Shown here: positions 1 through 64,000 of the stretch, one piece after another | How positions within the stretch are numbered: the stretch's first letter is position 1 | How the letters are laid out: each line of letters begins with the position of its first letter | Source: Ostreococcus lucimarinus | Taxonomy: Eukaryota | Assembly: GCA_000092065.1 (NCBI GenBank) | Contig: CP000587.1 | Length of the DNA: 64,000 bases | Reading direction: 5' to 3' (one strand) | Translations under genes and position numbers: made by a program | The notes under the pieces: model-generated | The model's input: only the letters and a program-made list of their open reading frames with translations | The model's database searches: none | Told to the model about the DNA's origin: nothing

Positions 1-335
1 TGTCCCAGGCGCAAACCGCGGGTGAACGCCGGGACCGACCGATGCGTATGGATGGTGAACGCAGACCTCAGCGCAACCGTGATGCTGATAACCGACGAGT
101 GTACTTTGGTAACTTGTCCTGGGGTATGGATCATCTCGATTTGCAGGACCTTTGCGGCGAGTTTGGCTCCGTCGAGGACAGCCGGTTGATCACCGATCGC
201 GAGACTGGACGCTCGCGTGGGTTCGGTTTCGTCACCATGAGCAGCGAAGCCGAAGCCGATGAGGTTGTGGCGCAGCTCAACGGCCAAGATGTCGACGGGC
301 GCGTGCTCCGAGTTAACATCGCCAACTCTGACTAA
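1..335 (+). CDS. RRM-domain RNA-binding protein, 5'-partial (ORF is open to the window start)
   Basis: RNP-2 (VYFGNL) and RNP-1 (RGFGFVTM) motifs are present. There is no in-frame stop upstream of the first Met at 42, so the CDS continues beyond the window. Stop at 333-335. Confidence 0.75.
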   Translation, partial: SQAQTAGERRDRPMRMDGERRPQRNRDADNRRVYFGNLSWGMDHLDLQDLCGEFGSVEDSRLITDRETGRSRGFGFVTMSSEAEADEVVAQLNGQDVDGRVLRVNIANSD

Positions 336-511
336 TCAGTTTGGCGGCGAACTCGTGCGTCAATGTGGATTCTGCTATCTTTTTCTAATACGCGCGTCGA
401 ACGCGGGATGATAATTTAGACGTTACTAGTTAATTTTCAGTGACGACAATTGTTTTGTCTTGTAATTTTACAATCGGCTGCCCGAAATGTACTTTGAAGC
501 GCGCGCCTAAA

Positions 512-2290
512 TTACCCGTCGCCTGCGACGACGGCGTCGACAGCTTCGTTGAAAATCTCCACCATTTTGTCCAATACCTCGTACTGTGACTTTTGGATTC
601 GTTTTTTGTCTTGAAGTTTGAATTCTTGCTCGGCGTCCCAGGGTGGGAGCGGTTCGATTTTCTTCAGAGAGTCCCACGAGCCGAGGTATTCGCGCTTGTC
701 GAATCTCCAGACCTCGTGGTCCTCTTTGTTCGAAATGATGGCGCCCCATGTGTAGTGCATCACCGAACTCTGGCCAATCGCGATATCGGCAGGTGGTTGT
801 ATCATAAGTTTCTGGAACGGTACGGGTGGGAGCTCGAACTCAAGCTTCGGTCGTACTGCCGCCGCGGCGAAGGACCAAGCATACATGTCTCTTACCCATC
901 CAAACACTCTCTTAACGACCTCGTTCGACTCCCCGAACTCGACTTTATCCGCCCACACCGGCGCGACACGCTCTAAATCATCTCGATGTATACACTGAGG
1001 TGCATTCCCAGTTTGGTAAACGTCCTTCAACGGGCCATCCTTCGACACATCGTGCAACAACACCGACGCCTCCTTGGCGTCCGGGTACGAAGGTACAATA
1101 TACCCGAACAAAAATCCGTACGAAATACCCTTGGCGAGCAAGACGCTCGGTGGTGGGCTACGAATAAACAAATAATCGGTTTCCGCCATCAAGATGTGCG
1201 AACATCGCCTAGAATCGTCCGACTTCATCCATTCAGCGATGGCTCGCGCGCGATCCTTCACCGCGTAGTCGCAAGAATTATCGCATTCAACGTGCGTTGG
1301 ATCGGCGCGCCATGTCGGGACGAGATCCATCAAGCTATCATCTGTTGAACGATGCAAAATTCTAGTGAAATGTCGTAAAACGCTATCCTTTTCGCTCGCT
1401 GCTTTCTTCCAAGTCTGGTAGAACACACGCGTCTGCCAATTCATATACGGCGAGCCGTTACTCGTAATCATCGTATGCACGCATGTCTTCAATTCTGTGC
1501 TCTCTGCGTCATACCTTGACTTCTTCGGATATAATACTCCACTCGTTGTCTTTCTGTTGTGCTCTTCACCGTACATCGGAGGGAGATAATCATTTATCAG
1601 AGTCCCGGTGAAGCACTCGTTCGGCTTGGCGGGATCGTGCCTCCAAAACTGACATTTAGCCGTCTTCTTGCACAGCTCGCAGCAATCTCGCGCGACGGTG
1701 ATCGATACTCCCTCGACCGACTGAGTCAGAGGTTGTGGTCCCCAGTAATCGCTCTGAGGTAACTCGTGACACTCGTCTTCCGGCGTCTCGGCGTCGCGTA
1801 TCCTTCGCCACTCCTCTGCGTCGTACCCATCCCTACTCGAGATATCATCCATCACGCGCGCCGTTTGCGCGCCTTGTTCCCCTAGGCGTCCCCGCTCGTC
1901 GCGTTCGCCTTCCTCGATCACTTTCGCCGGCGCCCGATCGCTCTCGTCGTCGTCGTCGCGCGCTCGACGTTCCGTCCCGGCGACGCCGTCGCCCTTCTCG
2001 CCACGTCTCACCGCTTTCGTGCGTTCTGTCGCCGCCGCCCGCGCATCGTACGCGTCGATTCTACTCTGCACGCGCTCTCGAACGTACGCCTCGACCTCAC
2101 GCTCATCGCTGAAGCGTCCTAAAGTCGAAGCCGCGGTGGGATCTTCATCTTTTGGAAAGTGTGGCGTCACGCGGTCGACGATGAGCGCGTACACGCACGC
2201 GGCGATGAAGAGAGTCAGCGCGGAGGACGTTATTTTCGCCCCTCGCGACGCTCGCGGCGGGGAGGAGCCGGGGAAGGGTCGACGCTTCAT
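512..2290 (-). CDS. Type II membrane glycosyltransferase, hydroxyproline O-arabinosyltransferase / peptidyl-Ser galactosyltransferase-like (GT95/96-like)
   Basis: 592 aa with an N-terminal signal anchor (ALTLFIAACVYALIV). Motifs CVHTMITSNGSPYMNWQTRVFYQTW and GWVRDMYAWSFAAAAV resemble the HTxFS..YFDWQT and GWxSEMYGYSFGAA blocks of HPAT/SGT1 enzymes. A Cys-rich module lies upstream of the catalytic region. Confidence 0.55.
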   Translation of the reverse strand: MKRRPFPGSSPPRASRGAKITSSALTLFIAACVYALIVDRVTPHFPKDEDPTAASTLGRFSDEREVEAYVRERVQSRIDAYDARAAATERTKAVRRGEKGDGVAGTERRARDDDDESDRAPAKVIEEGERDERGRLGEQGAQTARVMDDISSRDGYDAEEWRRIRDAETPEDECHELPQSDYWGPQPLTQSVEGVSITVARDCCELCKKTAKCQFWRHDPAKPNECFTGTLINDYLPPMYGEEHNRKTTSGVLYPKKSRYDAESTELKTCVHTMITSNGSPYMNWQTRVFYQTWKKAASEKDSVLRHFTRILHRSTDDSLMDLVPTWRADPTHVECDNSCDYAVKDRARAIAEWMKSDDSRRCSHILMAETDYLFIRSPPPSVLLAKGISYGFLFGYIVPSYPDAKEASVLLHDVSKDGPLKDVYQTGNAPQCIHRDDLERVAPVWADKVEFGESNEVVKRVFGWVRDMYAWSFAAAAVRPKLEFELPPVPFQKLMIQPPADIAIGQSSVMHYTWGAIISNKEDHEVWRFDKREYLGSWDSLKKIEPLPPWDAEQEFKLQDKKRIQKSQYEVLDKMVEIFNEAVDAVVAGDG

Positions 2291-2407
2291 CTCGCGCGCC
2301 GCGGCGAAGAGTGCCGCGACTGACGCGACGTCGAGCGTTTAGAGGGAGCGACGCGCGGCGTGGAATGAACGGTCGATGATTGCAAGGGACTACAGCGCGT
2401 TACTCGT

Positions 2408-4267
2408 TTAATCGTACTTGGTGTAAGAATTCGATGGCATGAGGAAGCACTTGGCGAGCGACAACAATCCACCGAACTGTTGCGCGACGTTCAAGCCGAA
2501 GAACATGCGCGACAGCGCCTTGCAAAAGGCAAACGCGTTATCCGCCACGGGGTAGCACAACGGAGGAGGGATATTGGTCTTCATGAGCCATGGAAATCGA
2601 TCGACGACGACGGATTTCGGGACGCAGCAACCGCGGAGTCCTTCAATACCGGCGAAGCGGTCGAAGCCGGATTCCTTGACGCCGCCAAAGGGAAGGGACT
2701 GCGCCATGTACGTCGAGCAAAAGTCATTGATGGAAGTCATACCGGCCTCCAGCTGTGAGCCAAGCTTTTCTGCGCGTCTCGTTGAGCGCGTGAAAACATT
2801 TGATCCGAGACCAAAGTCGCAGTCGTTCGCGAGCGAGATGGATTCCTCGTCGCTCTTTGTCTTGACGATGGCGAGCACGGGACCAAAGACCTCTTCGCGA
2901 GCGATTCGCATATCGTGCGTGATGCCAGAGATCACTGTCGGAGGGTAGAACTGACCACCCTGGGCGCCCAGTTCGATCTTACCACCGACGTGGACGGTCG
3001 CACCACGTGCGACGGCGTCGTCGATGAGAGACTGCACGTACTGCGCTTGCTTTGGCATGCACATCGCCCCACAATCCACGGACGAGCTCAGCGCCCATCC
3101 TTGACGTAACTTCCTCGCCGACTCCAGTACTTTGGCTAAAAACTTGTCGTGAATCTTCTCATGCACGTAGAATCGTTCGGCTCCCGCGCAGTTTTGACCG
3201 CACGATTGAAACGCGCCGCGCAGCGCCATGGGAACGCACTGCTTGAGATCCGCGTCTGCGCAGACGATGAACGGATCTTTACCACCGAGTTCGAGGACGA
3301 CCGGAGTCAAAGTCTTCGCCGCTGCCTCCATAACCTTACGTCCGATGCCAGTGGATCCGACGAAGACTACCTTTTGCACACCGCCAGTGACCAACGCGCT
3401 GCCCGCTTCGCCGTAACCGGTGATGATTTGCACCAAGTCGCGCGGCGCTCCCACGGCATCAAGCGCGGCATCGATGACGCGACCGTAGTACTGCGAGCTC
3501 CAGCTCGCGTACTCACTCACCTTGACGACGAGCGCGTTCCCCGCGAACAAGTTCGCCACCAAAGGATTGAAAACGTTGTGAAACGGATAATTCCACGGCA
3601 CGATTGCGCCCATGACGCCCACCGGATGATACTCCACCCGCGCCTTCTTATAAAACATCATGGCCCCGGTCGATCGCTTCTCGGGTTTCAACCACCGCTC
3701 GCCCTCGTTGCACAGCCATCGAATCTTCTCCAGCGTCACCAGAACCTCCCCGAACGCCGCGTCCACCAACGGCTTACCGCTGTCTCGCGCGCTCACTCGA
3801 CAAATCGTATCCTGCTCTTCCAATATGAACCGCTGTATCACCCGCAGCAGCTTCCGACGCGTCGCGAACGAGCTTTTCGCCCACTCTCTCTGCGCCTTCG
3901 CCGCTTTGGCGATTCTCTCTCGCACTTCCTCCGCCCGCATCGCCGGCAGGTTCGGTCCGAGCGCGCGCATGTTCCCCGGATCGTAGCACGGCACGCTGTC
4001 CGTCGGCCACGCCGCGTTCGCGTCCCACCGCGCGCCCTCCACGCCGCGCGCCTCCTCGTCCGTCAGCGTCACGCGCAGTCTCGGCGCGCGCGTCGCGCGC
4101 AGCGCGCGCAGCACCACCGCCGCGACGAGCGCGACGATCCAAAACCGGCGCTCGTCGACGAGCGCGATCTCGAGCGCGAGCGCCGCCCGCGCGAGCTCGC
4201 GCGCGCGCGGCGGCATCGGGACCGCGTCGAGGACGCTCGCGAGCGCGCGCGTCGCGTCGCGGGACAT
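2408..4267 (-). CDS. Aldehyde dehydrogenase (ALDH22-like, membrane-anchored N-terminus)
   Basis: ALDH catalytic motifs are present: VLELGGKDP, CGQNCAGAERFYV and EEVFGPV. The start is assigned to the internal ATG at 4265-4267 (MSRDATR...) ahead of the hydrophobic segment FWIVALVAAVVL. The longer 977-aa ORF upstream is low-complexity GC artefact. Confidence 0.8.
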   Translation of the reverse strand: MSRDATRALASVLDAVPMPPRARELARAALALEIALVDERRFWIVALVAAVVLRALRATRAPRLRVTLTDEEARGVEGARWDANAAWPTDSVPCYDPGNMRALGPNLPAMRAEEVRERIAKAAKAQREWAKSSFATRRKLLRVIQRFILEEQDTICRVSARDSGKPLVDAAFGEVLVTLEKIRWLCNEGERWLKPEKRSTGAMMFYKKARVEYHPVGVMGAIVPWNYPFHNVFNPLVANLFAGNALVVKVSEYASWSSQYYGRVIDAALDAVGAPRDLVQIITGYGEAGSALVTGGVQKVVFVGSTGIGRKVMEAAAKTLTPVVLELGGKDPFIVCADADLKQCVPMALRGAFQSCGQNCAGAERFYVHEKIHDKFLAKVLESARKLRQGWALSSSVDCGAMCMPKQAQYVQSLIDDAVARGATVHVGGKIELGAQGGQFYPPTVISGITHDMRIAREEVFGPVLAIVKTKSDEESISLANDCDFGLGSNVFTRSTRRAEKLGSQLEAGMTSINDFCSTYMAQSLPFGGVKESGFDRFAGIEGLRGCCVPKSVVVDRFPWLMKTNIPPPLCYPVADNAFAFCKALSRMFFGLNVAQQFGGLLSLAKCFLMPSNSYTKYD

Positions 4268-4409
4268 GACGGACGACGGCGCGTCGCGATGTCGCGAGTC
4301 GCGTCGCATCGCGACGCTCGAGGCGCGGTCGTCGATGCCGAGCGACGACGACGCGACGACGGCGGACGCGCGCGAGGCGGAGACGGACGCGCTCGTCGCG
4401 CGCGTCGAC

Positions 4410-4501
4410 ATGGCGCGCGCGAGGGAACGACGCGAGGCGACGACGACGACGCGCGCGGCGACGGGCGCGGTCGTCGCGTGCGCGCTGCTGGCGCTCGCGC
4501 G

Positions 4502-4536
<35 letters not shown>

Positions 4537-5378
4537 CGGCGCTCGGCGCGCGGCGCGGCGCGAGAGACGACGGCGAACCGCGAGTGTTCTCGTACGACGT
4601 CGTCGAGGCGCACGCGCACGACGCGAACGCGTTCACGCAGGGATTGACGACGTGCGGAGACGGGATCATGTGCGAGAGCACGGGGGCGGTGGGCGGGACG
4701 CCGAGCGAGGTGCGGACGACGACGACGGCGACGGGGGCGAGACGCGCGGGCGCGGACGTGGGCGGCGCGTTCGCGGAGGGCCTGACGCGCGTGGGCGACG
4801 ACGTGCACGTGATTTCTTGGAAGTCTAATCGCGGGTTCACGTACGCGGTGACGGCGGAGGGTGAGGTGACGAAGAAGTGGACGTTTGAGACGCCGTTGTC
4901 GGACGGTTGGGGTTTGACGTCGCTCGACGGCGAGCTGTACGTCACGGACGCGAGCGACAAGTTGCACGTGCTCGACGTCCCCGGACGGGACGGGGCGAAG
5001 TTGAAGTTGAAACGATCGATGACCATCACGGATGACGGCAAAGCCATCAGATTCGCGAACGAATTGGAGACCATAGGAGGCGACGTGTACGCCAATATCC
5101 TCGAGCGGCCGTGCTTGGCGAGAATCGATCCCGCGAACGGCAAAGTGACCGCGTGGGTGAATTTAGATGGATTGAAGCAAGCGTCCCCGAACGATGGCCG
5201 CGGTGATGTGTTGAATGGGATCGCGTACGACGAAAAACTTGATGCCTTGTACGTTACGGGCAAGAATTGGCCGACGATGTTCCGGTTGAAGCTTCGCGAG
5301 GAGCAAGGCGCGAGCCTGGACGCGGTTCGCGCGACGTGCACGCCCCCTTCGAGTCTACCGGGATACGGATACTTGTAG
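4410..5378 (+). CDS. Glutaminyl-peptide cyclotransferase, plant/bacterial beta-propeller type
   Basis: YDVVEAHAHDANAFTQGL matches the plant QC signature (Y-x-V...H...AFTQGL). It is followed by the propeller repeats WKSNRGFTYAV and DGWGLTSLDGELYVTD. Start is taken at the ATG at 4410, before a hydrophobic signal-like segment AVVACALLALA and a 12-Thr linker. The gene is divergent from the ALDH gene. Confidence 0.7.
4501..4537. repeat. (ACG)12 trinucleotide microsatellite encoding poly-Thr inside the glutaminyl cyclase CDS
   Basis: acgacgacg... run seen directly in the sequence. It translates to TTTTTTTTTTTT. Confidence 0.9.
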
Positions 5379-5424
5379 CGCGATTACGAAGGATGTAGAT
5401 TATGACACTCTTATTATTGATAAT

Positions 5425-5448
5425 AACCTATGTGATATCACATAGGTT
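5425..5448. repeat. Perfect 24-bp palindrome aacctatgtgat|atcacataggtt in a convergent 3' intergenic spacer
   Basis: The sequence equals its own reverse complement. It lies in the AT-rich gap between two convergent gene ends. Confidence 0.8.
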
Positions 5449-5539
5449 AAATACACGCTAATTCTCGCGCCGGTTAGTGGGTTCAACTTATTTTACAGCT
5501 ATCTTTCGTGTGCGTCAGCCACATACATACACACATCGT

Positions 5540-6430
5540 TTAGCCGAGCATGTTCACAAGCAAAATCCACTTGTGCTTGATTGGATTGTCTTTTTCGTCC
5601 CTCTTCTTTGCTTCCAAGTATTGATGCGTCACGATCGACATCACGGCGTGAATACAATCAAATTCTTGCCTTTCGTCCAACATCGGCACGTCTATGACCA
5701 AGTTCAAATCGTCGCACACGTTGTTCAACCACTCCTCGAGGTCACCTCGCCGTTCGTGCTCCACGGCGTCGTTAAAAAAGTGACCCGCGCCAGTGCGGCG
5801 CAGCTCGCGCTCGATAGCGTCAGCGATGCAGTCGACCGCCTTGACGCAGATGATTTGTTCCGTCATCGGATTCATCATCGGCACGTGAATCAACCGGTTC
5901 AAAAACGTCGCGATGACCCATCGCGTCGTCTGGTCGATTTCATGCGGCTGCGCGTGGTGCACCAGCGTATCCGGTTTCGGCGCTTCGTTCGCGACGTGAT
6001 CTTTCACCATCTGGAGCGCCTTCGTCGACGCCGCGCCGCGCGTCTCTCGATCCGCCAATTCCAACGCCGCGCGTCCCTCTTGCGTCTTGTGCCACTTCTC
6101 CAAATCGCGCGCCGCGCGCGACTTGAACCACCCGTGTCCGTGGTCGTGGTGGTGATTATGATGATGGGTGTGTCCACCGCCGATCGCCATGGCGTCGACG
6201 CGGACGTTACCGCGCGCGGCGGCGAGAATCGTCACCGGAGGTGTTCGACGTTTGCGGTCGCCGCCGCGCCGCGCGCGCGATGGCGTCGGCGCGCGAGCGC
6301 GCGCGGCGTCGACGCTGGCGCGCATTGTTGGTGATTCGCGACGACGCGCGCGGTCGAGCGATGCGAGGCACCGTGTGGCGATCGAGCGAGAGGGCTCGAT
6401 CGTAACGTGCCGATCGGCGGTCGGTCGCAC
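5540..6430 (-). CDS. Hypothetical protein with a histidine cluster (HTHHHNHHHDHGH) and an Arg/Ala/Ser-rich transit-peptide-like N-terminus
   Basis: The 296-aa ORF has ordinary amino-acid composition in its C-terminal 200 aa, with several E/H/D-rich helices. I do not recognise the family. The start may instead be an internal Met. Confidence 0.45.
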   Translation of the reverse strand: MRPTADRHVTIEPSRSIATRCLASLDRARRRESPTMRASVDAARARAPTPSRARRGGDRKRRTPPVTILAAARGNVRVDAMAIGGGHTHHHNHHHDHGHGWFKSRAARDLEKWHKTQEGRAALELADRETRGAASTKALQMVKDHVANEAPKPDTLVHHAQPHEIDQTTRWVIATFLNRLIHVPMMNPMTEQIICVKAVDCIADAIERELRRTGAGHFFNDAVEHERRGDLEEWLNNVCDDLNLVIDVPMLDERQEFDCIHAVMSIVTHQYLEAKKRDEKDNPIKHKWILLVNMLG

Positions 6431-6683
6431 TTATTTTGACTGCGAAGGCGAGGATTCAGAGTTGGTTCAAACTGCTGATTGCAATAGTGATTATGTGCTA
6501 AGTGTCGCGCGACTGATTCGACAGACGCGTCGGGCGCGAGCGATGATCGAGGCGATGGACGCTCGCGCCGCGGCGGCGCGCGTGAGAAATCGGGCGCAGA
6601 CAGGCGCTTCTAGTGCGTTCGCGCGCGCGGAAACCGGCGAACGAAACAAACAATCCCTTCTAAGGAAATGAATGGTCGGTGGC

Positions 6684-7664
6684 TTACGCGGCGGAGGCAC
6701 CGGCGACGAGCTCGATAATTTCCGAGGTAATCTTCGCTTGGCGAGCGCGGTTGTAAACCAAAGACAAGGTCTTCTTGAGCTCCTTGGCGTTGTCCGAGGC
6801 GGTGGACATCGCGTTCATGCGCGCCGCGAGCTCAGAGGCGAGAGACTCTTGGAGCGCACGGAGGATTTGGGAGTTCATGTACAGCGGCATGAGGGCATCA
6901 AGAATTTGGTTCGGGTCTTGCTCGAACTGCATGACACCCTCAAACTCAGAAACCTCCGTGTCAGACGCTTCGCGCTTGACGGCGAACTTGCCATCTTCAG
7001 TCGTGAGCTTGAAGATTTCATCGTTCGCCGCGTCAATGCAAACACCGTCAACGTTGCACACCTCACCTTCCTTGGAGAGCGGCAAAATGGTTTGCACGGT
7101 CGGCTCCGCAGCGATGAGGGAAACGAATCGGGAGTAAATCATCTCGACCTTGTCGACTTCCTCCGAGGTGAACTCGGCGAAGATTTCGTCGGCGATGGTT
7201 TGCGCGTCTTGCGTGGACGGCGCTTGACCCATGTCGAAGCGCTTGACCAAGTTGTATTGCTCCTTGCGACGGTTGAAGTACACACCACCCTTCTTACCGA
7301 CGGTGATGAGCTTGCATTCAACGCCTTGCGCCTTGAGCTCCGCCACGCGCTGCTCCGTCTTGCGAATAATGAAGTTGTTGAACCCCCCGCACAAACCACG
7401 ATCACCCGTGCAGACGACGAGCATCGCCGTCTTCACCGGGCGCATCTTCGTCAACGGCACGTCCACATCCTCACCAGCCAATCGGCTGTTGATGGCGAAC
7501 AAAACCTTGACCAAAGACTCAGAGAACGGGCGCGCGCCAATGACGGCGTCTTGCGCCTTGCGCACCTTCGCCGCCGCGACGAGCTTCATCGCATCGGTGA
7601 TCTTCTTCGTGTTACCGACCGACGCGATGCGGTCGCGCATTTCCTTCGGGCTCGCGTTGCGAAT
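6684..7664 (-). CDS. ATPC: ATP synthase gamma chain, chloroplastic, exon 2 (mature protein)
   Basis: RDRIASVGNTKKITDAMKLVAAAKVRKAQDAV and the rest align with chloroplast gamma subunits. The redox-regulatory Cys pair is present in EVCNVDGVCIDAANDE. A TAG stop lies immediately upstream in frame, so a 5' exon is required. Confidence 0.85.
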   Translation of the reverse strand: MRNASPKEMRDRIASVGNTKKITDAMKLVAAAKVRKAQDAVIGARPFSESLVKVLFAINSRLAGEDVDVPLTKMRPVKTAMLVVCTGDRGLCGGFNNFIIRKTEQRVAELKAQGVECKLITVGKKGGVYFNRRKEQYNLVKRFDMGQAPSTQDAQTIADEIFAEFTSEEVDKVEMIYSRFVSLIAAEPTVQTILPLSKEGEVCNVDGVCIDAANDEIFKLTTEDGKFAVKREASDTEVSEFEGVMQFEQDPNQILDALMPLYMNSQILRALQESLASELAARMNAMSTASDNAKELKKTLSLVYNRARQAKITSEIIELVAGASAA

Positions 7665-8153
7665 CTACGAATCGTCATAAAGCGTACGAATCACCGTCAG
7701 TCTCTCGCGTCTCGCGTCGGTCTCGCGCGCGCGCAAAACCCTCTTTGGATACGATCGTCCCGCCCCCGCCCGCGCCCACGCGCGCGCGCACGCCGCGCGC
7801 CGCGCCCCCCGATCGCGCGCGCGATCACCACACAACCCCCGCGCGCCCCCGCGCGCACGCGCGCCCCCCGACGCGCGTCGCCATCGCCCGCGCCCTCCCG
7901 ATGACGCCGCGATCCGATCCGCGTTATCCTCACCAGACCCTACGTCCACGACCGGGCCCGGCCGCGCGTCCCTCGCGCGCGCGCGCGTCGCCCCGCGACG
8001 CCATCTCTCGCGCACTATTTTCCTCCACCGAATCCCGCGCGCGATCATCCTCGCCCGCGCGCGCGTCCTCGCGCGCGGCGCGATAATCCCGATGCCCGTC
8101 CCATCGCGCGCCATCGCGTCGTTCGCGCGTCGCGTCGTTCGTCGTTCACGCAC
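7665..8153 (-). other. ATPC: Intron (489 nt) of ATPC, with donor G|GTGCGT, branch CTGACGG 28 nt upstream of the TAG acceptor
   Basis: Inferred from the frame and from comparing the exon junction (transit peptide MSAVAHTSLAMSKATAVRGASVKRSTAAQRATAPQRSLV | IRNASPKEMRDRIASV) with algal ATPC precursors. Confidence 0.5.
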
Positions 8154-8270
8154 CACGAGGGATCGCTGCGGCGCCGTCGCGCGCTGCGCGGCGGTGGACC
8201 GTTTCACGGACGCACCGCGCACGGCGGTGGCCTTGCTCATGGCGAGCGACGTGTGGGCGACGGCGGACAT
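8154..8270 (-). CDS. ATPC: ATP synthase gamma chain, exon 1 (chloroplast transit peptide, 39 codons)
   Basis: ATG at 8268-8270. The peptide is Ser/Ala/Arg-rich and has no acidic residues. It ends at a GTGCGT donor in phase 0. Confidence 0.55.
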
Positions 8271-8479
8271 CGAGTCGATCGTTCGGCGCGCGCGTGTATG
8301 CGGCCGAGGCGCGCAGATTCGCCCGCCGGATCGCGCGGCTTCGAGGGGTCGCGTGTTCGTGATGGGGATCTCGTGGGATTGTATACGAGGTTTGGTGCGT
8401 GTTTAAATATGGGGAAATGAGGGCGAGTGCGCATTGAAATATGGGGTCGAGGACGACGCGCGCGCGGCGGCGGCTCGGA

Positions 8480-9400
8480 TCACGGCGCGATCGTCAAGGC
8501 GTGGGTGACGATGTCCACCGGACCGCCCGCGGCGAGGAGTACGCTCGCAGCTTGGTCGGCGTCGGGAAATTGCGTCGGATCGCACGGGGCGCCGCGCGCG
8601 TGCAGGGCGTCCCAGGTTTCCTCGCGGCGCTGCGTCTCGCGAACGACGACGACGGCGCCGGTGCGATCGACCTCGGTGAAATCGCAAAAGAATCGAGTCT
8701 CGAACAGGCGAATGAGAACGCCGTCGACGCGGAGCCAAAATCTGAGCAAGACGAACCAACACTTGGGCATGACGCGCACCTTGAGCCCGAGGTGGGCGAC
8801 GCCGTTGTCGTCGAGCTCGGACTCGTACAGCGTCAGCTCGTCGTACATCAGTATCGGATCTCTCTCGGTGAGCATCGCGCGATCAATGCGTCTGTCGGTG
8901 AGCTCCCACGTCGGTGGCTGGCGATTCGAATCGCTCGTCGTCGTCACCGTGCCGCCGTACGGCGTCGTAAACGTCCAGTCGTACTCGGCGCTTCGCTCCG
9001 TCGTATTCCACGACGTCATCGACGGTCCGGGCGGTAACGCGGCGCCGTCCGCGCCGTCCGCACTCGTGCCGACACCTTCCCCGCCTCGCGCGTCCCTCGT
9101 CGCGGCGATCGACGCATCGCCGAACCGCTCGACGTGCGACCGTCGCCACGTCTTCGCCGCCGCGACCTCGATCGCGGGCAACCCGAGCTTCACCCACTCC
9201 CTGAGCGCGTCTTCCGCCTCGAACCTCAGCGCGACGCCGCTCTCGTGTCGCAGTTCGAGCGCGCTGTCGAACAGCATCTCCGGCGTCGTCGGCGCGTCGA
9301 CGTTCGTCTCGACTTGCTCTATTCGCGCTCTTTTCGCGATCGGCGTCGACGCGCTCTCGACGTCCCATCCACCGCGCGCGACGCGCGCGACCGTCGTCAT
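8480..9400 (-). CDS. TIPRL: TIP41-like protein (TOR pathway / PP2A regulator)
   Basis: Contains YDWTFTTPYGG, DPILMYDELTLYESELDDNG and KVRVMPKCWFVLLRFWLRVDGVLIRL, which are characteristic TIP41-family blocks. Confidence 0.75.
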   Translation of the reverse strand: MTTVARVARGGWDVESASTPIAKRARIEQVETNVDAPTTPEMLFDSALELRHESGVALRFEAEDALREWVKLGLPAIEVAAAKTWRRSHVERFGDASIAATRDARGGEGVGTSADGADGAALPPGPSMTSWNTTERSAEYDWTFTTPYGGTVTTTSDSNRQPPTWELTDRRIDRAMLTERDPILMYDELTLYESELDDNGVAHLGLKVRVMPKCWFVLLRFWLRVDGVLIRLFETRFFCDFTEVDRTGAVVVVRETQRREETWDALHARGAPCDPTQFPDADQAASVLLAAGGPVDIVTHALTIAP

Positions 9401-9529
9401 CGCGCGCGCGCGTCGCGGTCGCGCGTCGCCGACGCCCCGCGACGCCTCGCGCGCGCGCGCCGCGCGTCGCGTTCTCGCGTCGTCAGCCAGCGCGAACCGT
9501 CACTCGCGCGCGCGCGACGCGACGACGCG

Positions 9530-11149
9530 ATGACGCGCGTGCGCCGCGCCATGGAGGCGTTCCGCGCGATCGCGGACCCGCTCGAGCGCTACGTCTACCT
9601 GCGCGAGCTCCAGCGCGCGAGCGCGGAGACGTTTTATCGCGCGCTCGTGCGCGAACCGCTCGAGCTCATGCCGTTCGTGTACACGCCCACCGTGGGCGAG
9701 GCGTGCGAGAAGTATCACCGCCTGGGCATCGAGACGAACGGGGTGTACATCACGGCGGACGACGCGGGACGCGTGGGGGCGAAGCTGCGAGGACACTGGG
9801 ATCGGGCGGCGGCGGCGCGCGCGAGGGCGCGCGAGGGGCTCGACGGCGAAGCGGCGAAGCGACGAGGGGTCGATCGTCGCGCGCGCGCCGACGACGGCGT
9901 CGCCGTGGCGGTGGTGACGGATGGAGAACGGATCTTGGGGCTCGGTGATCTCGGCGCGGGCGGAATGGGGATCAGCGAGGGGAAGATTTTGTTGTACACG
10001 GTGTGCGCGGGCGTGCGGCCGTCGGCGTGTTTGCCGGTGTGCCTGGACGTCGGGACGAATAATCAGAGATTGCTGGACGACCCGAATTATAAAGGATTGC
10101 GACGGACGCGGCTGAAGGGGGAGGCGTACGACGCGCTGGTGGACGAGTTCATGCGAGAGATGCGGGCGTGGCAGCCGAGGTGTTTGGTGCAGTTTGAGGA
10201 TTTCGGCAACGCGAACGCGTTTCGTATCTTGGAAAAGTATCGCACGACGGGACCGTGCTTCAACGATGACATTCAAGGCACCGCCGCGATCACGCTCGCG
10301 GCGCTGCTCAGCTCGTTGCGAGCGACGAAAGGGAAACTGGAGGATCAAAAGGTTTTATTTTACGGCGCCGGCGAGGCGGGCGTCGGCATCGGCGAGCTCA
10401 TCGCCATGGCGATGGAGAAGACTGGGATGTCGCACAAGGAAGCCATGGAGCGATGTTACTTCATGGATTCCAAGGGTCTGGTTTGCAAAAGTCGTCTGGA
10501 TGGATTGCAGCCGCACAAGGTGGCGTTCGCGCACGACGTCGAGTATCAGCCCGATTTACTGTCGGCGATTTCCGCCGTCAAGCCCACGGCGTTAATCGGC
10601 GTGAGCACGATCGGCGGGGCGTTTACGGAAGACGTCGTCAAGGAAATGTGCGCTCTGAACGAGCGGCCAATCATTTTTCCGCTGAGCAATCCCACGTCGA
10701 AGTCAGAGTGCACGTTTGAGCAAGCCATGGCTTGGAGCGACGGCAAAGTCGTCTTCGCCAGCGGGTCGCCGTTTGATCCAGTCGTGCGCCCGCGAGATGG
10801 CGTAAAAGTCTTCCCAGCGCAAGCGAACAACGCGTACGTTTTCCCGGCGCTCGGCTTCGCCGCCGCTCTCACGGGGGCGTCGCAAATCACCGACGATTTA
10901 TTCCTCGCCGCCGCCGAATCGCTCGCGTCCATCACAACCGACGCGGAGATCGACGCCGGCCATTTATTCCCGGACATGAACTCCATCAGACAAGTCTCAG
11001 TAACGTTAACCGCGGAGATTTGCGAGATGATTGTGAAATCCGGCCTCGGTCGCGCCCCGAGCGGGGTGTCCACGCACGCGGACTGGTTGGCGTACATCGA
11101 GTCGCACCAATACGACCCGGGCGAGGAGCAACCGATATCCAAGCTCTAA
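9530..11149 (+). CDS. NAD(P)-dependent malic enzyme
   Basis: PLERYVYLRELQRASAETFYRAL, GLGDLGAGGMGISEGK and FNDDIQGTAAITLAALL are canonical malic-enzyme motifs. The start is the internal ATG at 9530; the first 132 codons of the listed ORF overlap the TIP41 gene on the other strand. Confidence 0.85.
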   Translation: MTRVRRAMEAFRAIADPLERYVYLRELQRASAETFYRALVREPLELMPFVYTPTVGEACEKYHRLGIETNGVYITADDAGRVGAKLRGHWDRAAAARARAREGLDGEAAKRRGVDRRARADDGVAVAVVTDGERILGLGDLGAGGMGISEGKILLYTVCAGVRPSACLPVCLDVGTNNQRLLDDPNYKGLRRTRLKGEAYDALVDEFMREMRAWQPRCLVQFEDFGNANAFRILEKYRTTGPCFNDDIQGTAAITLAALLSSLRATKGKLEDQKVLFYGAGEAGVGIGELIAMAMEKTGMSHKEAMERCYFMDSKGLVCKSRLDGLQPHKVAFAHDVEYQPDLLSAISAVKPTALIGVSTIGGAFTEDVVKEMCALNERPIIFPLSNPTSKSECTFEQAMAWSDGKVVFASGSPFDPVVRPRDGVKVFPAQANNAYVFPALGFAAALTGASQITDDLFLAAAESLASITTDAEIDAGHLFPDMNSIRQVSVTLTAEICEMIVKSGLGRAPSGVSTHADWLAYIESHQYDPGEEQPISKL

Positions 11150-11359
11150 GCTTTCGCACGCCGTAGCATCGCCGTCGTAGTAATTCAAATTTATTCGTAT
11201 TGATTATTCGACGACGACCGTCCGTCGCGCGTTTCTCGATTTTCGACCGCCGAGCTCGACGAGACAGTTACGCCGCGGCGTCCCCGCGCCCGCTCGCGCC
11301 CGCACACGCCCGCGCGGCGTCGCGCGGCGTCGCGCCCCGAACTCGCGCGACTCGACGTC

Positions 11360-12709
11360 ATGGGTGCGCACGAGTCCCGCGTCGCCGCGCACGCCACCGC
11401 GTCGACGAGCGCGGCGACGTCGAACGATGTGTCGAGCGGCGGCTTGTCGCGAATCTTCTCGTTCCCTCCTCGCCCGCCGCCGCGCGCCGAGCCTTATCTC
11501 CACCTCCCCACGTATCTCGGTGACCGCGTGCTGGCGTTCCAGTACACGGGCGCGCGCGATGAAGGCGACGGGGCGTACAGGACGGCGCTGCGAGAGAATG
11601 CGCGCGCGTTGGACGAGGCGTTCTCGCCGGGGACGGTGCTCCTAATCTCTTTGAACAGCGCGCTGTTGATGGATAAGAGCATGTACGACGACTTCAATTG
11701 CGTCGTGGAGTTTTGTACGTTTTGGGGCCCGCCGGGCGTGGGCGCGGGTGGGTTAGATTCTATTTTGAGCGCGTGCTCGAGCGCGAAGAATTGGTTGTCG
11801 ATGAGCGAATCAAACGTGGTGTGTTTTCACGTTCGAGTCGAGCGTGGCGCGGACGCGGCGAGAATACTGCGATATGTTGTCGCGTGCTTCGAGACGTACC
11901 GTGCGTCGTCGAGTGAGTTCGACATCGATATGGCGTTTGAAGAGTTGCCGACCGTGCCTCCGCGCGCGTTTTCCGCGCATCGAGCCGCGGCGCCGTCGCG
12001 AGCGCAGATCCGGTACGGAGGATACTTTGGTGACGCCATTCGAACGAGTCGAGAAAGCGGTAAAGAGTGCATCCCCAAGAATAGGCTTAGGTTGAAACGG
12101 TTGGTGATCGCCGGCGGTTTATCGATTCATAATGGTGGTTGGCGGCCCTACGCGAAAGTGATTTGCCAATCGACTGGCGTGGTCGGCAAAAGCGCTACGC
12201 AAGGATTAGCTCCGGATTGGCACGATTCGAAACACGGATTATCGCCGATAGGCATGGAGCTTGTTCGGACGGGGCATGAATCCAACACGTTGTCCGTGGA
12301 AACCGCCATAGGACTGTCGCTCGATGGCGATTGCGTGATATCGATCTTCCACTGGACGGGCGACGAAACCCGCGACGAACTTTCTCCGGTGATGACATTT
12401 GCGTTTCACACGGGTTTCATTCATCTCAAGACCTCAATGGGTGATTCTAAAGCAGGTGTAATGCGGATCACACGAGATCAGATGGACTGCACGGATGAAA
12501 CTCTGATTCCAGACGATTACTTCTTCGATTTGATGTTTCTCGCAGAAAATGCCGAAGCCAAACCCAAAAGGCAAGCTGATATCGCCGTGCAAACCACTCC
12601 GGCGCTGAATGAGACGCACGCGGGATCAAAGATAGCTGAACCACCCGCGCTGCCTACATCACCCTCCCAAGCACCACTTGAGTGTGCTCCACCGCCACCG
12701 CCACCACCA

Positions 12710-12760
<51 letters not shown>

Positions 12761-14008
12761 GGATTCAAGCTCTCATCGGCATCTATGCCGAAAGTAGCAA
12801 CGCCACCAGCCCCAGGCGCACCGCCACCACCGCCGCCACCAGTAGTGCAGTTTCGTTCCGTATCGCTCACGCCTCGAGCGCCGCCGCTAGCCCAAGGCCC
12901 GAATTTGCGGAAGGTTTACTGGGACAAACTCACGGTGACGCAAAATACGTGGTGGAGCGATATAAACAGCGACGTCGGTGCTTTAAGAGAGGAGGAAAAA
13001 CAAGCGATCGTTAAATCTTTCGAGATTCGAGTGAATGCGAGCAAGAAGGCGCTGACTGAAAAGCCGAAACACGTCACGGGTATGCCGACGCTAATTCCGA
13101 TTCCGCGTTCGAATAACATAGCCATCATGCTCTCGCGGTTTCCCATGAGCGCGGAAGGCATCGTTGAGGCCATCGCGACCGGTGATCCGGAAGGTACACT
13201 CACGCTCGAAAGGCTTGCGGTTTTGCTTCAATGTGAACCGACGGAAGAGGAGCTCCAAATAATGCAGAATTTTAAGGGCGATGCGACGGTTTTGAATGCT
13301 CCGGAACGCTTTCTCATGGACCTCGCGACGAAAGTCGAGCGCTTGCCCGATAAAATCGCGGCGTTGGTGTACGCGAGACAATTTCCTGAGATGATGAGTG
13401 AGGCCTACTCTGGCTTGCGGGCAATCGAGCAAGCGTGCTCGCAAGTTAGAGAGGCGGAAGGATTTCGCAAGGTACTCGCCGTGGCGTTACGTGTGGGAAA
13501 CTTTATGAACGCGGGTGGGCCGCGATCGAGCACAAATGGTATCACACTCGACTCGTTACACAAGCTAAGCGACGTTCGAACGACCGCGCCGACGGCCAAA
13601 GGTGGGTGCACGCTGTTGGATTTCGTCGTAGAACTCGTCGACGCCCGAGAAGACGGTGAAATTTCGCTGACGAACGAGCTCGGCGCCTGCCAAGCCGCCA
13701 GCCGCATCGCGCGCGCCGAGCTCGAGGGACTGATTCGCAAGATTACGAGCGGTGCGCAACGAATTAAACGCGAAATCGACAAGTCGAGCGTTCAAAGCTT
13801 CGATGGCTTGCTCGTCGACTTGGACTCCGATGTCGAGGCGCTCTCGAAGGAAGCCGAGCGCGTCGACGCCGAGTTCACGCGATTCGCAGAGCTCTGCGGC
13901 GAGACGCGCAAATCGCCCGAAGATGTTTTTGCGAGTATTTGGACATTCGCGTGCGCGTGTGATGCGTCGAGAGCCGCCCGCGCGCATCGCGCGTCGAAGA
14001 AAAAGTAG
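11360..14008 (+). CDS. Formin with an N-terminal PTEN-like phosphatase/C2 region, FH1 polyproline and FH2 domain (class II plant-type architecture)
   Basis: The N-terminus MGAHES is myristoylation-like. FH1 is a run of 27 consecutive Pro. The FH2 region includes LRKVYWDKL...GFRKVLAVALRVGNFMNAG. Confidence 0.85.
12682..12780. repeat. (CCR)n codon repeat encoding the 27-Pro FH1 tract
   Basis: ccaccgccaccgccaccacca... seen directly. Confidence 0.9.
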
Positions 14009-14061
14009 CCTCGACGAAGAAAAAGAAAATGTAGTCAACCACCGACCGCACTTCACGCGTC

Positions 14062-14763
14062 ATGCACCGCCCCATCGCGCGTGGTTTCGCGCGAGCGTAC
14101 GCCACGCACTGGCTTCCGCAGAGCGCCCGCACGTGGCTGGACGGCGTCGAGCACGCCGCCTTCGCGCGGGCGCTCACAGACGCCATGAAGAAGATTCCTC
14201 AACTCAGTGGACGCGAAGAGTCCATCGCGCAGTCGATCAGTGCGCGCGCGAGCGAAATTTTAGAGGCCGAGACGGCGGATGGGTCGTTCACGCGCGATGC
14301 GGTCGAGACGACGCACGCGAAGACCGCCGCACGAGCGTGCGCGGTGTACGAGTGCACGCGACCGTACCTCGGCAACGACGACGCGACGATGGATTTGATC
14401 CGCACGCACGCCGGCGCGGAGCGGACGGCGCAAACCATGAACGGTGGACTCGTTCGAGGGGCGCTCATGCTTTCGAGGGACCCGATCGCGACGATCGCGT
14501 CGATGGTCGGCAACGTCACGAATGACTTGGCGCCGGGCGCTTGGAGACGAGAAGACGGCGAGTTCGTGACGAGCACGTGCACGTATCGCGAATTTTTCAA
14601 AAAGCGCGACATGGAATTTTTAACGGCGACGACGTGTTGCTCCCTGGACGTGGACGTGTGGTTTTCGGGCTTGGACGCCAAGTCGGCGACGGTGACGCTC
14701 GAGTCCTCTATGGCGCGCGGCGACCCAGAGTGTCGCATCTCCGTGCGCGCCGGCGAAAAGTAG
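14062..14763 (+). CDS. Hypothetical protein, family not confidently recognised
   Basis: The 233-aa ORF has non-repetitive composition and sits 54 bp after the formin stop. Several conserved-looking Cys residues are present (CAVYEC, TTCCSLDVDVWF). Confidence 0.45.
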   Translation: MHRPIARGFARAYATHWLPQSARTWLDGVEHAAFARALTDAMKKIPQLSGREESIAQSISARASEILEAETADGSFTRDAVETTHAKTAARACAVYECTRPYLGNDDATMDLIRTHAGAERTAQTMNGGLVRGALMLSRDPIATIASMVGNVTNDLAPGAWRREDGEFVTSTCTYREFFKKRDMEFLTATTCCSLDVDVWFSGLDAKSATVTLESSMARGDPECRISVRAGEK

Positions 14764-14915
14764 CGCCCATCGAAGAAGCGCCGATAGCGAAGAAATAGCG
14801 ACCGTAGCATCTAGCGCGCCGTCCACGGCGCATTTTTATTAGCCAACCAACATTCACGCCAGGCGCTCGACGTCGCCCGAGTCGAGCCGCAGTTCGCGAC
14901 GCGCGCGGGCGCGTC

Positions 14916-16112
14916 ATGCGCCCGCGAAACCCACCCGACGTCGACGACGCGACGTCGTCGTCCCCGTTCGACTCGTCCGCGCTCCACGGTCGTCTCGTGC
15001 ACGGCACGTGCGGTTGGGCGTCGAAGAGCCAAAATTTAAGCTTTTACGCGCCCAACGAGCTGTCGAGCGGAGAAAGGCGTTTGCCGAGCTACGCCGAGCG
15101 TTTCGGGTGCGTCGAAGTGGACAGCACCACGTATGCCATTCCCACGAGGGACGTCGTCCAGCGCTGGGTCGACGCGACGCCGGACGGTTTCGTGTTCCTC
15201 GTGAAGGCGTTCGGCGGGCTGTGCGCGTCGACCGTCGACGCACGCTCGCTGCCGCGTGACGTACGCGAGATGCTCCCGCCGACGCCTTCGGGGCGCGTCG
15301 CGTACTCGTCGATGCCAACACGGGCGAAGGATGCGCTGTGGGCGCGTTGGAACGATGCCATCGCGCCGATCGTCGAGGCTGGGAAGCTCGGCTGCGTGGT
15401 GTTTCAATTTCATCTGTCGCAAGGCGTCGGCGACGCGCTTCGAGCGCACGCGTTGGAGTGTCAGTCGCGATTGAACGGCGCACGCACGGCGGTGGAGTTT
15501 AGGAACAGAGATTGGATCACGGGCGATGTCGGCACGCAGACGGTGCGCTGGTGCCGCGAACATGATTTATTGCTCGTCGCCGCAGATGAGTTGGAGCACG
15601 AAACGTTTCAGCGTGATAGACAACAAACTGGTTTACCCGTCGGTGCGGTGCGACGAAAAATGCCCACGCGATTGGAACGCACTGTCGACTGGGGATGTTT
15701 GATTCGCGTTCACAGACGGCACGGGACGACGGAGCGCGTGCTCGACGAAGAAGAAATTTCGTTTTGGAGCGAGCGCGTGCGCGCGCTCGATCCCAAACCG
15801 ACGCGAGGACCTATTTGGGTTACTTGGGGCACCGAGTGGCGCGACGCTCCGCTGACGAACGCGCTCGCGCTCGACGACGCCGTCGGCGAGTTTGCGTATG
15901 ATTGGTACGGCACGCGTCGTTCGCGTCCATCAAAATCGAAGCCGTCCGCCAAGTCAATCGCGGCGTTATTCGCCGCAGCGCCCCAGCCGAAAGCGAAGTC
16001 CCCGACGTCGACGCCTCCCGCGCGCAAATCCGAAGCGAGAAAACATCTCAACCCTCTCGCCGCGCTCTGGTCGCGCGCGAATCCCATAGAAGACGCGCGT
16101 CGTACAGATTAA
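14916..16112 (+). CDS. DUF72 (YecE-like, UPF0759) family protein
   Basis: LVHGTCGWASKSQNLSFYAP and VFQFHLSQ match DUF72 blocks. The tail is Lys/Ala/Pro-rich. Confidence 0.65.
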   Translation: MRPRNPPDVDDATSSSPFDSSALHGRLVHGTCGWASKSQNLSFYAPNELSSGERRLPSYAERFGCVEVDSTTYAIPTRDVVQRWVDATPDGFVFLVKAFGGLCASTVDARSLPRDVREMLPPTPSGRVAYSSMPTRAKDALWARWNDAIAPIVEAGKLGCVVFQFHLSQGVGDALRAHALECQSRLNGARTAVEFRNRDWITGDVGTQTVRWCREHDLLLVAADELEHETFQRDRQQTGLPVGAVRRKMPTRLERTVDWGCLIRVHRRHGTTERVLDEEEISFWSERVRALDPKPTRGPIWVTWGTEWRDAPLTNALALDDAVGEFAYDWYGTRRSRPSKSKPSAKSIAALFAAAPQPKAKSPTSTPPARKSEARKHLNPLAALWSRANPIEDARRTD

Positions 16113-16186
16113 TTAGTCAGCAGAAAACCGTTACAGCTCGAAAACCGCAGACACCGCCGCGCGGCGCGCGACGCGGTCGTCCGGCG

Positions 16187-17722
16187 ATGTCGTCCGCTAA
16201 AAAGAAACCACCGAAAACGACCAATCCCGCGTCGCTCGTCGACGCGCGCGTCGACGCCGTCCTCGCGCGCGTGGCCGCTGTGAAGGCGCGCGCCGTCGCT
16301 CTCGACCACGCGCGCGTCAACGTCGACGATGTCGACGCGCTCGTGTCGGGCCTCGGCGCGCTCGGCCTGCGAGCGAGCGAGGACAAACAGCATCCGATCA
16401 CGCGCGTGCAAACACCGCCGCCGTTGCGGAAGCACGCGCACGCGCGCACGGTGAGCGTCTCGGATGTGGATGTGTCCGCGGTGAAGCTCGAGCGCGACGA
16501 AGCGCCGGCGAAGCGCAAGCGCCGCGTGGGGTTGTTGTACGACGACGCGATGGAAATGCACGAAAAGGAGGGACACTTCGAACAGCCGGCGAGACATCGG
16601 GTCGTCGTGAATGAGATCAAGGCGGAGAAACTGGATTTGAGATGCGAACGGCTGGAGGCGCGAGAGGCGACGGAGGCGGAGCTGACGCGCGCGCACACGA
16701 AGGAACACGTGGCGTTCGTCGATTCGGCGTTCGACGTCGATGGAGAGAAGGTACAAGTTATGACTGGCGAGGACGTGTTCGGCGATGACATCTTCTTCAC
16801 GAAGCATACGGCGAAGGGGGCGCGCATGGCGGCGGGGACGGTCGCGGAGGCGTGTTTGGCGGTGGGGCGAGGAGACGTAGACCGAGCGTTCGCGGTGGTG
16901 CGACCACCGGGACATCACGCGGTGTGCGGACAAGCGATGGGATTTTGTTTCTTCAATAACGCCGTCGTGGGAGCACGAGCGGTGATCGAGACAAAACTGT
17001 GCGAGCGAGTCCTGATAATCGATTGGGACGTGCACCACGGTAACGGCATCCAGGACATCGTGTACGAAGACGAGAGCGTGATGTACGTATCGTTGCATCG
17101 ATACGGCGATGGATTTTACCCGGGCACGGGTGCTGTAGCGGAGGTTGGTAAAGGCGGTACGAATGTGAACGTTGCGTGGTCGGAGAAGGGCTTGGGAGAC
17201 GCCGATTACTTGGCCGCGTTTGACGTCGTCATCGAGCCCGTGGTGAAATCTTTCGCTCCAGATTTGATCATCATCGCCGCTGGATTCGACGCCGCGGACG
17301 GCGATCCACTCGGAGGTATGATGGTATCGCCCACGGGCTACATGCACATGACGAAGCGTTTGATTGAAATCGGTACCGGGCGCGTCGTCGTCGCTCTTGA
17401 AGGTGGTTACGCCCTTCGCCCGCTCGCCACGTGCGCGACGGCGACGCTTCGAGCGTTACTCGGCGATGAACCGAAGCCTATATCATCGCGGTCTCGACCG
17501 AGGAAATCAAGCATCAAGCTCTGTCGCGAGCTCGCGTCGCTGCTCGCAGAGCACTGGCCCGTGCTAGAGAGCGACGAGTACAAGAATTCGACGGCGTTGA
17601 TCGCGAAACGCGCCACCGTCGTCGGCGCCGCGCGAGAGTACCCCACCGGTCGCCGCTCGAAATCGCCCGCAAATTCTTCCTCGTCCGCCTCCACTGCCGT
17701 GGGCGCCGTCTGTACGACTTAA
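16187..17722 (+). CDS. Histone deacetylase, class II (HDA5/HDA15-like)
   Basis: RPPGHHA, CFFNNAVVGA, IIDWDVHHGNGIQD and VSLHRYGDGFYPGTG are present. The start is the internal ATG at 16187 (MSSAKKK); the listed ORF start overlaps the DUF72 gene. Confidence 0.85.
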   Translation: MSSAKKKPPKTTNPASLVDARVDAVLARVAAVKARAVALDHARVNVDDVDALVSGLGALGLRASEDKQHPITRVQTPPPLRKHAHARTVSVSDVDVSAVKLERDEAPAKRKRRVGLLYDDAMEMHEKEGHFEQPARHRVVVNEIKAEKLDLRCERLEAREATEAELTRAHTKEHVAFVDSAFDVDGEKVQVMTGEDVFGDDIFFTKHTAKGARMAAGTVAEACLAVGRGDVDRAFAVVRPPGHHAVCGQAMGFCFFNNAVVGARAVIETKLCERVLIIDWDVHHGNGIQDIVYEDESVMYVSLHRYGDGFYPGTGAVAEVGKGGTNVNVAWSEKGLGDADYLAAFDVVIEPVVKSFAPDLIIIAAGFDAADGDPLGGMMVSPTGYMHMTKRLIEIGTGRVVVALEGGYALRPLATCATATLRALLGDEPKPISSRSRPRKSSIKLCRELASLLAEHWPVLESDEYKNSTALIAKRATVVGAAREYPTGRRSKSPANSSSSASTAVGAVCTT

Positions 17723-17737
17723 TCGATGTAAAAAAGT

Positions 17738-17779
17738 AAAGTAAATCACTGAGACGTGAAAGTAAATCACTGAGACGTG
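17738..17779. repeat. Perfect tandem duplication, 2 x 21 nt (aaagtaaatcactgagacgtg), in the HDAC 3' flank
   Basis: Seen directly in the sequence. Confidence 0.85.
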
Positions 17780-17855
17780 TCGCGTCAGAAAAAACGGCGA
17801 TTTTAATCGGCGTTTTTCGCCACAACTCGGCTCGACTCTCGACTGTCGACTCCCG

Positions 17856-19784
17856 ATGACCATCCGCGGCCGCGCGCGATCGATATGCGTCCTTCTCGCC
17901 GCGCTCGCACTGACGACGAGCGCGTACGCCGCGCCGACCTCAGCGCCGCGCGCGCGCAGCCGCGCGACGCCCGCGCCCGCGACGTCTCGTCCCCGCGATT
18001 CCCCGGACATCGAAACATCGAACATCGACATGAACGACGTCGAGGCGTTTCTCACGCAAGCGCGCGATGAATTCATCGCGACCCGCGCGTCGCGCGGGTC
18101 TTCACACGGCCGCTCGACGACGACGTCTCCGGACGAAGCCGGTTTGGACTGGATCGCGTCGTTCTTCTCGCCTCGGGAACGTCGCCGCGGCTCTGCGGGT
18201 CGCGCGGCGCGTAATCGACGCGACTCGAACTTGCCTCCGGTTGAAGTGGATCAGACCGGCGTTGACTTCTACCTCACCGCGCGCGCGTACGCGCAAGAAC
18301 ACGCGGTGAGCGATCCTCGGGGCGGTCGGATGCGCATCGCTCGCGCAGAGGAACCGAATCAGTTTCAGTGGTGGTACGATTTCATTTGGCAAACGCAACA
18401 ACAAATCATCGCTTGCGAAGGACGAGAATCGTGCGAAGGTCTTTGGCATCAGTTCGGCGCGCAAGGCAGCATTTGTTGTGACGCCGGTGCCGAATTTTAC
18501 GGTCACGCTCACTTTTCGTGCGTCGAAAGTGTCGAACAATGCGAGGCGCTCACCACGTGCGCCTCGTCCGCCGATTGCGGCGTGAATCAAGTGTGTTGCG
18601 CGACGAAGCCGCATTCTGACGATTTGATGTGCGTGACGAGCTTTCAAGACTGCGCGGCGTACTGTCACTCCGATGCGCAGTGTAAAGCGGAGAAAGGCGA
18701 ACAGTGTTGCTACGACGAAGTACTCGGATACACGATTTGTATCCCGGAAGGGCTATCGTGTCCACCGCCCCCGCCAGAGTGCCCGACCACGGGACAGCCG
18801 ACGTGCCGCTCGGACTCCGAGCGCACGTGTTGCGGTGGCGTCTGTTGTCCGCCGGATGAAAACGGTGTTGAATGGTTGTGTTGCAGAATCTGTGACGAAA
18901 ATGTTTGCTACCGAGCTACCCCCTCTCTGGGGGACGGAAGCTACGAGTGTCCGGACCCATTTTGCCCGCGGCCTCCAGAGTGTTCGTCGCAAGCAGAGTT
19001 GAGTCAGTGCACGGATCCGGTGAACCCGATCGTCGCCGCGCAATCTGCGCGCAATGGCGATCCTCCGACCGGTAGCATTTGCTGCGGTGGTGTGTGCTGT
19101 GAGATCGGGGACCCCGATCTGGTGCCCATCGGCACATTCGGCCCGAACTTTTGCTGCTACGATTTCCCGGACGGTCCTTCTGGTTGGAGTTGCCAACCAG
19201 GCATCCCTGGTGACCCGCTTCCGACTCCCCCGCCCGGTTGCGCGCGACAACCTCCCAGCGCTCAGTGTCCGGCCGGTTCTGAGTATTTGGATACGTGCGT
19301 TGCTGACGATCAGTCTATTGGCGTGTGCTGTGGACCGGAAGTTGACGGCGGCGGGCTGACATGCTGCCCTGATGAATCCGTGTGTTGCGCCAACGTCGTG
19401 GACGGAGCGACCGTCGGTTACGAATGCAAAGCCCAGAATGAGTGCCAAGAGGGTGAGTTATGCAGGATACTCGGTGACTGTCCGAACTCTCAGCAATACT
19501 CGGTCTGTGGTTCGTGCGGACAGGGCAATAATGACTGCGCGCTGTCCTGCCAAGCGGGCGCAGGTGAGCCTCCGAACGACCCTTCGTGGATTTGTTCCAC
19601 CGTCGATGGTTGCGACCCAGTCGCCGACTACAACAACGGCCCGAGCGATGCCACGTGCGTGTGTAATAACGGAGCGTGCGGCGGCGCGACTCAATGTAAG
19701 ACAGGAGGGAATTGCTGCGCGTGCCAAGCTCGTGGCCCGCGCGGTGGCGTGCAATGCGACAACCCACCAACCGTATTGGTTTGA
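17856..19784 (+). CDS. Secreted cysteine-rich protein with CC-doublet modules (granulin-like spacing; CCGGVCC motif appears twice)
   Basis: Signal peptide MTIRGRARSICVLLAALALTTSAYA. There are more than 80 Cys residues and repeated CC doublets: ICC, VCC, QCC, TCCGGVCC, LCC, ICCGGVCC, FCC, VCC, TCC, NCC. Confidence 0.7.
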   Translation: MTIRGRARSICVLLAALALTTSAYAAPTSAPRARSRATPAPATSRPRDSPDIETSNIDMNDVEAFLTQARDEFIATRASRGSSHGRSTTTSPDEAGLDWIASFFSPRERRRGSAGRAARNRRDSNLPPVEVDQTGVDFYLTARAYAQEHAVSDPRGGRMRIARAEEPNQFQWWYDFIWQTQQQIIACEGRESCEGLWHQFGAQGSICCDAGAEFYGHAHFSCVESVEQCEALTTCASSADCGVNQVCCATKPHSDDLMCVTSFQDCAAYCHSDAQCKAEKGEQCCYDEVLGYTICIPEGLSCPPPPPECPTTGQPTCRSDSERTCCGGVCCPPDENGVEWLCCRICDENVCYRATPSLGDGSYECPDPFCPRPPECSSQAELSQCTDPVNPIVAAQSARNGDPPTGSICCGGVCCEIGDPDLVPIGTFGPNFCCYDFPDGPSGWSCQPGIPGDPLPTPPPGCARQPPSAQCPAGSEYLDTCVADDQSIGVCCGPEVDGGGLTCCPDESVCCANVVDGATVGYECKAQNECQEGELCRILGDCPNSQQYSVCGSCGQGNNDCALSCQAGAGEPPNDPSWICSTVDGCDPVADYNNGPSDATCVCNNGACGGATQCKTGGNCCACQARGPRGGVQCDNPPTVLV

Positions 19785-19907
19785 TCGACAGCGCAGACGT
19801 TTTGAGGCGAGGGTGGGAGGACAAATATTAAGGATGGATGACTATGTGTGCCAACGTCTCGCGGTCTTACAACATCATTACAACATACTGGTACATTGAT
19901 TGTGAAT

Positions 19908-20843
19908 TTATTTACTCGATCCATCAAACGGCTTTCGCGCAATGATGGCCGAGGCGGCGCCGAACGGGAACAACGCCGAGATTTCCACCGCTTCGGCGCC
20001 GAGCGCCTCGAGTTCGTCTGCGACTTCTCTGGGCGTCCTCGCGCGCTCGATCGAAGTGCCCAGGTACGCGTACGCCTTCTTTTCGCCCGTCATCAACGCG
20101 CCGACGAGCGGCAGTACGAAGCGCAACCACAACCGCAACACCGCGCCGAAAATTCCCGTCGGCGGAAACGCATCTAAAATCAACAGCGTGCCGTTCGGCT
20201 TGCACACGCGGAACATCTCCCTCAACGTCTCCGGCACGTCGGAGAAATTTCTGAGCGTGTAGCACGTCGTCACGCAGTCAAACGACGCGTCCGCGAACCT
20301 CAACTTCCCCGCGTTCCCGACCTCGTACTTCGCCTCGCCCGGCGTCAACCGACGCGCTTCCTCGATCATATTTTTCGAGCAATCCACGCCGACGACGTCG
20401 AGCGCTAAATAATTCATCGCCTCGTACTCCAAAAACCGCGTGACGTTTCCCGTGCCGCACCCGACGTCGAGCACCGAGTCTCCTCTTCGAAACACCCTTC
20501 TCCCTCTCGCGAACGCCGGCGCGAACGTCGCGACGAGCCCCGCGGACAGCGCTTTCCTTCGCCATCGATCGACGAAGCCCAGCGCGAGGACCGCGTTCAC
20601 CGCGTCGTAGCGATGCGCGACGACGTCGAAGAGCTGCGAGACGAATTCGAGCTTCGCGTCGCCCGTGAGCGTCGTCCCGCGCTCCGCGGACGTCGCTCGA
20701 AACGTCGACATTGACTTCCACGCGCGCGTCGTCGCGACGCGCGGTCGAGCGCGCGCGCGACGCGACGCGACGCGACGCGCGACGCTGTGCCGATTTCGAT
20801 TTCGGAGTCGAGGGTTTGTCGCGCGCGCTTTATCCGTCGGCAC
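19908..20843 (-). CDS. MENG: UbiE/MenG-family methyltransferase (demethylphylloquinone/menaquinone methyltransferase-like), organelle-targeted
   Basis: VLDVGCGTGN is the SAM motif. FDCVTTCYTLRNFSDV...EMFRVCKPNGTLLILD...KKAYAYLGTSIE aligns to MenG/UbiE. The N-terminus is Arg-rich. Confidence 0.7.
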   Translation of the reverse strand: MPTDKARATNPRLRNRNRHSVARRVASRRARARPRVATTRAWKSMSTFRATSAERGTTLTGDAKLEFVSQLFDVVAHRYDAVNAVLALGFVDRWRRKALSAGLVATFAPAFARGRRVFRRGDSVLDVGCGTGNVTRFLEYEAMNYLALDVVGVDCSKNMIEEARRLTPGEAKYEVGNAGKLRFADASFDCVTTCYTLRNFSDVPETLREMFRVCKPNGTLLILDAFPPTGIFGAVLRLWLRFVLPLVGALMTGEKKAYAYLGTSIERARTPREVADELEALGAEAVEISALFPFGAASAIIARKPFDGSSK

Positions 20844-20914
20844 ACGCGCGCGCGCCGATCGCCCGCGCGCGCGGGCCGAGCGCTCGAGTCGCGACGCCGT
20901 CGAGCGCGCGAGCG

Positions 20915-22645
20915 ATGTCGACCGCGATGCGCGCGACGGCCGCGCCGACGCGCGGCGGCGCCGGAAGTCGGATTCGAGGACCGTCCCGAAGACGACGCAT
21001 CGAAACGCGAAGAACGCCGTCGCACCGCGCGCACGCGACGGTGTGCGCGTCGGCGTCCGCGACGGTGGCGCGAGAGACGCAACGCGCGGCGTTTGATCGC
21101 GCGCTGTCGCTCGGGAACAACGTCGTGCCGCTGTATCGAAGGATTTTTGACGATCAGCTGACGCCCATCCTGGCGTATCGACTGCTCGTCAAGGAGGACG
21201 AGCGCGAGGCGCCGAGCTTTTTGCTCGAGTCCGTCGTCGGTGGGACGCAGATTGGACGCTATTCGTTCCTCGGACGACGACCGGTGATGGAGGTGACGGC
21301 GAAGGATTACGAGGTGACGGTGACGCGACACGAGGGCGGGGGGGCGGCGAGCGAGACGACGACGGAGCGGGATCCGATGGAGGTGATGAAGCGAATCGGG
21401 GAGAGCTGGCGAGCGTGTAAGACGCCCGGGTTACCGGATTGCTTCGCGGGTGGATGGGTCGGGTTCACGGGGTACGACACGGTGAGATATCAGTATCAAA
21501 GCAAGCTCGGTTTCGAAGGCGCGCCGAAGGACGATAGGTCGCTGCCGGATATTCATCTCGGATTGTATAAGGATGTTGTGGTGTTCGATAACGCCACAAA
21601 ACAGCTCTATGCGGTACACTGGGTGATGGTTGACGAATACTCGAGCGCCGACGAGGCGTACACAACGGGTATGGACGCTTTGGACGCGATGATAGACGAC
21701 TTGCAGCCGTCCAAGTCCCCGCCGATGAAGCAAGGATACGTCAACTTGGAGCTAAATCAGCGACCGAGCGAACCAAAAGATAGCACGATGACCAAGGATG
21801 AGTTTTTGGGGGCGGTAGCGGCGACGAAGGAGCATATCAAAGCGGGTGACATCTTCCAACTCGTTCTCAGCCATAGATTTCAACGGAAGACGTCCGTGGA
21901 CCCGTTCGAAGTGTACCGAGCTTTGCGAGTCGTCAACCCGTCGCCGTACATGATTTATTACCAGGGTCGAGACTGCATCCTAGTCGCATCGAGCCCTGAA
22001 ATCTTGTGCCGCGTCGACAAGGCGCGCACGGTGGTGAACCGTCCGCTAGCGGGAACGCGCATGCGAGGGAAGACGCCTGAAGAAGACGAGGCGCTCGAGG
22101 TGGATCTCCTAGCGGATGAAAAGGAGCGCGCCGAGCACGTTATGCTCGTCGATCTTGGGCGAAATGACGTCGGTCGCGTATCCAAGGCTGGTACGGTCAA
22201 AGTCGAGAAGCTCATGGAAATTGAACGCTATTCTCACGTGATGCACATTTCCTCTACTGTGACGGGTAACTTAGTAGACGACCTCGGCCCGTGGGACGTG
22301 CTCCGTGCAGCGTTGCCCGCGGGCACAGTCAGCGGCGCGCCGAAGGTCCGCGCGATGCAGATTATCGACAACTTAGAGGTGACGCGTCGCGGTCCGTACG
22401 GTGGTGGCATCGGCTACGTAGGCTTCACCGGCGAGATGGACATGGCGCTCGCGTTGCGCACCATGGTCGTTCCGACTCGCCAGGCCAAAGAAACTAACGG
22501 TTCGCGCGAGTGGATGATTCACCTTCAAGCTGGCGCTGGGATCGTCGCGGATTCCAATCCAGAGAGTGAGTATCAAGAGACTGTCAACAAGGCGGCGGCG
22601 CTCGGTAGAGCCATCGACCTCGCGGAGAGCGCGTTTACGGATTGA
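20915..22645 (+). CDS. ASA: Anthranilate synthase component I (alpha subunit), plastidic
   Basis: LLESVVGGTQIGRYSF, GDIFQLVLSHRF, NPSPYMIYYQG, LAGTRMRG and GGGIGYVGFTGEMDMALALRT are TrpE signatures. The start is the internal ATG at 20915; the listed ORF overlaps the MenG gene. Confidence 0.85.
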   Translation: MSTAMRATAAPTRGGAGSRIRGPSRRRRIETRRTPSHRAHATVCASASATVARETQRAAFDRALSLGNNVVPLYRRIFDDQLTPILAYRLLVKEDEREAPSFLLESVVGGTQIGRYSFLGRRPVMEVTAKDYEVTVTRHEGGGAASETTTERDPMEVMKRIGESWRACKTPGLPDCFAGGWVGFTGYDTVRYQYQSKLGFEGAPKDDRSLPDIHLGLYKDVVVFDNATKQLYAVHWVMVDEYSSADEAYTTGMDALDAMIDDLQPSKSPPMKQGYVNLELNQRPSEPKDSTMTKDEFLGAVAATKEHIKAGDIFQLVLSHRFQRKTSVDPFEVYRALRVVNPSPYMIYYQGRDCILVASSPEILCRVDKARTVVNRPLAGTRMRGKTPEEDEALEVDLLADEKERAEHVMLVDLGRNDVGRVSKAGTVKVEKLMEIERYSHVMHISSTVTGNLVDDLGPWDVLRAALPAGTVSGAPKVRAMQIIDNLEVTRRGPYGGGIGYVGFTGEMDMALALRTMVVPTRQAKETNGSREWMIHLQAGAGIVADSNPESEYQETVNKAAALGRAIDLAESAFTD

Positions 22646-22755
22646 GATTAATTATCACGCGTCGAGATTTTAATAAGCATGGATTGTTGATTCGTCTAAC
22701 GATGTATTCAAAACTGGTGTCACATACGACGTTCCCGACTGTATCCAGTGTCACA

Positions 22756-24317
22756 TTACGTCTTTTGTTTTTTGTTCCCCATGGGTCGGCCTTTTGCAAA
22801 GTACCCGCTCGCATTTTTCGCCGGCTTTTTCTTACCCCGCTTTCCTTTGCGTTTCTTTTTCGCAGAAGCCGCTTCGCCTTCTTCTTCCGACGAGTCTTCG
22901 TCATCTTCGACATCATCAAGTACGTCGACGGAAACGTCGTTATAATCGTCGAGGTTGATCGCGTCGTCCGCATCCGCACGCGCTCGTTTCTTGCCGCGCG
23001 CTTCGATTATTTGCTTCTGGTCGCGCGCCGCGCGCTTGCGACCGCTCACGACGTGTTTGGGAAAGTCCAACGCAACGCCCCGGATCGCGCCCGGCTCTTT
23101 CGGAGGTTCGCGCGTCTTGCACCAAGAAGGATCCATTTGGACGATGCGGCGAAGTAAAAATCCGTTCCTGCTATCAACGGGCGCCGTGATGACGGTGAAC
23201 GCGTGCTCAAACGCGCTCTTCACCTGCCTGCACGCGTACGAGTTCCTACCGAGATCATTCGTTTCGTCTTGTGGGTCTTCGATCGCCCACAAGAACGGCC
23301 GAGAGTCTTCGTACATGCCCTTGTCGCGTTTCTTAAAAAAGCCTGGACCTTTGCCTCCGCATGAGATCCCAACCTCTTCCGCGACGAGCCTGCGACCGAA
23401 GAGCTCAAAAAAGTCGATGAGGAGCGTTCCTAGGCAGCCTTCGCTAGCATCGCTCGCGCCGTGCGACCCCGCCCACGTCGATTTACACGTCGTGTTGTGC
23501 AACTGCAAATGAGCCATCACCATGCAAAGCAGCGCGTAAGAGCCGATGCCACCGGAATACACCTCGTTGAGCCCGCGTTGATGAAGAAACGCCTTCAACA
23601 CCGTGGTGAGCGGACGCAACGCGGGAAACCTTCGCATGTTTTCTCGAACGATCTCCGCGCTCGCCGGCCCGTTCGCGACGTCGAAACTAATGTCAAACTG
23701 ATGTCCGCTTTCCACTTCTTCGAATTTCACGATGGGCACGCGCGCCTTGGCTATGAGTTGTATCTTGATCGCCATGCCGCGTCGCGCCAAGGCGACGGCG
23801 AGCGCCTTCAAACACAGACCCGCATTTTTTGCACCACTGTCCAAGATCACGGCATCGATGTCCGAGCTCGGCAAGTACATGCCGGTCGCAAACGAACCGT
23901 GAACTTCGAATCGAGCGTCGGGCCAGATCCCGTTCACCACCGCTCGCACGCGTTCGACGGCGGCGGCGCGCGACGTCGCTTCCTCCTCGGTGGGCTCTAA
24001 ATACCTACTGAAATCCACGATTTCGGTGTGCAGCCTGATCAGAGGCGACTGTAAATTCCTCAAACGTTTCACCGTTCCCGGCGGGCACCATCGCGGATTC
24101 TCGTTCGGATCGAAGTACTCCTCCTCGGCTTCCTCCTCCTCCACCGCGAGCGCCTTGACCGCCGTCGCGCTCGCGCTTCCCGGTTCGTTCCGTATCGGCG
24201 CCGCGTCCAGGTACGAAAAGTCGATGACATCCTCACCCAGTCCACCTCGCGTCACCGGCAACGCGCGCACCGCGGCTTTATCGCCACCGATCCGCGACTG
24301 AACGTTCGCGTCTTCGT

Positions 24318-24348
<31 letters not shown>

Positions 24349-24426
24349 GACCACCGCCGTCCCGAGCCCGAGTCCTCCGAGCGCGCGCTCGTACCTCGGC
24401 GCCTCGATCTCTCCCGCCTCCGTCAT
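22756..24426 (-). CDS. Non-canonical poly(A) polymerase of the Trf4/PAPD5 (Cid1) family
   Basis: Nucleotidyltransferase motif HGSFATGMYLPSSDIDAVI. The central region is PAP-associated-like. The C-tail is Lys-rich and the protein carries a poly-Thr stretch. Confidence 0.8.
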
Positions 24427-24933
24427 CGCGCGCTACCCCTCGCGCGCGTCGTTCGTCTCGTCGTTCGTCTCGTCGTTCGCGTCGCCCTCGCGCGCGCGTT
24501 CGTCCTCGTCCTCGTCCCTCGTCGCCGTCCCCTCGCGCGCCTCTCGTCGTCGTCGCCACGCCTCCCACGCGCGTCGCGCCGCGCTCCACGCCAGCGACGC
24601 CGCGAGCAGCGCGTTCCCGACGTTGCGCGCGCGCGCGTCGTTCTCCGCGCGTTTCCTCTCCTCGACGAATTCCTCCACGTCGTCCAGCGTCACGCGCTGT
24701 TCGCGCGGCGCCGTCGCGAGCGACGCCGTCTCCGTCGACGCCGTCGCCGCGGCGCGCTTCGACAGCGTGAACGCGCCGTCGCTCGTCGATCGCCGCGCGA
24801 ACATTCGCGTCCAACGCGTCGCGATGTGCCGACGCATTCGGCGGCGCATTCGTCGACGCGCGTCGTCGCGCGCGTCGTCACCGCGCGCGTCCGCGACGGC
24901 GACGCGTCTTCGCGCGGCTCGCGCGCCGCGCGC

Positions 24934-25800
24934 ATGGCGTCGACGCGCGACGAACGCGACGCGCGCGCGACGAATGCGACGCCGACGATTCGCGCGCTCG
25001 ACGGACGCGCGTTCGTGCACGACGCCGCGGACGTCGTCGAGCTGCGCGAGCGACGGCGGGTGATCGGCGCCATGGTGGGCGCGCTCCCGGGGTTTCGCTC
25101 GCAGGACGTCGCGCGCGGGCTGCCGCTGGAGCTCACGGCGGAGGAGACGGCGCTGTGCGTCGAGCGCGGGTGGGCGCGGTTGACCGAAGAGCGGGACGGC
25201 GACGACGCGGGGGCGACGGGAAGGGAGAGAGCGACGGAGGGAGACGACGCGACGCGGGATGACGCGGTGAAGCGGGCGAAAGCGAGGGCGAAGGCGAAGA
25301 GGGACGGTCGAGGATGGGGCGGGGGGGGCGCGAAGCGGGCGAAGAGCGCGCCGGCGACGAACGTCTCGGGATGGGAAAAAGTCGTCGCGGGGGAGTCGTC
25401 GTTCGTGTCGGTGCCGCTGACGAACGATGGGGACGGCGAGGAGGAGGACGCGCGGTGGAGCTTTCCGTCGACGCGCGAAGAGCGCGAGCGATACGCGGTG
25501 TTTAAAGATTTGCACGATAAATCGTTTTACATGACATCCGGCGCCAAGTTTGGGAGCGACTTTCTGGCGTATCCGGGGGATCCGATCCTGTTTCACGCGC
25601 ACTACACCGTGCGAATAGTTTCGTGGGACGCGGTGATACACCCGTTGGTCATCGCCGCGACGACGCGGATGTCGAACGCGGCGAGGAAGAACTTCGTCGT
25701 CGCCGCGGTTCGCGCGACGGATGCAAACGGCGAAAACTTTGAGGTTCGCTACTTCACCATGGAGGCCGACGTGGACTTGTCTTCGAATCGGGGATACTAG
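24934..25800 (+). CDS. TSEN34: tRNA-splicing endonuclease subunit Sen34-like
   Basis: The C-terminal catalytic block GAKFGSDFLAYPGDPILFHAHYTV matches the Sen34 motif (GGDFLVYPGDP..FHAHY). The start Met is uncertain (24826 or 24934). Confidence 0.6.
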   Translation: MASTRDERDARATNATPTIRALDGRAFVHDAADVVELRERRRVIGAMVGALPGFRSQDVARGLPLELTAEETALCVERGWARLTEERDGDDAGATGRERATEGDDATRDDAVKRAKARAKAKRDGRGWGGGGAKRAKSAPATNVSGWEKVVAGESSFVSVPLTNDGDGEEEDARWSFPSTREERERYAVFKDLHDKSFYMTSGAKFGSDFLAYPGDPILFHAHYTVRIVSWDAVIHPLVIAATTRMSNAARKNFVVAAVRATDANGENFEVRYFTMEADVDLSSNRGY

Positions 25801-25822
25801 ATAATTACAGAGTTGTAGAACA

Positions 25823-26347
25823 CTACTTAGTCGCTAATTCGGCCTCGAGATCCGCGATCGCGCCTTCGATCGCCGCGCATTTCCGCGTCGTCGCGTACCA
25901 CTCGCGCTCGAGCGCGGAAATTTCCTTCGCCGCGCTCTCTTGCTGCAACTTCCGCATCACGTTCAGCTCGTTCACCTCCGTGCGTACGCGCGCCAGCTCC
26001 TCCTCGTACGCCTTCACCGCCGCGTCTCCCCACGCGTTCCTCGCCCGCCACGCCGCCGGCGCGTACTTCAGCGCCAGCTCCAAATTCGCGCGTCTCGTCG
26101 CCTGATGTTCCAACTGCGCGCGCGCGTTTTCGATCGCCTTCTCCCACGCCTCCGCGCTCTCGCGCTCGCTCCGCGGCGGCGGATCGAGCCTGTACCGCAT
26201 CGTGTCCGGAATCACCATCGATCTCCCGCTCGCGACGCGCGCGAGTTCATCCGCGACCATCCTTCCCGCGCGTCGCTCCAGCCCGTCGTCGCCGCTCGGC
26301 GCCAGCGCGTCGAGGCGATCCCTCCCCCTGCTCTTCATCCGTCGCAT
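25823..26347 (-). CDS. BCAS2: Pre-mRNA splicing factor SPF27/BCAS2 homolog
   Basis: DALAPSGDD...AWEKAIENARAQLEHQATRRANLELALKYAPAAW aligns with BCAS2 (DALPY...QLEHQ..R..NLEL). Only the C-terminal 174 codons of the listed 522-aa ORF are taken as real; the rest is GC artefact. Confidence 0.6.
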   Translation of the reverse strand: MRRMKSRGRDRLDALAPSGDDGLERRAGRMVADELARVASGRSMVIPDTMRYRLDPPPRSERESAEAWEKAIENARAQLEHQATRRANLELALKYAPAAWRARNAWGDAAVKAYEEELARVRTEVNELNVMRKLQQESAAKEISALEREWYATTRKCAAIEGAIADLEAELATK

Positions 26348-26645
26348 CTGCGCCCGCGTTCGCGCCGTCAGTCCCTCGATCGCGCGGCGTTCGCATCGCG
26401 TCGCCGCGCACCTCCTCGGCGACGGCTTGGTCGACGCGCGCGCGCCAGTCTCCTCCCGGCGTCGCGTCGACGTACGGCAGCGCGTCCGCGGCCGCGCCCG
26501 ATGCCGTCCACTCGCGCCGCGCGACGCCCTCGAGCGCCGACGCCGGGAGCGCCGGGACGTCGCGCGCGTCGTCGCGCGGCATCGTCGCGGCGCGGCGCGT
26601 CGAGCGGGCGCGCGCGCGTCGGTCGGCGCCACTCGGCGGCGCGGA

Positions 26646-28877
26646 ATGGCGACCGCGGTCGGCGGCGCGCGCGACGCCCTCGCGCGCGCGCTGCGCGAGC
26701 TCGCGAGCGTCGCGCTGGACGAGGACGAGATCGAGTACGTCCTCGACGGCGCGATCGACGTCGACGGGACGTGCGCGCCGAGGGAGGAGTTCGTCGAGTT
26801 CGTCTGGCCCGTCATCGCGCCGTGGGTCGACGACGACGAAGCGCGCGCGCGGACGCTCGCGGGAGACGCGCGCGACGGCGTCGACGCGGCGGAGACGACG
26901 ACGGTGGAAGAAACGCGGCGCGTCGACCGCGCGCCGGTGTGCCTGGGCGAGGGCTGGCGCGAGGGCGTCGAGCGGGAGGACGCGGCGCGAAGGGCGACGG
27001 CGGCGGCGGCGGGCGTCGCGAAAATGTTCGTCGGGAAGGATGGACGCGGCGACGCGGTCGAGTCGAGGGTGGGGATGCGGGACCGGGAGAAAGCGAGGCG
27101 GGCGGGCGAGCGCTTGGCGGCGAGCGCGGCGGATGAACGGCGCGAGATGGTGGCGAATTTGACGGCGGCGCGGGAACGCGCGGCGCGGGCGCGCGTCGAG
27201 GGACGCGCCAGGGCGTTGTCGAACGTCGAGCTCGGGCCTTTCGCGGTGCCGAATCCGGGAGGGGGGGCGGATTTGATCGAAGACGCGAGCGTGACGCTGG
27301 TGCCGGGAAGACGATACGGCCTGATCGGGCGAAACGGTAAGGGAAAGTCGACGCTGTTGAAATTCCTCGCCGCGCGAAGAGTCGAAGGCATCGACGAGTC
27401 GTACAGCGTGCACTACGTCACGCAAGAGGTCGAGCTGACCGCGGAAGAAGAAGATATGCTCCCCGGAGACGTGGTTTTGCGCGCAGACCTGCAGCGGTGG
27501 TTGCTTCTGGAGGAGCAGATGAAATTAGAATCGAGCGAAGACGCGCTCGCGGTGGCGCGTTTGCAAGAGGTCAACGGCATGCTCGACGCCATCGGGTCGG
27601 CGAGCGCTCCCGCGCGCGTCAGTGTGCTGCTGAAAAATCTCGGGTTTTCCGACGCTCTCATCGCGAGGCCGATGAAAGCGCTCAGCGGGGGATGGCGAGT
27701 GCGCACGGCGCTCGCGGCGGCTTTGTTCGCGCAGCCTGACATTCTGTTTCTCGACGAACCGACAAACCATTTGTCGATTTCGGCGGTGATGTTTTTGAGT
27801 CGCGAGTTGTCGACAAATTCCGTGTGGTCGTCCCGAATCATCGTCACCGTTTCGCACGACCGTCACTTTCTTGATGAGGTCACGACGGACTCCATGCACA
27901 TTTCTGGCGCCGCGAAACGGCTTTCATCGCATCGCATGCCGTACAGCGCGTGGGCCAAGAAAAGACGCGAACAGCAGCTCGCGTTGAAGCGACGCGTAGA
28001 ACAGAGGCAAGAAAAAATAGATAAGCTGAAAGAGTTCGCCGGACACGGGTTCAGATACGGCGGAAGCTCGTCGGCGATTAACATGATGAAGAAGAAAGAG
28101 CTCGAGGCGAAGAAGCTCGAGCTCGAGGCGGGAGACGAGGCGAGCCTGATGGCGGATCTCGAGGAAGACGCCGAGCTCGCGCTCAATCTTCAAGCGGGTG
28201 GAGAGCTTCGTCAAAATATCGTTCGCTTCGACGGCGTATCTTTCGCGTACCCGGGTGGCGACGAGCTCTTCGCCGACGTCGACTTGAGCGTGGATTCAAA
28301 GTCACGCGTCGTCTTACTTGGGGAAAACGGCCAAGGGAAGACGACGATGGTAAAAATCATCACGGGCGAGTTGGAGCCCACGAGCGGGTTGGTGACGCGC
28401 GATCGCGGCGCGCGCGTGTGCTTGGTGAACCAGCACCACGCTGAGCAGCTCGCGTACGATAAAACGCCGCTGGCTTTCATGCTCGACGCTTTTCCGGGAG
28501 ATGGCAGTTACAACCACGAACAAAAGCTTCGAAGTCATCTCAGTGGATGCGGCGTTCTCACCGAGTTGCAAAACGTCCCGGCGCTCGCGCTCTCCGGCGG
28601 GCAAAAGTCGCGAGTCGCCATGGCGGCTGTGTCGTTTCAGGCGCCACACTTGATCATCCTCGACGAGCCGACGAACAATTTAGATCTCGAGTCGTGCGAA
28701 GCTTTGGCGGAAGCTATCGAAAATTTCAAAGGAGGCGTCGTGTTGGTGAGTCATGATCAATACTTTGTCGAGCGCGTCGCGAAAGAAGTCGTCGTCATCG
28801 AAAACGGCGCCGTCAAGCGTCTCGAGTCGTTCGCGAGTTACAAAAAGTCAATCGCGAAGAAACTCGCGAACGCGTAG
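26646..28877 (+). CDS. ABC-F family ATPase (two nucleotide-binding domains, no transmembrane domain; GCN20/ABCF-like)
   Basis: Two Walker A motifs (GRNGKGKST and GENGQGKTT) and two LSGG signatures. The start is the internal ATG at 26646, because the ORF upstream overlaps SPF27. Confidence 0.85.
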   Translation: MATAVGGARDALARALRELASVALDEDEIEYVLDGAIDVDGTCAPREEFVEFVWPVIAPWVDDDEARARTLAGDARDGVDAAETTTVEETRRVDRAPVCLGEGWREGVEREDAARRATAAAAGVAKMFVGKDGRGDAVESRVGMRDREKARRAGERLAASAADERREMVANLTAARERAARARVEGRARALSNVELGPFAVPNPGGGADLIEDASVTLVPGRRYGLIGRNGKGKSTLLKFLAARRVEGIDESYSVHYVTQEVELTAEEEDMLPGDVVLRADLQRWLLLEEQMKLESSEDALAVARLQEVNGMLDAIGSASAPARVSVLLKNLGFSDALIARPMKALSGGWRVRTALAAALFAQPDILFLDEPTNHLSISAVMFLSRELSTNSVWSSRIIVTVSHDRHFLDEVTTDSMHISGAAKRLSSHRMPYSAWAKKRREQQLALKRRVEQRQEKIDKLKEFAGHGFRYGGSSSAINMMKKKELEAKKLELEAGDEASLMADLEEDAELALNLQAGGELRQNIVRFDGVSFAYPGGDELFADVDLSVDSKSRVVLLGENGQGKTTMVKIITGELEPTSGLVTRDRGARVCLVNQHHAEQLAYDKTPLAFMLDAFPGDGSYNHEQKLRSHLSGCGVLTELQNVPALALSGGQKSRVAMAAVSFQAPHLIILDEPTNNLDLESCEALAEAIENFKGGVVLVSHDQYFVERVAKEVVVIENGAVKRLESFASYKKSIAKKLANA

Positions 28878-29018
28878 CGGTCGATAGCGAATAGGTTGTT
28901 AGAAGCAGTATAGATGTCGTGGGGTGGTATTGAATTGCGTTTAGATTAGAAACAGGCGGCGTGCACGCGGCGGCGTCTCCTAAAACTACGTATCCTGTCG
29001 TCGAGATTTCGTCGGCGT

Positions 29019-29633
29019 TTACCACTCGAAATCCGCCGCGGGGTTGTCGCCAGAGTCGGAGTCGGAGTCATCCAAGAACAAGCCCTTGTCGCGCAAGTAG
29101 TTGATGGCCGCCGTCAAAGCATTGTCCTTGAACTTCAAGTAGTACTTGCCGTTGTCGGTGTCTTCGGAGATGCTCGCCGTCGCCCACGTCGCCGTGGAAC
29201 TTTCCGCCGGCGCGCCACCGACGCCACCACCGAGATCGGTATCGCACACCGCCTTCATCCATTCAGTGGCGTTCAACTTGTCCTTCAACGGTTCCGCGAC
29301 GTACGCGACCATGGCGATCTTATTCGTCTGGTCGTTGTGTCCGATGATGAGCTTCGAGATGTGCCCCGAGCAGCCCTTACGCTCTTCCTCGTTCGCCGGA
29401 TCCGGAATCGCGTTCATCCCCTCCATGGAGACTTCAAGCAATTCGACCGAATCACCGGCTTCGGTCATTCGCGTGCAAAAGCACGTGAGCCCGGACATGT
29501 CCGCCGCGCCCTCGATCTCCACGCCCTTCTTCCCGCCCTCCTTCAAGCACTTCGCGATCTTCTTCTCCGCGATTCCCGCCGCCTTCGCGGCGTCGCACTT
29601 CGGCCATTCCTGCGTCCGCGATCGATCCATCAC
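29019..29633 (-). CDS. Hypothetical acidic-tailed protein (204 aa)
   Basis: Clean ORF with K/E/D-rich, non-GC-artefact composition. It ends in the acidic tail DDSDSDSGDNPAADFEW. Family not recognised. Confidence 0.5.
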   Translation of the reverse strand: MMDRSRTQEWPKCDAAKAAGIAEKKIAKCLKEGGKKGVEIEGAADMSGLTCFCTRMTEAGDSVELLEVSMEGMNAIPDPANEEERKGCSGHISKLIIGHNDQTNKIAMVAYVAEPLKDKLNATEWMKAVCDTDLGGGVGGAPAESSTATWATASISEDTDNGKYYLKFKDNALTAAINYLRDKGLFLDDSDSDSGDNPAADFEW

Positions 29634-30515
29634 CGATCGTCAGTCCTCCGTCGTCGCTCGTCGCGCCTCTCGTCGCGCCGATCCGCGATCGCGCCGATCG
29701 CCGCGGCATCCTTCCGCTAGGTCGTCCGTCATCATTAATCATCTCGCGTTCGCTCGCGTCTCCCGTCGCGTCGTCGTCCCTCGCGCGTCGCCGACGATCG
29801 TCGATTTGGTTTCGCGCGTCGTCGCGTCGCGTCGTCGCGCACCGTGGTGAAAGACATCGTCGTCGTCGTCGAGTTCTGGCGCGATCGGTCGAGCCGCCGC
29901 CGCCGCGCGCGCGCGCGAAACCCTAACGTCGCGATCGGATTTATGCGATGCGCGCCATTTAGTTCTAAATGGACGTTGTATACGGAGACGCCAGAACGCG
30001 ACGCGCGATGGGCGCGCGCGACGCCGACGCGGCGTGCGCGCTGCGCGACGACGAGGGTGCGCGCGCGCGTCGAGCGCGCGTCGCGCGCGGCGCGATGATT
30101 CGACGCGTGGGACCGCGCGCCGGTGCATCGAAGACGACGATGACGACCACGACGATGATGAACGACTTTTTGCTGGACGACGACGCGAGGACGACGCGAC
30201 GACGACGCGAGGACTGACGACTCGACGACGATCGCGACGCGCAGTGTCGAACGCGCTGTTCGAGCTCACCGCCCTGGCCGGGCTGGACGTGCGACGGGAG
30301 GTGCACGACGCGGTGCTGGAGCTGTCGCGCGCGCGCGTGGTGCCGACGGCGACGGCGCAGGTGCTTCGCTCGCTCGCGAGCAAGGCGGCGGACGCGCGCG
30401 CGGCTGGACTCGAGGACGCGTTGCGCGCGCCCGCGCGCGAGTAGGCGCGACGCCGTGGTGGCGTGAGTGTGTTTGTATTCGTAACGCGCGCGTCACAGCG
30501 CGCCTCGAGCTCGAC

Positions 30516-31055
30516 ATGATCGGTCTGAAGACGTCGCCCCTCGCCGCGCCGGTCGTCGTTCGTCGACGACGCGCGCGCGCGATCGCGCGCGCGGGGCCGT
30601 TTGACTTTCTTCGAAACAACAAAGACGTCGGCGGTCGCGACACGACGTGGGAGGCGCAACAAGAGATTCTGAAGAAGCGTCGGTCGGGCGCCAATCTCGG
30701 AAAGGAAGTCGCCGCGAGACGCGCCAAGGTGTCGAGATTCGTCAATAAAAAGCTCCCGGCGGCGGAACAGAAGGCGATCGAGGCGAAGAATCGAGCGAAG
30801 GCGAACGCGCTGTCGAAGGAGGCCGTCACGGGTGGGATTCCGTTGCCGATGATATCTTTGGGAATGCCAGAGTTCGACGGCGGCGAGCGATTCGATTTGA
30901 GAGGAAAGTACGTGGACGAGGGATGGGTGGACCCGGAAGACGCGAAGGCCGCGGCGGGCGATTGGTTGTTCGGTGGAGCGTTCAAGAAGAAGGCGTCTTC
31001 GGCCCAGAAGAAGCCGGCGGCGACGCCGAAGAAGAAGGGATGGTTTGGCAAGTAA
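30516..31055 (+). CDS. Hypothetical small Lys-rich protein with a transit-peptide-like N-terminus
   Basis: 179-aa ORF. The N-terminus MIGLKTSPLAAPVVVRRRRARAIARA is transit-peptide-like. The body is K/A-rich and ends KKKGWFGK. Confidence 0.45.
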   Translation: MIGLKTSPLAAPVVVRRRRARAIARAGPFDFLRNNKDVGGRDTTWEAQQEILKKRRSGANLGKEVAARRAKVSRFVNKKLPAAEQKAIEAKNRAKANALSKEAVTGGIPLPMISLGMPEFDGGERFDLRGKYVDEGWVDPEDAKAAAGDWLFGGAFKKKASSAQKKPAATPKKKGWFGK

Positions 31056-31132
31056 CTCGTCGCTCAATCGCTGTAAACTGTTTGATATCGCTAATCGCTA
31101 AAAGTAGGCGCTAATCGCTTTACGTTCGTTTG

Positions 31133-32179
31133 CTAACGGCGCTCGTCGACGTTCGGATCCGGAACCCACAACGCCGTGCCGCCCTCGGAACAACCGCTCG
31201 CGACGAGCATCATGCTCGGCGCCCACTTCACGCACGTGGGTAAACCGGCGTGACGCGAGCGCCAGTGGCCGGTTTGGTACCCGGTGCTGCAGCTCCACAC
31301 GTGAACGCGCGAGTCCGCGCCACCGCTCACGACGTACTCGCCGCAGGGCGAAAAACTCGCCTCCATCGGCGTCACAGCGTGCTGTTGCTGCCCCGACCCC
31401 GGCACGCGAATACGCATCGTGTGCTCTCCGTTGAACGCATCGAAAATCGTGATCCAGCTCCCGTTCACGGCGAGTAAACGCTTGCCGTCCGGAGAGAACT
31501 TCAGGCACGAAATCGCGGGCGGCCGCATTTGCGGGTTGTTGTCTGGGTTCGGGAACAACTCTTTGCCCGCGTTATCGATGTACGTCTCAAACTGCGCGAA
31601 CGCGCCTTGGCTGTAACTATTCGTCCCGTACAGCTTAATCCCGCCGTCACCTTCCGTCACCGCGAACACGTCTCCCTGCGCGTCCGTCGCCACGTACGGA
31701 ATCGCCGGACACTCTGGAATCACCGCGCAGCACTTCGGCGTCCGCAAGTCCCACATTCGCACCGTGAGATCCGCGCTTCCGGTCAAAAAGCAATCGTTCG
31801 TCGAGTTCATCGCGATCGACGTCACCGCATCGGTGTGTCCCTTGAAATATCGCAGGTACGTGTTATCGTGCAGCGAGTGATACCTCACCGCGTGGTCGTC
31901 GATCGCCGCCCCGCCCGCGCCCTTGTTCCTCGACCCGTAAATCACCGCCGCCGCGCTGTGCGTGAAGCACACGTTCGTGCACCCGTACTTTTTACTGTAC
32001 AGCGTGCGCGTCTTCGCGCCGGTGTTGGTGTTGTAGAGATGGATCGCGTCGTCGTCGCCCGTGGTGACGAGGGCATCTTCGGTGTGATGGAAATCGAGCG
32101 CGTTCACCGCGCTCGTGTGGTCGCGGAAGAACCTCCCGGGGGCCATGTGGGACACGGTGGTGACGTCGAGGGCGACCAT
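31133..32179 (-). CDS. WDR82: WD40-repeat protein WDR82/Swd2 homolog
   Basis: FRDHTSAVNALDFHHTEDALVTTGDDDAIHLYNTNTGAKTRTLYSKKYG...RYHSLHDNTYLRYFKGHTDAVTSIAM matches WDR82/Swd2 blocks. Confidence 0.8.
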   Translation of the reverse strand: MVALDVTTVSHMAPGRFFRDHTSAVNALDFHHTEDALVTTGDDDAIHLYNTNTGAKTRTLYSKKYGCTNVCFTHSAAAVIYGSRNKGAGGAAIDDHAVRYHSLHDNTYLRYFKGHTDAVTSIAMNSTNDCFLTGSADLTVRMWDLRTPKCCAVIPECPAIPYVATDAQGDVFAVTEGDGGIKLYGTNSYSQGAFAQFETYIDNAGKELFPNPDNNPQMRPPAISCLKFSPDGKRLLAVNGSWITIFDAFNGEHTMRIRVPGSGQQQHAVTPMEASFSPCGEYVVSGGADSRVHVWSCSTGYQTGHWRSRHAGLPTCVKWAPSMMLVASGCSEGGTALWVPDPNVDERR

Positions 32180-32495
32180 GACGACCGCGCGGGGCGCTTC
32201 GGTCGACGCGCGCGAGTGCGGCGACGCGCGCGACAGAATGGCGTCTCGAGCGAATCTCGAGAATCCTCAGCGCTCGAGCGAGGCGGCGAGGGCGAACGAC
32301 GGCGAGGGCGACGAGGAACGCGCGGTGGGTAGATTTATCAGTGGGCATATACAATGAGCTACCTCAACTAATTATTCGTCGTTTCGAACCTCTCCGCCGG
32401 TCGTCCAAACAAAATTTGTGGAAAAAGTCGTACACTGGAATGGAAGCGCGGCCCGAGCCGCCGCCGTCGCCGAATTCTTTTGGGACCCAAAAGAA

Positions 32496-33376
32496 TCACG
32501 AGGACTTCTTTTTAGACACTCTATAAGCACCCACGACCATGGCATGGTCGCGTTCGTACGGCTCCAAAGTGAGCTGCTCGGCAGGCTTGAAGCCTTCAGT
32601 TTGTAGCTTCTTCACCTCTCGCGCGAACACCGCCTCCGGCGCGGCGGTGGAGTCGATGCACGACGCCTTGATGGAGATCATAAAGTTACCACCTTGCTTC
32701 AAAAAGTATTGCGCGTTCAAACCAACGATGCGAGCTTGATCCGGCTGCGCCACGTCGGCGAAGATAGTGTCAACCATACCGATCAACATGCGGTACTTTT
32801 GCGGGTGACGCGCGTCCTCGATGATCGGAATGACGTTGGTGCGCTTCTTCGCCATGTTGACCAAGTCGCGCCCAGAGCGGTGAGAAAACTCAACGGCGTA
32901 CACCGTGCCTTCGGGCCCGACCAAGTCGGAGCAATGCGACACCGTCGTACCCGAAGCACCGCCGAGATACAAGAGCTTTGAGCCGGGCTTGATGTGAATG
33001 GCGTCCAAACCGCCGAGAATACCCGCCGCAATTTTCGATCTAAACGGGTTCCACACGCGGTACTCCGTCTTCGTACCGTCCGCCTCGTCGACTGAAATAC
33101 GCTTCTCACCGTACACGCTCTCGCCGACGACCATGTTCCGCGTCACGAGCGCATCTTCCTTCCCGCGAGCGACGAAGACGCCCTCGTGACGATGCTTTTC
33201 GACGACCACCTTCGACCCGCCCTTCATACCGCCGCGTCCACCACCGCGTCCGCCACCGCGTCCACCACCGCGTCCACCGCGTCCACCACCGCGTCCGCCA
33301 CCGCGTCCGCCGCCGCGTCCGCCGTCGCGTCCGCCTCGTCCGCCTCGTCCGCCGCCTCGTCCGCCCGGCGAGAACC
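32496..33376 (-). CDS. FIB: Fibrillarin (rRNA 2'-O-methyltransferase), exon 2: GAR domain plus methyltransferase core
   Basis: The RGG-repeat GAR domain is in frame upstream of [31 protein letters not shown], and the canonical fibrillarin core follows. No Met lies between the upstream stop and the GAR domain, so a 5' micro-exon is needed. Confidence 0.9.
33228..33365. repeat. FIB: RGG/GGR codon repeat encoding the fibrillarin GAR domain
   Basis: (gcgtccaccacc)n-like periodicity seen directly. Confidence 0.85.
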
Positions 33377-33655
33377 CTGCAATTCACCCAAAAAACGAAT
33401 TCTCCCCGTCAGTCCCTCGTTCGCGTCCCGTCGCGTCGCCGACGCGCGTGGACGATGGCGTCGATATTTATGTCTTCGATCGCGACCACCTCGCGTCGAC
33501 GCGCGACGTCGCATCGCGCGCGTTCTCGCGTTTTCTCGAATCCGCCGCAATCGATCGTCCCGGCGGCGGTCGTCGATTGGCGCGTAATTCCCGTCGACGC
33601 GACGTCGCGTTCGCGCGCGCGCGCGATCGATGACGCGCGAGTGAAAGTGACGCAC
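33377..33655 (-). other. FIB: Intron (279 nt) of the fibrillarin gene
   Basis: Donor GGAG|GTGCGT. Branch ACTGACGG lies 29 nt upstream of the acceptor ttttttgggtgaattgcag|GG. The intron is in phase 1. Confidence 0.6.
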
Positions 33656-33680
33656 CTCCTCGGCCGCCGCCTCGTCCCAT
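33656..33680 (-). CDS. FIB: Fibrillarin exon 1 (micro-exon, 8 codons + 1 nt: MGRGGGRG-G)
   Basis: The sequence ATGGGACGAGGCGGCGGCCGAGGAG is immediately followed by GTGCGT. Joined with exon 2 it gives [17 protein letters not shown]..., like the MRPGFSPRGG N-termini of other fibrillarins. Confidence 0.6.
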
Positions 33681-33935
33681 GGGTGCGCGCATGGTTACCG
33701 TACGCGCGCGTGTGTGCGGCGCGCGCGGCTCGGCGCCTTTTAGTTGTGCGCGCCGCAGTGTCGAGTCGTGAACCGTCGAGAGTCCCCGAGCGAGGAAACA
33801 AACCACCGAGCGACGCGCGAGGACGCGCCGACGCGCGATGAAGGCGATGAATTAATGCGTATGAATTAATGATGCGCGTCGACCGCGCGCGCGACGGACG
33901 CGCGCGCGCGTCGTCGCCGATCTCGATTGAACTAT

Positions 33936-34427
33936 TTATTGGATGATGGCGACGGCGTCGATCTCCACGAGCGCGCCGAGCGGAAGCGTCTTCGCCGCCA
34001 ACGTCGCGCGCGCGGGGGCGTTTTCGGGGAACCTCGAGCCGTAAATACCGTTCACCGTCTTGAAATCGTCCATGTCGGCGATCATGATGGTGGTCTTGAC
34101 GACGTCGGCGTACGTCGCGCCCGCCGCCGCGAGCACCTCGCCCAAGTTCTTCATCACTTGCTCCGTTTGCTCCTCGATCGTTTCGCCGGCGAACTCCATG
34201 GCGGGCGTCAGGCCGATTTGACCGCTGACGTACACCGTGTTGCCGACCTTGACGGCTTGGTTGTACGGGCCGAGGGCGGCCGGGGACTTATCGGTGGCGA
34301 TGATTTCTTTCGCCGTGGCGCGGACGGAAACGGCGCCGGCGCGTCGCGCGCTGCGCGCGCGGGTGATTTGCGCCACCACGGGGGTGGCGCGGAAGGTCTT
34401 GGATGCGGTGAGGGCGAATGCGGACAT
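33936..34427 (-). CDS. RIDA: RidA/YjgF/L-PSP family reactive-intermediate deaminase, chloroplast-targeted
   Basis: SPAALGPYNQAVKVGNTVYVSGQIGL...RATLAAKTLPLGALVEIDAVA is the classic YjgF fold. It is preceded by the transit-peptide-like MSAFALTASKTFRATPVVAQITRARSARRAGAVSVRATA. Confidence 0.8.
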   Translation of the reverse strand: MSAFALTASKTFRATPVVAQITRARSARRAGAVSVRATAKEIIATDKSPAALGPYNQAVKVGNTVYVSGQIGLTPAMEFAGETIEEQTEQVMKNLGEVLAAAGATYADVVKTTIMIADMDDFKTVNGIYGSRFPENAPARATLAAKTLPLGALVEIDAVAIIQ

Positions 34428-34603
34428 CGTGTGCGTGAGCGTGCGTGCGGGTGTGCGGGGGAAGCGCTCGCGCTGGGGGCCTCGGCGCCGACGCGCCTCG
34501 GCGTCGACGACGCGCTTCAAAGCCGCACTACAATCGCGAAAACAGTCACAATAGACATTACATCCGGCGCATCGCGCGCTGATGTGATATTATTTCAGCT
34601 CGA

Positions 34604-36322
34604 TCACGCGGTCGCCGCGCCGGCGCCGCGCTCCTCTTTTATGAGATCGTTGAACACCTTGCGGAGCCAAATCGTCTTCAGGCAACTCTTTATGACTTGC
34701 GTGAAGACGATGGTGAACCAGACGCCGGAAACGCCGTATATCGGCGCCAGCGCGGCGGCGATCGGAAGACGGCTAAAGTTGAGCAGGATGGCGATGACGA
34801 GCACGGGATACGTGACGCCGGTGCCCGTGAACGCACCCTCGGCGGCGCACTCGAGCGCCATGAAAGAGACAATCGGGAAGTTCCAGTACATGTACTGCAC
34901 GGCGTGCGCGGCGACGGCGGGATTCTGGGTCAAGAGCCCGACGAATTGCGGCGCAAAAGCGATGAATACGACACCGAAAGGTATCAAAGCCGCGGATGCG
35001 ATGCGAATCGCGCTCCAACCCGCGTCTCTCGCGCGCGTAGCGTTGCGGGCGCCGACCCACTGGCCGACGATGGTGGACGTGCCGATGCGGAACGCCTCCG
35101 TGACGGTGTAGGGGATGTTTTCAAACTGCTGTCCGAGTCCCATCGCGGTGAGCGACATCGGGTCCAGGGAGGTCAGAATTCGACCGAGACCGACGTACAC
35201 CAAGGCGAACACGATGCCCGCGACCGCGATGGGCGCGCCGATGGCGACTATGTCCTTGAGCATTTTCACGTCTGGCCGCGTTATGGGAATCTTCACCTTG
35301 AAGTCTTTGATGAGCATGCGATAAAACATAACCGCACCGATGCAATTTGACAGGCTCGTCCCCACCGCGGCGCCCGCGACGCCGAGCTGCGGAAAAGGAC
35401 CCATGCCGTAAATCAACAACGGATCCAAAACCATGTTGCACAGGACCATGAACGCCGTCACCCACAGCGCGGGTTTCATCGACCCAAACCCGCGCAACGT
35501 AGCTTCTAATATATTACTGAAGCACAGTCCCACCGAACCTATGAGCGACGCCCGCAAGTGCGACTGCCCGATCGCGAACGTCCCCCCGCTCTGGATCCCC
35601 AGCGTCGACGTGTACACCGCCGTAAACGGCAACAAGCACGCCAAGAACGCGTACGTCAGCACCGCCCCGTACAGCCCATCTCGAAGCACCGGTCCCACGT
35701 CATCGTATTTCTCCGCGCCAACCTTCATCGACACCCTGTTCTGCACCCCGCACGCCACCACGCTGCACAGCAGATACAGCATCCACCCCGCGAACGCGTT
35801 CGAGCACAGCGCGTTCAGCTCCACGATCCCGAGTTTCCCCACCCAAAACGTGTCCGTGAGCGGAAAAAACGACCGCATGAGCCCTATGACCGTGGTCGGC
35901 CATCCGACGTACCACACCGCGGCGGGCGTCGACATGCGCAGCAGCGACGGCGGCGCCTTCGACGCCTCCGGCTCGACGCGCGCGTCGTCCTCCGCCTCCG
36001 ACGCCGTCGACCGCGCGCGAAGCCGCGTCCCGCGCGCGTCGCGCGTCGATTGACCCTCCGCCGTCGCCGCGCGCGCGCCCGCATCGCGCGCGACGCGCGC
36101 GCGCGTCCAAGGCGCGCGTCGTCGCTTAACGGCCGTTCGCGCGTTCGCGCGTCTTCGCGTCGCGTCCGTCGCGCGCGCGCGCGTCGGCGCCGCCGTCGCG
36201 CGCGCGTCGACGCGCGCCAGCATGTTGGCTCGCGCGACCGCGCGCGAGCGCGCGCGACGTCGCGCGGCGACGTCTGCGGCGCCGCGCGTCGACGCGCGGT
36301 CGCACGCGCGCGCGCGCGACAA
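34604..36322 (-). CDS. MATE (multidrug and toxic compound extrusion) family transporter
   Basis: Twelve predicted hydrophobic helices and the MATE topology. The N-terminal extension is Arg/Ala-rich. The start may be the internal Met at 36223. Confidence 0.75.
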   Translation of the reverse strand: MSRARACDRASTRGAADVAARRRARSRAVARANMLARVDARATAAPTRARATDATRRRANARTAVKRRRAPWTRARVARDAGARAATAEGQSTRDARGTRLRARSTASEAEDDARVEPEASKAPPSLLRMSTPAAVWYVGWPTTVIGLMRSFFPLTDTFWVGKLGIVELNALCSNAFAGWMLYLLCSVVACGVQNRVSMKVGAEKYDDVGPVLRDGLYGAVLTYAFLACLLPFTAVYTSTLGIQSGGTFAIGQSHLRASLIGSVGLCFSNILEATLRGFGSMKPALWVTAFMVLCNMVLDPLLIYGMGPFPQLGVAGAAVGTSLSNCIGAVMFYRMLIKDFKVKIPITRPDVKMLKDIVAIGAPIAVAGIVFALVYVGLGRILTSLDPMSLTAMGLGQQFENIPYTVTEAFRIGTSTIVGQWVGARNATRARDAGWSAIRIASAALIPFGVVFIAFAPQFVGLLTQNPAVAAHAVQYMYWNFPIVSFMALECAAEGAFTGTGVTYPVLVIAILLNFSRLPIAAALAPIYGVSGVWFTIVFTQVIKSCLKTIWLRKVFNDLIKEERGAGAATA

Positions 36323-36330
36323 TCGCGCGC

Positions 36331-37545
36331 ATGTTCGCGTGCTGCCGCGCGAACGGCGCGATCGACGGCGCGGGCGACGGCGCGAACGCGCGTGCGGCGC
36401 GGAGCGCGATCGCGCGCGCGCGCGCGCGGTCGAACGGGACGCTCGAAGCGCCGGAAGATCGCGCGCGGCATCGACGCGAGCCGAGCGCGACGACGACGAC
36501 GACGACGACGCGCGACGACGAGGACGACGAGGACGACGACGACGACGACGACGCGAGCGTCGATGAGTACGGGTTCGCGATCGATCGCGACGTCGCGCGC
36601 GCGGCGAGCGGGTCGAGCGCGAGCGCGATGGATGAAAAGTTTTGGACGCGCGCGCGCGACGCGCCGGGGACGCTGGCGACGTGCGCGCTCGATCGCGACT
36701 CTGCGCTGAAACGAGCGGTGAGGAAGGGCGTGCCGAGCGATCTGCGATGCGAGGCGTGGTTCGCGTGCAGCGGCGCGCGCGAGCTGAAAAAGATGGGACC
36801 GATGGATTCGTATTACGAAAAATTGTTGGTGATGAAGGTGGATCAAAAAGTCGTCGACCAAATCGAGTTGGACTTGGCGAGGACGTTTCCGGCGAACGAA
36901 AAGTATGAGCGGGGCGAGGGGGGACAGCGAGGGAACGATGTGTTGCGAAGGATGCTGTACGCGTACGCGAGACATAATCGAAAGACGGGGTATTGTCAGG
37001 GAATGAATTATATCGCGGCGTTTTTATGGCTCGTCATGGGCGACGAGGAAAAGGCGTTTTGGACGTTTACCGCTTTGCTCGACGTCGTGCTTCCGAGCGA
37101 TGTGCACGCGAGGGACATCAAGGGGACGATTTCGCAGTACAAGATTTTGCATAAACTACTGCAATCAAACGTCCCAAAGGTGGCGAGGCATCTGAAAGAG
37201 CTCGACGTCGACCTCGTCATGATCGCGAGCAAGTGGTTGTTGTGTCTCTTCGTCGAATCGTTTCCGGCGACGACGGCGGCGCGCGTCCTCGACTGCCTCA
37301 CGTACGAGGGCGAAAAGGTGTGGTTCAGAGTCGCGATCGCGATGATGAAAATGTACGAGCGCGACATATTGGAGTGCGATTCGTTACCAGACGTGATGCT
37401 GTGCCTGAAGCACGCGTTTGCCAACCAAACCGACGCCGACGAATTATTAAAATTCACCTTCGAGCGCGTGTCGCTGTCCAACAAAACCATCGCCGCTCAT
37501 CGCGAGATCGTGGCGGCGGAGATGGAGGAGGAACGGAACAACTAA
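36331..37545 (+). CDS. TBC-domain Rab GTPase-activating protein
   Basis: Arginine-finger block IELDLARTF (IxxDxxR) and glutamine-finger block YCQGMNYIAAF (YxQ). There is an acidic N-terminal region with poly-Thr/poly-Asp. Confidence 0.8.
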   Translation: MFACCRANGAIDGAGDGANARAARSAIARARARSNGTLEAPEDRARHRREPSATTTTTTTRDDEDDEDDDDDDDASVDEYGFAIDRDVARAASGSSASAMDEKFWTRARDAPGTLATCALDRDSALKRAVRKGVPSDLRCEAWFACSGARELKKMGPMDSYYEKLLVMKVDQKVVDQIELDLARTFPANEKYERGEGGQRGNDVLRRMLYAYARHNRKTGYCQGMNYIAAFLWLVMGDEEKAFWTFTALLDVVLPSDVHARDIKGTISQYKILHKLLQSNVPKVARHLKELDVDLVMIASKWLLCLFVESFPATTAARVLDCLTYEGEKVWFRVAIAMMKMYERDILECDSLPDVMLCLKHAFANQTDADELLKFTFERVSLSNKTIAAHREIVAAEMEEERNN

Positions 37546-37675
37546 CGTCGGTGACGACACCGGCGCGCGCGAATCGCTCTATTCACGGCGCGTCGTGACT
37601 GCGTCGATCTTATTAACGTAATATCTACCGGTACTTCAGAAAGCAACCGCCGCGTCGCCGCACACGCCGACGTCC

Positions 37676-40600
37676 ATGTCCGCCGCGCGCGATGGCGACG
37701 CCGCCGCCATCGCCGCGGCGCACGACCGTCTCGCGCGTCATCGCGCTTTGCTCGCGAATCCCGAGCGAGTGATCGCCCCGGGCGCGTTCTGGGACGTCGT
37801 CGCCCTGACGTCCTCGAGCGCGTCCCAAACTCGCGCGTTTCGCGCGCGTTTAGACCACCTCCACGCCCGCGGCGCGCTGCCGGGCGCGCGCGAGCGATAC
37901 GTCGTGATCACCGATCCTCCCGGCGCGCGCATCGGCTCCGGGGGGGCGACGATCGCGGTGGCGAGGGAGTTGAAGTCGTGGTTCGGGGACGCGTGGCGGG
38001 ACAAACGCGTCTTCGCGCTGCACACGGGTGGATACAGCGAACGCGCGCCGCAACACGGGACGCTCGGGAAAGCGTTTGCGGAGGTGCCGATGGATTGTCG
38101 AGGGTGCGGGACGCCGGGGACGATTTTGGAGGCGCAGTTGGTGCAGTTGACGCCGCTGGCGGCGACGCTGCCGCCGGGCGTCTTCGTGTCGTGCGCCGAC
38201 GTCGCGTTGGAGTACGGCGACGTCGAAAAGAGCTTAGACGAGGAAACGCGATCGGCGATGAAGCGTGGCATCACGGCACTCGCACATCCGAGCTCTGTGG
38301 CGATCGGGGAGCAGCACGGAGTGTTCGCGTGCGATGAGGCGGAGGTCAAGGAGCGCGTGCGAGCGATGCGAGCCGGGAGAAAGTTGGCGCCGTTGGATTG
38401 CAGGCGGTGCTTACAGAAGCCCACAGAACAGGAAATGCGCGGCGCCGGGTGTGTGATGCGTGGATACGAAACCGAAGTCGATGACTGGGTGCTGACGGAC
38501 AGTTGCTTTCACATCGGCGTCGAGGCTGTGGAGGCGCTCGTCGAACTCGACGAGCGACGTCGCGACGTTTTGGCGGGGTGCGAAATTTGTGCTTATGGAG
38601 ATTTCATGCAACCACTCGGGAGCGATGCGGATACGTCATACCTGGACCGCATCGATCATCTCGCGAGCGTGACTTCTTCTACACACGCGGAAAGCGAGAC
38701 GAGATTGCGCGATGCGCGCCGCGCCGTTGCAGACGCTTTGCGAGGCCGTCCGCTCATCGTCATTCCGTTGTTTCCGAGTCGATTCATTCACCTTGGCACT
38801 ATTCCAGAGTTTTTGTATCACACGACAAAAGACGTACAGTGCCTGAAGTCGCTTCCAGCGCCAGGGATACCGGTTCACATGGCGTCTTACGTCGCAGACG
38901 ATTTTCATCAACCCGCCGACTCCGTCGTCATGTCGAGTCGCATCGGAAGAGCGTCTTCGGTAGGATCTGGGTCGTGTTTGGTGAACTGTGATATCGGCCG
39001 TGACGTCGTTATCGGCGCAAACTGCGCGATGTACGACGTTCGTCTTGAGGACGGAACGAAAGTGGAAAATGGAACATTCATGTGCACACTTCCCATAACG
39101 CGCGAGCGTTTCTCGAAACGTCACCGCGAATCGGGCGACGATGAAATCGATGACTTTTCGTCATCAATGTCTGACTGTACGTCTGCCGACGACGCCGTCG
39201 AGTTCGTGACCATTGTCATGGCCACCGACGACGAGGTAAAATCACGCACTTCGAGCACACTGTGCGGTGTTCCAGTGCGTGACGCGATTGATCGACTTGA
39301 ATTGGATAGCGGTAGCGTCTGGATGGAAGGCGAGTCGTCCACGACGACGCTCGGTCGTTTTTATAGCGTCCATCAATCTGCCGAGGAATCGTCGCGCGCC
39401 GCGCTGCGAATGGCGCACGTCGTGCGAAGCTCAGAGAATGCCGCTGAGTACGGGCGCTTCGAACGCGACCATCAGCAACAAGTGAGCATTAGCGAAGTGC
39501 TTCGGAGATATGCGAACCATGGCGCTCTCGAAACACACAGACATTCCTTACTGCGTATGGTTTTAAGCTCGACGTTGCGTCGAATGCTAGAAACTGGCCT
39601 GCCAGCGAGCGAATGGAGGCATAGAGCGTTCAACTTAACGTCGCTCGAAAACGAACTCAAAATGGAACGAGGAACAGTCCCCTTCGAAGCAAAAACAATG
39701 CACCTTATTTCGGAGCTACTGGGCGAGACAGAGGCTGAGCGTTTGGATGTCCGCTCGCTTCGACATCGTTTGGACTGTAGCCGAGTGGCGCTCTCTTTAG
39801 CCCTACCGGGCGCGCTCGATGACGCGCGCGCAAATCTTGCGCGCATCCTCACCGAATCATCCACCGTATCGGCGTGCGGTATGCTTGCGAGATCGAATAT
39901 GCCCGTGTGTAGCGTGCGCGTGGCGTATCCAGCGAGATTCAATCTCGCCGGTGGATGGACGGATACCCCGCCGTACTCGCTGGAGCGCCCAGGCGCTGTG
40001 TTGCACGTACCAGGGCTCGTGAATGGCACCAAGCCCATCGTTGCGAAGTTGACCCGCATCGACGACCCCGTCGTACGTCTCGTGATGCGAGACGATGTAT
40101 CGGGCGAAGAAATACGCGAAGACGTTCTTCATTATGGTGATCTCCTGCCGAACCGATATTCCGACCCGATGACGCCGTTTGCTCTCCACAAAGCCGTCCT
40201 CGTGCAGTTTTGGTTCAGGGAAATTATTGAAATTTCGTTGGAATTCGGTTGCAATTTCATCGAACCTGCGTTGCATGGAAAACGGTTGATTGCGATCGAC
40301 AAGCCTGGCGTAGAGATACGAACGGAAGTAAATCTCCCAAAAGGCTCTGGTCTCGGCACGAGTAGTATCCTCGCCTTAGCGATGCTGCACGCGATGTACG
40401 ACTTCACATACGGTACGCGCTTGAGGCCTCGGTTTGAAGAAGAAGATCGAATCGAACTTACTGCGGATGTACAGTGGACCGATGAAAATGGGAAAGTGCT
40501 CGATGTCGAAGATGACCATCGCGCGTCGCCAAAGGAAGCTCTCAAGCTGTCTGACATCGTGAACTGTGTGCTCGTGGTTGAGCAGATGATCACGACGGGT

Positions 40601-41242
40601 GGTGGGTGGCAAGACCAAGTCGGTGGCGCGTTGAATGGTCTTCGCCTAAGTCTTTCGAAACCTAGTGATCGCAGTTTCTCCCCTGATTATGACTACTTCC
40701 CCAAGTACACCTACCGTCTGTGTGAGATGGACGCGCCCTGCGCGCGTCTCTTGAACTCGCGCTTTGCGTGCGTGTTCACCGGGACGTGTCGATTGGCGAA
40801 GACCGTCTGTGATTCTGTCGTCACAACGTGGCAAAGACGTGATATTGGCGTTGAGCGTGCTTTACAACAGTGTGCTGACTTGGCAACGCAAATGTTTGAG
40901 GTATTCCAGGCGATCTCCAAGTCTTCGCGCGAAAGCGCCGCGACGCCAAACGTATCAGATTGTCGGGAAGAATACCTGATCTCGCGTCTCGGTGCGCTCC
41001 TCGAAGAACACAAACGCGTGCAACAATCGCTGTGGTCATCAATTGAAAGTCCCACTATACGTGCCATTTACGACGCGCTCGAGCCTCTGAGTTACGGCTC
41101 TTTCATTTGCGGCGCCGGGTCAGGCGGACACGTGATCGCATTTCTGAAACCATCGGCCACGCGCGAGCGCGTCCACGATGCCGTGCGCGCATGTACCGGC
41201 GCCCCCGACGCGCGCGTTGTGGATGTAGAATTAATTCTGTAA
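37676..41242 (+). CDS. FKGP: Bifunctional L-fucokinase / GDP-L-fucose pyrophosphorylase (FKGP-like)
   Basis: N-terminal fucose-1-P guanylyltransferase/fucokinase-type region (GGYSERAP). C-terminal GHMP-kinase motif PKGSGLGTSSILALAM. 1188 aa. Confidence 0.8.
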   Translation: MSAARDGDAAAIAAAHDRLARHRALLANPERVIAPGAFWDVVALTSSSASQTRAFRARLDHLHARGALPGARERYVVITDPPGARIGSGGATIAVARELKSWFGDAWRDKRVFALHTGGYSERAPQHGTLGKAFAEVPMDCRGCGTPGTILEAQLVQLTPLAATLPPGVFVSCADVALEYGDVEKSLDEETRSAMKRGITALAHPSSVAIGEQHGVFACDEAEVKERVRAMRAGRKLAPLDCRRCLQKPTEQEMRGAGCVMRGYETEVDDWVLTDSCFHIGVEAVEALVELDERRRDVLAGCEICAYGDFMQPLGSDADTSYLDRIDHLASVTSSTHAESETRLRDARRAVADALRGRPLIVIPLFPSRFIHLGTIPEFLYHTTKDVQCLKSLPAPGIPVHMASYVADDFHQPADSVVMSSRIGRASSVGSGSCLVNCDIGRDVVIGANCAMYDVRLEDGTKVENGTFMCTLPITRERFSKRHRESGDDEIDDFSSSMSDCTSADDAVEFVTIVMATDDEVKSRTSSTLCGVPVRDAIDRLELDSGSVWMEGESSTTTLGRFYSVHQSAEESSRAALRMAHVVRSSENAAEYGRFERDHQQQVSISEVLRRYANHGALETHRHSLLRMVLSSTLRRMLETGLPASEWRHRAFNLTSLENELKMERGTVPFEAKTMHLISELLGETEAERLDVRSLRHRLDCSRVALSLALPGALDDARANLARILTESSTVSACGMLARSNMPVCSVRVAYPARFNLAGGWTDTPPYSLERPGAVLHVPGLVNGTKPIVAKLTRIDDPVVRLVMRDDVSGEEIREDVLHYGDLLPNRYSDPMTPFALHKAVLVQFWFREIIEISLEFGCNFIEPALHGKRLIAIDKPGVEIRTEVNLPKGSGLGTSSILALAMLHAMYDFTYGTRLRPRFEEEDRIELTADVQWTDENGKVLDVEDDHRASPKEALKLSDIVNCVLVVEQMITTGGGWQDQVGGALNGLRLSLSKPSDRSFSPDYDYFPKYTYRLCEMDAPCARLLNSRFACVFTGTCRLAKTVCDSVVTTWQRRDIGVERALQQCADLATQMFEVFQAISKSSRESAATPNVSDCREEYLISRLGALLEEHKRVQQSLWSSIESPTIRAIYDALEPLSYGSFICGAGSGGHVIAFLKPSATRERVHDAVRACTGAPDARVVDVELIL

Positions 41243-41351
41243 GTTGTGTATTGATAGATTGCACCGTTGCGAATCCTTCACACCCCCTCCGCGCCGACGC
41301 AAGTCGACACAATCTCGACCTCGGTGCGAGTCACACAGCGCGCGCACCTCA

Positions 41352-41702
41352 ATGTCCGACCCGCATAAAGCCGTAACTTTTGCCGTGTGGACCCTCGCCC
41401 TGGCAATGACTCACATCTTTTTCCAGCGCAGGCACGCACCCGACAAAGATAAGACTCGTCCGCGCACGCGAACGCAAACCGCAAAGCTTGAGGAGGAGGA
41501 GAGTCGCGCTCGGGACGCGCAGATGCAACAGGTGCTAGACAGCTGGACGTGCCAGCACTGTCAACACGAGAACCGGAGCCTGCGGAGCACGCGCGCGCGA
41601 CGAAGCACTTTGGAATGTTCGAACTGTCGGAACGATTTCATCTTTTGCGTCTCGCCGCGCAAGAGCGCGCACAAGGCTCTGTTGGATGAACGCCCGGTGC
41701 AG
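41352..41702 (+). CDS. Zinc-ribbon + PARP-like ADP-ribosyltransferase protein, exon 1 (hydrophobic segment and W-x-C-x2-C...C-x2-C zinc ribbon)
   Basis: ATG at 41352. The peptide contains WTCQHCQHEN...ECSNC. The exon ends at CAG|GTGCGC in phase 0. Confidence 0.5.
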
Positions 41703-41772
41703 GTGCGCGAGACGAGAAACGGCGACGAGAAACGCGAGACTGACCGGGACGCGCGGGACGATCGATGCACAG
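41703..41772 (+). other. Intron (70 nt) joining two overlapping out-of-frame ORFs
   Basis: Donor CAG|GTGCGC. Branch ACTGACCGG lies 27 nt upstream of the acceptor cacag|TGC. The length is 70 nt, which is 1 mod 3 and exactly explains the frame shift between ORF 41244..41801 and ORF 41686..42252. Confidence 0.5.
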
Positions 41773-42252
41773 TGCCGCGCGCCGTATCGAGTGGGGAATG
41801 ATACGCTGTCGCCACATTTTACCGTGAAATTGAACGAATTCTCTCTGCCTGGAACGTCATTGTACGAACGATTTTACAAGAATGTGAAGAACGCCGATCC
41901 GCAATCCATTCGGCTCGCCTTCCATGGAACATCGTTCGCGGCGGCGAAGCTGATACTGAAAAACGGTATGAGTCCATCACGACGAATCAACACACAAGGC
42001 GACTGGTTTACACTGGACATCAACTATGCGCTCACGAGAAGTATCTGTCGTGAGGACCACAGCGCGCAATGGGGTGGTACACCCAAGGACGAAGAGCCAG
42101 ACGCGTACTCGAAGAGCGTTGTGGTGATCTGCTTCGCCGTCTACATGCCAAAAACGATCTACATCGGGGAACACATCGTCTGCACATGCGAGAAACATAG
42201 TCTTCCGATCTCAATGCTCGAGTTTCCGCGAGAGCCTTACGATCCCGCGTAA
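41773..42252 (+). CDS. Zinc-ribbon + PARP-like ADP-ribosyltransferase protein, exon 2 (catalytic-like domain)
   Basis: AFHGTSFAAAKLILKNGMSPS ... GDWFTLDINYAL ... KSVVVICFAVYMPKTIYIGEHIVCT aligns block-for-block with mono-ART PARP catalytic cores (FHGT / HGF / G-x-aromatic-F / Y / E). Confidence 0.55.
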   Translation, partial: CRAPYRVGNDTLSPHFTVKLNEFSLPGTSLYERFYKNVKNADPQSIRLAFHGTSFAAAKLILKNGMSPSRRINTQGDWFTLDINYALTRSICREDHSAQWGGTPKDEEPDAYSKSVVVICFAVYMPKTIYIGEHIVCTCEKHSLPISMLEFPREPYDPA

Positions 42253-42385
42253 ATGAATGACTTTGCAAGTAGGAACGTCTTGTAGTGAAACAGAGAAACG
42301 TTGGTTTGCATCGAGGGTTGAATCTTGATTATTACGTCATGCGCGCGTGTATGATGCGCTCCTAGAATGAATAACGCGCAACTAT

Positions 42386-44485
42386 TTACGCGGTCGTGGC
42401 AGGTGCCGCATCTTCCGGGGAACCCTCGTCTTCGAAACAGCACGTCAAGCTTCGCGTGGCGCGTTCGCGCGCGAGCACTTCGAGCAGCGCGGTCAGCTTG
42501 TGCTCACCGTGGACCTTGTTATCACGCGTGCGCACGTTCACCGTTTCGTTCGCTTTTTCGCTTTCGCCGCACACCAAGATATAGTTGAACTGATCGAGCT
42601 GCGCCTCGCGAACCTTCTTTTGCATCTTACGATCCGTGACGTCGACTTCCGCGAAATGACCGGCCTTGCGGAGTTGGCGCTTGACCTCGTAGCAGTAGTC
42701 TCTCGAGGCTTCAGAGATCGGCACAATCATGACTTGTTTTGGCGACAACCAATACGGCCACTTACCCGCAAAGTGCTCGGTCAAAATCGCGAACATACGC
42801 TCGACAGAACCGAGGATAGCTCTGTGAATGATGATCGGCCTCACCGACGAGTTGTTTTCGTCGACGTACGACAGGTCAAATCGAATCGGAAGCTGAAAGT
42901 CGAGCTGGACCGTCGCACACTGGAAGCGACGCTTGAGCGCATCGAAGACAGTGATGTCAATCTTCGGACCGTAGAAGGCGCCGTCACCTTCGTTCAGCTT
43001 CCACTCTCTGCCGCTTCGGTCCAACGCAGACTTGAGCGCCGCCTCCGCCTTGTCCCACACCTCCAACTCACCCAAGTATCCCTCTGGACGCGTCGATAGC
43101 TTCATCTCGTACGTGAGACCAAACACTTCGTACACATCATCTAAGAACTGCAAGAAACCGCTCAACTCCTGTTCCATTTGATCCTCACGGCAGAAGATGT
43201 GCGCGTCGTCTTGCTGGAAGCGGCGAACGCGCGTTAAACCGTGAAGCGCACCCGAGAACTCGTTTCGGTGCAGCACACCGAAATCAGCCACACGCATGGG
43301 GAGTTCACGGTACGTTCTGTGTCGATGCGCGAACATGACGCAGTGACCCGGGCAGTTCATCGGCTTCAGACCAAACTCTTCCTTTTCGACGTTGAAGCTG
43401 AACATGTTTTCCTTGTAGTGCGCCGCGTGACCGGACGTCTTCCAGAGGTCAAAGTTGTAAATATTCGGCGTGATGACTTCGTCATACTCGTATTCCCAAT
43501 ACTTTTCTCGAATAAATTGGACCAAGTTGTTGTAGATGCGCGCGCCGTGCTTTTGGAAAAAACACGAGCCCGGGGAGAGATGGTGGAAAAAGAACAGCTC
43601 TTGGTTCAAGCCAATGGTGCGGTGATCGCGTTTCTTCGCTTCTTCGATGCGCGTGGTGTATTCCTTCATGAGTTTGTCGCTCGGGAAAGTCACGGCGTAC
43701 ACGCGCACGAGCGGGTCCTTGGTGACGTCCGCGCGCCAGTGGGCTCGCGAGCACTGGTTCACGCTGACGCTCTTCAACCACGCGGTGTCCGGCAAGTGCG
43801 GACCGCGGCACAGATCCACCATCGGCCCGCAGCGATAGCACGAAATCGTCGCGTCTTCGGGCAAGTTGGAAATCAACTCAATTTTGAACTTGTTCTCTTC
43901 GAACATCTCCAACGCCTCGGCGCGGCTGACGACGATGCGTTGAAATTCTTGTTTTTCTTTGATGATCTTTTCCATGCGCCCCTTGATGATTTCCGTGTCT
44001 TCCGGCGTCAGCGTGCGCTCGCCCAAGTAGCAATCGTAGTAGAAACCCTCCTCGATCGCCGGTCCGATGGTCAAATCCGCCCCGTACTCCAACTCCAACG
44101 CCTCCCCCAAGACGTGCGCGCTCGAGTGCCAATAACACTCCTTCCCCTCTTCGTCGTCGAAAGTAAACAACGCCAGCGCGCAGTCCCCCTCCAACGGTCG
44201 TCGCATGTCCCAAAACTCCCCATCGACCTTCGCCACGAGCGCGCTCTGCGCCAGCTTCTTGTGTATCCCCAACGCGATGTCGAACGGCGTCGTCGCGAAT
44301 CGCGTCCCATCCTTTTGCGCGCCGTCCGGCAGGGTCACTTTAATCCCTTCCCCCCGCGCCTTCGCCTCTTCGATCCGCGTCAGCTCCCGCGCGCGATACT
44401 TATCGAACAAATCGATCCGGTGCGCGTAATACGGCGACTTCTCTCGCGCGTGATCCGCGTTCGTCGGCGTCGGCGCGTCCGCCAT
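42386..44485 (-). CDS. Threonyl-tRNA synthetase
   Basis: Class II aaRS motifs and the ThrRS-specific blocks HRNEFSGALHGLTRVRRFQQDDAHIFC, plus an N-terminal TGS/editing region. 699 aa. Confidence 0.9.
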   Translation of the reverse strand: MADAPTPTNADHAREKSPYYAHRIDLFDKYRARELTRIEEAKARGEGIKVTLPDGAQKDGTRFATTPFDIALGIHKKLAQSALVAKVDGEFWDMRRPLEGDCALALFTFDDEEGKECYWHSSAHVLGEALELEYGADLTIGPAIEEGFYYDCYLGERTLTPEDTEIIKGRMEKIIKEKQEFQRIVVSRAEALEMFEENKFKIELISNLPEDATISCYRCGPMVDLCRGPHLPDTAWLKSVSVNQCSRAHWRADVTKDPLVRVYAVTFPSDKLMKEYTTRIEEAKKRDHRTIGLNQELFFFHHLSPGSCFFQKHGARIYNNLVQFIREKYWEYEYDEVITPNIYNFDLWKTSGHAAHYKENMFSFNVEKEEFGLKPMNCPGHCVMFAHRHRTYRELPMRVADFGVLHRNEFSGALHGLTRVRRFQQDDAHIFCREDQMEQELSGFLQFLDDVYEVFGLTYEMKLSTRPEGYLGELEVWDKAEAALKSALDRSGREWKLNEGDGAFYGPKIDITVFDALKRRFQCATVQLDFQLPIRFDLSYVDENNSSVRPIIIHRAILGSVERMFAILTEHFAGKWPYWLSPKQVMIVPISEASRDYCYEVKRQLRKAGHFAEVDVTDRKMQKKVREAQLDQFNYILVCGESEKANETVNVRTRDNKVHGEHKLTALLEVLARERATRSLTCCFEDEGSPEDAAPATTA

Positions 44486-44822
44486 GGCGTCCCGCTCGAT
44501 CGCCGTCCCGCGCTTCCGCGCGTCGCGTCCCGACGTCGCCGTATCGCGCGCCCGTTCGCTCGCGTTCGGCTCTCAGCGCCTCCGCGTGCCCTCGCGCGCG
44601 GTTCGCGACGCGCGCGACCGTCGCGCGCGTCGTCGTCGCGCTCTGCCGCGGTCGCCTTTCGCGCGCGCGACCCTACGCCCGGGTCGTCTTTTTCGCCCCC
44701 GTTTGGCGACGCGCGCGTCGACCCCCGTTTGGCGACGTCCACCGACCGACGTCGACGCGCCGGCGCGCGCGCGCGCGACGACGCGACGCGCGAGGGACGG
44801 CGCGACTCGAGACGCGCGCGCG

Positions 44823-45980
44823 ATGCGGGCGACGCCGACGACGCACGCGATGGAACGCGCGCGACGCGCGCGCGCGCCGACGCGCGGCGCGGGACGGCGG
44901 ATGATTGCGACGCCCCGACGCCGACGCGCGACGAACGACGACGGCGACGCGACGACGACGACGACGACGACGGCGGCGGAGGCGTCGTACGAGGAGGACG
45001 AGGCGGAACCGCCGCGACGGCGAGGGACGACGACGACGTTTCCGTTGGCGTGCCCGGTGAGTCTGAAGGCGCTGCGCGGCGACGGCGTCGAGCCGACGAG
45101 CGGGCTGAGGTACGAGGAGCGCGAGGGGCGATGGGATCTGACCGTGGGCGCGGCGGAGAACGCGCGGTCGGGGGCGCGGGTCGGGTCGCTCGTGGACCTG
45201 GCGCGCGAGGCGCTGCCGAACGAGTTGAAGGGGTTGCTGCCGACGAGCGGGTACTTTGGGACGGCGACGTTCGAGACGCCGCAGGTGGCGTTCGCGTACG
45301 AGCGAGGGTGGCGCGATAGCTTTAAGCGCGCTGGGTTTCCGGGGCCGGATGAGGAGGCGCGGTTGGCCGTGGACGCGCTCGGGGAGTTCGCGAAGGGCGG
45401 CATCGTCGTCGACGCGTCGTGCGGCAGCGGGTTGTTTACGAGACGGTTTTTGAAGACGTACAAGGGTCGTTCAAAGGCGTACAAGGGCGTGGTGGCGCTC
45501 GACTACTCCGACGCCATGCTGCGACAAGCGAAGCAATACATGGAGGATGAAAACTTACTCGGCGACGCGGACGTGTGCTTCGTGCGCGCGGACATCGCGC
45601 GGTTACCGTTTCCAGAAGGCTCGCTGGACGGCGTGCACGCGGGCGCCGCCATCCACTGCTGGCCGGATGCCAAGACGGGCGTGGCCGAGATCGCGCGCGT
45701 GCTTAAACCAGGCGCGACGTTCTGTGGAACGACGTTCATGAATCCGCAAGTGCCGTTCTTCGACGAGGACCAGCAGGCCATTTTCGACAACGCCGTTCGA
45801 GAATTCTCGGGCACGGTGAACGCCGAGCGCGGGTTCAGATGGTGGTCCAAGAAGGAACTCCGAGACCTGTGCACCGAATGCGGACTCGTCGATTTTAAGT
45901 GCGAGATTCGCAATCAGTTTATCTTTTACAGCGCGAAGAAGCGAACCGTGGACGACGTCGACGCGGTCGAGAAAGCGTAG
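44823..45980 (+). CDS. SAM-dependent methyltransferase of the plastoglobule-type family (CxxC-containing N-terminus, Methyltransf_11 core), organelle-targeted
   Basis: FPLACPVSLKAL precedes the core, as in plastid methyltransferases. VVDASCGSGLFTRRF is SAM motif I. The start is the internal ATG at 44823, because the listed ORF start overlaps the ThrRS start codon. Confidence 0.65.
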   Translation: MRATPTTHAMERARRARAPTRGAGRRMIATPRRRRATNDDGDATTTTTTTAAEASYEEDEAEPPRRRGTTTTFPLACPVSLKALRGDGVEPTSGLRYEEREGRWDLTVGAAENARSGARVGSLVDLAREALPNELKGLLPTSGYFGTATFETPQVAFAYERGWRDSFKRAGFPGPDEEARLAVDALGEFAKGGIVVDASCGSGLFTRRFLKTYKGRSKAYKGVVALDYSDAMLRQAKQYMEDENLLGDADVCFVRADIARLPFPEGSLDGVHAGAAIHCWPDAKTGVAEIARVLKPGATFCGTTFMNPQVPFFDEDQQAIFDNAVREFSGTVNAERGFRWWSKKELRDLCTECGLVDFKCEIRNQFIFYSAKKRTVDDVDAVEKA

Positions 45981-46048
45981 AAGCAAAGCCTTCAGTAAAT
46001 TACGGTACAAAAATGCGCGCGCGCGGTTTTAATTTCATTTCAACCATT

Positions 46049-47095
46049 TCAAACGAATTCGGCGGTTTCGACTTCCTTCTCGATCAGCGCCACGCACTCG
46101 CCCACACTCGCTCCGCGCGCCATGTAATCCGCGAGCTTCTCCGTCAACCCTAAGTGTCTACGTAACAGACTCGTCGTGTTCAACACCGCCCATCGAACTT
46201 CCGAATCAGACTTTTTCTGCGTAAACGCCAACGCGCGCAGCAATCCGTCGAGTTGTTGTACGTCGCTCAGACCGCCCTCGGCGAATCCAAAAAGGATGTA
46301 TTCCATGCAGATTCCCGCCATGGCGACGCACGCGAACCGGCCGAGCGATGTGGAGGTAATTTTACCCTTTTGTACTTCGCGCTGAAACTCGCCGTCGCAA
46401 AACGCGCAACCCGCTTGAATGTTAAACGCACCGTACGTCTTGAACGCATCCATCGAGCTCAACGTGTAACCTTTAGGAAGAATCCCGATGAGATACGCGG
46501 TGAGAAAGTGCGCCGCTTCGTGTCGACGCAATCGCGTGACGTACTCCTTCGACGTCGATTGCGCGACGGTGTCGAGCGCGAGCGCCGAGACGCCGCCGCC
46601 GAAGGCGATTTGATCGTACGTCGCGCAAAACGCGGCGAAAGCCGCCACTCCTGCGCCTTGCGCGAACGTCGGATGCAAAAAGTACAATCCCGCGACGTAC
46701 GCCACGCCGAGCAATCGCGTGAAATTATCTCGAATTCCCTTAATCGTGCTCTCCGTCGGCGCCAACAACTTCTCCGCCTCGATGTTATTCAACCGCAGTT
46801 CCGCCAACGCATAATCTCGCTTCGGCACATTATGCGCCGCCCCGAACGCTTTCACCACCCCCCTTTGACGCAAGCACATCACCAACTCCACCGCCTCGCG
46901 TTCGGCGCGATCGCTCGCCGTTTTCATCGCCGCCGCGTCGTCGTCGCCGTCGCTCGTCGACGCCCCCGCGCTCTCGCCTCGCATCGCCGTCACCAACCTC
47001 GCGTCCACCGCCTCGAGCGCGTCTCGCAGTCCTCGATCGCACATTCGCTCGATCTCCGCGTCGAACGCTCGCGTCTCGAACCGCTGCGTCGACAT
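46049..47095 (-). CDS. HEXXH-motif protein, putative membrane zinc metalloprotease (family uncertain)
   Basis: HEAAHFLTAYLIGIL sits inside a hydrophobic segment, and LDG lies about 85 residues downstream. The protein has several hydrophobic helices. Only the C-terminal 348 codons of the listed 763-aa ORF are taken. The start could lie further upstream (up to about 47227). Confidence 0.5.
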   Translation of the reverse strand: MSTQRFETRAFDAEIERMCDRGLRDALEAVDARLVTAMRGESAGASTSDGDDDAAAMKTASDRAEREAVELVMCLRQRGVVKAFGAAHNVPKRDYALAELRLNNIEAEKLLAPTESTIKGIRDNFTRLLGVAYVAGLYFLHPTFAQGAGVAAFAAFCATYDQIAFGGGVSALALDTVAQSTSKEYVTRLRRHEAAHFLTAYLIGILPKGYTLSSMDAFKTYGAFNIQAGCAFCDGEFQREVQKGKITSTSLGRFACVAMAGICMEYILFGFAEGGLSDVQQLDGLLRALAFTQKKSDSEVRWAVLNTTSLLRRHLGLTEKLADYMARGASVGECVALIEKEVETAEFV

Positions 47096-47419
47096 CTCCT
47101 CGTCGTTCACCGCGCGTCGACGCCGCGATCGTTCGACACCATCGCGCCGCGACGTCTTTTTCACCACCGCGCGCCCCCGCCCGCGCCGCGCCGCCGCGCC
47201 CGCGTCGAGCGTCACCGCGCGCATCGTCTCCCGTCGCGCGCGTCGCGTCGAGTCGTCGCGCGCGCGCGCGAGTGCGGCGATGCGTCGAGTAATCTTTGTG
47301 GATAACGACCGATGCGTCGCGTTCCCCGCACTCACGCGCGCGCGCACGCTCGCGAACCGCTCGCGAATCGCTCGACGCGCGTAAAAACCTACACCGCGCG
47401 ACTCGCGCGATCGACGACG

Positions 47420-48316
47420 ATGATGGCGCAGCAGGGCGTCGCGATGACGCAGAAGTCGCACTTTGCGCGATCGACGCGGGCGTCGATGCGATCGGGCGCG
47501 CGCGCGACGCGCGGGGCGCGCGCGGTCGCGCCGCGCGCGGCGGGCGCGGATGATTTCACGCCGGAAAAGTTCATGGCGAAGTACGACGAGATTTCGTACA
47601 AGATTCCGCCGCTGTTGACGGCGGCGGCGGTGCCCGTCGTGGGGTTGTCGCTGCTGTGCAAGACGCTCACGGGACACGGCTTGCCGGGGACGGCGCTCGG
47701 CTCGATCGAGGGGATCTCTTGGCTCGTGCTCCCGCTCGGGGCGAAGTCGTTCTGGCCGAAGGCGCAAGACATCGCGCGATTGAAGGATAAGACGCCGGAG
47801 AACGTGCTTAAGATTTTGCAGACGGAGGGACGCGCGTACGGCGGATTCGGCGAAGATAGCCGAGGAAAGAACGCGACGGAACGCCTTAATTCGATCGCGA
47901 GTGAGGTCGATCCGAACTCGCCGCTCGGTCAGCAAATGGCTGATATCGCTAGGCAAAAGGCTGAGCGCGAGAAGGAAACGCCCGAGCAACAGGCTGAACG
48001 GGAACGACTTCGCGCGGAACTCGCGGCGTCGGCGCTCGGCATGGCGAACGCCAAGACGGCTGAATTCGAAGCGGAGGCGGACACCAAGGGTAAAGACGGG
48101 TTGTTGGCGAAGCCGGTGACGGAAACGCTCAAGGACAGCATGACTGTTGAAAACTACGACGTCGACGTGACGAAGTATGACGACAAGGCGCTCGGATCGA
48201 AGCTCAACTTGTCCTCCACGGATATCGAAAAGGGCGTGCCGAAGAACAACAAGGGCGATGCCTGGCGCGAACAGTACCGCACGGAAGAAAACGCCGAAGG
48301 TGCGAAGGAAGATTAA
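47420..48316 (+). CDS. Hypothetical chloroplast-targeted membrane protein with a K/E-rich coiled-coil C-terminus
   Basis: Transit-peptide-like MMAQQGVAMTQKSHFARSTRASMRSGARATRGARAVAPRAAG. Two hydrophobic segments follow, then an acidic/basic low-complexity tail. Start at the tandem ATGATG at 47420. Confidence 0.5.
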   Translation: MMAQQGVAMTQKSHFARSTRASMRSGARATRGARAVAPRAAGADDFTPEKFMAKYDEISYKIPPLLTAAAVPVVGLSLLCKTLTGHGLPGTALGSIEGISWLVLPLGAKSFWPKAQDIARLKDKTPENVLKILQTEGRAYGGFGEDSRGKNATERLNSIASEVDPNSPLGQQMADIARQKAEREKETPEQQAERERLRAELAASALGMANAKTAEFEAEADTKGKDGLLAKPVTETLKDSMTVENYDVDVTKYDDKALGSKLNLSSTDIEKGVPKNNKGDAWREQYRTEENAEGAKED

Positions 48317-48388
48317 CGCGAAATTCTCGAGATTGATCATATGACTCTTGCTCCAACGCTTCGATAAACCACGACGACAAGCAATTTT

Positions 48389-49543
48389 TTAATATACGGA
48401 TGCGTTACCACTTTCTTCAAACGCGAACAAATCGGGATACGCACGCATCGGTTTCTCCAATCCATCGCTCCCGAGTACGTCAATCAGGCAAGAGAGACAG
48501 CGTTTTGCATAAAGTCTGGCGTCCGGATGCCCCCCACGAATACACACGTCCAGAGTCGCGAGGGTGAGGTCTAAAGCTGTCCGTCCAGCTCTCCCTCGAA
48601 AGACGGAGGCGCACTCGGCGTTGCGTTCGACACAATACGTCAAGGCGAACGCGATTTTCGCTTGAAGTCTTCGAGCCGAAACATGTTGCGACAGTGTCCG
48701 GATAACTGCGTGAGGGGCAGCCGCCTCTATCAAGACGTGCAAAACCTCGTCTGCTTCTGCTGAGAGGAAACTCGACTCGCTGGCGCGCTTGAGAACGCTC
48801 GGGAAAACGCATCCAAGTTCACCGTTGATCTTACCTTTTAAATGCACCGCCAGCGTCTTGATGAGACTGAGTGCGGCTTTCGAAATAGAACTTCGCAAGC
48901 TCTCGAGACACGATGTGACGCCGATGATGAAAGGACGCAAATTCGCGGACACCACGCCGACGTGATGAATGACGAGTCGATTCGCGAGCGCAATCGCCTC
49001 CAAGCGCTCTTCCCACGCGCGCTCCGCAGCGCCTCTCAAAACCACCAATACTCCAACCATCACGGTCTCAGGGTCGTTCAAAGGCGCCAAATTTGCGTAC
49101 GTCTCAAACACCGCCCGCTCGCTCTTCTTTCTCGCCGAAGGCGCGCGAACCGGCATCGCCAAACCGGCGGGCGCTCGAGACCCGCTCCGCGTTACCACTC
49201 GACCCGTTCGTTTCCGTTGCTTCAGCGCCATCAACGCATCATTCACGCTTCTCCGCAGCGTCGCTTCTCGTCCTCGACTCGCGCTCGCGCCGACATCTCG
49301 CGTCACCTCGCCGCGTCGTCGTCTCGCGTCCGCCTCCGAGTCCTCGCTCGACGCCGCCTCCTCGACGCCGATGGATGACCCTTTGGACTCCGTCGGACTC
49401 TCCATTCGCGGCGCGTCGCTCGCGTCGTACATCGCCAGCGCATCCACGCGCACGGGGCAGCACGCGATCGCGCGCATGCTCGATCGACGCGCGTCAAAGT
49501 GGCCAAATTTAGCTTCGTCCATGTCAAATGCCAAAGTCACCAA
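48389..49543 (-). CDS. HEAT/ARM-like repeat protein (CLASP_N/TOG-like?)
   Basis: The 384-aa ORF has a helical-repeat-like composition. The assignment is weak. Confidence 0.4.
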   Translation of the reverse strand: MVTLAFDMDEAKFGHFDARRSSMRAIACCPVRVDALAMYDASDAPRMESPTESKGSSIGVEEAASSEDSEADARRRRGEVTRDVGASASRGREATLRRSVNDALMALKQRKRTGRVVTRSGSRAPAGLAMPVRAPSARKKSERAVFETYANLAPLNDPETVMVGVLVVLRGAAERAWEERLEAIALANRLVIHHVGVVSANLRPFIIGVTSCLESLRSSISKAALSLIKTLAVHLKGKINGELGCVFPSVLKRASESSFLSAEADEVLHVLIEAAAPHAVIRTLSQHVSARRLQAKIAFALTYCVERNAECASVFRGRAGRTALDLTLATLDVCIRGGHPDARLYAKRCLSCLIDVLGSDGLEKPMRAYPDLFAFEESGNASVY

Positions 49544-49592
49544 CCGGCGTCGTCGCGTCGACGTGGCGCATCGTCACGCGCCCACGCGCGGC

Positions 49593-52500
49593 ATGGCGCG
49601 CACCGCGCGCGCGCGCGCGCGCGGCGACGCGACCCGACGTTCGTGGCGCGCGCGCGTCGCGCTCGCCCTCGTCGGCGCGTGCGTCGGCGCGTGCGCGACG
49701 CGCTCTGTCGACGCGATGTGGTTCGGTAAGAAATCTTCAGGCGCGGCGGAAAGGGTGCGCGCGGACGCGCTGGACGACGGCACGACGCCGGGCGCGCGCG
49801 GCGGGACGGAGTTAATGTCGGCGGCGTTGGAAGCGCGCGTGCCGCGGGCGCTGGTGAAGCGATTTCACGTGGTGAAGTCGCGCGTGCGCGCGCTGAGCGC
49901 CGACGCGCGACGGCCGAACGTGCTGTGGTTGCAGGATTTGCCCAACGATCCCGAGAGCGAGCATCTGCGCGAAGAGAAGAATCGGGAAAAGTTTGCAAAA
50001 TTCATGTTCGTGAGTGAGTGGCAGAAAAGCGCGTATGAGTCGTATTTCGGGGATGTATTCGGAGAGAAGGCGGTGGTGATGAGAAACGCCATCGAGCCGT
50101 TCGAACGTCAACGTAAAGAACCTCCGGAGGATGGAGTGCTGCGGTTGATTTATCACACCACGCCGCATCGTGGATTGGATATATTGATGCACGTGTTCCC
50201 GAGATTGTACGACGCGCACGAGGGTATGTTGCATTTGGACGTGTATTCAAGCTTTTCTATATACGGGTGGCACGAACGAGACCATCCGTACGCGCCGTTG
50301 TTTCAGGCGTGTGAGCAACATCCAGGATGTACGTATCACGGCGCGGTGTCGAATGACGATGTACGAGACGCATTGCGTTCGGCGCATATTTTTGCCTATC
50401 CCTCGACGTGGATGGAGACGTCGTGCATCGCCGCCATCGAGGCGTTGAGCGCAGGCGTGCACGTCGTGACGAGCAGTTTAGGCGCGCTCGTCGAGACAGT
50501 CGGTACTTTCGGTACTATATACGAGTTTAAGCAAGATTGGTCAGAACATGCGGATGCGTTCGAGCAAGCGATGCATGGGGCGATCGAGTCTTACTGGGAG
50601 GTGACTTCGGTTCGTCTCCGGCGAGTACAACAAGTGTATGCGTCGCAAATCTTCGGCTGGGGATCGCCTGGATTAAGGGGACGCGCCGATGACTGGATTG
50701 TACTTCTCGGTGGCATCCACGAGGATTTTAATGGGGGGCGTGACGTAGGGAGGGATGATTTTGATTCAGACGGCGATTATTCCGACGCTCTTTTCGTTGC
50801 AGGTAGAGTGAGAGAATCTCGGGGCGACCAGAAGGGTGCGTACGAAAAGTATCTGCAATCTCTCGAGTTCAATCCTTTGAATTCGTACACTATGGTTGCG
50901 ATGAGTACCTTGGAGATCATGGTCGGCGAATCGAATGGTGATCACTCGACGGCATTACGGGGCATCGAGCGGATGGAGTCTGCCATCGATGACCCCGATG
51001 GCCTCTCGCCGCCGCTCGAGCCGAATTCCGCCGCTTATTTTGGCATCGCCATGCGAAGCGGATACTGGAGAGAGACGCGAAATTGGGCCGCACGCGCGCG
51101 CATTAATTTTGAAAAGGGTTTAAACACTTCTCAACATGGCGAAGACGATTGCTGGGAGCTGTATTACGCCACGATTGTGCCCCACTTTCCGTTGACGCCC
51201 GAGGAGGAGCGCCGCAGGATCCAAAAGTATAATGCCGGAATCGACGAAATGCTCCGCAAGGACGATCTTTTCTGCCGTAATCAAGCAGGTTTAGGCAACG
51301 TGTTTTCAATCGCGTACTACTTCGATGGCGTAGACTATAAGGACGAGTACTCGAGATGGGTGCAACTGAAGTTGAAGGCGTTCCCGGATCTTTTGTACAA
51401 GGCGAATGCGCTCGTGTACGAAAACGACGACAACTATCTGTCGAGCGCGCAGAGCACGGCTGTGCAGAAGGCGCTCATGCGTCGTAAAATCAAGATTGGT
51501 GCCGTCTCATCATTTTTCACGTCCGAGTCGAGCATTTGGGGAAACTTCGGAGAAATCGTGCTCGGGCTTCAACGCGACGCGCGATTTGAAGTCGACATGG
51601 TGCACTACCCACGCGATCCGATCAAGGAGGAGGATATAAATCTCTCGTTGCGTCCCGAACGAAGCATCGTGTTGATAAAGGGCGGTGATCTCGAAACCGT
51701 CAAAGCGAATCGCGAGGCGATCGAAGAGAGAAGGTTTGATGTTCTGATTTATCTTGACCTGTTCATGACGGGCGAGATGCACGATCTCGCCGTGGCGAAA
51801 CTGGCACCGGTACAAATGGTCACGCACGGTCACCCCGTAACATCTGGTATCCCGGCTTGGATCATGGATTATTTTATTTCTTGGGATCTTGCCGAGCTTC
51901 CCGATCAAAAGAAAGCGCAGAGCTTCTATACGGAGGAGTTACTGCTGGTTAAGAGTAAAAAGGCGGCGTGGGAGTACTACAAGCCACGAACTGAAGGAGA
52001 AGTATCGATCATTGTTGGTGAAGCGCCGTTCTATCAATTCACCAGAGAAAATCTTGATTTCATTCCGGCTGAAGAAATGGAGAAACTCTCATCCCGTGAC
52101 GGTTTGACATGGTATTTCTGCCCGCAAGCCGTGTTCAAGTATCACATTACGTTTGACCAGATTTTGGGCAAGATACAAAGAGAAGATCCGAACGCAATAA
52201 TCATTCTCATGAAGCTCGTCGATAACGCGCTTGAGGCGTTGCACGAAAAAGTCGTGGAAAGATTAATTAAGCAAGGAGACGTTGATCTCGACCGCGTCGT
52301 GTTCATTCCGCGAATGAAGCATTACCAGTTAATGGCAATGTACAAGCTGTCAGACGTCGTTTTGGATAGCGTTTATTTTGGTGGCGACACCACGACGCGA
52401 GAAGCTTTCGAAGTTGGTTCGCCCGTGATTACACTACCCGGTAAGACCATTGGTCAGCGTTGGACACAAGCTTATTACAGAGTCATGGGCATCAAGGATT

Positions 52501-52733
52501 TCATCGCCAGAACGGTTGACGAATATGTTCGAATCGCCGTCAAGGCGGCGAACGCAACAGACAAGCAAAAGTCGAATACACGCGCTCGCATCAAGAAAGC
52601 ACTGCATAAAAAATTGTTCAAAAATGCGGATGCTCCGAGGTTGTGGGGGGATGCCATCATGAGTGCGCTGCAGAAGCCCAAGCGTTGGCACTGGATCGAG
52701 GCCGAACCGCTGAAACAACACGACGAGCTTTAG
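49593..52733 (+). CDS. Multidomain glycosyltransferase: signal anchor, GT4 (GT-B group 1) domain, TPR-like linker and C-terminal GT41 (O-GlcNAc transferase-like) catalytic domain
   Basis: Signal anchor ARVALALVGACVGACA. The GT-B block is AYPSTWMETSCIAAIEALSAGVHVVTSSLGALVETV. The C-terminal blocks THGHPVTSGIPAWIMDYFISWD and YFGGDTTTREAFEVGSPVITLPGKTIGQRWTQAYY match the OGT/SPY C-terminal domain. The start is the internal ATG at 49593. Confidence 0.7.
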   Translation: MARTARARARGDATRRSWRARVALALVGACVGACATRSVDAMWFGKKSSGAAERVRADALDDGTTPGARGGTELMSAALEARVPRALVKRFHVVKSRVRALSADARRPNVLWLQDLPNDPESEHLREEKNREKFAKFMFVSEWQKSAYESYFGDVFGEKAVVMRNAIEPFERQRKEPPEDGVLRLIYHTTPHRGLDILMHVFPRLYDAHEGMLHLDVYSSFSIYGWHERDHPYAPLFQACEQHPGCTYHGAVSNDDVRDALRSAHIFAYPSTWMETSCIAAIEALSAGVHVVTSSLGALVETVGTFGTIYEFKQDWSEHADAFEQAMHGAIESYWEVTSVRLRRVQQVYASQIFGWGSPGLRGRADDWIVLLGGIHEDFNGGRDVGRDDFDSDGDYSDALFVAGRVRESRGDQKGAYEKYLQSLEFNPLNSYTMVAMSTLEIMVGESNGDHSTALRGIERMESAIDDPDGLSPPLEPNSAAYFGIAMRSGYWRETRNWAARARINFEKGLNTSQHGEDDCWELYYATIVPHFPLTPEEERRRIQKYNAGIDEMLRKDDLFCRNQAGLGNVFSIAYYFDGVDYKDEYSRWVQLKLKAFPDLLYKANALVYENDDNYLSSAQSTAVQKALMRRKIKIGAVSSFFTSESSIWGNFGEIVLGLQRDARFEVDMVHYPRDPIKEEDINLSLRPERSIVLIKGGDLETVKANREAIEERRFDVLIYLDLFMTGEMHDLAVAKLAPVQMVTHGHPVTSGIPAWIMDYFISWDLAELPDQKKAQSFYTEELLLVKSKKAAWEYYKPRTEGEVSIIVGEAPFYQFTRENLDFIPAEEMEKLSSRDGLTWYFCPQAVFKYHITFDQILGKIQREDPNAIIILMKLVDNALEALHEKVVERLIKQGDVDLDRVVFIPRMKHYQLMAMYKLSDVVLDSVYFGGDTTTREAFEVGSPVITLPGKTIGQRWTQAYYRVMGIKDFIARTVDEYVRIAVKAANATDKQKSNTRARIKKALHKKLFKNADAPRLWGDAIMSALQKPKRWHWIEAEPLKQHDEL

Positions 52734-52780
52734 ACTTGAATAGTTTACGTAGATTATTACATAAAGTCGACAGCGATAAC

Positions 52781-53512
52781 TCACACCTTCTTCGCCTTGG
52801 CACCGCCGAACAACTTTTTCACCGTGCGCACAATCATCATTATGATGCGCCAACCCCACATCACGGACACGACGAAGATGCCAAGAGCGCCCGCCTTGAC
52901 GATGTACGTGTTCGAGTCGTTCACGACCGTTCGCCATACCAACGGCGGACCGACGATGAGTCGGCAAAGCAAGAACAACAGCGCAAACAACAAGTCATTC
53001 AACGTCGCCAGGAGACTATCCTTCATGTTCAATTCGCGCAACATGGAGCGCAAGTGCAAGCTCGGATTGCTCACCTCCATCAAAAACAAGCACCCGACCA
53101 GTTCGGGGCCACTGCGCCCGGTGATGACTCCGCTCGCGAGCCCGCCGACGGTGAACATGTGATGGACCACATTCTCCACCTCGTTATTCAACAGGCAATA
53201 AAAGAAGTCGTACACGAAATAACCCAGCGACAGCGTCATGCACTCCAAGTGCGCCATCGTGTTCGCTCCGCCTACGTTCTCCAACAGCGCCCCCCACGTC
53301 GGCAGGCATCGCGCGCACATGTAAATGGCCACGACGGCGTGAATGAAGCTCACAGTGCGATTGGAAAAGTCGGCTGTGCGTCGGCGCAGGACGCCGAAGC
53401 GCAGGAAGACGTAGAGTAGCGTCCACCCGACGCTCTGCGGGACAACCTTTTGCAGCGAAGGAATGGCGACGCGGAGGTACTCCAAGTCGAGCGACGGCGA
53501 CTTACTAACCAT
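52781..53512 (-). CDS. TLC (TRAM/LAG1/CLN8) domain membrane protein
   Basis: Six hydrophobic helices. HHMFTVGG...MEVSNPSLHLRSML matches TLC-domain blocks. Confidence 0.65.
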   Translation of the reverse strand: MVSKSPSLDLEYLRVAIPSLQKVVPQSVGWTLLYVFLRFGVLRRRTADFSNRTVSFIHAVVAIYMCARCLPTWGALLENVGGANTMAHLECMTLSLGYFVYDFFYCLLNNEVENVVHHMFTVGGLASGVITGRSGPELVGCLFLMEVSNPSLHLRSMLRELNMKDSLLATLNDLLFALLFLLCRLIVGPPLVWRTVVNDSNTYIVKAGALGIFVVSVMWGWRIIMMIVRTVKKLFGGAKAKKV

Positions 53513-53709
53513 AATGACGTCGTTGATGATGTTCTTCGCGTATCAGGACGCGATAATGCGGCCTAGCGCGGTGAGCGATGCGCTGTGACGGCGGACATGG
53601 CGAAGGTTAAATCTATTGAGCGAGGAGACGCGCGAGCCAAGAGCGCGCACGGCGGCCAATGGCGAGTCTATGCGGTTTAGCGGCCAATCTATGCATTGAT
53701 ATTCTATAT

Positions 53710-53982
53710 CTAAAACCAAAAGTTGATGCTTATCGACGGCGTGAGTGCGCGGACGTAGTGCCAGCATTTTGCCGGGATGTAAACAAAGTCGCCCGGTCCG
53801 ACTATAACTTCGTACGCCGTAGCTAAGCTAAATTCAGGGAAGCGATCGAGGTCGGGGTGTTCCACGTCCACAGCGGAGAAGTTCCCTTGCGAATGTCTCG
53901 TCGTGGATTTAGACGCGGTCGTGCGGTACATGTAAGGCGTATCCGACTCGAGAAATAGTCTTATCAACTTGTATCCCGCAAC
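53710..53982 (-). CDS. JmjC-domain protein, exon 2 (C-terminal part of the JmjC fold)
   Basis: VAGYKLIRLF...VDVEHPDLDRFPEF...PGDFVYIPAKCWHYVRALTPSISINFWF. The track's 'M' at 54000 is actually a GTG codon, not an ATG. This exon starts at the acceptor tttttgtgcttgcag|GTT. Confidence 0.7.
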   Translation of the reverse strand, partial: VAGYKLIRLFLESDTPYMYRTTASKSTTRHSQGNFSAVDVEHPDLDRFPEFSLATAYEVIVGPGDFVYIPAKCWHYVRALTPSISINFWF

Positions 53983-54211
53983 CTGCAAGCACAAAAACAC
54001 GCGAAGTGAGTCGACGGCGGCGGCGGGGTTGGCGAATACGAATGTAGGGCGCTGTGTAGGCCGACGCTCATAACTTTGATACGCCGGTTCTATTGGCGCT
54101 CGCGTTTATGTAGGGAGTCGGTATCACCGGGCTGCCATGACTTTCACAGACCGGCTTCTATTAGACTCCCGCAACGAAAGTGGACAAAAATACGAGTTGC
54201 TCAAAGCGCAC
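53983..54211 (-). other. Intron (229 nt) of the JmjC gene
   Basis: Donor GGTCAG|GTGCGC immediately after the FGQ codons. The acceptor has a pyrimidine tract plus CAG. Both exons are in phase 0. The joined sequence reads HFDTYDNLFGQ|VAGYKLIRLF, restoring the conserved JmjC motif. Confidence 0.65.
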
Positions 54212-55234
54212 CTGACCAAATAAATTGTCGTACGTGTCGAAATGACACGGTGTGATCGTTCCCGCGGTACCCATCCAGACGTAGACCCGTTCGAAGCTAG
54301 GGGCGCAATTTCCAGCGCTGACATATTCTGGAACCGCGTAGTCTTCCGCCAACTCGCGAAGCTGATCAACCAGTTGATGCTGCGCCAAGTACGCAACATC
54401 ACCTGTGCTCGCGCCCCTCACCGAAGGCAACATGTCCTCATCGATAAAGTCTGCGATTGTTTTCACCTGTTCTCTCCAGTTTTCAACGTCGCTGTACTTG
54501 CCTATTTCTAACGGTACGCTGCGGTGACCGTGGACGAATCGCCACCATTCCAAGTCGGCCCATTTGCGCAGCGCCGGCCATTCCTCACCGAGCGATTCGA
54601 TGAAGACCGGTATCTCGGTCTTATAATAGCGCTGCTTAAACGTTTTCAAGTCCATTTCGCGATGATGCACTCGCGCGAGCCTCGTCTGCGCGGCATGATC
54701 GCCTCGGTCGCCTTTCGGCGCCGCGCTCGGGAACAACCACTCGCTCGTCGACGCGCTTCGCGCGTGCCCGGCGCTCACCTCACGGCGTCCGTCCATCCCC
54801 AACGCCCGCTCGCACGCGCGCACGAAATCAACCACCATATCCACGGGCGCACCCACGATCAAGGCCATGTCCACCGCCAGCATCGCCTCCCGCGCGCTCT
54901 CCGCTCGCGTCTCGCCGTCGCCGTCCCGGTCCCGCAGCGCCGCCGCGCACCGTCGAAGCTGCGCCAGGACGTACGCATCTCGCCAGCTCTCCCGCGGCCA
55001 CGCGCCGCGCGCTTGCAGCGCCGCGTACGTCGCGTCGACGACGCGCTCTCGAGCCTTCTTCGCGTCGTCGTCGTCATCCGCGCTCGACGACTTTGTCAAG
55101 ACGAGGTCGAGCCAACGCGCGAGTTTTTCTTCGCCGTGCGCCGCGATGTCCGCCACCGCGTCGCCTCCGAACGCGCGCGCGAACTCGTCGGTCACGCGCG
55201 CGTCTAACGCGTCGACGTCGGCGCTCGGAGCCAT
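54212..55234 (-). CDS. JmjC-domain protein, exon 1
   Basis: Start MAPSADVD at 55234. The JmjC N-terminal blocks WWRFVHGHRSVPLEIG and GTAGTITPCHFDTYDNLFGQ are present. Confidence 0.7.
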
Positions 55235-55295
55235 GCGAGCGCGCGCGAGGGTGAGGAAACGCGCAGAGTTGGTTGGTTTGGTTGTTGCACGCGCG

Positions 55296-55952
55296 CTACG
55301 ACTGCCACAGCCGCTTCAACTCGCGTCCGGCTCGGCATTTCTCCACCGCGCTCAGCGCGATGCGCAAGACTTCGTCCTGAATCACGTCCGGTTCGCGATT
55401 GGCGTCGATCACGTCCCACCAATCTTCTCGCATCGCTTCGAAACTCGCCTTGACGGCGCGTTGCATCTCCGTCGTCTCGTATCGCTCCTCGCCGAAGCCG
55501 CCGCGCTTCGCCGCGTCCTCGAGCGATAACTCTAAATACATCAACGCGTCCGGACGCGGTAATCCGACTTCAGGGGCGCGACACCACTCTAAATCCAATC
55601 CATCCACCCCCTTCGCCGCCGTAAACGCGCACCCGCTGTACGAGTACCTATCGCACACCAACGTCACGCCGCTCGCGAGCTTGCGTTCCATGAGCGCCTT
55701 CTTCTCCCATCGATTCGCCGCGAACAGCAGGTGTATCGCCCCATCCTCCATCTCGCTCTTCGACCGCAAGTACTGATCGATCATCTTCCCCATCGCCGTC
55801 GCGCGATCGGGGTACCGCCACAGCTCCGCCTCGACCCCCCGCGCCTCGAGCGTGTGCACCAACCGCATCGCTTGCGTCGACTTCCCGCATCGATCCGCGC
55901 CTTCGAACAGCACGAACGCGCCTCGCGCGGCCACTTTTCCCGCGGCGGACAT
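55296..55952 (-). CDS. Thymidylate kinase (dTMP kinase)
   Basis: P-loop FVLFEGADRCGKSTQ, DRY-like block LVCDRYSYSG, and lid region. The start is the internal ATG at 55950-55952 (MSAAGK). A possible N-terminal extension would start at 56090. Confidence 0.8.
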   Translation of the reverse strand: MSAAGKVAARGAFVLFEGADRCGKSTQAMRLVHTLEARGVEAELWRYPDRATAMGKMIDQYLRSKSEMEDGAIHLLFAANRWEKKALMERKLASGVTLVCDRYSYSGCAFTAAKGVDGLDLEWCRAPEVGLPRPDALMYLELSLEDAAKRGGFGEERYETTEMQRAVKASFEAMREDWWDVIDANREPDVIQDEVLRIALSAVEKCRAGRELKRLWQS

Positions 55953-56226
55953 CGTCGCGAGCGCGCCCGCACGCGCGGCGTCTCGCCGCGGCGCGTCGCG
56001 GTGCGTCGCGCGTCGTCGCGGTGCGTCGCGCGTTTCAAACGCGCGCGCGGCGACCGACCGCGTGTGACGCCGAATGTCCGAATTCTCCATCCCGGGATAT
56101 GGCGCGCAGTCTGGTTTATCCAGATCGCGCGCGCCGAAAACCCTAGTGATGTCGGCTGACTGTTTGCGCACACGACGCGCCGACCCCGCGGGGCACGCGC
56201 GCGCGCGCGCCACACCGCGCCGCGTC

Positions 56227-56334
56227 ATGTTTACGATCTCCGCGTCCTCCACCGCCGCGCGACCGACCGTGGTCGCGCACCGTCGCGCGAATAAGACGCG
56301 CGCGAAGCGTTCCGTCGTCGTGCACGGCGCCAAG
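56227..56334 (+). CDS. ATPD: ATP synthase delta chain (OSCP), chloroplastic, exon 1 (transit peptide, 36 codons)
   Basis: MFTISASSTAARPTVVAHRRANKTRAKRSVVVHGAK resembles algal ATPD transit peptides (..RRTVVVMARK..). It ends at AAG|GTGCGC in phase 0. Confidence 0.6.
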
Positions 56335-56707
56335 GTGCGCGAACGCGCGAGCGCGCGACGCGCGCGCGCGACGCGAACGCGCGCGCGAGTAATCGCGAGG
56401 GGCGCGATCGGGCGTGTTATCCTCGACGACGACGGCGTCGGACGAGGCGCGAACGCGATGAAGAGGACCGCGAACGCGCGTGGGAGTTTTGTTGCGTCGC
56501 GCGCGCGCGTCGCGGCGCGCGCGCGGGCGTCGACGGGGGGACGGCGGACGGGACGAGGCGACGGCGATCGCGCGGGGCGTATCCTCGAGGGGTTTGGCGC
56601 GCGCGCGCGCGGCGCGGACGAATCCGACGTTTGACGCGGTGTGGGTGGACGTGCGTTTGACGAGAACGGTAGACTGACGGATGATTGATCGTTTTCGCGC
56701 GTTGCAG
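56335..56707 (+). other. ATPD: Intron (373 nt) of ATPD
   Basis: Donor GTGCGC. Branch ACTGACGG lies about 30 nt upstream of the acceptor gttttcgcgcgttgcag|TCC. Exon 2 has a TGA stop immediately upstream in frame, so an upstream exon is required. Confidence 0.6.
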
Positions 56708-57253
56708 TCCAACCCGGTGTCCAGCGGTTACGCCGCGGCGCTCGTCGACGCGTGCAAGTCCTCCGGCGCGCTCGAACAAGTGCACGCCGATATGGAGACG
56801 CTCGACGCGTACGTCAAGGCGAACGCCAGCGTTGCGGGCTTCTTGGCCAACCCGACCATCGTCGCGGAAAAGAAGAAGGATGTTTTGGCGAAGCTCGGCA
56901 AGGAGGCTGGCTTCCACGCGTTCACGGGCAACTTCTTGAACTTGTTGGTGGACAAGAGACGTGAAAACCAAATCGAGGCCATCATCGCCGAGTTTGAAAC
57001 TTTGTTCTGCGAGGCGACGGACACGCAAGTCGCGACGGTGACTTCCGCGGTCAAGCTCGAAAACGAGCAACAATTCATGATTGCGAAGAAGTTGCAAGAG
57101 ATGACGGGCGCCAAGAACATCAAGCTCAAGCCGGAAGTCGACGAGTCTCTCCTCGGCGGCTTCGTCGTGCAATACGGCAAGGATGGCTCCGGCTTCATCG
57201 ACATGTCCGTCAGAGGACAAGTGGATAAGCTCGCCAGTGTGTTCGTGAACTAA
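56708..57253 (+). CDS. ATPD: ATP synthase delta chain (OSCP), chloroplastic, exon 2 (mature protein)
   Basis: SGYAAALVDA...ANPTIVAEKKKDVLAKLGKEAGF...ATDTQVATVTSAVKLENEQQFMIAKKLQEMTGAKNIKLKPEVDESLLGGFVVQYG aligns throughout with chloroplast delta subunits. Confidence 0.85.
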   Translation, partial: SNPVSSGYAAALVDACKSSGALEQVHADMETLDAYVKANASVAGFLANPTIVAEKKKDVLAKLGKEAGFHAFTGNFLNLLVDKRRENQIEAIIAEFETLFCEATDTQVATVTSAVKLENEQQFMIAKKLQEMTGAKNIKLKPEVDESLLGGFVVQYGKDGSGFIDMSVRGQVDKLASVFVN

Positions 57254-57382
57254 GCGAATACGTCGTCGATTTGCCGCATAGCCGAAAGTAGAACCGCCGG
57301 ACAAGTTCCGCCGCTGATTTAATTTCAATTCAATTGAGTCACCTCACACTTTCGTCGTCGCTAACTAATGGCTAACACTAAT

Positions 57383-58348
57383 CTACCGCGCGTCGTTCGA
57401 GCTATTCGTCGCGCGACTGCTCGCGGCTTTAAAGAATTTCGCCCCGACGTACGCGAGCGTCTTCGTCGGCGACGTGGTCAGGAGCCCCGCGACTGCTTGT
57501 CGCAGCGTGCTCGCGCGTACGATTCGCCTCAGGCAAGCGCGCACCGCGTCGCCGACCCGTTCAGCGTCGTCGCCGACTTCAACTCTATTCAACATAGTCG
57601 TCACCGTCGCCGGCAACGCATCGATGCGCTCGCGCGTCGCTTCAGGGCTCTTATCTTGCCGCCACGTCGACGCCGACGTCTCGACGCCTTTGAGCTCGCG
57701 CACGACGTCCTCGTACATCTCTCGCATCGCCTCCCCGTTCGATCTCGCGATGCGCTCGATCTTCAACCCATCCTCCGCCGCGAACGCGAATCGCACGTCC
57801 CCGTCGTAGGACAACCGCACGATCGCGCGATGAAAATCGAGTTCGCTGAACGTCTCCGGCAGCGTCAACAGCGCCGCGTTCGCCGCGCTCCGCGCGTTCC
57901 GCGCCTGCGCGTTCACGATCGCATCGCACGCGCGCGCCGTCTCGTGCGGCTTGTGCATCCTTCCCGCGACGAATAAATGCTTCCATCGCTCTAAATCATC
58001 CACGACGTCGCGCACGTCGACGACGCCGTACTTGTACGCGCGTCCCCGTTCGTCCCGCAGGCGCGCGTTGTAGTGCGCGTCCGCGCCCAGCGTCGTCGCC
58101 GCGCCGTGAATCGCGCGCCCACCGCCCAGGCGCGCGTGCCACGCGTAGTGCGATGGATTTCGCGTCGCGTTCGCGTCGTGCCACGCCGCGGGATCGCGCA
58201 CGGCGACGAGCACGTCGAGCGCGCGCTCGGGTCCGGCGACCGACGCGTCGGCGAGCACGGCCGAGCCGTACGCCAGCGCGTGCTCCACGGGCGGCAGCGC
58301 GGCGAGGACGCCGGCGATGCGTTCGCGCGCGCGCGCGTTCGCGCGCAT
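57383..58348 (-). CDS. TAMM41: Tam41/Mmp37 family protein (mitochondrial phosphatidate cytidylyltransferase-like)
   Basis: LAYGSAV, YKYGVVDVRDVVDDLERWKHLFVAGRMHKP and AANAALLTLPETFSELD match Mmp37 blocks. Confidence 0.7.
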   Translation of the reverse strand: MRANARARERIAGVLAALPPVEHALAYGSAVLADASVAGPERALDVLVAVRDPAAWHDANATRNPSHYAWHARLGGGRAIHGAATTLGADAHYNARLRDERGRAYKYGVVDVRDVVDDLERWKHLFVAGRMHKPHETARACDAIVNAQARNARSAANAALLTLPETFSELDFHRAIVRLSYDGDVRFAFAAEDGLKIERIARSNGEAMREMYEDVVRELKGVETSASTWRQDKSPEATRERIDALPATVTTMLNRVEVGDDAERVGDAVRACLRRIVRASTLRQAVAGLLTTSPTKTLAYVGAKFFKAASSRATNSSNDAR

Positions 58349-58450
58349 TCGAGCCGCGCGCGATCGATCGCGACGGCGCGCGCCGCGGTGTGCGGCGTCG
58401 GTTACGGCGCGCGTTCGTTCCTCTATCCACTCTATTCTACAGTAGAATTT

Positions 58451-59077
58451 CTACGTCTTCCTAGGTTTCTTCTTCGACGACGGCAGCGCGTCGACGACGT
58501 CGCGCTCGCCGTTCGCGTCCGCGCCCTCGCGCGCGTCTCGCGCCGCCGCGCTCGCCGCCGCCGCCGCCGCCGCCGCGCGTCGCTCCTCCGTCTTCGTCGT
58601 CAACTCTCCCGCGCCCACGTCCTCCGCGTCCTCCCGCGCGATCCTCAGATTTCCTATCTCCCCGTCCACCGCCTCCAGCGTGAACGTCCCGCTCGCTTCG
58701 TCGAACACCAGCGCGCAGTCGATCCCGACGTCTTCGCTCGCGCCGTCGTCGCTCGCGCGCGGCGCCTCCCCCTCCTCCGCGTCCTCCCTTCCGCGCGCGC
58801 GTCGCGCCCGTCGCATCCCGCGGTACCGCACCGCGCGACGATCGCCCTCGCGCGCGTCGCCGTCCCGCACCGCGTCGAACGCGACGTCGACGGCGCCGCA
58901 CGGCGAGATTTTCACGCGCGCGCGCGCCGTCGCGTCCGCGTTCGACGCGCTGAAATCGTACCGGAACACCGTCAGCGGCGGCGCGGCGCGCGCGCGCGCG
59001 TCGCCGAAGCGCTCGCGGACGCTGTCGCCGACGCGCACGGCGTAGACGTCGCGCGCGCGCGGCGCGCGCGGCGGCAT
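58451..59077 (-). CDS. Hypothetical protein (208 aa) with an acidic centre and a Lys-rich NLS-like tail KKKPRKT
   Basis: Taken as the C-terminal part of a longer GC-artefact ORF. Its placement gives a 64-bp head-to-head spacing with POLK and a tandem spacing after Tam41, which fits the local gene density. No family recognised. Confidence 0.35.
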   Translation of the reverse strand: MPPRAPRARDVYAVRVGDSVRERFGDARARAAPPLTVFRYDFSASNADATARARVKISPCGAVDVAFDAVRDGDAREGDRRAVRYRGMRRARRARGREDAEEGEAPRASDDGASEDVGIDCALVFDEASGTFTLEAVDGEIGNLRIAREDAEDVGAGELTTKTEERRAAAAAAAASAAARDAREGADANGERDVVDALPSSKKKPRKT

Positions 59078-59140
59078 TCGTCGCCGCGATCGATTCCGGC
59101 ACCGCGCGACGCGTCGCCGTGTGACGCGCGCGCGCGCGCG

Positions 59141-60934
59141 ATGGACGACGACGAGGCGTGGACGGAGCGAGACGCGCTGGATTGGCGCGATGACGACGAC
59201 GACGCGAGCGAGGACGAGGGCGCGAGCGCGCGAGGCGCGGATCACGAATTCGACGGTTGCGACGCGATGGCGACGAAAACGAACGACGACGACGCGCGGC
59301 GCGACGCGAGCGCGGACGCGACGCGCGCGCCCGCGGCGCTGTCGTACGGAAGCGTGTTCACGCACGCCAAGGCTGGGATGGAGAACGTCGATCGCGAGCG
59401 CGTGGCGAGGGTGGTGTACGACGCGACGGTGGGGACGCCGCACCACGAAAACGAGACGCGCAAGGAGCGAGCGACGTCGAAGAGGATCGCGGCGATGAAG
59501 GCGAAGGGCCAGGGAATGACGAAGACGGAGTGGGAGACGTTCGGACGACGGGCGGACGAGCGGGCGCGAGCGATGGAGAGGACGCGGAGCGGGGCGAGAA
59601 AGTGGTTGGTGGTGGACATGGATGGATTTTACGCGGCGTGCGAGGAGTTGTACGATCCGGCGTTGAAGAGCGTGCCCGTGGGCGTGGCCGCGGGACCGTC
59701 GAGCGTGTTGACGACGGCGAATTATGTGGCGAGAAAATACGGGGTGCGGGCGGCCATGCCGGGATTCATCGCGAAAAAGTTGTGCCCAGATTTGGTATTC
59801 GTGAAGCCCGACTTTAAAAAGTACGTCAAGGCGTCGAACGAGTCGCGAGGCGTGTTCGCGCAGTACAATCCCGACTACATCGCCGGTTCGCTCGATGAGG
59901 CGTACATCGAGGTGACGGAGTATTGCGAGAAGCACGACACGACGATGGAGGCGATCGCGGAGGAAATTCGCTCAAAGGTGAAGGAAGCGACGGGCGGATT
60001 GACGTGCTCCGTCGGCGGCGGGTGCTCGCGTCGATTGGCCAAAGTGTGCTCAGACTTCAACAAGCCAAACGGGCAGTACATCTTGGGTACGACGCGTGAC
60101 GATATTCTGAAGTTCCTTCGCGACTTGCCTGTGCGCAAAATGTACGGCATTGGGAAGACGCTGGAGAGGATACTGAACGAGTTTGATATTAAGACGTGCG
60201 GCGATTTGCTCGCAAAGCGCGCGACGATGCTCGCCTTGTTCACACCGAAAGCGTTCGACTTTTTGCTGGGCATCGCGCTCGGCATCGGTACCGAGTGTCA
60301 TCCGCGCGAAACGCCCGAGGGCTCGGGCGGACGAAAAGGTGTTTCCAAGAGCGAAACTTTCAAGGCGACGGCGGACAAGGCTTACTTGGATGCGAAAATG
60401 ACCGAGCTCGCGACCGAGGTGGCGTTAGAATGTCAGAGGCTCAATTTGAAAGGCCGCATGGTGGCCGTGAAGCTGAAACGAAGCACGTTCGACGTTATTC
60501 AACGTCAGACCACGCTCGCGGGGCCGACGAACGATGTCAAGACCATCGTGAATAGCGCGTTGCGATTAATGCGCAACGAAAACTCAATCGGGGCGAACAT
60601 GACTCTACGCCTCGTCGGCGCGCGAGTTTCGCAATTCGATCACGAAGAAGATGTGCCAGAAGATCAGAAGCGTATAGATAACTTTCTTCTTTCACCTAAG
60701 ACGGCCTTGACGCAAGCCGTCGCGTCTGTAGAAGAAACCTGGACGTGCGACGAGTGCGCGCGGACATTTCCACTGAAGCAGCAGACTGAACATCTCGACT
60801 GGCACGTCGCGAGACGATTGCAATCAATGGACGACGCCGAACAGTCGCGCGCGCGATTCGCGGCTTCGCACAAAGTGCCGTCGAAGAAACCTCGTCAAGG
60901 CGACCTACGAAGCATGTTCTTCACGAAGAAATGA
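59141..60934 (+). CDS. POLK: DNA polymerase kappa (Y-family, DinB homolog) with a C-terminal UBZ-type zinc finger
   Basis: WLVVDMDGFYAACEE and SLDEAYIEV are the catalytic Asp/Glu blocks. An N-clasp-like N-terminus is present. The C-terminal WTCDECARTFPLKQQTEHLDWHVARRL is a C2HC UBZ. The start is the internal ATG at 59141. Confidence 0.85.
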   Translation: MDDDEAWTERDALDWRDDDDDASEDEGASARGADHEFDGCDAMATKTNDDDARRDASADATRAPAALSYGSVFTHAKAGMENVDRERVARVVYDATVGTPHHENETRKERATSKRIAAMKAKGQGMTKTEWETFGRRADERARAMERTRSGARKWLVVDMDGFYAACEELYDPALKSVPVGVAAGPSSVLTTANYVARKYGVRAAMPGFIAKKLCPDLVFVKPDFKKYVKASNESRGVFAQYNPDYIAGSLDEAYIEVTEYCEKHDTTMEAIAEEIRSKVKEATGGLTCSVGGGCSRRLAKVCSDFNKPNGQYILGTTRDDILKFLRDLPVRKMYGIGKTLERILNEFDIKTCGDLLAKRATMLALFTPKAFDFLLGIALGIGTECHPRETPEGSGGRKGVSKSETFKATADKAYLDAKMTELATEVALECQRLNLKGRMVAVKLKRSTFDVIQRQTTLAGPTNDVKTIVNSALRLMRNENSIGANMTLRLVGARVSQFDHEEDVPEDQKRIDNFLLSPKTALTQAVASVEETWTCDECARTFPLKQQTEHLDWHVARRLQSMDDAEQSRARFAASHKVPSKKPRQGDLRSMFFTKK

Positions 60935-60996
60935 TAGAAATAATTTAGCCGTTCATTCGTTCATTGTACATTCCTAGATTTAGCGCGCGGATGCGA

Positions 60997-62578
60997 TCAA
61001 TTATTCCCACGTCGGCGCGCCTCACGCTCCTCCCACAACGCGACCAATCTGTCTCGTTTCGCTCGACGCATCATGAGCTCCTTCGGAGTCGGCGGCGCTG
61101 GCGCGTTTTGCGCCACAGTTTCCAGCGGTTTCCTGGGCATCGGCGTTGAGCGCAGCATGGTTTGCATTCGTCGAAGCCACGATTGATACACAGTCATATC
61201 CACGAATCGCTCATGGGCCGTCAGATCGTCCGCTAAATCGAGCGTCGCGACGAGCAAACACAACTGATTGGGTTCTAAGTTCTTTGCCAAGAGTCGCGGT
61301 AAATCGAGCCACGCCTTGTGGCGTCGTCCGCCGAGCATGAGCGCGGTTTGCGCCGACGCCGGTGTACGGGACATGAGCTCACTCAAGTAGCCGCACAAGA
61401 CTGCCGCCTCGTTCGCTCCAGATCCCGTAGAAAGTCTCGTCGCGGCGAGTGTACCAGCATGTGTGGCGTGGACGAATTCCGACAGCGTAACGTCCTCAAC
61501 GTATCCGCACGCGCAAAGCATCGCCTCGAGACGATCGAGCGCGCGAGGGCTAGCGCGCTGAGGCTCGAGCTTTTCCATCACGTTCCTCAGATGCGCAAGC
61601 GTGATTCGACCGATCGAAGAGCCTTGCAAGCGGAACAAAGGCTGGAGCAAGTCGAGACGTTCTCTCGCCACCGTCCAGACGATGCAGCACAAATCATCCA
61701 CGAGCGGACGCGCATGCGTAAACTCAATCGATTCGATCAAGGGTGGTGCCGACGGCAGTGGTGATTCGACATCCACATCATTCGTATCATCCATCTGAAT
61801 GTCCCTCGCGGGCGCGTCGTACTCATAGTCTTCTTCTTCGTACTCGTCCAGTCGCTCGTACGGCGCCGTGTTGCTCTGAAGAAAGTGACGCAAATCTATT
61901 TCGTCTTCGCCCTCTGCGACCGCACCGCCGTGAACCTGCTTTTCTACCGCTCCATAGCTCATCAGGTTCGGCCCACTCGACGATTTTCCGAGCAAAGGTG
62001 TCTGCGCCGCCGAATCATTCAGTTCGCGTTTCGTCGAGGCGTTCGTCTCTTCTCCGATTTGAATCGGCGGCGGAACCTCCAACTCTTTCACTTTCCGCAC
62101 ATTTGTCCCTCGTGAACTTTGCACCGGTCGAATCGGCGACGCCGCGCCGTACGTGGACTCCTTTACCACAGGCAACAGCGGCACTCGCACGTCCCGCCAC
62201 TCCCTCGGCGAATCGCCGTCGTCCTTGGCGCCGTACTCCGCCAAGCTCGCGTTGGTCGCCAAGAGCGGCTCTGCGGCCCCACTCTCCCTCGCCGCCGCGC
62301 TCATACTCTCCCCGGGCACGGCGTCGTCCACCGCATCCAACTCCAAGACGATCTGCGGCGAATTTTCCAGTGCGTCCTCCACCGCGCCGTACGAGTCGCC
62401 GCGCCGCAACAGCGGCTCTCGCAGCGTCGCGTTATCCTCCACCCTCGGCGATTCCGCGCTCGCCCCGTACGCATCGCTGTGAAACGAGCTCGCGTGTTTC
62501 AACAGCGACACCGACGCCGCCGGCGCGTCCCGCACCGCGTCGTCCGCATCGTTCGCCGTCGTCGCGTCTTCGCCTTCG

Positions 62579-62612
<34 letters not shown>

Positions 62613-62895
62613 ACCGCACCCACTCCATCGTCGCCGCGCCCTCCCGACCGTCCATCGACAGCGTCGACGCGTCCAACTCCACCGCCGCCTCGCGCGCGTC
62701 GTCGTCCTCGCTCGACAGCGCCGAGATCGAGCCCGCGTCGTCGCGCGCGCGCGCGGTCGTCGCCAAACGGTCGTCGTCCTCGAACGGGTTCCGCGCCGCG
62801 CCCTCGCGCGCGCGCGCGCCGCCCCTCTCCGGGGTCACGATCCCGACGCCCGGAACGAAGAGCTTCGCCCGCGCGTTCAGCGCCGACGTCGTCAT
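60997..62895 (-). CDS. Hypothetical protein: acidic N-terminal half with five PLL-x(4-12)-(S/A)YGA repeats, and a conserved-looking C-terminal globular domain
   Basis: Repeats: EPLLRRGDSYGAVE, EPLLATNASLAEYGAKDD, VPLLPVVKESTYGAASP, TPLLGKSSSGPNLMSYGAVEKQ and (S)LLKHASSFHSDAYGASAESP. There is a poly-Asp run. The start is the ATG at 62893-62895 (MTTSALN). Confidence 0.55.
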
Positions 62896-63000
62896 CGCGC
62901 GCGCGCCGCGACGCCGCGTCGGTGAATGCCGACGGCGCGGTGCGCGGCTGGATGGATGTCGACGGTGACGCGGCACAGCGCGCCGCGCGCGCCGCGCGCG

Positions 63001-63924
63001 ATGGACCGCTACGTCAAGGGACGCACGCTCGGTGAGGGCACGTTCGGCGTCGTCCACGAGGCGCGCGTCGAGGCGACGGGCGAGCGCGTGGCGATCAAAA
63101 AGATTCGACTCGGGAAACTCAAGGAGGGCGTCAACTTCACGGCGATACGCGAGATCAAACTGCTGCAGGAGATCGAGCACGAGCACGTCATCGCGCTCGT
63201 CGACGTGTTCGCGCACAAGAAGAACCTGAACCTGGTGTTCGAGTTCTGCGGCGGGGACCTGGAGATGGTGATCAGGGACAAGACGGCGCCGCTGGAGCGA
63301 GGGGAGGTGAAGTCGTACGCGATGATGACGCTGCGAGCGGTGGCGCACTGTCACGAGAGATGGGTGCTGCACAGAGATTTGAAACCGAACAACCTGTTGA
63401 TCGCGCCGAACGGGTGCTTGAAGTTGGCGGATTTTGGGTTGGCGCGGATATTCGGGTCGCCGGATAGACGGTTCACGCATCAGGTGTTCGCGAGGTGGTA
63501 TCGCGCGCCGGAGTTGTTGTTGGGGTCGAAGACGTACGGACCGGGCGTGGATATTTGGGCCGTGGGGTGTATCATCGCGGAATTGATGCTCCGGCGGCCG
63601 TTCTTCGCGGGATCGTCGGATATCGATCAGTTGGGGAAGGTGTACGCGGCGCTAGGGACGCCGACGGAGACGAATTGGCCGGGGGTGTCGGCGCTACCGG
63701 ATTTCATCGAGTTTGTGTACGTGCCGCCGCCGAATCTTCGCGATACGTTCCCGAACGAAACGGACGAGGCGCTGGATCTGTTGCGGAAGATGCTCGAGTA
63801 CGATCCGAATAAGCGTATCACCGCCGCGCAGGCTTTAGAGCATCCGTACTTTCACACCAAGCCCGCGCCGATTCCGTACGAACAGCTTCCGAAGCGGTTC
63901 GTCGCGAAAGAAGCCGAGGCGAAC

Positions 63925-63958
<34 letters not shown>

Positions 63959-64000
63959 GGGATGAAGAGCCAGCTTCACCCGCGTCCGCACGTCAGCCGA
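63001..64000 (+). CDS. CDK7: Cyclin-dependent kinase 7 / CDK-activating kinase (CDKD-like), 3'-partial
   Basis: [34 protein letters not shown] and the T-loop [14 protein letters not shown] are present. There is a poly-Ala run near the window end. No stop is reached before position 64000. Confidence 0.85.

Follow-up and report, generated by a model that had tools for sequence, protein, structure and literature searches.

The two nuclear genes considered here raise the question of how subunits of one chloroplast enzyme each came to be encoded with a single intron where the transit peptide gives way to the mature protein, and of why these introns were kept in a genome where most genes have none. 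In the initial annotation of this stretch of DNA (64,000 nucleotides of Ostreococcus lucimarinus contig CP000587.1, called the window in what follows) the arrangement was taken as a “textbook exon-shuffling signature”. Our results favor another answer. With high probability the two loci are the ordinary nuclear ATPC and ATPD genes of O. lucimarinus CCE9901, encoding subunits gamma and delta of chloroplast ATP synthase (CF1), and each has kept one ancient, 5'-most intron from multi-intron ancestors.

ATPC occupies positions 6684-8270 on the minus strand and ATPD positions 56227-57253 on the plus strand, each with two exons and one intron. From ATG to ATG the distance is 47,957 nt, in agreement with the 48 kb first stated, and about 30 unrelated genes lie between the two. 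The joined gamma model is identical at every residue to XP_001418858.1 of O. lucimarinus CCE9901 (UniRef A4RZT9), and the joined delta model is identical at every residue to an annotated 217-aa protein of the same strain (P0121), which carries the title “F-ATPase family transporter: protons”, a generic public product name without the word “chloroplast”. The exon/intron structures of the annotated gamma and delta genes do not differ from those of the joined models. Pfam searches placed gamma in PF00231 at 3.4e-91 (protein residues 46-364, profile positions 3-284 of 285) and delta in the OSCP/delta family, PF00213, at 1.5e-48 with a full-length profile match. Among solved structures gamma scored 442-444 bits against chloroplast chains, as opposed to at most 182 bits against bacterial and at most 103 bits against mitochondrial chains, and delta scored 187 and 142 bits against chloroplast delta chains and at most 68 bits against others. 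Homology extends over the full length of CF1 gamma from Chlamydomonas (22vl chain D) and spinach (6fkf chain g) at E ~1e-132, and of CF1 delta from the same two organisms (22vl chain d and 6fkf chain d) at E 1e-40 to 1e-54. The CF1 identities and coordinates originally proposed were thus borne out by Pfam, by the structures and by identity with the annotated proteins. It should be added that public annotation and an EST study already contain both genes, with their introns and with the redox motif described below.

The gamma subunit carries a redox-regulatory segment, EVCNVDGVC (7038-7064, minus strand), with cysteines at positions 242 and 248 of the precursor. In the alignment GEVCNVDGVC stands opposite GEICDINGKC of spinach and GELCDVDGKC of Chlamydomonas, so that the regulatory two-Cys insertion is conserved, and the thiol-regulatory pair that had been pointed out in this gene corresponds to the regulatory cysteines of both species. 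To judge from this alignment, CF1 of O. lucimarinus is likely to be under thioredoxin control through gamma Cys242 and Cys248.

The first exons of both genes are transit-peptide-like. In ATPC, exon 1 (8154..8270, minus strand; 39 codons; MSAVAHTSLAMSKATAVRGASVKRSTAAQRATAPQRSLV, MSAV...QRSLV) equals the N-terminus of XP_001418858.1, and its 39 residues comprise 20 Ser/Thr/Ala and 6 Arg/Lys but lack Asp and Glu. In ATPD, exon 1 (56227..56334, plus strand; 36 codons; MFTISASSTAARPTVVAHRRANKTRAKRSVVVHGAK) matches P0121 and is rich in Ser/Thr/Ala, with 8 Arg/Lys and again no Asp or Glu. These compositions fit the earlier suggestion that the 39 and 36 codons would represent the transit peptides. When the two transit-peptide exons were compared with each other, similarity was undetectable; within ATPC, exon 1 is conserved at 97.5% in four related loci (L001-L004). 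Both second exons run to the stop codon. That of ATPC (6684..7664, minus strand), beginning IRNASPKEMRDRI..., would comprise the mature gamma subunit together with the last 3-5 residues of the transit peptide, and that of ATPD (56708..57253, plus strand), beginning SNPVSSGYAAAL..., the mature delta subunit. The structure alignment shows the gamma N-terminal extension ending at the end of the spinach presequence. With the mature N-termini of the spinach subunits, as given in the literature, as reference, the beginning of exon 2 is offset in the alignments by 3 residues for gamma and by 0 for delta. This agrees with the claim that exon 2 begins within a few residues of the mature N-terminus. A further remark, that an in-frame stop directly precedes exon 2, holds for gamma, whose intron ends in the in-frame triplet TAG, but not for delta, where the stop (TGA, 56675-56677) lies 11 codons upstream.

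The ATPC intron (7665..8153, minus strand) is 489 nt long with 74% G+C and reads GTGCGT...GACTGACGG...TAG, and the ATPD intron (56335..56707, plus strand) is 373 nt long with 72% G+C and reads GTGCGC...AGACTGACGG...GCAG, with CAG as acceptor; both are in phase 0. The A of a branch-like CTGAC (within ACTGAC) lies 32 nt from the 3' end in ATPC and 30 nt from it in ATPD. With GT-AG ends, a branch-like site and removal from the mRNA, both are U2-type spliceosomal introns. The splice junctions of both genes are backed by spliced metatranscriptome contigs: one (L018) joins ATPD exon 1 to exon 2 at 100% identity, and the 365-aa gamma ORF lies on a 1337-nt contig that is too short to contain the ATPC intron. 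Moreover, transcript-derived proteins of close relatives from the MERC and JGI collections span the gamma and delta junctions with RSLVIRNAS and HGAKSNPV, respectively. In the table of the EST study “atp synthase gamma-subunit” is found among the intron-containing clusters, which supports the gamma intron (PMC2367439). Junction support, proposed with the initial annotation as a check, is thus provided by spliced contigs for both genes and by published ESTs at least for gamma, and coordinates and contigs agree on a single intron per gene at the transit-peptide/mature boundary. A search of the whole window with Rfam at the gathering threshold returned 0 RNA genes, and hence none encoded in the introns.

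Each pre-mRNA is spliced once by the U2-type spliceosome, by way of the donor GTGCG(T/C), the branch motif ACTGAC located 30-32 nt before the 3' end and a YAG acceptor. Splicing brings a short exon with nearly the whole predicted stromal transit peptide together with one mature-subunit exon. The resulting precursors would then enter the chloroplast, undergo cleavage 0-5 residues into exon 2 and become part of CF1.

Judged by their positions in aligned orthologs (about 8 lineages for gamma and about 7 for delta, a small sample in which some public gene models are automatic annotation), both introns are ancient, orthologous phase-0 introns found across distant chlorophyte classes. For gamma, O. 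lucimarinus, Pedinophyceae sp. YPF-701 and Coccomyxa sp. Obi all have the intron in alignment column 88, and Bathycoccus has it one codon off, in column 87; a Micromonas-like contig has the equivalent junction (ASLQ-VLNAS, the hyphen marking the intron position here and below). All Ostreococcus, Micromonas and Bathycoccus-like loci share the site of the delta intron, whose column is 78 in Ostreococcus and Micromonas, 76 in Pseudoscourfieldia and 77 in Cymbomonas. The first ATPC introns of Pedinophyceae and Coccomyxa resemble that of O. lucimarinus in being phase 0 and sitting close in front of the mature N-terminus (with the conserved ..LQ-V at the end of exon 1), and the first ATPD introns of Cymbomonas and Pseudoscourfieldia are likewise phase 0 and in the same or a near column (exon 1 ending ..V(V/T)MK-A). 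These four differ from Ostreococcus in having kept downstream introns, and the sequence and length of their introns are unrelated to those of Ostreococcus; orthologous introns in relatives have diverged down to 44% column identity.

The gamma intron is absent, and the transit peptide contiguous, in Klebsormidium and in Arabidopsis, whose atpC1 is intronless, and the same is true of the delta intron in Chlamydomonas and Closterium; neither boundary intron was present in the streptophyte orthologs sampled. In Chlamydomonas the ATPD introns have other positions, following residue 155 and close to the stop codon. Relatives' ATPC and ATPD genes contain two to six introns each (for gamma 6 in Coccomyxa, 5 in Klebsormidium and 3 in Pedinophyceae; for delta 2 in Cymbomonas), with 2 positions common to the gamma genes of Coccomyxa and Klebsormidium, and Ostreococcus retains the 5'-most alone. 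Both introns are the sole survivors of ancestral multi-intron genes.

Retention of the 5'-most intron matches the habit of this genome, in which introns are few, 5'-proximal and over-represented in highly expressed genes. Among the five intron-bearing genes found in the window, four have the intron within the first 40 codons, and two of these four are non-plastid, namely fibrillarin and a gene at 29 kb, whose introns follow codons 12 and 5, respectively. Two other window genes with transit-peptide-like extensions have no boundary intron. According to the intron statistics given in the EST study, 16-20% of O. lucimarinus genes have introns and about 80-84% have none, in keeping with the initial description of the genome as mostly intronless, and the mean intron length is 188 nt (PMC2367439). 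The same account reports that introns are in excess among genes with high expression, chloroplast functions included, and that intron length correlates positively with expression. The ATPC and ATPD introns exceed the 188-nt mean, in line with that reported correlation (PMC2367439).

One further hypothesis concerns the persistence of the introns and not their origin, and is therefore compatible with our main explanation. It states that, in a genome with hardly any intergenic space upstream of its genes, these long introns were kept for candidate cis-elements (I-box-like TATCC/GGATAA and GTAGGGTC) that set or co-ordinate the expression of the CF1 subunit genes, and we advance it tentatively. The gamma intron contains two conserved islands, GTAGGGTCTGGTGAGGATAACGCG at 7920..7936 (minus strand), which consists of GTAGGGTC plus an I-box-like GGATAAC and is conserved with an 88%-identical relative (L008), and GATCGTATCCAAAGAGGGTTT at 7736..7756 (minus strand). 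The delta intron contains GATCGGGCGTGTTATCCTC at 56406..56424 (plus strand), with TTATCC as the reverse complement of GGATAA, and GATCGCGCGGGGCGTATCCTCGAGGGGTTT at 56566..56595 (plus strand). Between otherwise diverged gamma introns the islands GTAGGGTC..GGATAACGCG and GATCG..TATCC..GAGGGTTT are conserved, the same short blocks are found in the delta intron, and delta introns of other Ostreococcus clades have aligned TTATCC blocks. In the gamma and delta introns of relatives TATCC/GGATA occurs at 4.8 per kb, compared with 0.71 per kb for the remainder of the same loci (Poisson P ~2e-9), with 19 occurrences observed and 6.2 expected from shuffles, values that call for caution in that the motifs were chosen by eye from both introns before testing in relatives and homologous introns are non-independent samples. 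The count is 0 in the control introns of fibrillarin and the 29-kb gene. However, there is no enrichment of TATCC in Bathycoccus and in two Micromonas-type delta introns.

The motif GTAGGGTC occurs in six Micromonas-type delta introns and three Ostreococcus gamma introns, in each case in sense orientation, and 0 times in the other 163 kb of the loci; an RNA-level splicing signal would fit this sense-only orientation equally well. The space upstream of the two genes is only 209 and 274 nt, as compared with introns of 489 and 373 nt. Upstream of ATPD an exact telo-box, AAACCCTA (56138..56145, plus strand), lies 82 nt before the ATG and is a possible promoter element (for telo-box background see PMC3022908). 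Within introns AGGGT alone is not enriched (14 observed and 9.7 expected, non-significant), and an enrichment of telo-box-like motifs there was rejected. GATCG was likewise dropped as a specific part of the modules, CGATCG being frequent in both control introns too. In the literature on Ostreococcus cis-motifs and on spinach AtpC/AtpD gene structure we found nothing directly usable. Taken together, it is possible, although doubtful, that the first introns of ATPC and ATPD are conserved regulatory modules, in which candidate TATCC/GGATAA and sense GTAGGGTC elements across Ostreococcus and Micromonas would co-ordinate the light/diel expression (or the splicing) of CF1.

Exon shuffling would account for the origin of the introns: each would mark the recombination junction between a targeting-peptide exon and a transferred cyanobacterial gene, and would have been kept since. 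We consider this improbable. Both are phase-0 introns whose distance to the mature N-terminus of the spinach counterpart, as aligned, is 0 and 3 residues, the same arrangement is seen in two independent genes, and the fit to the processing site is tighter than plain 5' bias predicts, which leaves room for a causal link with transit-peptide acquisition. The introns are also old, the gamma intron being common to Mamiellales, Pedinophyceae and Trebouxiophyceae and the delta intron to Mamiellales, Pycnococcaceae and Pyramimonadales, and with this age and positional conservation they may have originated at the fusion junction. However, orthologs that encode the transit peptide contiguously, which the initial annotation itself had named as counter-evidence, do exist in the gamma genes of Klebsormidium and Arabidopsis and the delta genes of Chlamydomonas and Closterium, a pattern for which secondary loss could account. 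Moreover, the transit-peptide exons are dissimilar, and neither a donor nor a related exon or intron was found in the window and the fetched loci. The sequence at the exon junctions of relatives is CAG-GT, the usual proto-splice context, which fits later intron gain too, and the other window genes with transit-peptide-like extensions lack such an intron. The gamma gene was transferred before the divergence of Archaeplastida, and given so early a transfer a relic of exon shuffling would need more than 1 billion years of retention as well as repeated loss. Outside the green lineages ATPD is plastid-encoded. Since 5'-proximal introns occur in non-plastid genes as well, and orthologs with contiguous transit peptides exist, exon shuffling is possible rather than established, and the arrangement is not the textbook signature for which it was taken.

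An intron at the presequence boundary of plant cytochrome c1 was reportedly read as a trace of exon shuffling by Long et al. in 1996. Presequence-boundary introns in diatoms and Euglena have also been taken as such traces (PMC2920757). In all of these the intron splits the targeting from the mature part, as in ATPC and ATPD, but the accepted cases differ in that the donor gene or similar introns or exons were identified, whereas for ATPC and ATPD neither was found. In primary-plastid lineages ancestral presequence introns are held to be almost impossible to identify (PMC2920757). That the introns of ATPC and ATPD arose together with transit-peptide acquisition is possible.

A recent insertion of a mobile “introner”, of the kind known in Micromonas, that came by chance to lie near the 5' end is very improbable and was rejected as contradicted by the data. 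The introns are GC-rich, of above-average length and have the donor GTGCG in common, but a BLAST search against the 64-kb window returned nothing but short low-complexity stretches rich in CGCG, without a further copy of either intron, direct alignment of the ATPC and ATPD introns matched them at splice signals only, and orthologous introns are present in other genera and classes. Finally, it is hardly credible that the gene models are wrong and that the proteins begin, without transit peptides, at ATG 7640 (gamma) and ATG 56681 (delta), where ATG-initiated ORFs do exist and where the ORF finder had placed the starts: these starts were rejected on the spliced contigs, on the joined N-termini of close relatives' transcript-derived proteins and on the conservation of exon 1 in relatives, ATG 56681 lies inside the spliced-out ATPD intron, and a gamma protein starting at MRDRI would lose the targeting signal and conserved N-terminal residues.

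In conclusion, the presented arrangement is real and tidy, but ordinary, and its significance for discovery is small. The boundary introns, conserved across chlorophyte classes and missing in the sampled streptophytes, constitute a datable pair of cases, and as such they bear on the old question of whether introns had a part when transit peptides were acquired in primary-plastid lineages. The motif islands provide a testable lead on intron-borne regulation, in a transformable model genus with upstream regions of 200-300 nt. If the introns do act as regulatory modules, this would explain how they survived extreme genome compaction at two to three times the average intron length.

The gamma subunit gene of the chloroplast ATP synthase (ATPC) lies on the minus strand and the delta subunit gene (ATPD) on the plus strand, with 47,957 nt from ATG to ATG. 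ATPC starts at an ATG at 8270 with a 39-codon exon 1 (MSAVAHTSLAMSKATAVRGASVKRSTAAQRATAPQRSLV) and a GTGCGT donor, followed by a phase-0 intron of 489 nt and 74% G+C with the 3' end ...GAGACTGACGGTGATTCGTACGCTTTATGACGATTCGTAG, and by an exon 2 that begins IRNASPKEMRDRIASV... and extends from 7664 to the stop at 6684. ATPD has its ATG at 56227, a 36-codon exon 1 (MFTISASSTAARPTVVAHRRANKTRAKRSVVVHGAK) followed by a GTGCGC donor, a phase-0 intron of 373 nt and 72% G+C with the 3' end ...TAGACTGACGG...GTTGCAG, and an exon 2 (56708 to 57253) beginning SNPVSSGYAAAL... The coordinates, single introns and first-exon lengths proposed in the initial annotation were accurate at both loci. Its claim of an in-frame stop immediately preceding exon 2 holds for gamma, where the stop is the acceptor TAG itself, but not for delta, where a TGA (56675-56677) is found 11 codons upstream. 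In the gamma intron the exon-1 frame stays open for 163 codons up to the acceptor TAG (7665-8270, minus strand, with exon 1), and the resulting 201-aa ORF is probably without meaning, since the chance of such an ORF is ~0.09 at 74% G+C.

Splicing of both introns is supported by transcripts. In the 1016-nt contig L018, exon 1 of delta adjoins exon 2 at 100% identity with the 373-nt intron gone. L018 is a metatranscriptome contig whose first 131 nt are unrelated AT-rich sequence in place of the ATG, and we therefore read it as a probable assembly chimera. The 365-aa gamma ORF, with one residue difference, is found on a 1337-nt contig that is shorter than the unspliced gene (1587 nt) and thus spliced. 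Transcript-catalogue proteins of close relatives cross both junctions (...RSLVIRNAS... in gamma, ...VVVHGAKSNPV... in delta). The motif RACTGAC, with only 11 sites on both strands of the window (e.g. 7702-, 56672+, 33414-, 29645-), places its branch A 30-32 nt before the 3' splice site in both introns, and occurs at a similar distance in the introns of fibrillarin and of an unnamed gene at 29 kb; in this it resembles a strong branch-point consensus.

The joined proteins match their Pfam families over the full length (gamma, PF00231, 3.4e-91; delta, PF00213, 1.5e-48), and their nearest solved structures are the chloroplast chains of Chlamydomonas (22vl) and spinach (6fkf), with bacterial and mitochondrial chains far behind. 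The gamma model (365 aa) is exactly XP_001418858.1 / ABO97151.1 of Ostreococcus lucimarinus CCE9901, and the delta model (217 aa) shows 100% identity to an NCBI protein from a 783,246-bp record of the same strain; consequently both exon/intron models are already public. These features are annotated and partly published: Table S2 of an EST study of O. lucimarinus introns (Lanier et al. 2008, PMC2367439), headed “BLAST2GO annotated intron clusters”, includes the ATP synthase gamma subunit.

Two lines of evidence make it well supported that exon 1 encodes a putative transit peptide in both genes. First, HMMER aligns S37, the residue with which delta exon 2 begins, to spinach V71, and gamma A43, which lies three residues into exon 2, to the A of spinach ANLRELRDRI, which we take to be experimentally determined mature N-termini; exon 2 accordingly starts 0 (delta) and 3 (gamma) residues from the mature protein, within the few residues that had been proposed. 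Secondly, both first exons are free of acidic residues and rich in Ser, Thr, Ala, Arg and Lys. The claimed thiol-regulatory Cys pair of gamma is present (GEVCNVDGVC, 7038-7064; Cys242, Cys248) and aligns with the spinach redox pair GEICDINGKC, from which thioredoxin control would be a reasonable inference. Such control of gamma is the normal state in the green lineage.

The gamma intron is widely shared. Two levels of relatives, with proteins 98% and 88% identical, share the same exon 1 and have introns of ~490-510 nt; the junction in a Micromonas-like contig is ASLQ|VLNAS, and in Bathycoccus the acceptor precedes VIQNAS, with a likely donor that precedes the Ostreococcus position by one codon. 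In the 414-aa gamma annotated for Bathycoccus prasinos (FO082277.1, L006:3001-3623), 57 extra codons appear to be read into the intron; this annotation seems to use the wrong donor, and GTACGC at ~3097 would yield a relative-like ...KRGQL|VIQNAS. A phase-0 intron in exactly the O. lucimarinus alignment column occurs in Pedinophyceae sp. YPF-701 (QLQ|VCAAGMKEL) and Coccomyxa sp. Obi (ALQ|VCAGLKD). Gamma has six introns in Coccomyxa, five in Klebsormidium and three in Pedinophyceae, with two positions common to Coccomyxa and Klebsormidium and one to Coccomyxa and Pedinophyceae. Judged by these counts and common positions, the ancestral gamma gene was multi-intron, the first intron alone being kept by Ostreococcus. 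The positions common to Coccomyxa and Klebsormidium, both lost in Ostreococcus, are PQ|GE(I/V)C, precisely where the redox-regulatory loop begins, and LQ|E(A/S)(L/I)A.

For delta, 80 metagenomic loci were fetched and 25 genomic contigs inspected, the remaining inspected contigs being spliced transcripts without the intron. All 25, drawn from Ostreococcus, Micromonas-like and low-GC Bathycoccus-like clades, place the acceptor right before (S/A)N(P/A)V.SGY or the corresponding residues. In five Ostreococcus clades exon 1 can be recognised, with introns of 276-622 nt that are almost unalignable, and Micromonas has its intron in the same column as Ostreococcus; those of Pseudoscourfieldia (VTMK|AAKSPVASGY) and Cymbomonas (VVMK|AGGDIASGY) are 1-2 columns off in an indel-rich stretch. 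Gene order is conserved too, with malic enzyme - TIP41 - ATPC - ... - aldehyde dehydrogenase common to close relatives, Micromonas-like contigs and Bathycoccus, and thymidylate kinase - ATPD - Tam41/Mmp37 across Mamiellales. This Mamiellales microsynteny covers 5477-11149 (gamma) and 55296-58450 (delta) of the window (comparison loci L001-L008, L014-L015). The 48 kb between the two genes hold roughly thirty unrelated genes, and Chlamydomonas ATPD is on chromosome 11 by its locus name, ATPC being on another; the gamma-delta proximity is probably coincidental.

A survey of the window (Pfam on ~35 likely genes, plus inspection of candidate splice sites) revealed three further introns. In fibrillarin (32499-33691, minus strand), a 279-nt phase-1 intron (33655..33377), the gene's only one, follows codon 12, just ahead of the Gly/Arg-rich region. 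The 29-kb gene (29022-29856, minus strand) has a 5-codon exon 1 (MSFTT), a 233-nt intron (29842..29610) and a 206-aa second exon to which Pfam and NCBIfam gave no match. A JmjC/cupin gene (53713-55315, minus strand) consists of two ORFs split by a ~227-nt low-GC intron (~54210..53984), the only one found in the window away from the 5' end. Of the five genes with introns, four thus carry just one, within their first 40 codons, and two of these four encode non-plastid proteins. By contrast, the transit-peptide-like N-terminal extensions of anthranilate synthase alpha and of a RidA/L-PSP protein run into the mature domain without a break. The EST study gives introns in 16-20% of genes (mean 188 nt), in agreement with the description of this genome as mostly intronless, reports a positive correlation of expression with intron number and length, and includes chloroplast functions among the intron-bearing clusters (PMC2367439).

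The initial annotation interpreted the boundary introns as traces of exon shuffling, to be refuted by orthologs with a contiguous transit peptide. The arrangement is seen in two independent genes, and both introns are phase 0, of great age and closely fitted to the processing site. However, contiguous transit peptides do occur and count against this reading: a single exon covers residues 1-134 of Klebsormidium gamma and residues 1-155 of Chlamydomonas ATPD, Closterium delta is likewise contiguous, and Arabidopsis atpC1 is without introns (PMC10253099), so that the boundary intron is absent from every sampled streptophyte ortholog and, for delta, from Chlamydomonas. Moreover, neither the targeting exons nor the introns of the two genes resemble each other, the CAG|GT junctions of relatives would also suit later gain at a proto-splice site, and the 5' bias extends to unrelated genes of the window. 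Given this balance, and the warning that introns ancestrally tied to transit-peptide acquisition are near-impossible to identify in primary-plastid lineages (PMC2920757), we consider exon shuffling plausible but unproven, and rather unlikely.

The gamma introns of otherwise diverged Ostreococcus clades keep two islands, CGTAGGGTC..GGATAACGCG and GATCG..TATCC..GAGGGTTT, and the O. lucimarinus delta intron contains GTTATCCTC and GATCG..GTATCCTCGAGGGGTTT. Motifs were chosen post hoc, and tests were run on sequences outside those used for picking. In relatives' gamma and delta introns, which as homologs are non-independent, TATCC/GGATA occurred 19 times versus 6.2 expected from shuffles, and at 4.8 per kb versus 0.71 per kb for the remaining sequence of those loci (Poisson P ~2e-9). 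GTAGGGTC is carried by the three Ostreococcus gamma introns and by six Micromonas-type delta introns, always sense-oriented, and is absent elsewhere in 163 kb of delta loci. A second copy in the window, at 44669 (minus strand), is located in the 5' region that separates the divergent genes for threonyl-tRNA synthetase and a methyltransferase. Neither motif was found in the control introns of fibrillarin and the 29-kb gene, the TATCC/GGATA enrichment was not seen in Bathycoccus introns, AGGGT by itself was not enriched in introns, and an Rfam scan of the window returned zero RNA families. The upstream space of gamma (209 nt) and of delta (274 nt, shared by a divergently oriented gene) is in each case shorter than the gene's own intron. 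Exact plant-type telo-boxes (AAACCCTA) at 56138-56145 (plus strand), 82 nt before the delta ATG, and at 29918-29925 (plus strand), ~60 nt before that of the 29-kb gene, are possible promoter elements. That the gamma and delta introns carry common candidate cis-elements is a moderately supported lead, and a role of the motifs in splicing at the RNA level is as possible as one at the DNA level.

In conclusion, what is added to the existing annotation, besides the cis-element lead, is the age and conservation of both introns: we regard the presented data as a demonstration that they are ancient, conserved across chlorophytes and the sole survivors of multi-intron genes.

Follow-up and report, generated by a model that had tools for sequence, protein, structure and literature searches.

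At least eight introns interrupt the genes of the window, a 64-kb stretch of nuclear DNA from Ostreococcus lucimarinus CCE9901, all very probably ordinary spliceosomal introns of U2 type with GT-AG ends, of the canonical class that O. lucimarinus and other Mamiellales have outside the outlier chromosome. Their rigid grammar, G/GTGCGY … GACTGACG … YAG (the slash marks the exon/intron boundary), was reported as this species' standard intron signature as early as 2008, so the finding is correct but ordinary. In that study, Irimia and Roy (2008, PLoS Genet, PMC2483917) described O. lucimarinus introns outside chromosome 2 by the signals GTGCGTG, GACTGACG and CGCAG. The donor GTGCGTG carried 4.8 bits; of 319 EST-confirmed introns outside chromosome 2, 87% contained ACTGAC and 66.5% contained GACTGACG; and the branch-to-AG distance was 20-35 nt with a preference for CGCAG (PMC2483917). 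The same donor and branch signals were later extended to Micromonas, as AG/GTGCGT and NCTGAC (Verhelst 2013, PMC3879977). As a discovery the present analysis therefore adds little, the donor, the branch, the 20-35 nt spacing and the link with intron poverty having all been published in 2008.

Syntenic with O. tauri chromosome 7, the window has a GC content of about 0.61 and is dense in mostly single-exon genes, about 8 of about 41 carrying an intron; these features, together with a record of 783,246 bp, place it outside the outlier chromosome. The gene inventory was based on Pfam matches, because codon-usage scoring of ORFs was only roughly informative in the window, where antisense ORFs stay open in the GC-rich DNA. 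All eight introns (Table 1) have GT…AG boundaries and the donor G/GTGCGY, as GTGCGC in six and GTGCGT in two. Seven possess the branch motif GACTGAC(G/C), the JmjC intron has ACTCAC, and the acceptor is YAG, often CGCAG.

The original prediction comprised five of these introns (ATPC, fibrillarin, PARP-like, JmjC and ATPD), which were all recovered at their predicted positions with the G/GTGCG(T/C) donor and YAG acceptor, but five was an undercount, as at least three more, in SPF27/BCAS2, an unnamed gene and MOZART2, obey the same grammar. The branch elements were also as described, CTGAC(G/C)G in four introns being part of ACTGAC(G/C)G and the CTCAC of JmjC part of ACTCAC, 24 nt from the intron end. 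The predicted spacing of 27-30 nt was essentially right, although it depends on where counting starts, and becomes 29-32 nt in those four introns when measured, as here, from the branch adenosine, assigned from the motif, to the last intron base. The lengths of the five (70-489 nt) were confirmed, and all eight span 64-489 nt; the GC content of the five is 0.55-0.74, the JmjC intron, at 0.55, being below the window mean. Three of the five (ATPC, fibrillarin and ATPD) lie within the first 40 codons, and the reading of an unusually rigid, non-GTRAGT grammar with a 5' bias in an intron-poor, GC-rich genome is upheld. U12-type introns have a (A/G)TATCCTT donor and a TCCTTAAC branch located 10-15 nt from the 3' splice site, and both motifs are absent from the donor and branch sequences of the eight introns.

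Table 1. Introns of the window and two associated features. Exon-terminal letters are in lower case; the last column is the distance from the putative branch A to the intron end.
Feature	Coordinates	Strand	Size	Position or basis	Signals	Branch A distance (nt)
ATPC intron	7665..8153	-	489 nt	phase 0, after codon 39	gtg/GTGCGTGA … GAGACTGACGG … TAG	32
SPF27/BCAS2 intron	26348..26411	-	64 nt	after codon 57	gag/GTGCGCGG … GGGACTGACGG … GCGCAG	20
MSFTT-gene intron	29610..29842	-	233 nt	after 5-codon micro-exon (MSFTT/EWPK…)	acg/GTGCGCGA … AGGACTGACGA … CGCAG	30
MOZART2 gene	30008..30444	+	82 aa	ATG at 30008, stop ends at 30444		
MOZART2 intron	30057..30244	+	188 nt	phase 1, after codon 16	agg/GTGCGCGC … AGGACTGACGA … CGCAG	27
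Fibrillarin intron	33377..33655	-	279 nt	phase 1, after codon 12, after micro-exon MRAPMGRGGGRG	gag/GTGCGTCA … GGGACTGACGG … TTGCAG	32
PARP-like gene intron	41703..41772	+	70 nt	phase 0, after codon 117	cag/GTGCGCGA … GAGACTGACCG … CACAG	29
JmjC intron	53983..54211	-	229 nt	after codon 341	cag/GTGCGCTT … CGACTCACTT (variant ACTCAC) … TTGCAG	24
H/ACA box small RNA, Ot-HAsno65 ortholog	54039..54173	-		inside JmjC intron; Rfam, conservation, host-gene position		
ATPD intron	56335..56707	+	373 nt	phase 0, after codon 36	aag/GTGCGCGA … TAGACTGACGG … TTGCAG	30

Exact removal of the intron was seen at three loci in environmental contigs from public assemblies, whose RNA origin we infer from the missing intron. 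For ATPC, the gene of the chloroplast ATP synthase gamma subunit, eight contigs join 8154 to 7664; the spliced protein is identical to XP_001418858.1 (O. lucimarinus CCE9901) and has an unbroken Pfam ATP-synt match, and the unspliced reading contains in-frame stop(s). For ATPD (chloroplast ATP synthase delta/OSCP), where the intron causes a frame jump, one contig joins 56334 to 56708, and the spliced protein is identical to XP_001418641.1 of the same strain. The O. tauri ATPD ortholog has GTGCGT…AGACTGACGA, also with a 30-nt spacing. The junction of the JmjC (cupin_8) gene, whose intron likewise causes a frame jump, is spliced in four contigs and aligns without gaps against six homologs; ACTCAC and its distance are conserved in the JmjC introns of O. 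tauri and of a further lineage (L012). The transcript check suggested for the five predicted junctions was thus positive for these three; for the fibrillarin and PARP-like introns, the support comes from gene structures in orthologs.

At the fibrillarin, PARP-like, SPF27, MSFTT-gene and MOZART2 junctions, removal is predicted from comparison of sequences. No transcript contig was found for the fibrillarin junction. The unspliced fibrillarin gene has in-frame stop(s), the start of the O. tauri protein (18 residues, given under ostta07g01200 in the PMC7671301 supplement) matches the spliced model, and in the relative L013 this micro-exon recurs, with GTGCGC…ACTGACGG…CAG after it. The fifth predicted intron, in a zinc-finger gene with a weak resemblance to PARP (Pfam E=0.17), causes a frame jump but is not strictly forced as the prediction had it, because an unspliced ORF of 188 aa starting with ATG (41686-42252) is also possible; this ORF is the one reported by prokaryote-style gene callers. 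In the syntenic relative L010, a 69-nt insert with GTATGC…GGACTGACCG…CAG occupies the same position, with conserved coding sequence on both sides. A search of metagenome contigs with the spliced PARP-like 20-mer returned 12 matches, all in unrelated GC-rich contigs, and no spliced transcript.

The three additional introns were identified by similar comparisons. Splicing of SPF27 gives one continuous Pfam BCAS2 match (profile positions 3-197 of 206) that spans the junction, and an environmental strain (L032) has a 1-nt deletion within the intron. The gene of a conserved unnamed protein of 201 aa, here called the MSFTT gene, has an exon 2 ORF without an upstream ATG, and L013 contains an intron with GTGCGT at the same …TT/E(F or W)P position. 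Exon 2 of MOZART2 has no Met and matches the Pfam MOZART2 profile just above the cutoff (23.4 versus 23.3 bits); the ATG lies in exon 1, whose …RDDE can be aligned with …SPDE of the L013 ortholog, which has no intron. The spliced fibrillarin, PARP-like, SPF27 and MSFTT models had no exact match in the protein collection. The contigs L032 (SPF27) and L033-L034 (DUF6823 region with the MOZART2 intron) are colinear with the genome and retain the intron sequence, and are therefore uninformative on splicing there.

The way in which these signals are recognized can be partly described from standard splicing. U1 would base-pair with donor positions -1, +1, +2 and +5 and form a G·U wobble at +3, the GUAGUA of U2 would pair with ACUG-C leaving the A bulged, and the first suitable downstream YAG would serve as the acceptor. 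The comparison was made with the snRNAs of the sister species O. tauri, in which U1 starts with AUACUUACCUG and U2 contains GUGUAGUAUCUG, both with canonical pairing regions; no snRNA gene was found in the window. With these RNAs, Watson-Crick pairing is impossible for the C at donor position +4, for the C often present at +6 and for the G's on either side of the branch motif, and a survey of Mamiellales U1 genes reported no compensatory change (preprint 10.1101/2022.06.08.495308). Because the O. tauri U1 and U2 are canonical, snRNA pairing leaves the unusual positions unexplained. Since they cannot pair, the atypical conserved positions would most likely be read by protein factors or, alternatively, be kept by selection for efficient, unambiguous splicing where spliceosome activity is limiting. 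Examples of readers for the +4 C, the +6 C and the flanking G's may be U1C/Luc7-type proteins at the 5' splice site and SF1/SF3b at the branch.

The JmjC intron hosts a predicted small RNA. In H/ACA RNAs, an H box (ANANNA) separates two hairpins that have internal pockets, and an ACA is located 3 nt from the 3' end. The JmjC-intron RNA is strongly conserved in three lineages, and its consensus fold over these has two hairpins, an ACAUAA H box and four compensatory pairs, and its ACA box is followed by 3-4 nt up to the 3' end. The Rfam SCARNA4 match is full-length (25.1 bits, E=0.005), below the gathering score of 60. With Rfam gathering thresholds the whole window gave no match, and the ATPC, ATPD, fibrillarin, MSFTT and MOZART2 introns, when scanned by E-value, had only matches at chance level. 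The fold of the whole JmjC intron is not unusually stable (z = -1.25), the signal being located in the conserved H/ACA core and not in the intron as a whole. Bousquet et al. (2020, PMC7671301) listed Ot-HAsno65 as intronic in ostta07g01330, the JmjC gene of O. tauri, detected it by RNA-seq at about 82 TPM in mncRNA libraries, and predicted U43 and U39 of the U2 snRNA as its targets, which are quoted here as published for O. tauri.

The predicted U2 pseudouridylation by the hosted guide adjoins the U2 branch-pairing region. As the weaker ACUCAC is kept in three Ostreococcus lineages in an intron that hosts a U2 guide, JmjC splicing, and hence the output of the guide RNA, could be coupled to the modification state of U2. 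Support for this idea and for the reading of non-pairing positions by splicing proteins consists entirely of the coincidence of conserved features, and the joint proposal, in which lineage-specific changes in these proteins combine with the JmjC coupling, is unlikely.

The original prediction also envisaged introner-like repeat families. On such a reading, the shared signals would reflect common descent of recently multiplied mobile introns and not convergent constraint. Introner elements are indeed known in the related Micromonas, where the short IE-C class has the GACTGACG branch motif (PMC3879977), and CG-rich stretches are common to the ATPC, ATPD and MOZART2 introns. However, all-against-all BLAST of the eight introns produced matches of at most 55 nt that are multiply offset, on both strands and of low complexity, with none colinear, and comparison with the rest of the window found only short CG-rich low-complexity matches, so that introner copies are unsupported in the window. 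The wide spread of lengths also opposes such an origin, as does the ATPD intron, whose interior is only about 48% identical to that of O. tauri while the signals persist (one pair measured). Furthermore, five introns have a counterpart at the same position in other Ostreococcus and are therefore old: O. tauri shares those of ATPD and JmjC, and environmental relatives share those of fibrillarin, PARP-like and MSFTT. For the introns of the window, recent multiplication is highly improbable.

It is just as improbable that the motifs merely reflect the GC-rich background and that some introns are wrong gene models, i.e., pseudogenes, frameshifts or translated insertions. Single motifs do occur at background frequency, with 39 GGTGCGY observed against 38.3±6.0 expected in the window and 8 GACTGACS against 5.5±2.4; moreover, the PARP-like gene has its alternative unspliced ORF, and the PARP-like and SPF27 inserts of relatives are multiples of 3 nt without stops. 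In contrast, the composite grammar, defined as G/GTGCGY, 25-600 nt, GACTGAC(G/C) and a YAG 18-36 nt past the branch A, was found seven times against 0.20±0.45 expected (maximum 2 in 200 first-order Markov simulations), an enrichment of about 35-fold, each occurrence coinciding precisely with a frame break or with the absent start of a conserved protein. The three junctions seen spliced also speak against wrong models. In addition, the PARP-like insert is 70 nt in one lineage and 69 nt in another, and the SPF27 insert 64 and 63 nt, a 1-nt change that only non-coding sequence tolerates.

Several other candidates were rejected. The stretches 1292-1675(+) and 2019-2342(+), of which the second but not the first has the extended branch, are chance pattern matches antisense to the HPAT gene and without an exon-terminal G. 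A further chance match, 17431-17943(+), would as an intron interrupt the HDAC domain and join two genes into one. The possibility of an intron lacking the motifs was also weighed for a low-complexity in-frame stretch of the malic-enzyme gene (about 9780-9890); neither a donor nor a branch signal is present there, and the stretch was retained as a coding insertion.

Finally, co-evolved snRNAs or a second dedicated spliceosome, apart from that of the weak-signal outlier-chromosome introns, would be a most unlikely reader of this grammar: this possibility was raised by Irimia and Roy because the introns of chromosome 2 and the others differ sharply within one genome (PMC2483917), whereas U1 and U2, as detected by experiment in O. 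tauri, carry the canonical sequences for pairing with the 5' splice site and the branch, and five Mamiellales have single standard U1 candidates (10.1101/2022.06.08.495308).

With the introns taken as canonical U2-type, the value of the result is in annotation. The proposed use of the grammar as an intron finder works in the window: all seven composite matches in the 64 kb are real or likely introns, with no false positives, and they include seven of the eight known ones. The GenBank gene models omit or truncate three of the eight introns, those of fibrillarin, SPF27 and, probably, MOZART2. The fibrillarin model (XP_001418865, 243 aa) is without the micro-exon and the GAR domain, which are thereby gained, the SPF27 model (XP_001418862) is truncated to 145 aa and regains its first exon, and an intron is flagged in the small MOZART2 gene.

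The window can be compared with several known systems. The H/ACA RNA corresponds in both position and sequence to its O. tauri ortholog Ot-HAsno65, with which it shares the host gene and the architecture of two hairpins, H box and ACA box (PMC7671301); Ot-HAsno65 was detected as RNA, whereas the O. lucimarinus counterpart is known from its sequence. The introns of hemiascomycete yeasts (GUAUGU … UACUAAC … YAG) are likewise few and 5'-biased, with near-invariant donor and branch; the motifs differ, with GUGCGY for GUAUGU and ACUGAC for UACUAAC, and the unusual positions of the window introns give no better pairing with U1 or U2. The introns of the outlier chromosome (chromosome 2, "BOC") belong to the same genome and to the same GT-AG spliceosomal type. 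Their length is 40-65 nt (PMC2367439), with two window introns (64 and 70 nt) in or near this range, but their donors are weak (GTRNGT) and they lack a clear branch motif (PMC2483917), whereas all the window introns have strong canonical signals. The canonical introns of Micromonas share the AG/GTGCGT donor and NCTGAC branch, so that the grammar is common across Mamiellophyceae, with the branch 43-52 nt from the acceptor instead of 20-32 nt; Micromonas also has introner elements, of which the window gives no sign (PMC3879977). The O. lucimarinus introns outside chromosome 2 have an identical grammar, with GTGCG(T)G, GACTGACG, a spacing of 20-35 nt and CGCAG in an intron-poor setting, and nothing differs substantially, the published consensus being GTGCGT where the majority in the window is GTGCGC (PMC2483917).

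The original prediction placed five introns in the window, in the genes for ATPC, fibrillarin, a PARP-like protein, a JmjC protein and ATPD, and ascribed to them one rigid set of splicing signals. All five indeed start as G|GTGCG(T/C) and end in YAG, and four carry ACTGAC(G/C)G as the branch site, with ACTCAC in JmjC; the last intron base lies 32 nt from the branch A in ATPC and fibrillarin, 29 nt in the PARP-like gene, 24 nt in JmjC and 30 nt in ATPD. Their lengths (70-489 nt) and the location of three of the five inside the first 40 codons are also as described, and their GC content ranges from 0.55 to 0.74, in a window of about 0.61. The count, however, was too low. Listing all ACTGAC and ACTCAC in the window, together with a scan for the composite grammar (G|GTGCGY donor, 25-600 nt, GACTGAC[GC] branch, and YAG 18-36 nt after the branch A), adds introns in SPF27/BCAS2, MOZART2 and the MSFTT gene, named for its first five codons, giving eight, five of which lie in the first 40 codons. 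Three looser grammar matches were rejected on context.

Introns and related features (window coordinates)
Feature	Position	Strand	Remarks
ATPC intron	7665-8153	-	
SPF27/BCAS2 intron	26348-26411	-	64 nt; gene 25826-26590 (-)
MSFTT gene intron	29610-29842	-	233 nt; gene 29022-29857 (-)
MOZART2 intron	30057-30244	+	188 nt; gene 30008-30444 (+), 82 aa
Fibrillarin gene	32499-33692	-	
Fibrillarin intron	33377-33655	-	
PARP-like intron	41703-41772	+	
JmjC intron	53983-54211	-	
H/ACA box small RNA	54039-54173	-	centre of JmjC intron, highly conserved
ATPD intron	56335-56707	+	

Taken singly, the motifs occur at background level (GGTGCGY, 39 observed versus 38.3 expected; GACTGACS, 8 versus 5.5), so a scan for donors only would be useless. 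The composite was found seven times where 0.20±0.45 would be expected, and never more than twice in any of 200 simulations; all seven matches are introns and only JmjC is missed, so that within the window the proposed intron finder performs as claimed.

Once spliced, ATPC and ATPD encode proteins identical in every residue to XP_001418858.1 and XP_001418641.1 from O. lucimarinus CCE9901, which lie on a 783,246-bp record. For ATPC, the 365-aa protein is encoded uninterrupted on eight short, independent contigs, which align to the window in two blocks, the first ending at 8154 and the second resuming at 7664. Likewise, contig L009 joins 56334 to 56708 in ATPD, and four contigs, reached via a 431-aa cluster member, join 54212 to 53982 in JmjC, where the junction DNLFGQ|VAGYK aligns without gaps to six homologs. 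Because these contigs lack the introns, match the exons at 99.4-100% identity and frequently span adjacent genes, they are taken to be transcript assemblies. Positions 1-301 of L009 do not align to the window, and with them the called ORF reaches 234 aa; the assembly may be chimeric, or the 5' end an alternative one. TIP41 and ATPC share a strand on single intron-less contigs (L001-L005), as do thymidylate kinase, JmjC and a TLC-domain gene on L016-L019, which span two or three neighbours; such contigs point to transcripts that overlap or read through, or to assemblies joined over very short intergenic spacers.

The introns were said to be forced by in-frame stops or frame jumps. For the PARP-like gene, a tentative label backed by a Pfam match at E=0.17, this is not strictly so, as an unspliced 188-aa ATG ORF is present, but the intron is supported by L010, a syntenic relative at about 62% protein identity, which conserves the upstream zinc-finger exon and has at the same codon a 69-nt insert, cag|GTATGC…GGACTGACCG…CAG. 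The change from 70 to 69 nt is of a kind tolerable in non-coding sequence. A scan of metagenome contigs with the spliced-junction 20-mer found no transcript. The spliced fibrillarin N-terminus, MRAPMGRGGGRG|GFSPGG, is that of O. tauri ostta07g01200 (supplement, PMC7671301), and L013, a more distant relative, has an identical micro-exon followed by GTGCGC…ACTGACGG…CAG. The GenBank model XP_001418865 (243 aa) consists of exon 2 only, starting at an internal Met, and thus lacks the micro-exon and the whole glycine-arginine-rich (GAR) domain. The L013 fibrillarin region contains two introns, of which the second has GTACGT as its donor and CCTGAC as its branch.

Splicing of SPF27/BCAS2, a splicing-factor gene, restores a complete protein with one Pfam BCAS2 match that crosses the junction and covers profile positions 3-197 of 206; the intron is 63 nt in the environmental strain contig L032 owing to a 1-nt deletion, and the GenBank model XP_001418862 is truncated to 145 aa, without the first exon and the intron. 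The MSFTT gene encodes a conserved 201-aa protein without a Pfam family, and its intron follows a five-codon micro-exon (MSFTT|EWPK…), a position common to L013, where the sole CTGAC lies 72 nt from the acceptor versus 30 in O. lucimarinus. MOZART2 is a gamma-tubulin ring complex protein, recognized here at 23.4 bits against a Pfam cutoff of 23.3. Its intron is not in the 5'UTR but joins a 16-codon first coding exon to a Met-less gene body. The L013 ortholog (8056-8286, minus strand) aligns over the junction and is intronless, indicating that the intron was gained or lost between Ostreococcus lineages. In the malic enzyme ORF at 9038-11146 (+), an in-frame alanine/arginine-rich insertion (9780-9890) divides the Pfam malic N-terminal domain in two; no splice signals were found there, so it is probably a low-complexity coding insert.

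Introner-like families had been proposed, with intron alignment as a check. BLAST of the eight introns all-against-all, and of each against the window, returned only short, multiply offset, CG-rich matches on both strands, so the proposal finds no support in this window. Five of the eight introns have a counterpart at the same position in one or more further lineages: O. tauri for ATPD and JmjC, environmental relatives for fibrillarin, PARP-like and MSFTT. Orthologous introns mostly keep the signals, the GTATGC donor of L010 and the distant CGCTGAC of L013 being among the variants, and in the ATPD intron the O. lucimarinus interior matches that of O. tauri at only about 48% identity. At the scale of the window, the pattern looks like constraint on signals and not like copies of one element.

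The JmjC intron has the lowest GC of the window's introns and the sole ACTCAC, which, with its 24-25 nt spacing, is also kept in the related contig L012 and in O. tauri. The small RNA within it matches Rfam SCARNA4 over its full length below threshold (25 bits, E=0.005) and takes up a two-hairpin fold with ACAUAA as the hinge and a terminal ACA box; four pairs are compensatory across three lineages. In O. tauri its ortholog is Ot-HAsno65, an H/ACA RNA of 137 nt that was detected in the JmjC gene intron (ostta07g01330) and whose predicted targets are U43 and U39 of U2 snRNA (PMC7671301). Rfam scans of the ATPC, ATPD, fibrillarin, MSFTT and MOZART2 introns found no RNA-family signal.

A 2022 preprint found the U1 pairing regions of five Mamiellales to be standard (10.1101/2022.06.08.495308); O. 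tauri U1 starts AUACUUACCUG and U2 includes GUGUAGUAUCUG. By standard rules, G|GUGCGU would pair with U1 at -1, +1, +2, +5 and +6, with a wobble at +3 and a mismatch at +4, and the six GUGCGC donors of the window would add a mismatch at +6. ACUG[A]C would pair with U2 GUAGU with one G·U, and of the G's flanking the branch in GACUGACG one would face A (mismatch) and the other U (wobble). Complementarity to snRNAs thus does not explain the most distinctive conserved positions, for which reading by proteins, or selection when spliceosome activity is limiting (as Irimia and Roy proposed), would be the candidates left.

The intron grammar is a correct rediscovery of a kind already known. From 319 introns of O. 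lucimarinus confirmed by ESTs and located outside chromosome 2, Irimia and Roy reported in 2008 an atypical GTGCGTG donor (4.8 bits), ACTGAC at a frequency of 87% and GACTGACG at 66.5%, branch-to-AG distances peaking at 20-35 nt and a preference for CGCAG, and discussed convergence with other intron-poor eukaryotes (PMC2483917). Canonical Micromonas introns have AG|GTGCGT and NCTGAC (Verhelst et al. 2013, PMC3879977). The observation is confirmed, and its interpretation is supported except for the introner proposal and the number of introns; the remaining value of these introns lies in annotation, not concept. O. tauri chromosome 7 is colinear with the window, where about 41 genes occupy 64 kb, the majority single-exon with complete Pfam domains; eight introns among them come near the published share of intron-bearing genes, 16-20%.

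Follow-up and report, generated by a model that had tools for sequence, protein, structure and literature searches.

Positions 17856-19784 (plus strand) of the window, the 64,000-nucleotide stretch of Ostreococcus lucimarinus DNA analysed here, contain a single uninterrupted open reading frame (ORF) of 642 aa whose ATG is the first start downstream of the preceding stop in the ORF list. An exact-sequence look-up showed its product to be 100% identical to XP_001418631.1/ABO96924.1/A4RZU6, annotated as a "predicted protein" of O. lucimarinus CCE9901. Full-length homologues exist at 37-98% identity, and comparison with the O. tauri orthologue gave an omega of 0.14; the gene is real and conserved. 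Its product is predicted to be soluble and acidic (pI about 4.3), with a mass of roughly 65 kDa. The features of the gene are collected in Table 1.

Table 1. Features of the A4RZU6 gene, in window coordinates.
Feature	Position	Strand	Basis
Complete intron-less CDS, 642 aa plus stop	17856..19784	+	ORF list, exact-sequence look-up, full-length homologues
Signal-peptide-like N-terminus, aa 1-25: basic n-region, hydrophobic core, A-Y-A before predicted cut	17856..17930	+	Per-orthologue hydrophobicity and charge
Basic, Pro-rich, poorly conserved linker, aa 26-56 (pI 11.4, 19% Pro)	17931..18023	+	Composition, alignment
Conserved Cys-free N-terminal domain, aa 57-186, predicted helical	18024..18413	+	Invariant alignment columns; low-confidence model helices
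Three six-Cys modules, aa 187-229, 235-266 and 270-302	18414..18761	+	Cys spacing conserved in all homologues
Module A, aa 302-351: invariant CPPPPPEC and first CCGGVCC (nt 18828-18848)	18759..18908	+	hhalign; model pLDDT 81-87
Module B, aa 365-446: second CCGGVCC (nt 19080-19100), long variable loops	18948..19193	+	hhalign, alignment
Hypervariable segment, aa 420-484: module B loops, Pro-rich B-C linker, module C head	19113..19307	+	Diversity, codon classification
Module C, aa 462-530, third copy	19239..19445	+	hhalign, alignment
C-terminal 16-Cys domain, aa 531-642	19446..19781	+	Alignment

A sequence-only reading of the locus had claimed a clear signal peptide, and this persists after review of the gene model. 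Its three parts are MTIRGRARS, ICVLLAALALTT and SAYA followed by AP, with a maximum Kyte-Doolittle score over 10 residues of 3.18 and a net charge of +3 in the first 10 residues; the signal peptide was judged by manual hydrophobicity and charge analysis, and the putative cleavage site between SAYA and AP was placed by the -3/-1 small-residue rule. The same signal-peptide-like pattern is present in all eight orthologues with a complete N-terminus (h-region Kyte-Doolittle 2.5-3.2). We detected no later hydrophobic stretch in the orthologues that would serve as a membrane anchor (maximum Kyte-Doolittle over 19 residues ≤1.27), and sequence analysis of the same proteins revealed no C-terminal anchor, hydrophobic tail or KDEL/HDEL ER-retention signal. 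By this manual analysis the protein has the makeup of a classical secreted protein (n/h/c signal peptide with no later transmembrane segment or retention signal), and A4RZU6 is probably secreted or lumenal. A dibasic RxRR processing site in the N-terminal domain was also considered, but this weak idea was set aside as the motif is missing in homologues P0005 and P0007.

The Cys-free N-terminal domain carries the invariant motifs DWIASFF and QWWYDF and a variable Arg-rich stretch (aa 107-122), and by itself it matched nothing in Pfam or the PDB. The six-Cys modules that follow share the pattern C-x5-C-x(5-13)-CC-x(9-13)-C-x6-C and are weakly similar to each other by profile (hhalign probability 0.4-22%). 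Beyond them, the heptad CCGGVCC occurs exactly twice, as had been reported, but at aa 325-331 and 409-415 and so 84 rather than about 100 residues apart. The internal duplication proposed around it is correct as regards a repeat and incorrect as regards the copy number, as the heptads mark two of three homologous modules (hhalign probabilities of 86% for A and B, 89% for A and C, and 83% for B and C). In module C, CCGPEVDGGGLTCC of O. lucimarinus aligns with CCGGACC, CCSGSCC and similar heptads of other lineages, so the O. lucimarinus lineage carries an insertion inside the heptad of this module. These CC-x3-CC modules contain 10-11 Cys and three CC doublets each and are modeled as beta-hairpins with a mean pLDDT of 69, while the full-length AlphaFold model is poor (mean pLDDT 43). 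The region that holds them (aa 303-530) is 15.8% Pro and 11.4% Gly, in agreement with the Pro/Gly-rich linkers described previously. The C-terminal domain, with the motifs CGSCGxGN, PPNDP, CxCNNGxCGG and GNCCACQ, is the best-conserved Cys-rich part and shares 78% identity with that of O. tauri.

Although the description of a Cys-rich, modular protein was accurate, several of the figures given for it were not. Cys accounts for 67 of 642 residues (10.4%) overall and 66 of 457 (14.4%) after residue 186, not about 13%, and the only Cys in the first 186 residues lies inside the signal peptide. CC doublets number 13 instead of ten, and the quoted spacing C-x6-C-x6-CC-x3-CC-x10-CC had overlooked one Cys, the actual order being C-6-C-7-C-7-CC-3-CC-10-CC. 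Because 13 doublets are not above the shuffled expectation at this Cys density (mean 9.4, sd 2.6, p=0.12), little can be concluded from the number of doublets by itself. The reality of the Cys pattern is shown instead by its conservation in the alignment, where 62 of the 66 mature-region Cys do not vary among eight homologues at 37-98% identity. Over the long term, the Cys framework has been strongly constrained.

The exceptions to this invariance are themselves informative about pairing. Cys 317 and 330 are lost together in P0004, P0005 and P0007; P0072 lacks both Cys 385 and Cys 414, which occupy the corresponding positions in the following module; Cys 346 is lost along with 365 (or 370) in P0097; and Cys 568 and 632 are jointly present or jointly absent among lineages. 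An even Cys count is kept in most mature proteins of the family; the P0001 allele, P0004 and P0072 depart from this with an odd number. Invariance at 62 of 66 positions together with four co-varying pairs is the behavior of a disulfide domain, in which Cys are conserved and are gained or lost in pairs. The lineage-variable Cys change pairwise, as structural disulfides would, and from this we infer the disulfide map.

The family is small. A search of 1.84 billion representative proteins gave only 13 matches, each on an Ostreococcus-like picoalgal contig, which bears out the suggestion that the gene is lineage-specific, and repeating the word-indexed search with a broader alignment recovered no further members. 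A tblastn search of the window for paralogues gave none, and no viral relative was found by fold or in the viral contigs scanned with conserved peptides. In several lineages the gene is located in an HDAC-X-UbiE-methyltransferase block, and one further lineage has the same HDAC/UbiE block in a locally rearranged form. It is the fastest-evolving gene of this block (37-46% identity, versus 51-84% for its neighbors in the same lineage pairs), and, as a discrete unit of about 2 kb, it has repeatedly changed its genomic context. One clade has a copy whose surroundings are low in GC and GC3 (GC 54-57% vs 62%; neighbor GC3 0.48-0.68 vs 0.68-0.79), whereas O. lucimarinus, O. tauri and most lineages carry the gene in ordinary high-GC regions. 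A VTT|gyrB context is among the settings in which the gene is found. A Spec3-like neighbor was considered as an obligate partner and rejected, as it adjoins the gene in two lineages only and is absent from the window and from the other loci.

Among O. lucimarinus haplotypes, the A4RZU6 gene shows 17-19 non-synonymous and 4 synonymous polymorphic codons, as compared to 21-22 and 52, respectively, in eight pooled flanking genes (Fisher p=1.7e-5 to 2.7e-5), and its density of synonymous polymorphism is not raised. Amino-acid polymorphism in the loops is roughly six-fold that of neighboring genes, a pattern that recurs in an O. tauri pair, where the orthologue has 18 non-synonymous against 5 synonymous changes and two neighbors (RrnaAD and a 194-aa gene) have 0 against 5. 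Just one of the 19 variable residues is at a position invariant in the family, and no Cys is lost through any of these changes. The hypervariable segment, aa 420-484, accounts for 13 of the 19 amino-acid polymorphisms in addition to a 2-3 aa allele length difference, and it is spanned by a 500-bp diversity peak (pi=0.0195) at 18856-19355. With the neutral rate taken from flanking synonymous sites, 12 amino-acid polymorphisms were observed in this segment versus 2.3 expected (p=6e-6), for a window picked after the data had been seen and partly made up of a Pro-rich low-complexity linker in which slippage-type multi-nucleotide changes inflate the counts; the segment stays above the neutral rate when the linker is removed (p=0.003). 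The loops vary unusually fast on a fixed Cys frame, with an excess of amino-acid polymorphism. Over the whole gene, 19 amino-acid polymorphisms were observed against a neutral expectation of 22.9, which is not elevated, and the loop variation could therefore reflect a lack of constraint instead of selection for diversity. Positive selection on the loops is a candidate explanation.

No known family accommodates the protein. Pfam-A hmmscan at E≤10 returned no family for A4RZU6 or for any of the eight members, and PDB sequence and profile searches at the same threshold returned no match. With no Pfam domain of any kind, enzyme or other, the absence of a catalytic motif noted earlier is upheld, and a match to a known enzyme family, which would have told against the sequence-only reading, was not found. 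EGF-like, TNFR cysteine-rich and VWF C domains likewise occur as tandem small disulfide-locked modules in secreted proteins, but their Cys spacing is unlike that of A4RZU6 and none of their Pfam models matches. The top Foldseek matches (DcR3, Pvs25, uromodulin, VWF C4 and TNFR2) were all non-significant (E>5, TM about 0.1), and EGF-containing PDB chains appeared only at E>6 with TM about 0.1; the name "EGF-like domain-containing protein" carried by the O. tauri entry A0A1Y5IHJ6 is an automatic UniProt label. The single and double Cys order of the three N-proximal modules is shared with knottin and hevein motifs (C...C...CC...C...C), but the loops of A4RZU6 are longer and there was no match to hevein/chitin-binding type 1 (Chitin_bind_1, PF00187), knottin or toxin Pfam families at E≤10. 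High-sulfur keratin-associated proteins also contain CC-x3-CC repeats. The resemblance of the CCxxxCC heptad is superficial, as these are intracellular animal proteins of short pentapeptide repeats with no signal peptide, whereas the A4RZU6 heptad is one element of a secreted module of 50-80 aa. In evolutionary mode, the closest parallels are conotoxins, defensins, Giardia VSPs and Plasmodium P25/P28, which are Cys-framework proteins with variable loops. A4RZU6 shares with them an invariant Cys frame, fast change between the Cys and excess amino-acid polymorphism, but it has no sequence or fold kinship to them and is single-copy instead of a member of a large family. A4RZU6 belongs to an undescribed, small family restricted to close relatives and without a known domain or fold match, and our best reading is that it is nonetheless a familiar kind of protein.

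On balance, A4RZU6 is probably a soluble protein of the secretory pathway with a disulfide-locked scaffold that serves in non-catalytic extracellular or surface binding or recognition. The product would enter the secretory pathway via its signal peptide, and a Cys-free, putatively helical domain of ~130 aa would then precede ~455 aa of disulfide-locked modules, made up of the three six-Cys modules, the three homologous CC-x3-CC modules and the conserved C-terminal Cys domain. Its 66 Cys could form about 33 intramolecular disulfides, yielding a rigid, protease-resistant beta-hairpin scaffold on which loops and linkers would be free to vary. Such a protein would most likely be a binder or recognition protein without catalytic activity, acting at the cell surface or beyond it, and it is in this sense that we infer a binding function.

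Among the identities raised by the sequence-only reading were a granulin-like and a metal-binding one. Granulins have 12 Cys with four CC doublets, in the order C-x5-6-C-x5-CC-x8-CC-x6-CC-x5-CC-x4-C-x5-6-C. A divergent granulin/epithelin member acting as a growth-factor-like signal would share with A4RZU6 its secretion, small disulfide-rich modules, CC doublets and predicted beta-hairpins, but PF00396 matched 0 of 8 members at E≤10, a regular expression for the consensus failed in all 11 family sequences even with ±2 residues per loop, no fold match was obtained, and the modules have 10-11 Cys and three doublets around a tight CC-x3-CC core. At the level of profile and spacing granulin identity is refuted, and a divergent relationship is highly improbable. 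A metal-binding or buffering protein, with thiols as ligands in the manner of metallothionein or phytochelatin, would account for the high Cys content, the many CC and CxC motifs and the strongly acidic character. Metallothionein-type proteins, however, are small and cytosolic and bind metal through Cys thiolates without disulfides. A4RZU6 has 642 aa, a signal peptide that would deliver it to an oxidizing compartment, Cys that are gained and lost in pairs with mostly even counts, Cys spaced within predicted beta-hairpin modules instead of metallothionein-type clusters, only seven His (all outside the CC-x3-CC modules and C-terminal domain) and no metallothionein Pfam match, so that a metal-binding role is highly improbable. 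The surface, adhesion and antimicrobial roles listed alongside it are mildly favored by the loop polymorphism.

The alternatives that remain share the extracellular setting and differ in what the loops are for. A passive, structural role in the cell coat or extracellular matrix, with modules that give only stiffness or cross-linking and loops that are unconstrained, is unlikely. It fits the neutral level of polymorphism over the whole gene, and other lineages lack the Pro-rich linker that makes up the most variable part. The invariant CPPPPPEC resembles motifs of plant hydroxyproline-rich wall proteins, the one extra unpaired Cys of the P0001 allele could form intermolecular links, and the low GC3 of the gene in every lineage could reflect weak selection on codon usage. 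Ostreococcus cells are naked, however, with neither wall nor scales, and A4RZU6 has no anchor; the strong conservation of the N- and C-terminal domains suggests specific interactions, and the above-neutral polymorphism of aa 420-484 outside the linker is not what unconstrained loops would give. A more specific form of the favored binding role, unlikely in our estimation, is that of an arms-race protein: it could govern virus attachment, act as a decoy, or serve as an antiviral or antimicrobial binder, with prasinoviruses or bacteria imposing diversifying or balancing selection on its loops. Excess amino-acid polymorphism in two species, the fastest evolution in the block and the repeated moves to new genomic contexts all point in this direction, as does the well-known strain specificity of virus susceptibility in Ostreococcus (PMC5082852, PMC5371798). 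Against it, the O. tauri orthologue (ostta09g00840, an "unnamed product" mapped via gene order) is absent from those supplements of the viral-immunity-chromosome paper that were examined, neither sequence nor fold revealed a viral homologue, and the protein lacks a membrane anchor. To our knowledge, the sexual cycle of Ostreococcus has never been observed. A fast-evolving, secreted Cys-rich protein for gamete recognition or mating in a cryptic sexual cycle would show the same conserved frame and variable loops, and the low-GC, low-GC3 copy of one clade resembles the GC drop of the candidate mating-type region (PMC8557840). That role is very unlikely given the ordinary high-GC location of the gene in most lineages, and the words cysteine, secreted, gyrase and aquaporin are missing from the main text of the mating-type paper. 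L016 and L018 were considered as MT+ and MT- haplotypes and rejected as such: the two align colinearly at 85-91% identity, unlike the MT+ and MT- regions, for which a lack of both alignability and synteny is reported (PMC8557840).

Conservation across the group, predicted secretion on a disulfide scaffold, variable loops and mobility together make the protein a concrete experimental candidate, and its orthologue can be studied functionally in O. tauri, a genetically manipulable alga. Ostreococcus and its relatives, naked cells with minimal genomes, are abundant among marine primary producers, and we know of very few extracellular proteins in them with any known role. A bolder version of the recognition role, which we consider quite unlikely, is a mobile, fast-diversifying picoalgal determinant in which diversifying or balancing selection keeps the loops variable on the fixed disulfide frame, while the ~2 kb unit relocates, in one clade into a region resembling a low-GC outlier chromosome in place of an aquaporin gene. 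If that were true, A4RZU6 could be a long-sought extracellular specificity factor for virus attachment or gamete recognition in the Mamiellales; if it is merely structural with unconstrained loops, it is an ordinary orphan. A4RZU6 in any case defines a domain family with no Pfam model or structural neighbor.

A literature search found the accession numbers of the gene in no paper, and a phrase search on Ostreococcus cysteine-rich secreted proteins returned nothing relevant. The orthologue ostta09g00840 was not found in the portions consulted of two O. tauri proteome supplements, although cell-pellet proteomics would miss a secreted protein. Expression had been proposed as a check on the gene, and ostta09g00840 is present in three supplementary tables of an O. 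tauri diel multiomics preprint (10.1101/2023.07.31.551326), on the strength of which we count it as expressed. Among them is Supplemental Table 4, a list of two-peaked rhythmic genes.

The 642-residue cysteine-rich ORF that a sequence-only reading had described as a secreted granulin-like protein is a real gene. Its ATG is the earliest start codon past the upstream stop, and by exact-sequence look-up its translation is identical to XP_001418631.1 / ABO96924.1 / UniProt A4RZU6 ("predicted protein", Ostreococcus lucimarinus CCE9901), in agreement with the public annotation. The same reading had rightly called a signal peptide: the N-terminus, MTIRGRARS-ICVLLAALALTT-SAYA/AP, has the appropriate basic, hydrophobic and small-residue layout, which is common to the 8 orthologues with a complete N-terminus (the start of a ninth, P0097, is mis-called), and the gene model is unchanged. 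Past this region no stretch of any orthologue is hydrophobic (Kyte-Doolittle over 19 residues ≤1.27), and none carries a C-terminal anchor or a retention signal. The mature O. lucimarinus protein is computed to be acidic (pI 4.3, ∼65 kDa) and contains no N-glycosylation sequon.

Several of the earlier figures required correction. Cysteine accounts for 67 of 642 residues (10.4%, not ∼13%), one in the signal peptide and 66 past residue 186, a stretch with 14.4% Cys. CC doublets number 13 rather than ten, a count in itself unremarkable because shuffling the Cys-rich part yields 9.4±2.6 (p = 0.12). CCGGVCC does occur twice (aa 325 and aa 409), but 84 rather than ∼100 residues apart, and the spacing around the first heptad, which had been misquoted, is C-6-C-7-C-7-CC-3-CC-10-CC. 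The proposed internal duplication is indeed a repeat, but a triplication, because the three larger modules, A, B and C, are all mutually related by profile-profile comparison (probability 83–89%, E = 3e-6 to 9e-6). Other lineages have CCGGACC or CCSGSCC as their third heptad; that of O. lucimarinus and O. tauri has gained an insertion and reads, e.g., CCGPEVDGGGLTCC. The C-terminal 16-Cys domain is the best-conserved Cys-rich portion. An Arg-rich stretch (aa 107–122, nt 18174–18221) with RERR and RNRR motifs separates helices in the N-terminal domain; RxRR or RR motifs are present in most orthologues and missing in P0005 and P0007, and a dibasic proprotein-processing site here is possible but weak.

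Features of the Cys-rich gene, its product and the compared loci
Feature	Sequence	Position	Strand	Remarks
Cys-rich gene	window	17856-19784	+	single uninterrupted ORF, 642 aa
Histone deacetylase (HDAC), upstream neighbour	window	15902-17722	+	ORF; Pfam labels of orthologues in related loci
UbiE-type methyltransferase, downstream neighbour	window	19908-20843	-	ORF; Pfam labels of orthologues in related loci
Signal peptide	protein	aa 1-25		
Linker	protein	aa 26-56		basic, Pro-rich
Conserved Cys-free domain	protein	aa 57-186		invariant DWIASFF and QWWYDF motifs, predicted helices
Three six-Cys modules	protein	aa 187-302		C-x5-C-x(5-13)-CC-x(9-13)-C-x6-C
Module A	protein	aa 302-351		
Module B	protein	aa 365-446		
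Module C	protein	aa 462-530		
C-terminal 16-Cys domain	protein	aa 531-642		78% identity to O. tauri
Shared 2.06-kb unit	L014	9879-11933		compared with L001 and L016
Shared 2.06-kb unit	L001	9885-11936		
Shared 2.06-kb unit	L016	9927-11978		
89-aa Spec3-like gene	L002	9451-9720	-	
89-aa Spec3-like gene	L006	10110-10379	+	
89-aa Spec3-like gene	L007	2686-2952		
AIR carboxylase	O. tauri	09g00792		around ostta09g00840
NDR kinase	O. tauri	09g00810		around ostta09g00840
rRNA dimethylase	O. tauri	09g00820		around ostta09g00840
G10/BUD31	O. tauri	09g00860		around ostta09g00840

The granulin interpretation is wrong. No Pfam-A family, among them the granulin, EGF, hevein, metallothionein, TNFR and VWC models, matched the window protein or any of 8 members at E≤10, and the granulin consensus is absent even when each loop is allowed ±2 residues. 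PDB sequence and profile searches gave no match. AlphaFold produced an unusable full-length model (mean pLDDT 43); for aa 296–532, modelled from a 9-sequence alignment, it predicted beta-hairpins at mean pLDDT 69 (module A 81–87, module C 73–83). This partial model had no significant neighbour in the PDB by Foldseek (best E = 5.5, TM about 0.1) or in BFVD (best E = 1.3), and the non-significant top Foldseek matches were generic Cys-rich ectodomains (DcR3, Pvs25, uromodulin, VWF C4 and TNFR2). In general terms the protein is of a familiar kind, modular, rich in disulfides and probably secreted, but its modules fit no described family. The earlier observation was largely right.

Relatives are few. 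Among 5.8 billion proteins, a word-indexed search recovered 7 homologous clusters. An exhaustive HMMER profile search, run on 1.84 billion representatives, returned just 13 proteins, of which several are fragments. Only O. lucimarinus and O. tauri are named sources (the latter as CEF98958.1, "unnamed product", and OUS49036.1, automatically labelled "EGF-like domain-containing protein"); the remaining members are on marine metagenome contigs of 57–63% GC, several with the gene order of the window. The family is small, undescribed and probably restricted to Ostreococcus-like picoalgae. Within its block this is the fastest-evolving gene, sharing 37–46% identity with its window counterpart on contigs where housekeeping neighbours share 51–84% with theirs; the comparison of O. 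lucimarinus with O. tauri gives an omega of 0.14 at saturated dS.

The cysteines are nonetheless nearly fixed, 62 of the 66 in the mature region being invariant among 8 sequences; two of the other four are two-residue position shifts and two constitute one paired loss. C317 and C330 are jointly lost in P0004, P0005 and P0007, and their module B equivalents, C385 and C414, in P0072. That two such losses arose independently, at matching positions of homologous modules, argues that modules A and B have one common disulfide topology. In P0097 and P0078, C346 disappears along with C365 (or, in another alignment, C370), and O. lucimarinus and O. tauri are the only lineages to lack the pair 568 and 632. 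The paired losses, together with the signal peptide, make structural cystines likelier than metal ligation. Most lineages have an even number of mature Cys; the number is odd in P0072 (65), P0004 (67) and P0001 (67), a natural allele on L008 in which L455C (nt 19218–19220) adds a cysteine to the Pro-rich B–C linker, potentially as a free thiol. The P0001 allele also has a 2-aa deletion at aa 420–423.

Variation within species follows another pattern than the comparison of O. lucimarinus with O. tauri. Among 7 O. lucimarinus haplotype contigs from independent samples (4 distinct alleles, 22 kb aligned), the gene had the top nucleotide diversity (pi = 0.0072) and the most segregating sites (15 per kb) of 13 genes scanned, with the sharpest 500-bp peak at 18856–19355 (pi = 0.0195). 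Its polymorphic codons were 19 non-synonymous and 4 synonymous, versus 22 and 52 in eight flanking genes (Fisher p = 1.7e-5), or 17:4 versus 21:52 in the three haplotypes spanning every gene (p = 2.7e-5); synonymous density was not raised (0.0062 versus 0.0113 per codon). No allele removed a cysteine, and only 1 of 19 variable residues was on a family-invariant column (binomial p = 0.036). The O. tauri reference and a metagenomic contig likewise differed by 18 non-synonymous and 5 synonymous changes, mostly in module A–C loops, versus 0 and 5 in the neighbouring RrnaAD and 194-aa genes. The second-highest peak of the 22-kb alignment (12356–12855; 14 segregating sites, pi = 0.010) lies in a formin/FH2 gene with mostly synonymous polymorphism overall (5 non-synonymous, 17 synonymous codons). 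The 500-bp interval 20356–20855 has 12 segregating sites, and the O. lucimarinus-type haplotype L011 carries, in an ∼850 bp insertion between the UbiE and chorismate-binding genes, an extra 169-aa ORF (13210–13719) absent from the window (about 20712–20914) and L009.

The best-supported reading, held somewhat better than even, is that the protein is secreted and non-catalytic, with ∼33 disulfides forming a scaffold whose variable loops would serve extracellular binding or recognition in this small undescribed picoalgal family. Its main rival is a purely structural role with the loops unconstrained. Taken over the whole gene, amino-acid polymorphism is at the neutral level (19 observed, 22.9 expected), and the Pro-rich linker shows slippage-like multi-nucleotide changes; only aa 420–484, a segment picked post hoc, exceeds neutrality (12 versus 2.3 expected, p = 6e-6), also when the linker is removed from that post hoc segment (7 versus 1.9, p = 0.003). 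The secure statement is that the Cys frame is fixed and the loops lie somewhere between nearly unconstrained and diversifying. Virus-related or mating-related recognition may be specific versions of the recognition reading; none of the viral contigs searched encoded a relative. The replicated polymorphism signal and gene-sized relocations lift the gene above a plain orphan.

These relocations are evident from gene order. HDAC and UbiE flank the gene in O. lucimarinus and in the L002 and L014 lineages; in L004 it lies within this block in a locally rearranged form, and P0072 has a further, different context. The O. tauri orthologue (L006, CAID01000009.2:124483-126330) is non-syntenic, on another chromosome between BUD31/G10 and RrnaAD, and chromosome 7 retains the HDAC / UbiE / anthranilate-synthase block without it, HDAC (ostta07g01090) and anthranilate synthase (07g01110) leaving no space. 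Even one cluster of ≥90% identity spans two contexts: P0037 occupies the HDAC–UbiE slot (context GC 62%, neighbour GC3 0.68–0.79), and P0003 and P0038 are between a VTT-domain gene and gyrB (54–57%, 0.48–0.68). The sequence common to both is only 2,061 bp at 93% identity, comprising the CDS, ∼120 bp upstream and ∼160 bp downstream; the copies differ by 61 amino acids, no Cys altered (dS 0.10, omega 0.53). That slot (L018 4304–5442) is taken by a 240-aa ORF and an aquaporin (MIP) gene in ten contigs that have the same gyrB and show no trace of the Cys-rich gene; the breakpoints are sharp, at L016 9929/9930 and 12132/12133. The unit may have been duplicated within a genome onto a low-GC, outlier-type chromosome region, relocated, or transferred between related species. 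The candidate mating-type region of Mamiellales is reported to be 9–17% lower in GC, with two alleles that are unalignable and non-syntenic (PMC8557840); unlike these, the flanks of the ten gyrB contigs, L018 among them, align with L016 at 85–91% identity. In two lineages with differing wider neighbourhoods the gene directly adjoins a highly conserved gene for an 89-aa small hydrophobic protein (faint Pfam Spec3 match, 79–80% identity between lineages), which is absent from the 64-kb window and all other loci among L001–L013.

The window (1–64000) contains no tRNA gene and no Rfam family at gathering threshold; its GC per 2 kb is 52%–70%, with low-GC patches at 1–2000, 42001–44000 and 50001–54000. 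The spacer of 134 bp that separates the HDAC stop from the ATG contains a perfect 21-bp direct repeat (AAAGTAAATCACTGAGACGTG twice, 17738–17779) and a 7-bp CTCGACT repeat (3.7 copies, 17831–17856) terminating at the ATG. The O. tauri upstream region (L006 about 7920–7970) has other short direct repeats (gctgtcccgtc and gagaaacgcc, twice each), and such repeats may be promoter elements. GC3 of the gene (0.61–0.66) is the lowest or near-lowest relative to its neighbours (mostly 0.69–0.86) in five lineages (the window and orthologous genes in L002, L003, L004 and L006), which fits weak codon-usage selection and would thence suggest modest or conditional expression. The accessions and locus tag are not mentioned in the main text of the literature searched. 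By gene order (PMC10540734, PMC5508029), the O. tauri orthologue is ostta09g00840 ("unnamed product"), which is listed in Supplemental Tables 2–4 of a preprint (10.1101/2023.07.31.551326).

Follow-up and report, generated by a model that had tools for sequence, protein, structure and literature searches.

A two-exon gene of a green picoalga predicted to join a zinc ribbon to a strongly diverged PARP-like domain

The locus at positions 41352-42252 of a 64,000-nt stretch of DNA (hereafter the window) raises the question of whether two overlapping open reading frames (ORFs) form one gene, and whether the product of that gene belongs to the PARP family in a lineage which was thought to lack it. 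Ostreococcus lucimarinus and Micromonas pusilla have been listed as being without an identifiable PARP gene (Citarelli et al. 2010, PMC2964712, Table 1), and Perina et al. (2014, PMC4245714) likewise state that some of the green algae have none. The analysis described here predicts for the interval a single nuclear gene with two coding exons, from a marine green picoalga with a compact, GC-rich genome, probably an Ostreococcus-like member of the Mamiellophyceae, and its features are collected in Table 1.

Two ORFs on the + strand, 41244..41801 (185 aa from a TTG) and 41686..42252 (188 aa), overlap in different frames, and the first-pass annotation had reconciled them by a 70-nt GTGCGC...ACTGAC...CAG intron giving a product of about 276 aa. 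This model holds, as excision of the intron joins 351 and 480 nt into a stop-free translation of 276 aa, with both splice junctions lying on codon boundaries (...RPVQ/CRAPYRVGND...). The end of exon 1, at the codon boundary of [RK]PVQ, is conserved in four species, and three orthologous metagenome loci (L001, L003 and L006) carry a GT..AG intron at the identical position, with lengths of 69, 85 and 140 nt and a different phase. The motif (G)ACTGAC is found in all four orthologous introns, as well as in the intron of the BCAS2 gene (26348-26411, minus strand), a verified intron with the identical signature which served as a control. Within the window, the pattern GTGCG-N20-50-ACTGAC-N10-40-CAG has 4 matches at 3 loci, one of them that of the BCAS2 intron, against 0.57 expected. 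The interval has the ends and a putative branch site of a GT-AG intron, its position is conserved while length and sequence diverge, and its removal restores the frame; the predicted two-exon structure is far beyond chance expectation.

That the ORFs are instead separate, encoding two small proteins, a zinc-ribbon one of 149 aa and another of 188 aa from the ATG at 41686, or that one of the two has arisen by chance in GC-rich sequence, is scarcely credible. Public protein sets contain only the unspliced ORFs, each under the name 'hypothetical protein', with Elf1 given for one cluster member, and the exact spliced protein was not found in a collection of 15 billion proteins, which contains only the two unspliced ORFs; these sets, however, resemble prokaryote-style ORF calls, which are incapable of splicing. 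The intron of L001 is in frame and free of stops, and hence could be retained, but in four species the conserved sequence breaks off precisely where the splice sites are proposed, with introns of differing length and phase, and the residues of the second frame from the ATG at 41686 to 41772 are not conserved. In two more distant positional orthologues (P0039 and P0148) the intron is absent and both halves are encoded by a single uninterrupted ORF, with the junction ...RP[LV]Q-x3-P[FY]R... intact, bearing out the earlier suggestion that the zinc ribbon and the ADP-ribosyltransferase (ART) domain belong to one protein. Two separate genes and chance ORFs were rejected on these grounds.

Table 1. 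Position of the predicted gene parts, domains and active-site motifs in the window
Feature	Coordinates	Strand	Remarks
Exon 1, coding part	41352..41702	+	117 codons, Met1 to Gln117; begins with the first ATG of ORF 41244..41801
Predicted spliceosomal intron, GTGCGC...CAG	41703..41772	+	70 nt; excision joins both frames exactly
Putative branch site, ACTGAC	41739..41744	+	Presumed branch A 29 nt before the 3' splice site
Exon 2, coding part	41773..42252	+	159 codons plus TAA stop
N-terminal hydrophobic segment	41370..41426	+	Residues 7-25, AVTFAVWTLALAMTHIFFQ, then a basic stretch
Four-cysteine zinc ribbon, W65-x-C67-x2-C70-x18-C89-x2-C92	41544..41627	+	Trp and four Cys invariant in 9 orthologues
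PARP-fold (ADP-ribosyltransferase-like) domain	41785..42231	+	Residues about 122-270 (exon-2 residues 5-153)
His168-Gly169-Thr170 (exon-2 H51-G52-T53)	41923..41931	+	Strand-1 NAD+-binding motif; His and Gly invariant in 48 aligned sequences
Gly193-Asp194-Trp195-Phe196 (exon-2 G76-D77-W78-F79)	41998..42009	+	Trp replaces the stacking Tyr; invariant in the subfamily
Tyr202-Ala203-Leu-Thr-Arg206 (exon-2 85-89)	42025..42039	+	Ungapped alignment to relatives and tankyrase-2
Gly249-Glu250-His251 (exon-2 G132-E133-H134)	42166..42174	+	Front edge of the strand carrying the catalytic Glu in PARPs

As judged from profile comparisons, the C-terminal domain belongs to the PARP (H-Y-E) clade as a highly divergent member, and its nearest group is that of the mono-transferases PARP10/12/14/15. 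A profile of the four orthologous exon-2 sequences retrieved 112 proteins at E<=1e-3 among 1.84 billion, and 77 of the 91 scanned match the Pfam PARP family PF00644 at E<=1e-3, so that the profile check proposed for this gene came out in favour of a PARP. Scores of the bridging proteins range over 36-125 bits, where the PF00644 cut-off is 26.7 (P0046 73, P0055 36.6, P0058 40.7 and P0056 53.7 bits). The window protein itself reaches 11.8-12.9 bits, below the 26.7-bit gathering threshold, and five orthologues are all weak matches (best E 8e-4); P0148 scores 14.4 bits and P0037 15.1 bits, and P0039 gives no match; no member of the subfamily reaches the Pfam threshold (12-15 bits). An alignment of 48 sequences in which the relatives are included finds, among solved structures and with E values of roughly 1e-8 to 1e-6, PARP12, PARP10, ZAP, PARP15 and PARP14, in keeping with the PARP10/14-type affinity read from the motifs, and PARP16 is also among the matches. 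Searches with the single sequence or the four-sequence profile found nothing among the solved structures at E<=10, while a subfamily-only profile of 11 sequences gave marginal matches (E 0.011-0.08 to Tpt1 and PARP10, with Tpt1 the best at 0.011) and the same 11-sequence alignment compared with tankyrase-2 by hhalign was weak, at a probability of 8%. Structure prediction, likewise suggested in advance as a check, returned the ART fold with a pLDDT of 90.3 and a pTM of 0.85, in a model dependent on an alignment in which the wider PARP-like family predominates; AlphaFold2 with the four orthologues alone gave an unusable model of pLDDT 40. Foldseek assigns the predicted model to the PARP/diphtheria-toxin-type ADP-ribosyltransferase fold with a probability of 1.0. 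In the literature, no description of this subfamily was found.

The active-site motifs had been proposed one after another from the letters, and most of them fall where the alignments place them. The FHGT block (residues 167-170) aligns with the His-Gly-Thr motif, its His and Gly being invariant and its Thr nearly so in 48 aligned sequences and corresponding to the HGT/HGS of PARP10, PARP12 and tankyrase-2; the KNGM segment corresponds to the 'GF/GL' motif; and GDWF (193-196) stands for GxYF, since Trp195 aligns with the Tyr of G-E-Y-F in the relatives and of G-I-Y-F-A in tankyrase-2. The stacking Tyr is thus absent, and as Trp195 is aromatic, stacking may be kept. The 'second aromatic Y' of the first-pass annotation, on the other hand, is displaced: Tyr202 lies at +7 from the first Tyr column, one helical turn ahead of Arg206, which at +11 occupies the column of the second stacking Tyr, and Ala203 (+8) occupies that of the nicotinamide-binding Ser. 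Throughout the subfamily this Tyr, Ala and Arg (exon-2 Y85, A86 and R89) do not vary, and the usual S-x-x-Y pair is missing. The IGEHIV segment is present at residues 248-253, and its G-[E/D]-H, invariant in the subfamily, precedes or begins the model strand at exon-2 residues 134-137; in PARPs the front edge of strand 5 bears the catalytic Glu, or Ile, Leu or Tyr in mono-PARPs. When counted back from Pro145 (also exon-2 numbering), His134 (His251) corresponds to E1138 of tankyrase-2 and I987 of PARP10, with Glu250 one residue earlier. Global hhalign comparisons with tankyrase-2, PARP1 and PARP10, for which the reference sequences may be approximate, gave discordant registers in the C-terminal half and so did not fix the catalytic residue. 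Of the H-(W)-E triad proposed earlier, the His and the Trp in place of Tyr are retained and the third position is either Glu250 or His251, and the triad may therefore be not H-W-E but H-W-H next to an acidic residue. Between clades which are only 34-39% identical, 25 residues are invariant, and 16 of these fall in the HGT, G76-R93 and G-[E/D]-H pocket motifs.

The N-terminal half carries two further elements. The hydrophobic segment noted at the outset is present, with a 19-residue Kyte-Doolittle mean of 1.49 compared with 1.62-1.72 in three orthologues, and its 'M-x-HIFF' core is conserved in the clade of the window protein and missing in the GC-rich orthologues. Its hydrophobicity is marginal for a membrane helix, and the GC-rich orthologues lack it; it is probably a membrane anchor, and the basic residues which follow it would place the remainder of the protein in the cytosol. 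The W-x-C-x2-C...C-x2-C ribbon was likewise recovered, and W65, C67, C70, C89 and C92 are invariant in nine sequences of two clades, as in a generic C4 zinc ribbon with predicted metal binding. Its supposed RanBP2-like spacing stands for the first knuckle, W-x-C-x2-C-x3-N, and fails for the remainder, as the loop after the Asn has 14 residues rather than 6. The ribbon has no Pfam match to RanBP2/NZF (PF00641) and only sub-threshold matches to zinc-ribbon families, its profile matches to solved structures (the TAB2 NZF and RBM5 RanBP2-type fingers, E 0.4-0.5) are not significant, and the GC-rich orthologues have His in place of the Asn. A bona fide RanBP2 finger was rejected on the loop length, the unconserved Asn and the absent PF00641 match.

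For a product with this layout, namely a short hydrophobic N-terminal segment, a basic linker, the four-cysteine zinc ribbon and the C-terminal PARP-like domain, we somewhat favour an NAD+-binding mono-ADP-ribosyltransferase as the function. NAD+ would be bound via the retained His-Gly-Thr and the Trp which replaces the stacking Tyr, the invariant Glu/Asp-His pair at the site of the catalytic Glu would support the transfer of single ADP-ribose units, and the zinc ribbon could select the target, whether protein or nucleic acid. The retention of the pocket motifs and of His-Gly was counted toward a retained predicted function. The nicotinamide pocket, with Ala for Ser and Arg for the second Tyr, appears remodelled, and hence the chemistry or the ligand may differ from those of canonical PARPs. 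A bolder version of this proposal is rather doubtful: it would have a catalytically active transferase with a new active site, His...Trp...(Glu/Asp)-His with Arg for the second Tyr and Ala for Ser, constituting a new subfamily of PARPs limited to picoalgae of the Mamiellophyceae type and directed by its zinc ribbon, perhaps to a non-canonical target (e.g., nucleic-acid phosphate) or co-substrate.

A serious competitor, though a less probable one, is that the protein is a pseudo-PARP which has kept the fold, neither binds NAD+ nor transfers ADP-ribose, and works as a binding or scaffolding module targeted by the zinc ribbon. Such a role has models in ZAP/PARP13, plant RCD1/SRO and TASOR, whose PARP-like domains are inactive. 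The three changes at the nicotinamide site (Trp for Tyr, Ala for Ser and Arg for the second Tyr) are compatible with lost NAD+ binding and were counted against activity, the replacing residues being invariant where the first Tyr, Ser and second Tyr are expected; every member lies under the Pfam PARP threshold, and salt bridges formed by the invariant Arg206, Arg210 and Asp199 could shut the cleft. His-Gly-Thr and the acid-His pair are nevertheless invariant across the diverged clades, and nowhere is the protein more conserved than in the pocket motifs, which is the opposite of what is expected of a decayed active site. Moreover, the inactive PARP-like domains of PARP9 (Q-Y-T) and TASOR (L-Y-Q) are without the His (PMC7955679, Table 1), unlike the protein described here.

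An active transferase which modifies nucleic-acid phosphate in the manner of Tpt1/KptA, with the basic linker and the zinc ribbon binding RNA or DNA, appears improbable. ADP-ribosylation of nucleic-acid phosphate has also been reported for some mono-PARPs. Weak matches to Tpt1 (PF01885) stand beside the PARP ones (E 0.29 for the window protein and 0.016 for the best orthologue), and solved Tpt1 chains top the subfamily-only profile search described above, but all matches to Tpt1 are sub-threshold and limited to the shared HGT...G-x-x-P-x-x-R segment. The linker and a loop are strongly basic (RPRTRTQTAK, RSTRARR), the pocket helix carries the invariant Arg206 and Arg210, and the finger shows weak similarity (E 0.5) to that of RBM5, which is of the RanBP2 type and binds RNA; a counterpart of the N-terminal RNA-binding lobe of Tpt1 is, however, absent. 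Membership of Tpt1/KptA was rejected, as the Pfam threshold is missed and this lobe is lacking.

With the PARP10/12/14/15 group (ARTD, PF00644) the algal protein shares His-Gly-Thr, G-x-x-aromatic-Phe and the C-terminal 'Q/S-L-P...hydrophobic strand' motif, and in both the helical regulatory domain is absent. It differs from this group by being sub-threshold in Pfam, by Trp, Ala and Arg for Tyr, Ser and the second Tyr, by the invariant Glu/Asp-His pair where the group has Ile or Leu, by an insert after the pocket helix, and by its domain partners, which are a zinc ribbon and a hydrophobic N-terminus instead of macro, WWE or CCCH. The nearest detectable relatives belong to a wider eukaryotic PARP-domain family (P0046, P0055 and P0056; E 1e-13 to 1e-4 among 1.84 billion proteins), with the consensus NPHSxPG..LYxRF..FHGT..GLDPxRR.GQAxGxGEYF..SxxYC..MLVFAVL..HQLPLxVxTF. 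These relatives have equal domain boundaries and the lead-in 'N-x-x-S-x-P-G..LY.RF', whereas they pass Pfam PARP, possess the Tyr, the Ser and the second Tyr spaced as in PARP1, and have a hydrophobic catalytic position (H-Y-I type) without the acid-His pair of the algal subfamily; some of them carry ubiquitin-system domains (UBC, UBA, RING, Deltex-C). From ZAP/PARP13, RCD1/SRO and TASOR, the algal protein is distinguished by His-Gly-Thr, a conserved acid at the catalytic site and its partner domains. PARP16 is a tail-anchored mono-PARP of the ER, whereas the algal anchor is N-terminal and borderline hydrophobic, and the PARP6/8 clade has a cysteine-rich region before the catalytic domain, from which the algal cysteine pattern CX2CX18CX2C differs. 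The likeness of the ribbon to RanBP2/NZF extends to the C-x2-C of the second knuckle as well as to the first.

Given such an alga as the source, to which the composition and gene density of the window and its metagenomic relatives point, the apparent loss of PARP would be at least partly a detection failure; the gene is too diverged for Pfam and is split in two by ORF callers. The subfamily also represents a natural experiment on the PARP active site, with three nicotinamide-site residues replaced while His-Gly and the acid-His pair are invariant, and since the protein of 276 aa is small and easily expressed, the choice between active enzyme and pseudo-enzyme is directly testable. Otherwise, it is one further lineage-specific branch of a very large, well-known superfamily.

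The gene is under purifying selection. Exon 2 is 67-75% identical to that of four orthologues, and among four species pS is 0.71-0.80, at which synonymous sites are saturated, compared with a pN of 0.20-0.30. No tRNA genes were found in the window. No relatives were recovered when viral contigs were scanned, a result that speaks against a recent origin in giant viruses. The position of the PARP-fold gene next to ThrRS is conserved across the algal group, and the positional orthologues adjoin both ThrRS and a methyltransferase, with the zinc ribbon and the domain uninterrupted there. After the pocket helix, a variable low-confidence insert measures about 20 residues in the clade of the window protein and is longer in the GC-rich clade.

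All the elements from which the first-pass annotation had assembled the PARP-like gene, namely two overlapping ORFs, a 70-nt intron and a set of protein motifs, are present, and excision of the intron joins 351 nt to 480 nt exactly, giving on translation an open frame of 276 codons with codon boundaries at both junctions. The product carries hydrophobic residues 7-25, the pattern W65-x-C67-x2-C70...C89-x2-C92, and the segments FHGT, KNGM, GDWF and YIGEHIV. This intron signature is native to the genome; its pattern is matched four times at three loci of the window against 0.57 expected, and one of these loci is a verified BCAS2 intron: in the 231-aa spliced product, the Pfam BCAS2/SPF27 match (PF05700, E 2.9e-49) spans the junction. 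At the third intron-like pattern, a 977-aa ORF occupies the minus strand, and the match is probably due to chance. The GC content of the window is 61%; its long antisense or overlapping ORFs, such as one of 692 aa opposite the ThrRS gene, are typical for GC-rich DNA and offer no evidence of genes. A 763-aa ORF has no Pfam match at E<=1e-5.

Coordinates of the PARP-like gene, its orthologues and other features (window positions unless a contig is named)
Feature	Location	Strand	Remarks
PARP-like gene	41352-42252	+	two exons
N-terminal ORF	41244..41801	+	first ATG 41352; overlaps 41686..42252 in another frame
C-terminal ORF	41686..42252	+	overlaps 41244..41801 in another frame
Intron	41703-41772	+	70 nt, GTGCGC...ACTGAC...CAG
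Two-exon BCAS2/SPF27 gene	25823-27425	-	joins overlapping ORFs 26247..27425 and 25823..27391
Intron of BCAS2/SPF27 gene	26348-26411	-	64 nt, GTGCGC...GACTGAC...GCAG
Intron-like pattern	2915-2971	+	GTGCGT...ACTGAC...CAG
ORF opposite ThrRS	43241-45319	+	692 aa
ORF of 763 aa	46049-48340	-	
Positional orthologue	L010:6001-6888		GC 0.67 contig; intron-free; adjoins ThrRS and methyltransferase
Positional orthologue	L012:6001-6966		GC 0.67 contig; intron-free; adjoins ThrRS and methyltransferase
Third-lineage orthologue P0037	L014:976-1857		GC 0.43 contig; GDWF-type domain, IGEHTV

At three orthologous loci, the conserved protein halts at [RK]PVQ and restarts at [CI]R[AT]PYRVGND, and the intervening DNA starts with GT, ends with AG and contains (G)ACTGAC 20-30 nt before its end. 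As its length is 69, 85 or 140 nt, the two ORFs stand in different relative phase from species to species. The 69-nt intron (L001:5274-5342) is in frame and stop-free, and hence is read through by ORF callers, yielding P0001, a 291-aa 'fusion' with 23 additional residues; if retained, this intron would leave the protein untruncated in that species. Two more distant positional orthologues, P0039 and P0148, found on contigs of 67% GC where they adjoin ThrRS and methyltransferase genes, are intron-free and encode zinc ribbon and C-terminal domain together in a single ORF, with the junction (...RPLQ-x3-PFR...) intact. Among the four intron-bearing species, synonymous change is saturated (pS 0.71-0.80) as against a pN of 0.20-0.30. 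The gene model may thus be regarded as established by cross-species comparison rather than by transcript reads.

A search of 5.8 billion proteins returned no more than eight clusters, none with a name and all drawn from marine metagenomes or NCBI; they comprise N-terminal-half ORFs, C-terminal-half ORFs and P0001, the one holding both halves. The spliced product is not found in public protein sets, where the gene is represented only by its two unspliced ORFs, of 149 aa (174 contigs) and 188 aa (370 contigs), under the name 'hypothetical protein'; within the 149-aa cluster, one entry is called 'transcription elongation factor Elf1', evidently on account of the zinc ribbon. The window and the orthologue contigs have in common the gene order RabGAP-TBC, fucokinase/GDP-fucose pyrophosphorylase, PARP-like gene, ThrRS (opposite strand) and methyltransferase. 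None of the flanking genes, all housekeeping genes of a eukaryotic chromosome, is related to the protein or hints at its function, and a scan of viral contigs found no relatives of the protein. The orthologues on L010 and L012, which are probably Micromonas-like, have an insert of about 40-90 residues after the pocket helix, much longer than that of the window, and on their upstream side fucokinase is replaced by a JmjC/cupin gene, OSCP and Tam41. The N-terminal half of P0037 is acidic and Cys-poor and has no zinc ribbon; its gene is immediately preceded, on the upstream side, by RabGAP-TBC, a hint of remnant synteny.

In the N-terminal half, a predicted four-cysteine zinc ribbon is well supported, because nine orthologues from two clades all have W65 and the four cysteines (C67, C70, C89 and C92). 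The RanBP2-like character first ascribed to it holds for the first knuckle, W-x-C-x2-C-x3-N, which resembles that of RanBP2/NZF fingers, but not beyond: the loop after the Asn has 14 residues instead of 6, the Asn is not conserved, and Pfam gives no RanBP2 match for the 276-aa protein. Profile matches of the finger to the TAB2 NZF and RBM5 in the PDB are not significant (E 0.4-0.5). In the clade of the window the hydrophobic segment is kept (Kyte-Doolittle 19-residue means of 1.5-1.7), with strongly basic sequence after it; in the GC-rich orthologues, including those on L010 and L012, a Lys/Arg-rich N-terminal tail replaces it.

The C-terminal domain has a PARP-family ADP-ribosyltransferase fold, nearest to the mono-transferase group. 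Taken alone, the protein matches Pfam PARP (PF00644) below threshold (E 0.08-0.17, 12-13 bits, cut-off 26.7 bits), as it does Tpt1 (E 0.29), and has no match among PDB sequences; the weak PF00644 match recurs in all five orthologues (best E 8e-4). From 1.84 billion representative proteins, a profile built from four orthologous exon-2 sequences recovered 112 at E<=1e-3, of which 15 reached E<=1e-10. PF00644 is matched at E<=1e-3 by 77 of the 91 relatives scanned (best 4.7e-36), and four bridging proteins exceed its cut-off, P0046 (73 bits), P0056 (53.7), P0058 (40.7) and P0055 (36.6). Once aligned with 47 of these relatives, the window domain matched solved structures of PARP12, PARP10, ZAP, PARP15, PARP14 and PARP16 (E 1e-8 to 2e-6), with Tpt1, tankyrases and PARP1 ranking lower. 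The AlphaFold2 model from these 48 sequences reached pLDDT 90.3 and pTM 0.85, versus pLDDT 40 from four sequences alone, and its top Foldseek matches were PARP14, PARP15, PARP10, PARP12 and tankyrase-2 (E 2e-6, probability 1.0). The PARP10/14-type assignment of the first-pass annotation is thereby borne out. Model confidence is low only at exon-2 residues of about 97-114 (window 42061-42114), with a mean pLDDT of 62. This segment coincides with the loop that links the pocket helix to the following strand and varies in length and sequence among orthologues.

Across eleven sequences drawn from three clades, whose identity to the window domain ranges from 34 to 75%, 25 residues are invariant, and 16 of these fall in three segments (numbered by exon 2; full-length numbers are 117 higher): H51-G52-T53, G76-D-W-F-T-x-D-x-x-Y-A-x-x-R-x-I-x-R93 and G132-[E/D]-H134. 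Motif columns were read from the 48-sequence alignment and from a profile alignment to tankyrase-2. The His-Gly that binds NAD+ in PARP10, PARP12 and tankyrase-2 is matched by H51-G52; W78 aligns with the stacking Tyr of G-x-Y-F, A86 with the nicotinamide-binding Ser and R89 with the second stacking Tyr; relatives that pass the Pfam cut-off keep Tyr, Ser and Tyr at the exact PARP1-like spacing (0, +8, +11). The 'second aromatic Y' proposed earlier, Y85, is not the equivalent of the second Tyr; it immediately precedes the Ser column and sits a helical turn ahead of R89. For the third triad position, the model places a strand at 134-137 with G132-E133 just before it. From H134 to the conserved Pro145 there are 11 residues, the spacing seen for tankyrase-2 E1138 and PARP10 I987, and E133 is the residue just before H134; an indel of one residue in the turn after the strand would shift E133 into the E1138 position, and global hhalign registers are mutually inconsistent here. 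These alignments thus give an H-W-(E or H) triad, which retains the His and Trp of the H-(W)-E triad first suggested and leaves its third residue as E133 or H134. The GC-rich clade, including the L010 and L012 orthologues, has Asp in this motif (IGDHVV). In the wider PARP-domain family, the acid column varies and is followed by a column of hydrophobic residues, as it is in H-Y-I enzymes of the PARP10 type.

In the fused protein, His-Gly-Thr is kept, the first stacking position is still aromatic, and an acid-His pair marks the catalytic site. On balance, we lean towards an active enzyme whose PARP-fold domain would bind NAD+ and transfer single ADP-ribose units, whose zinc ribbon would select the target, and whose hydrophobic N-terminus may tether it to a membrane so that the domains face the cytosol. 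The protein lacks the helical regulatory domain, and the relatives closest to it are transferases of single units. A special case of this activity, directed at nucleic acid, would draw on the weak Tpt1 similarity and on the basic N-terminal half bearing a zinc finger, and we consider it improbable.

The active enzyme would resemble the PARP-family mono-ADP-ribosyltransferases, its homologues, in its predicted way of working. Unlike classical PARPs, however, it scores below Pfam membership and has three classical active-site residues changed, and for these reasons its sequence places it in a distinct subfamily rather than among ordinary PARPs. Ostreococcus lucimarinus and Micromonas pusilla have been listed as having no identifiable PARP gene (Citarelli et al. 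2010, PMC2964712, Table 1), and the absence of PARP genes from a subset of green algae has been restated (Perina et al. 2014, PMC4245714); no description of the present family was found in the literature searched. An Ostreococcus-like alga is the probable source of the window, judging by its GC content, its gene density, its relatives in marine metagenomes and sister loci of 67% GC with a resemblance to Micromonas. The gene does not amount to a new kind of system, and the superfamily itself is very well known; it represents a new and easily testable branch of it in a lineage thought to be PARP-less.
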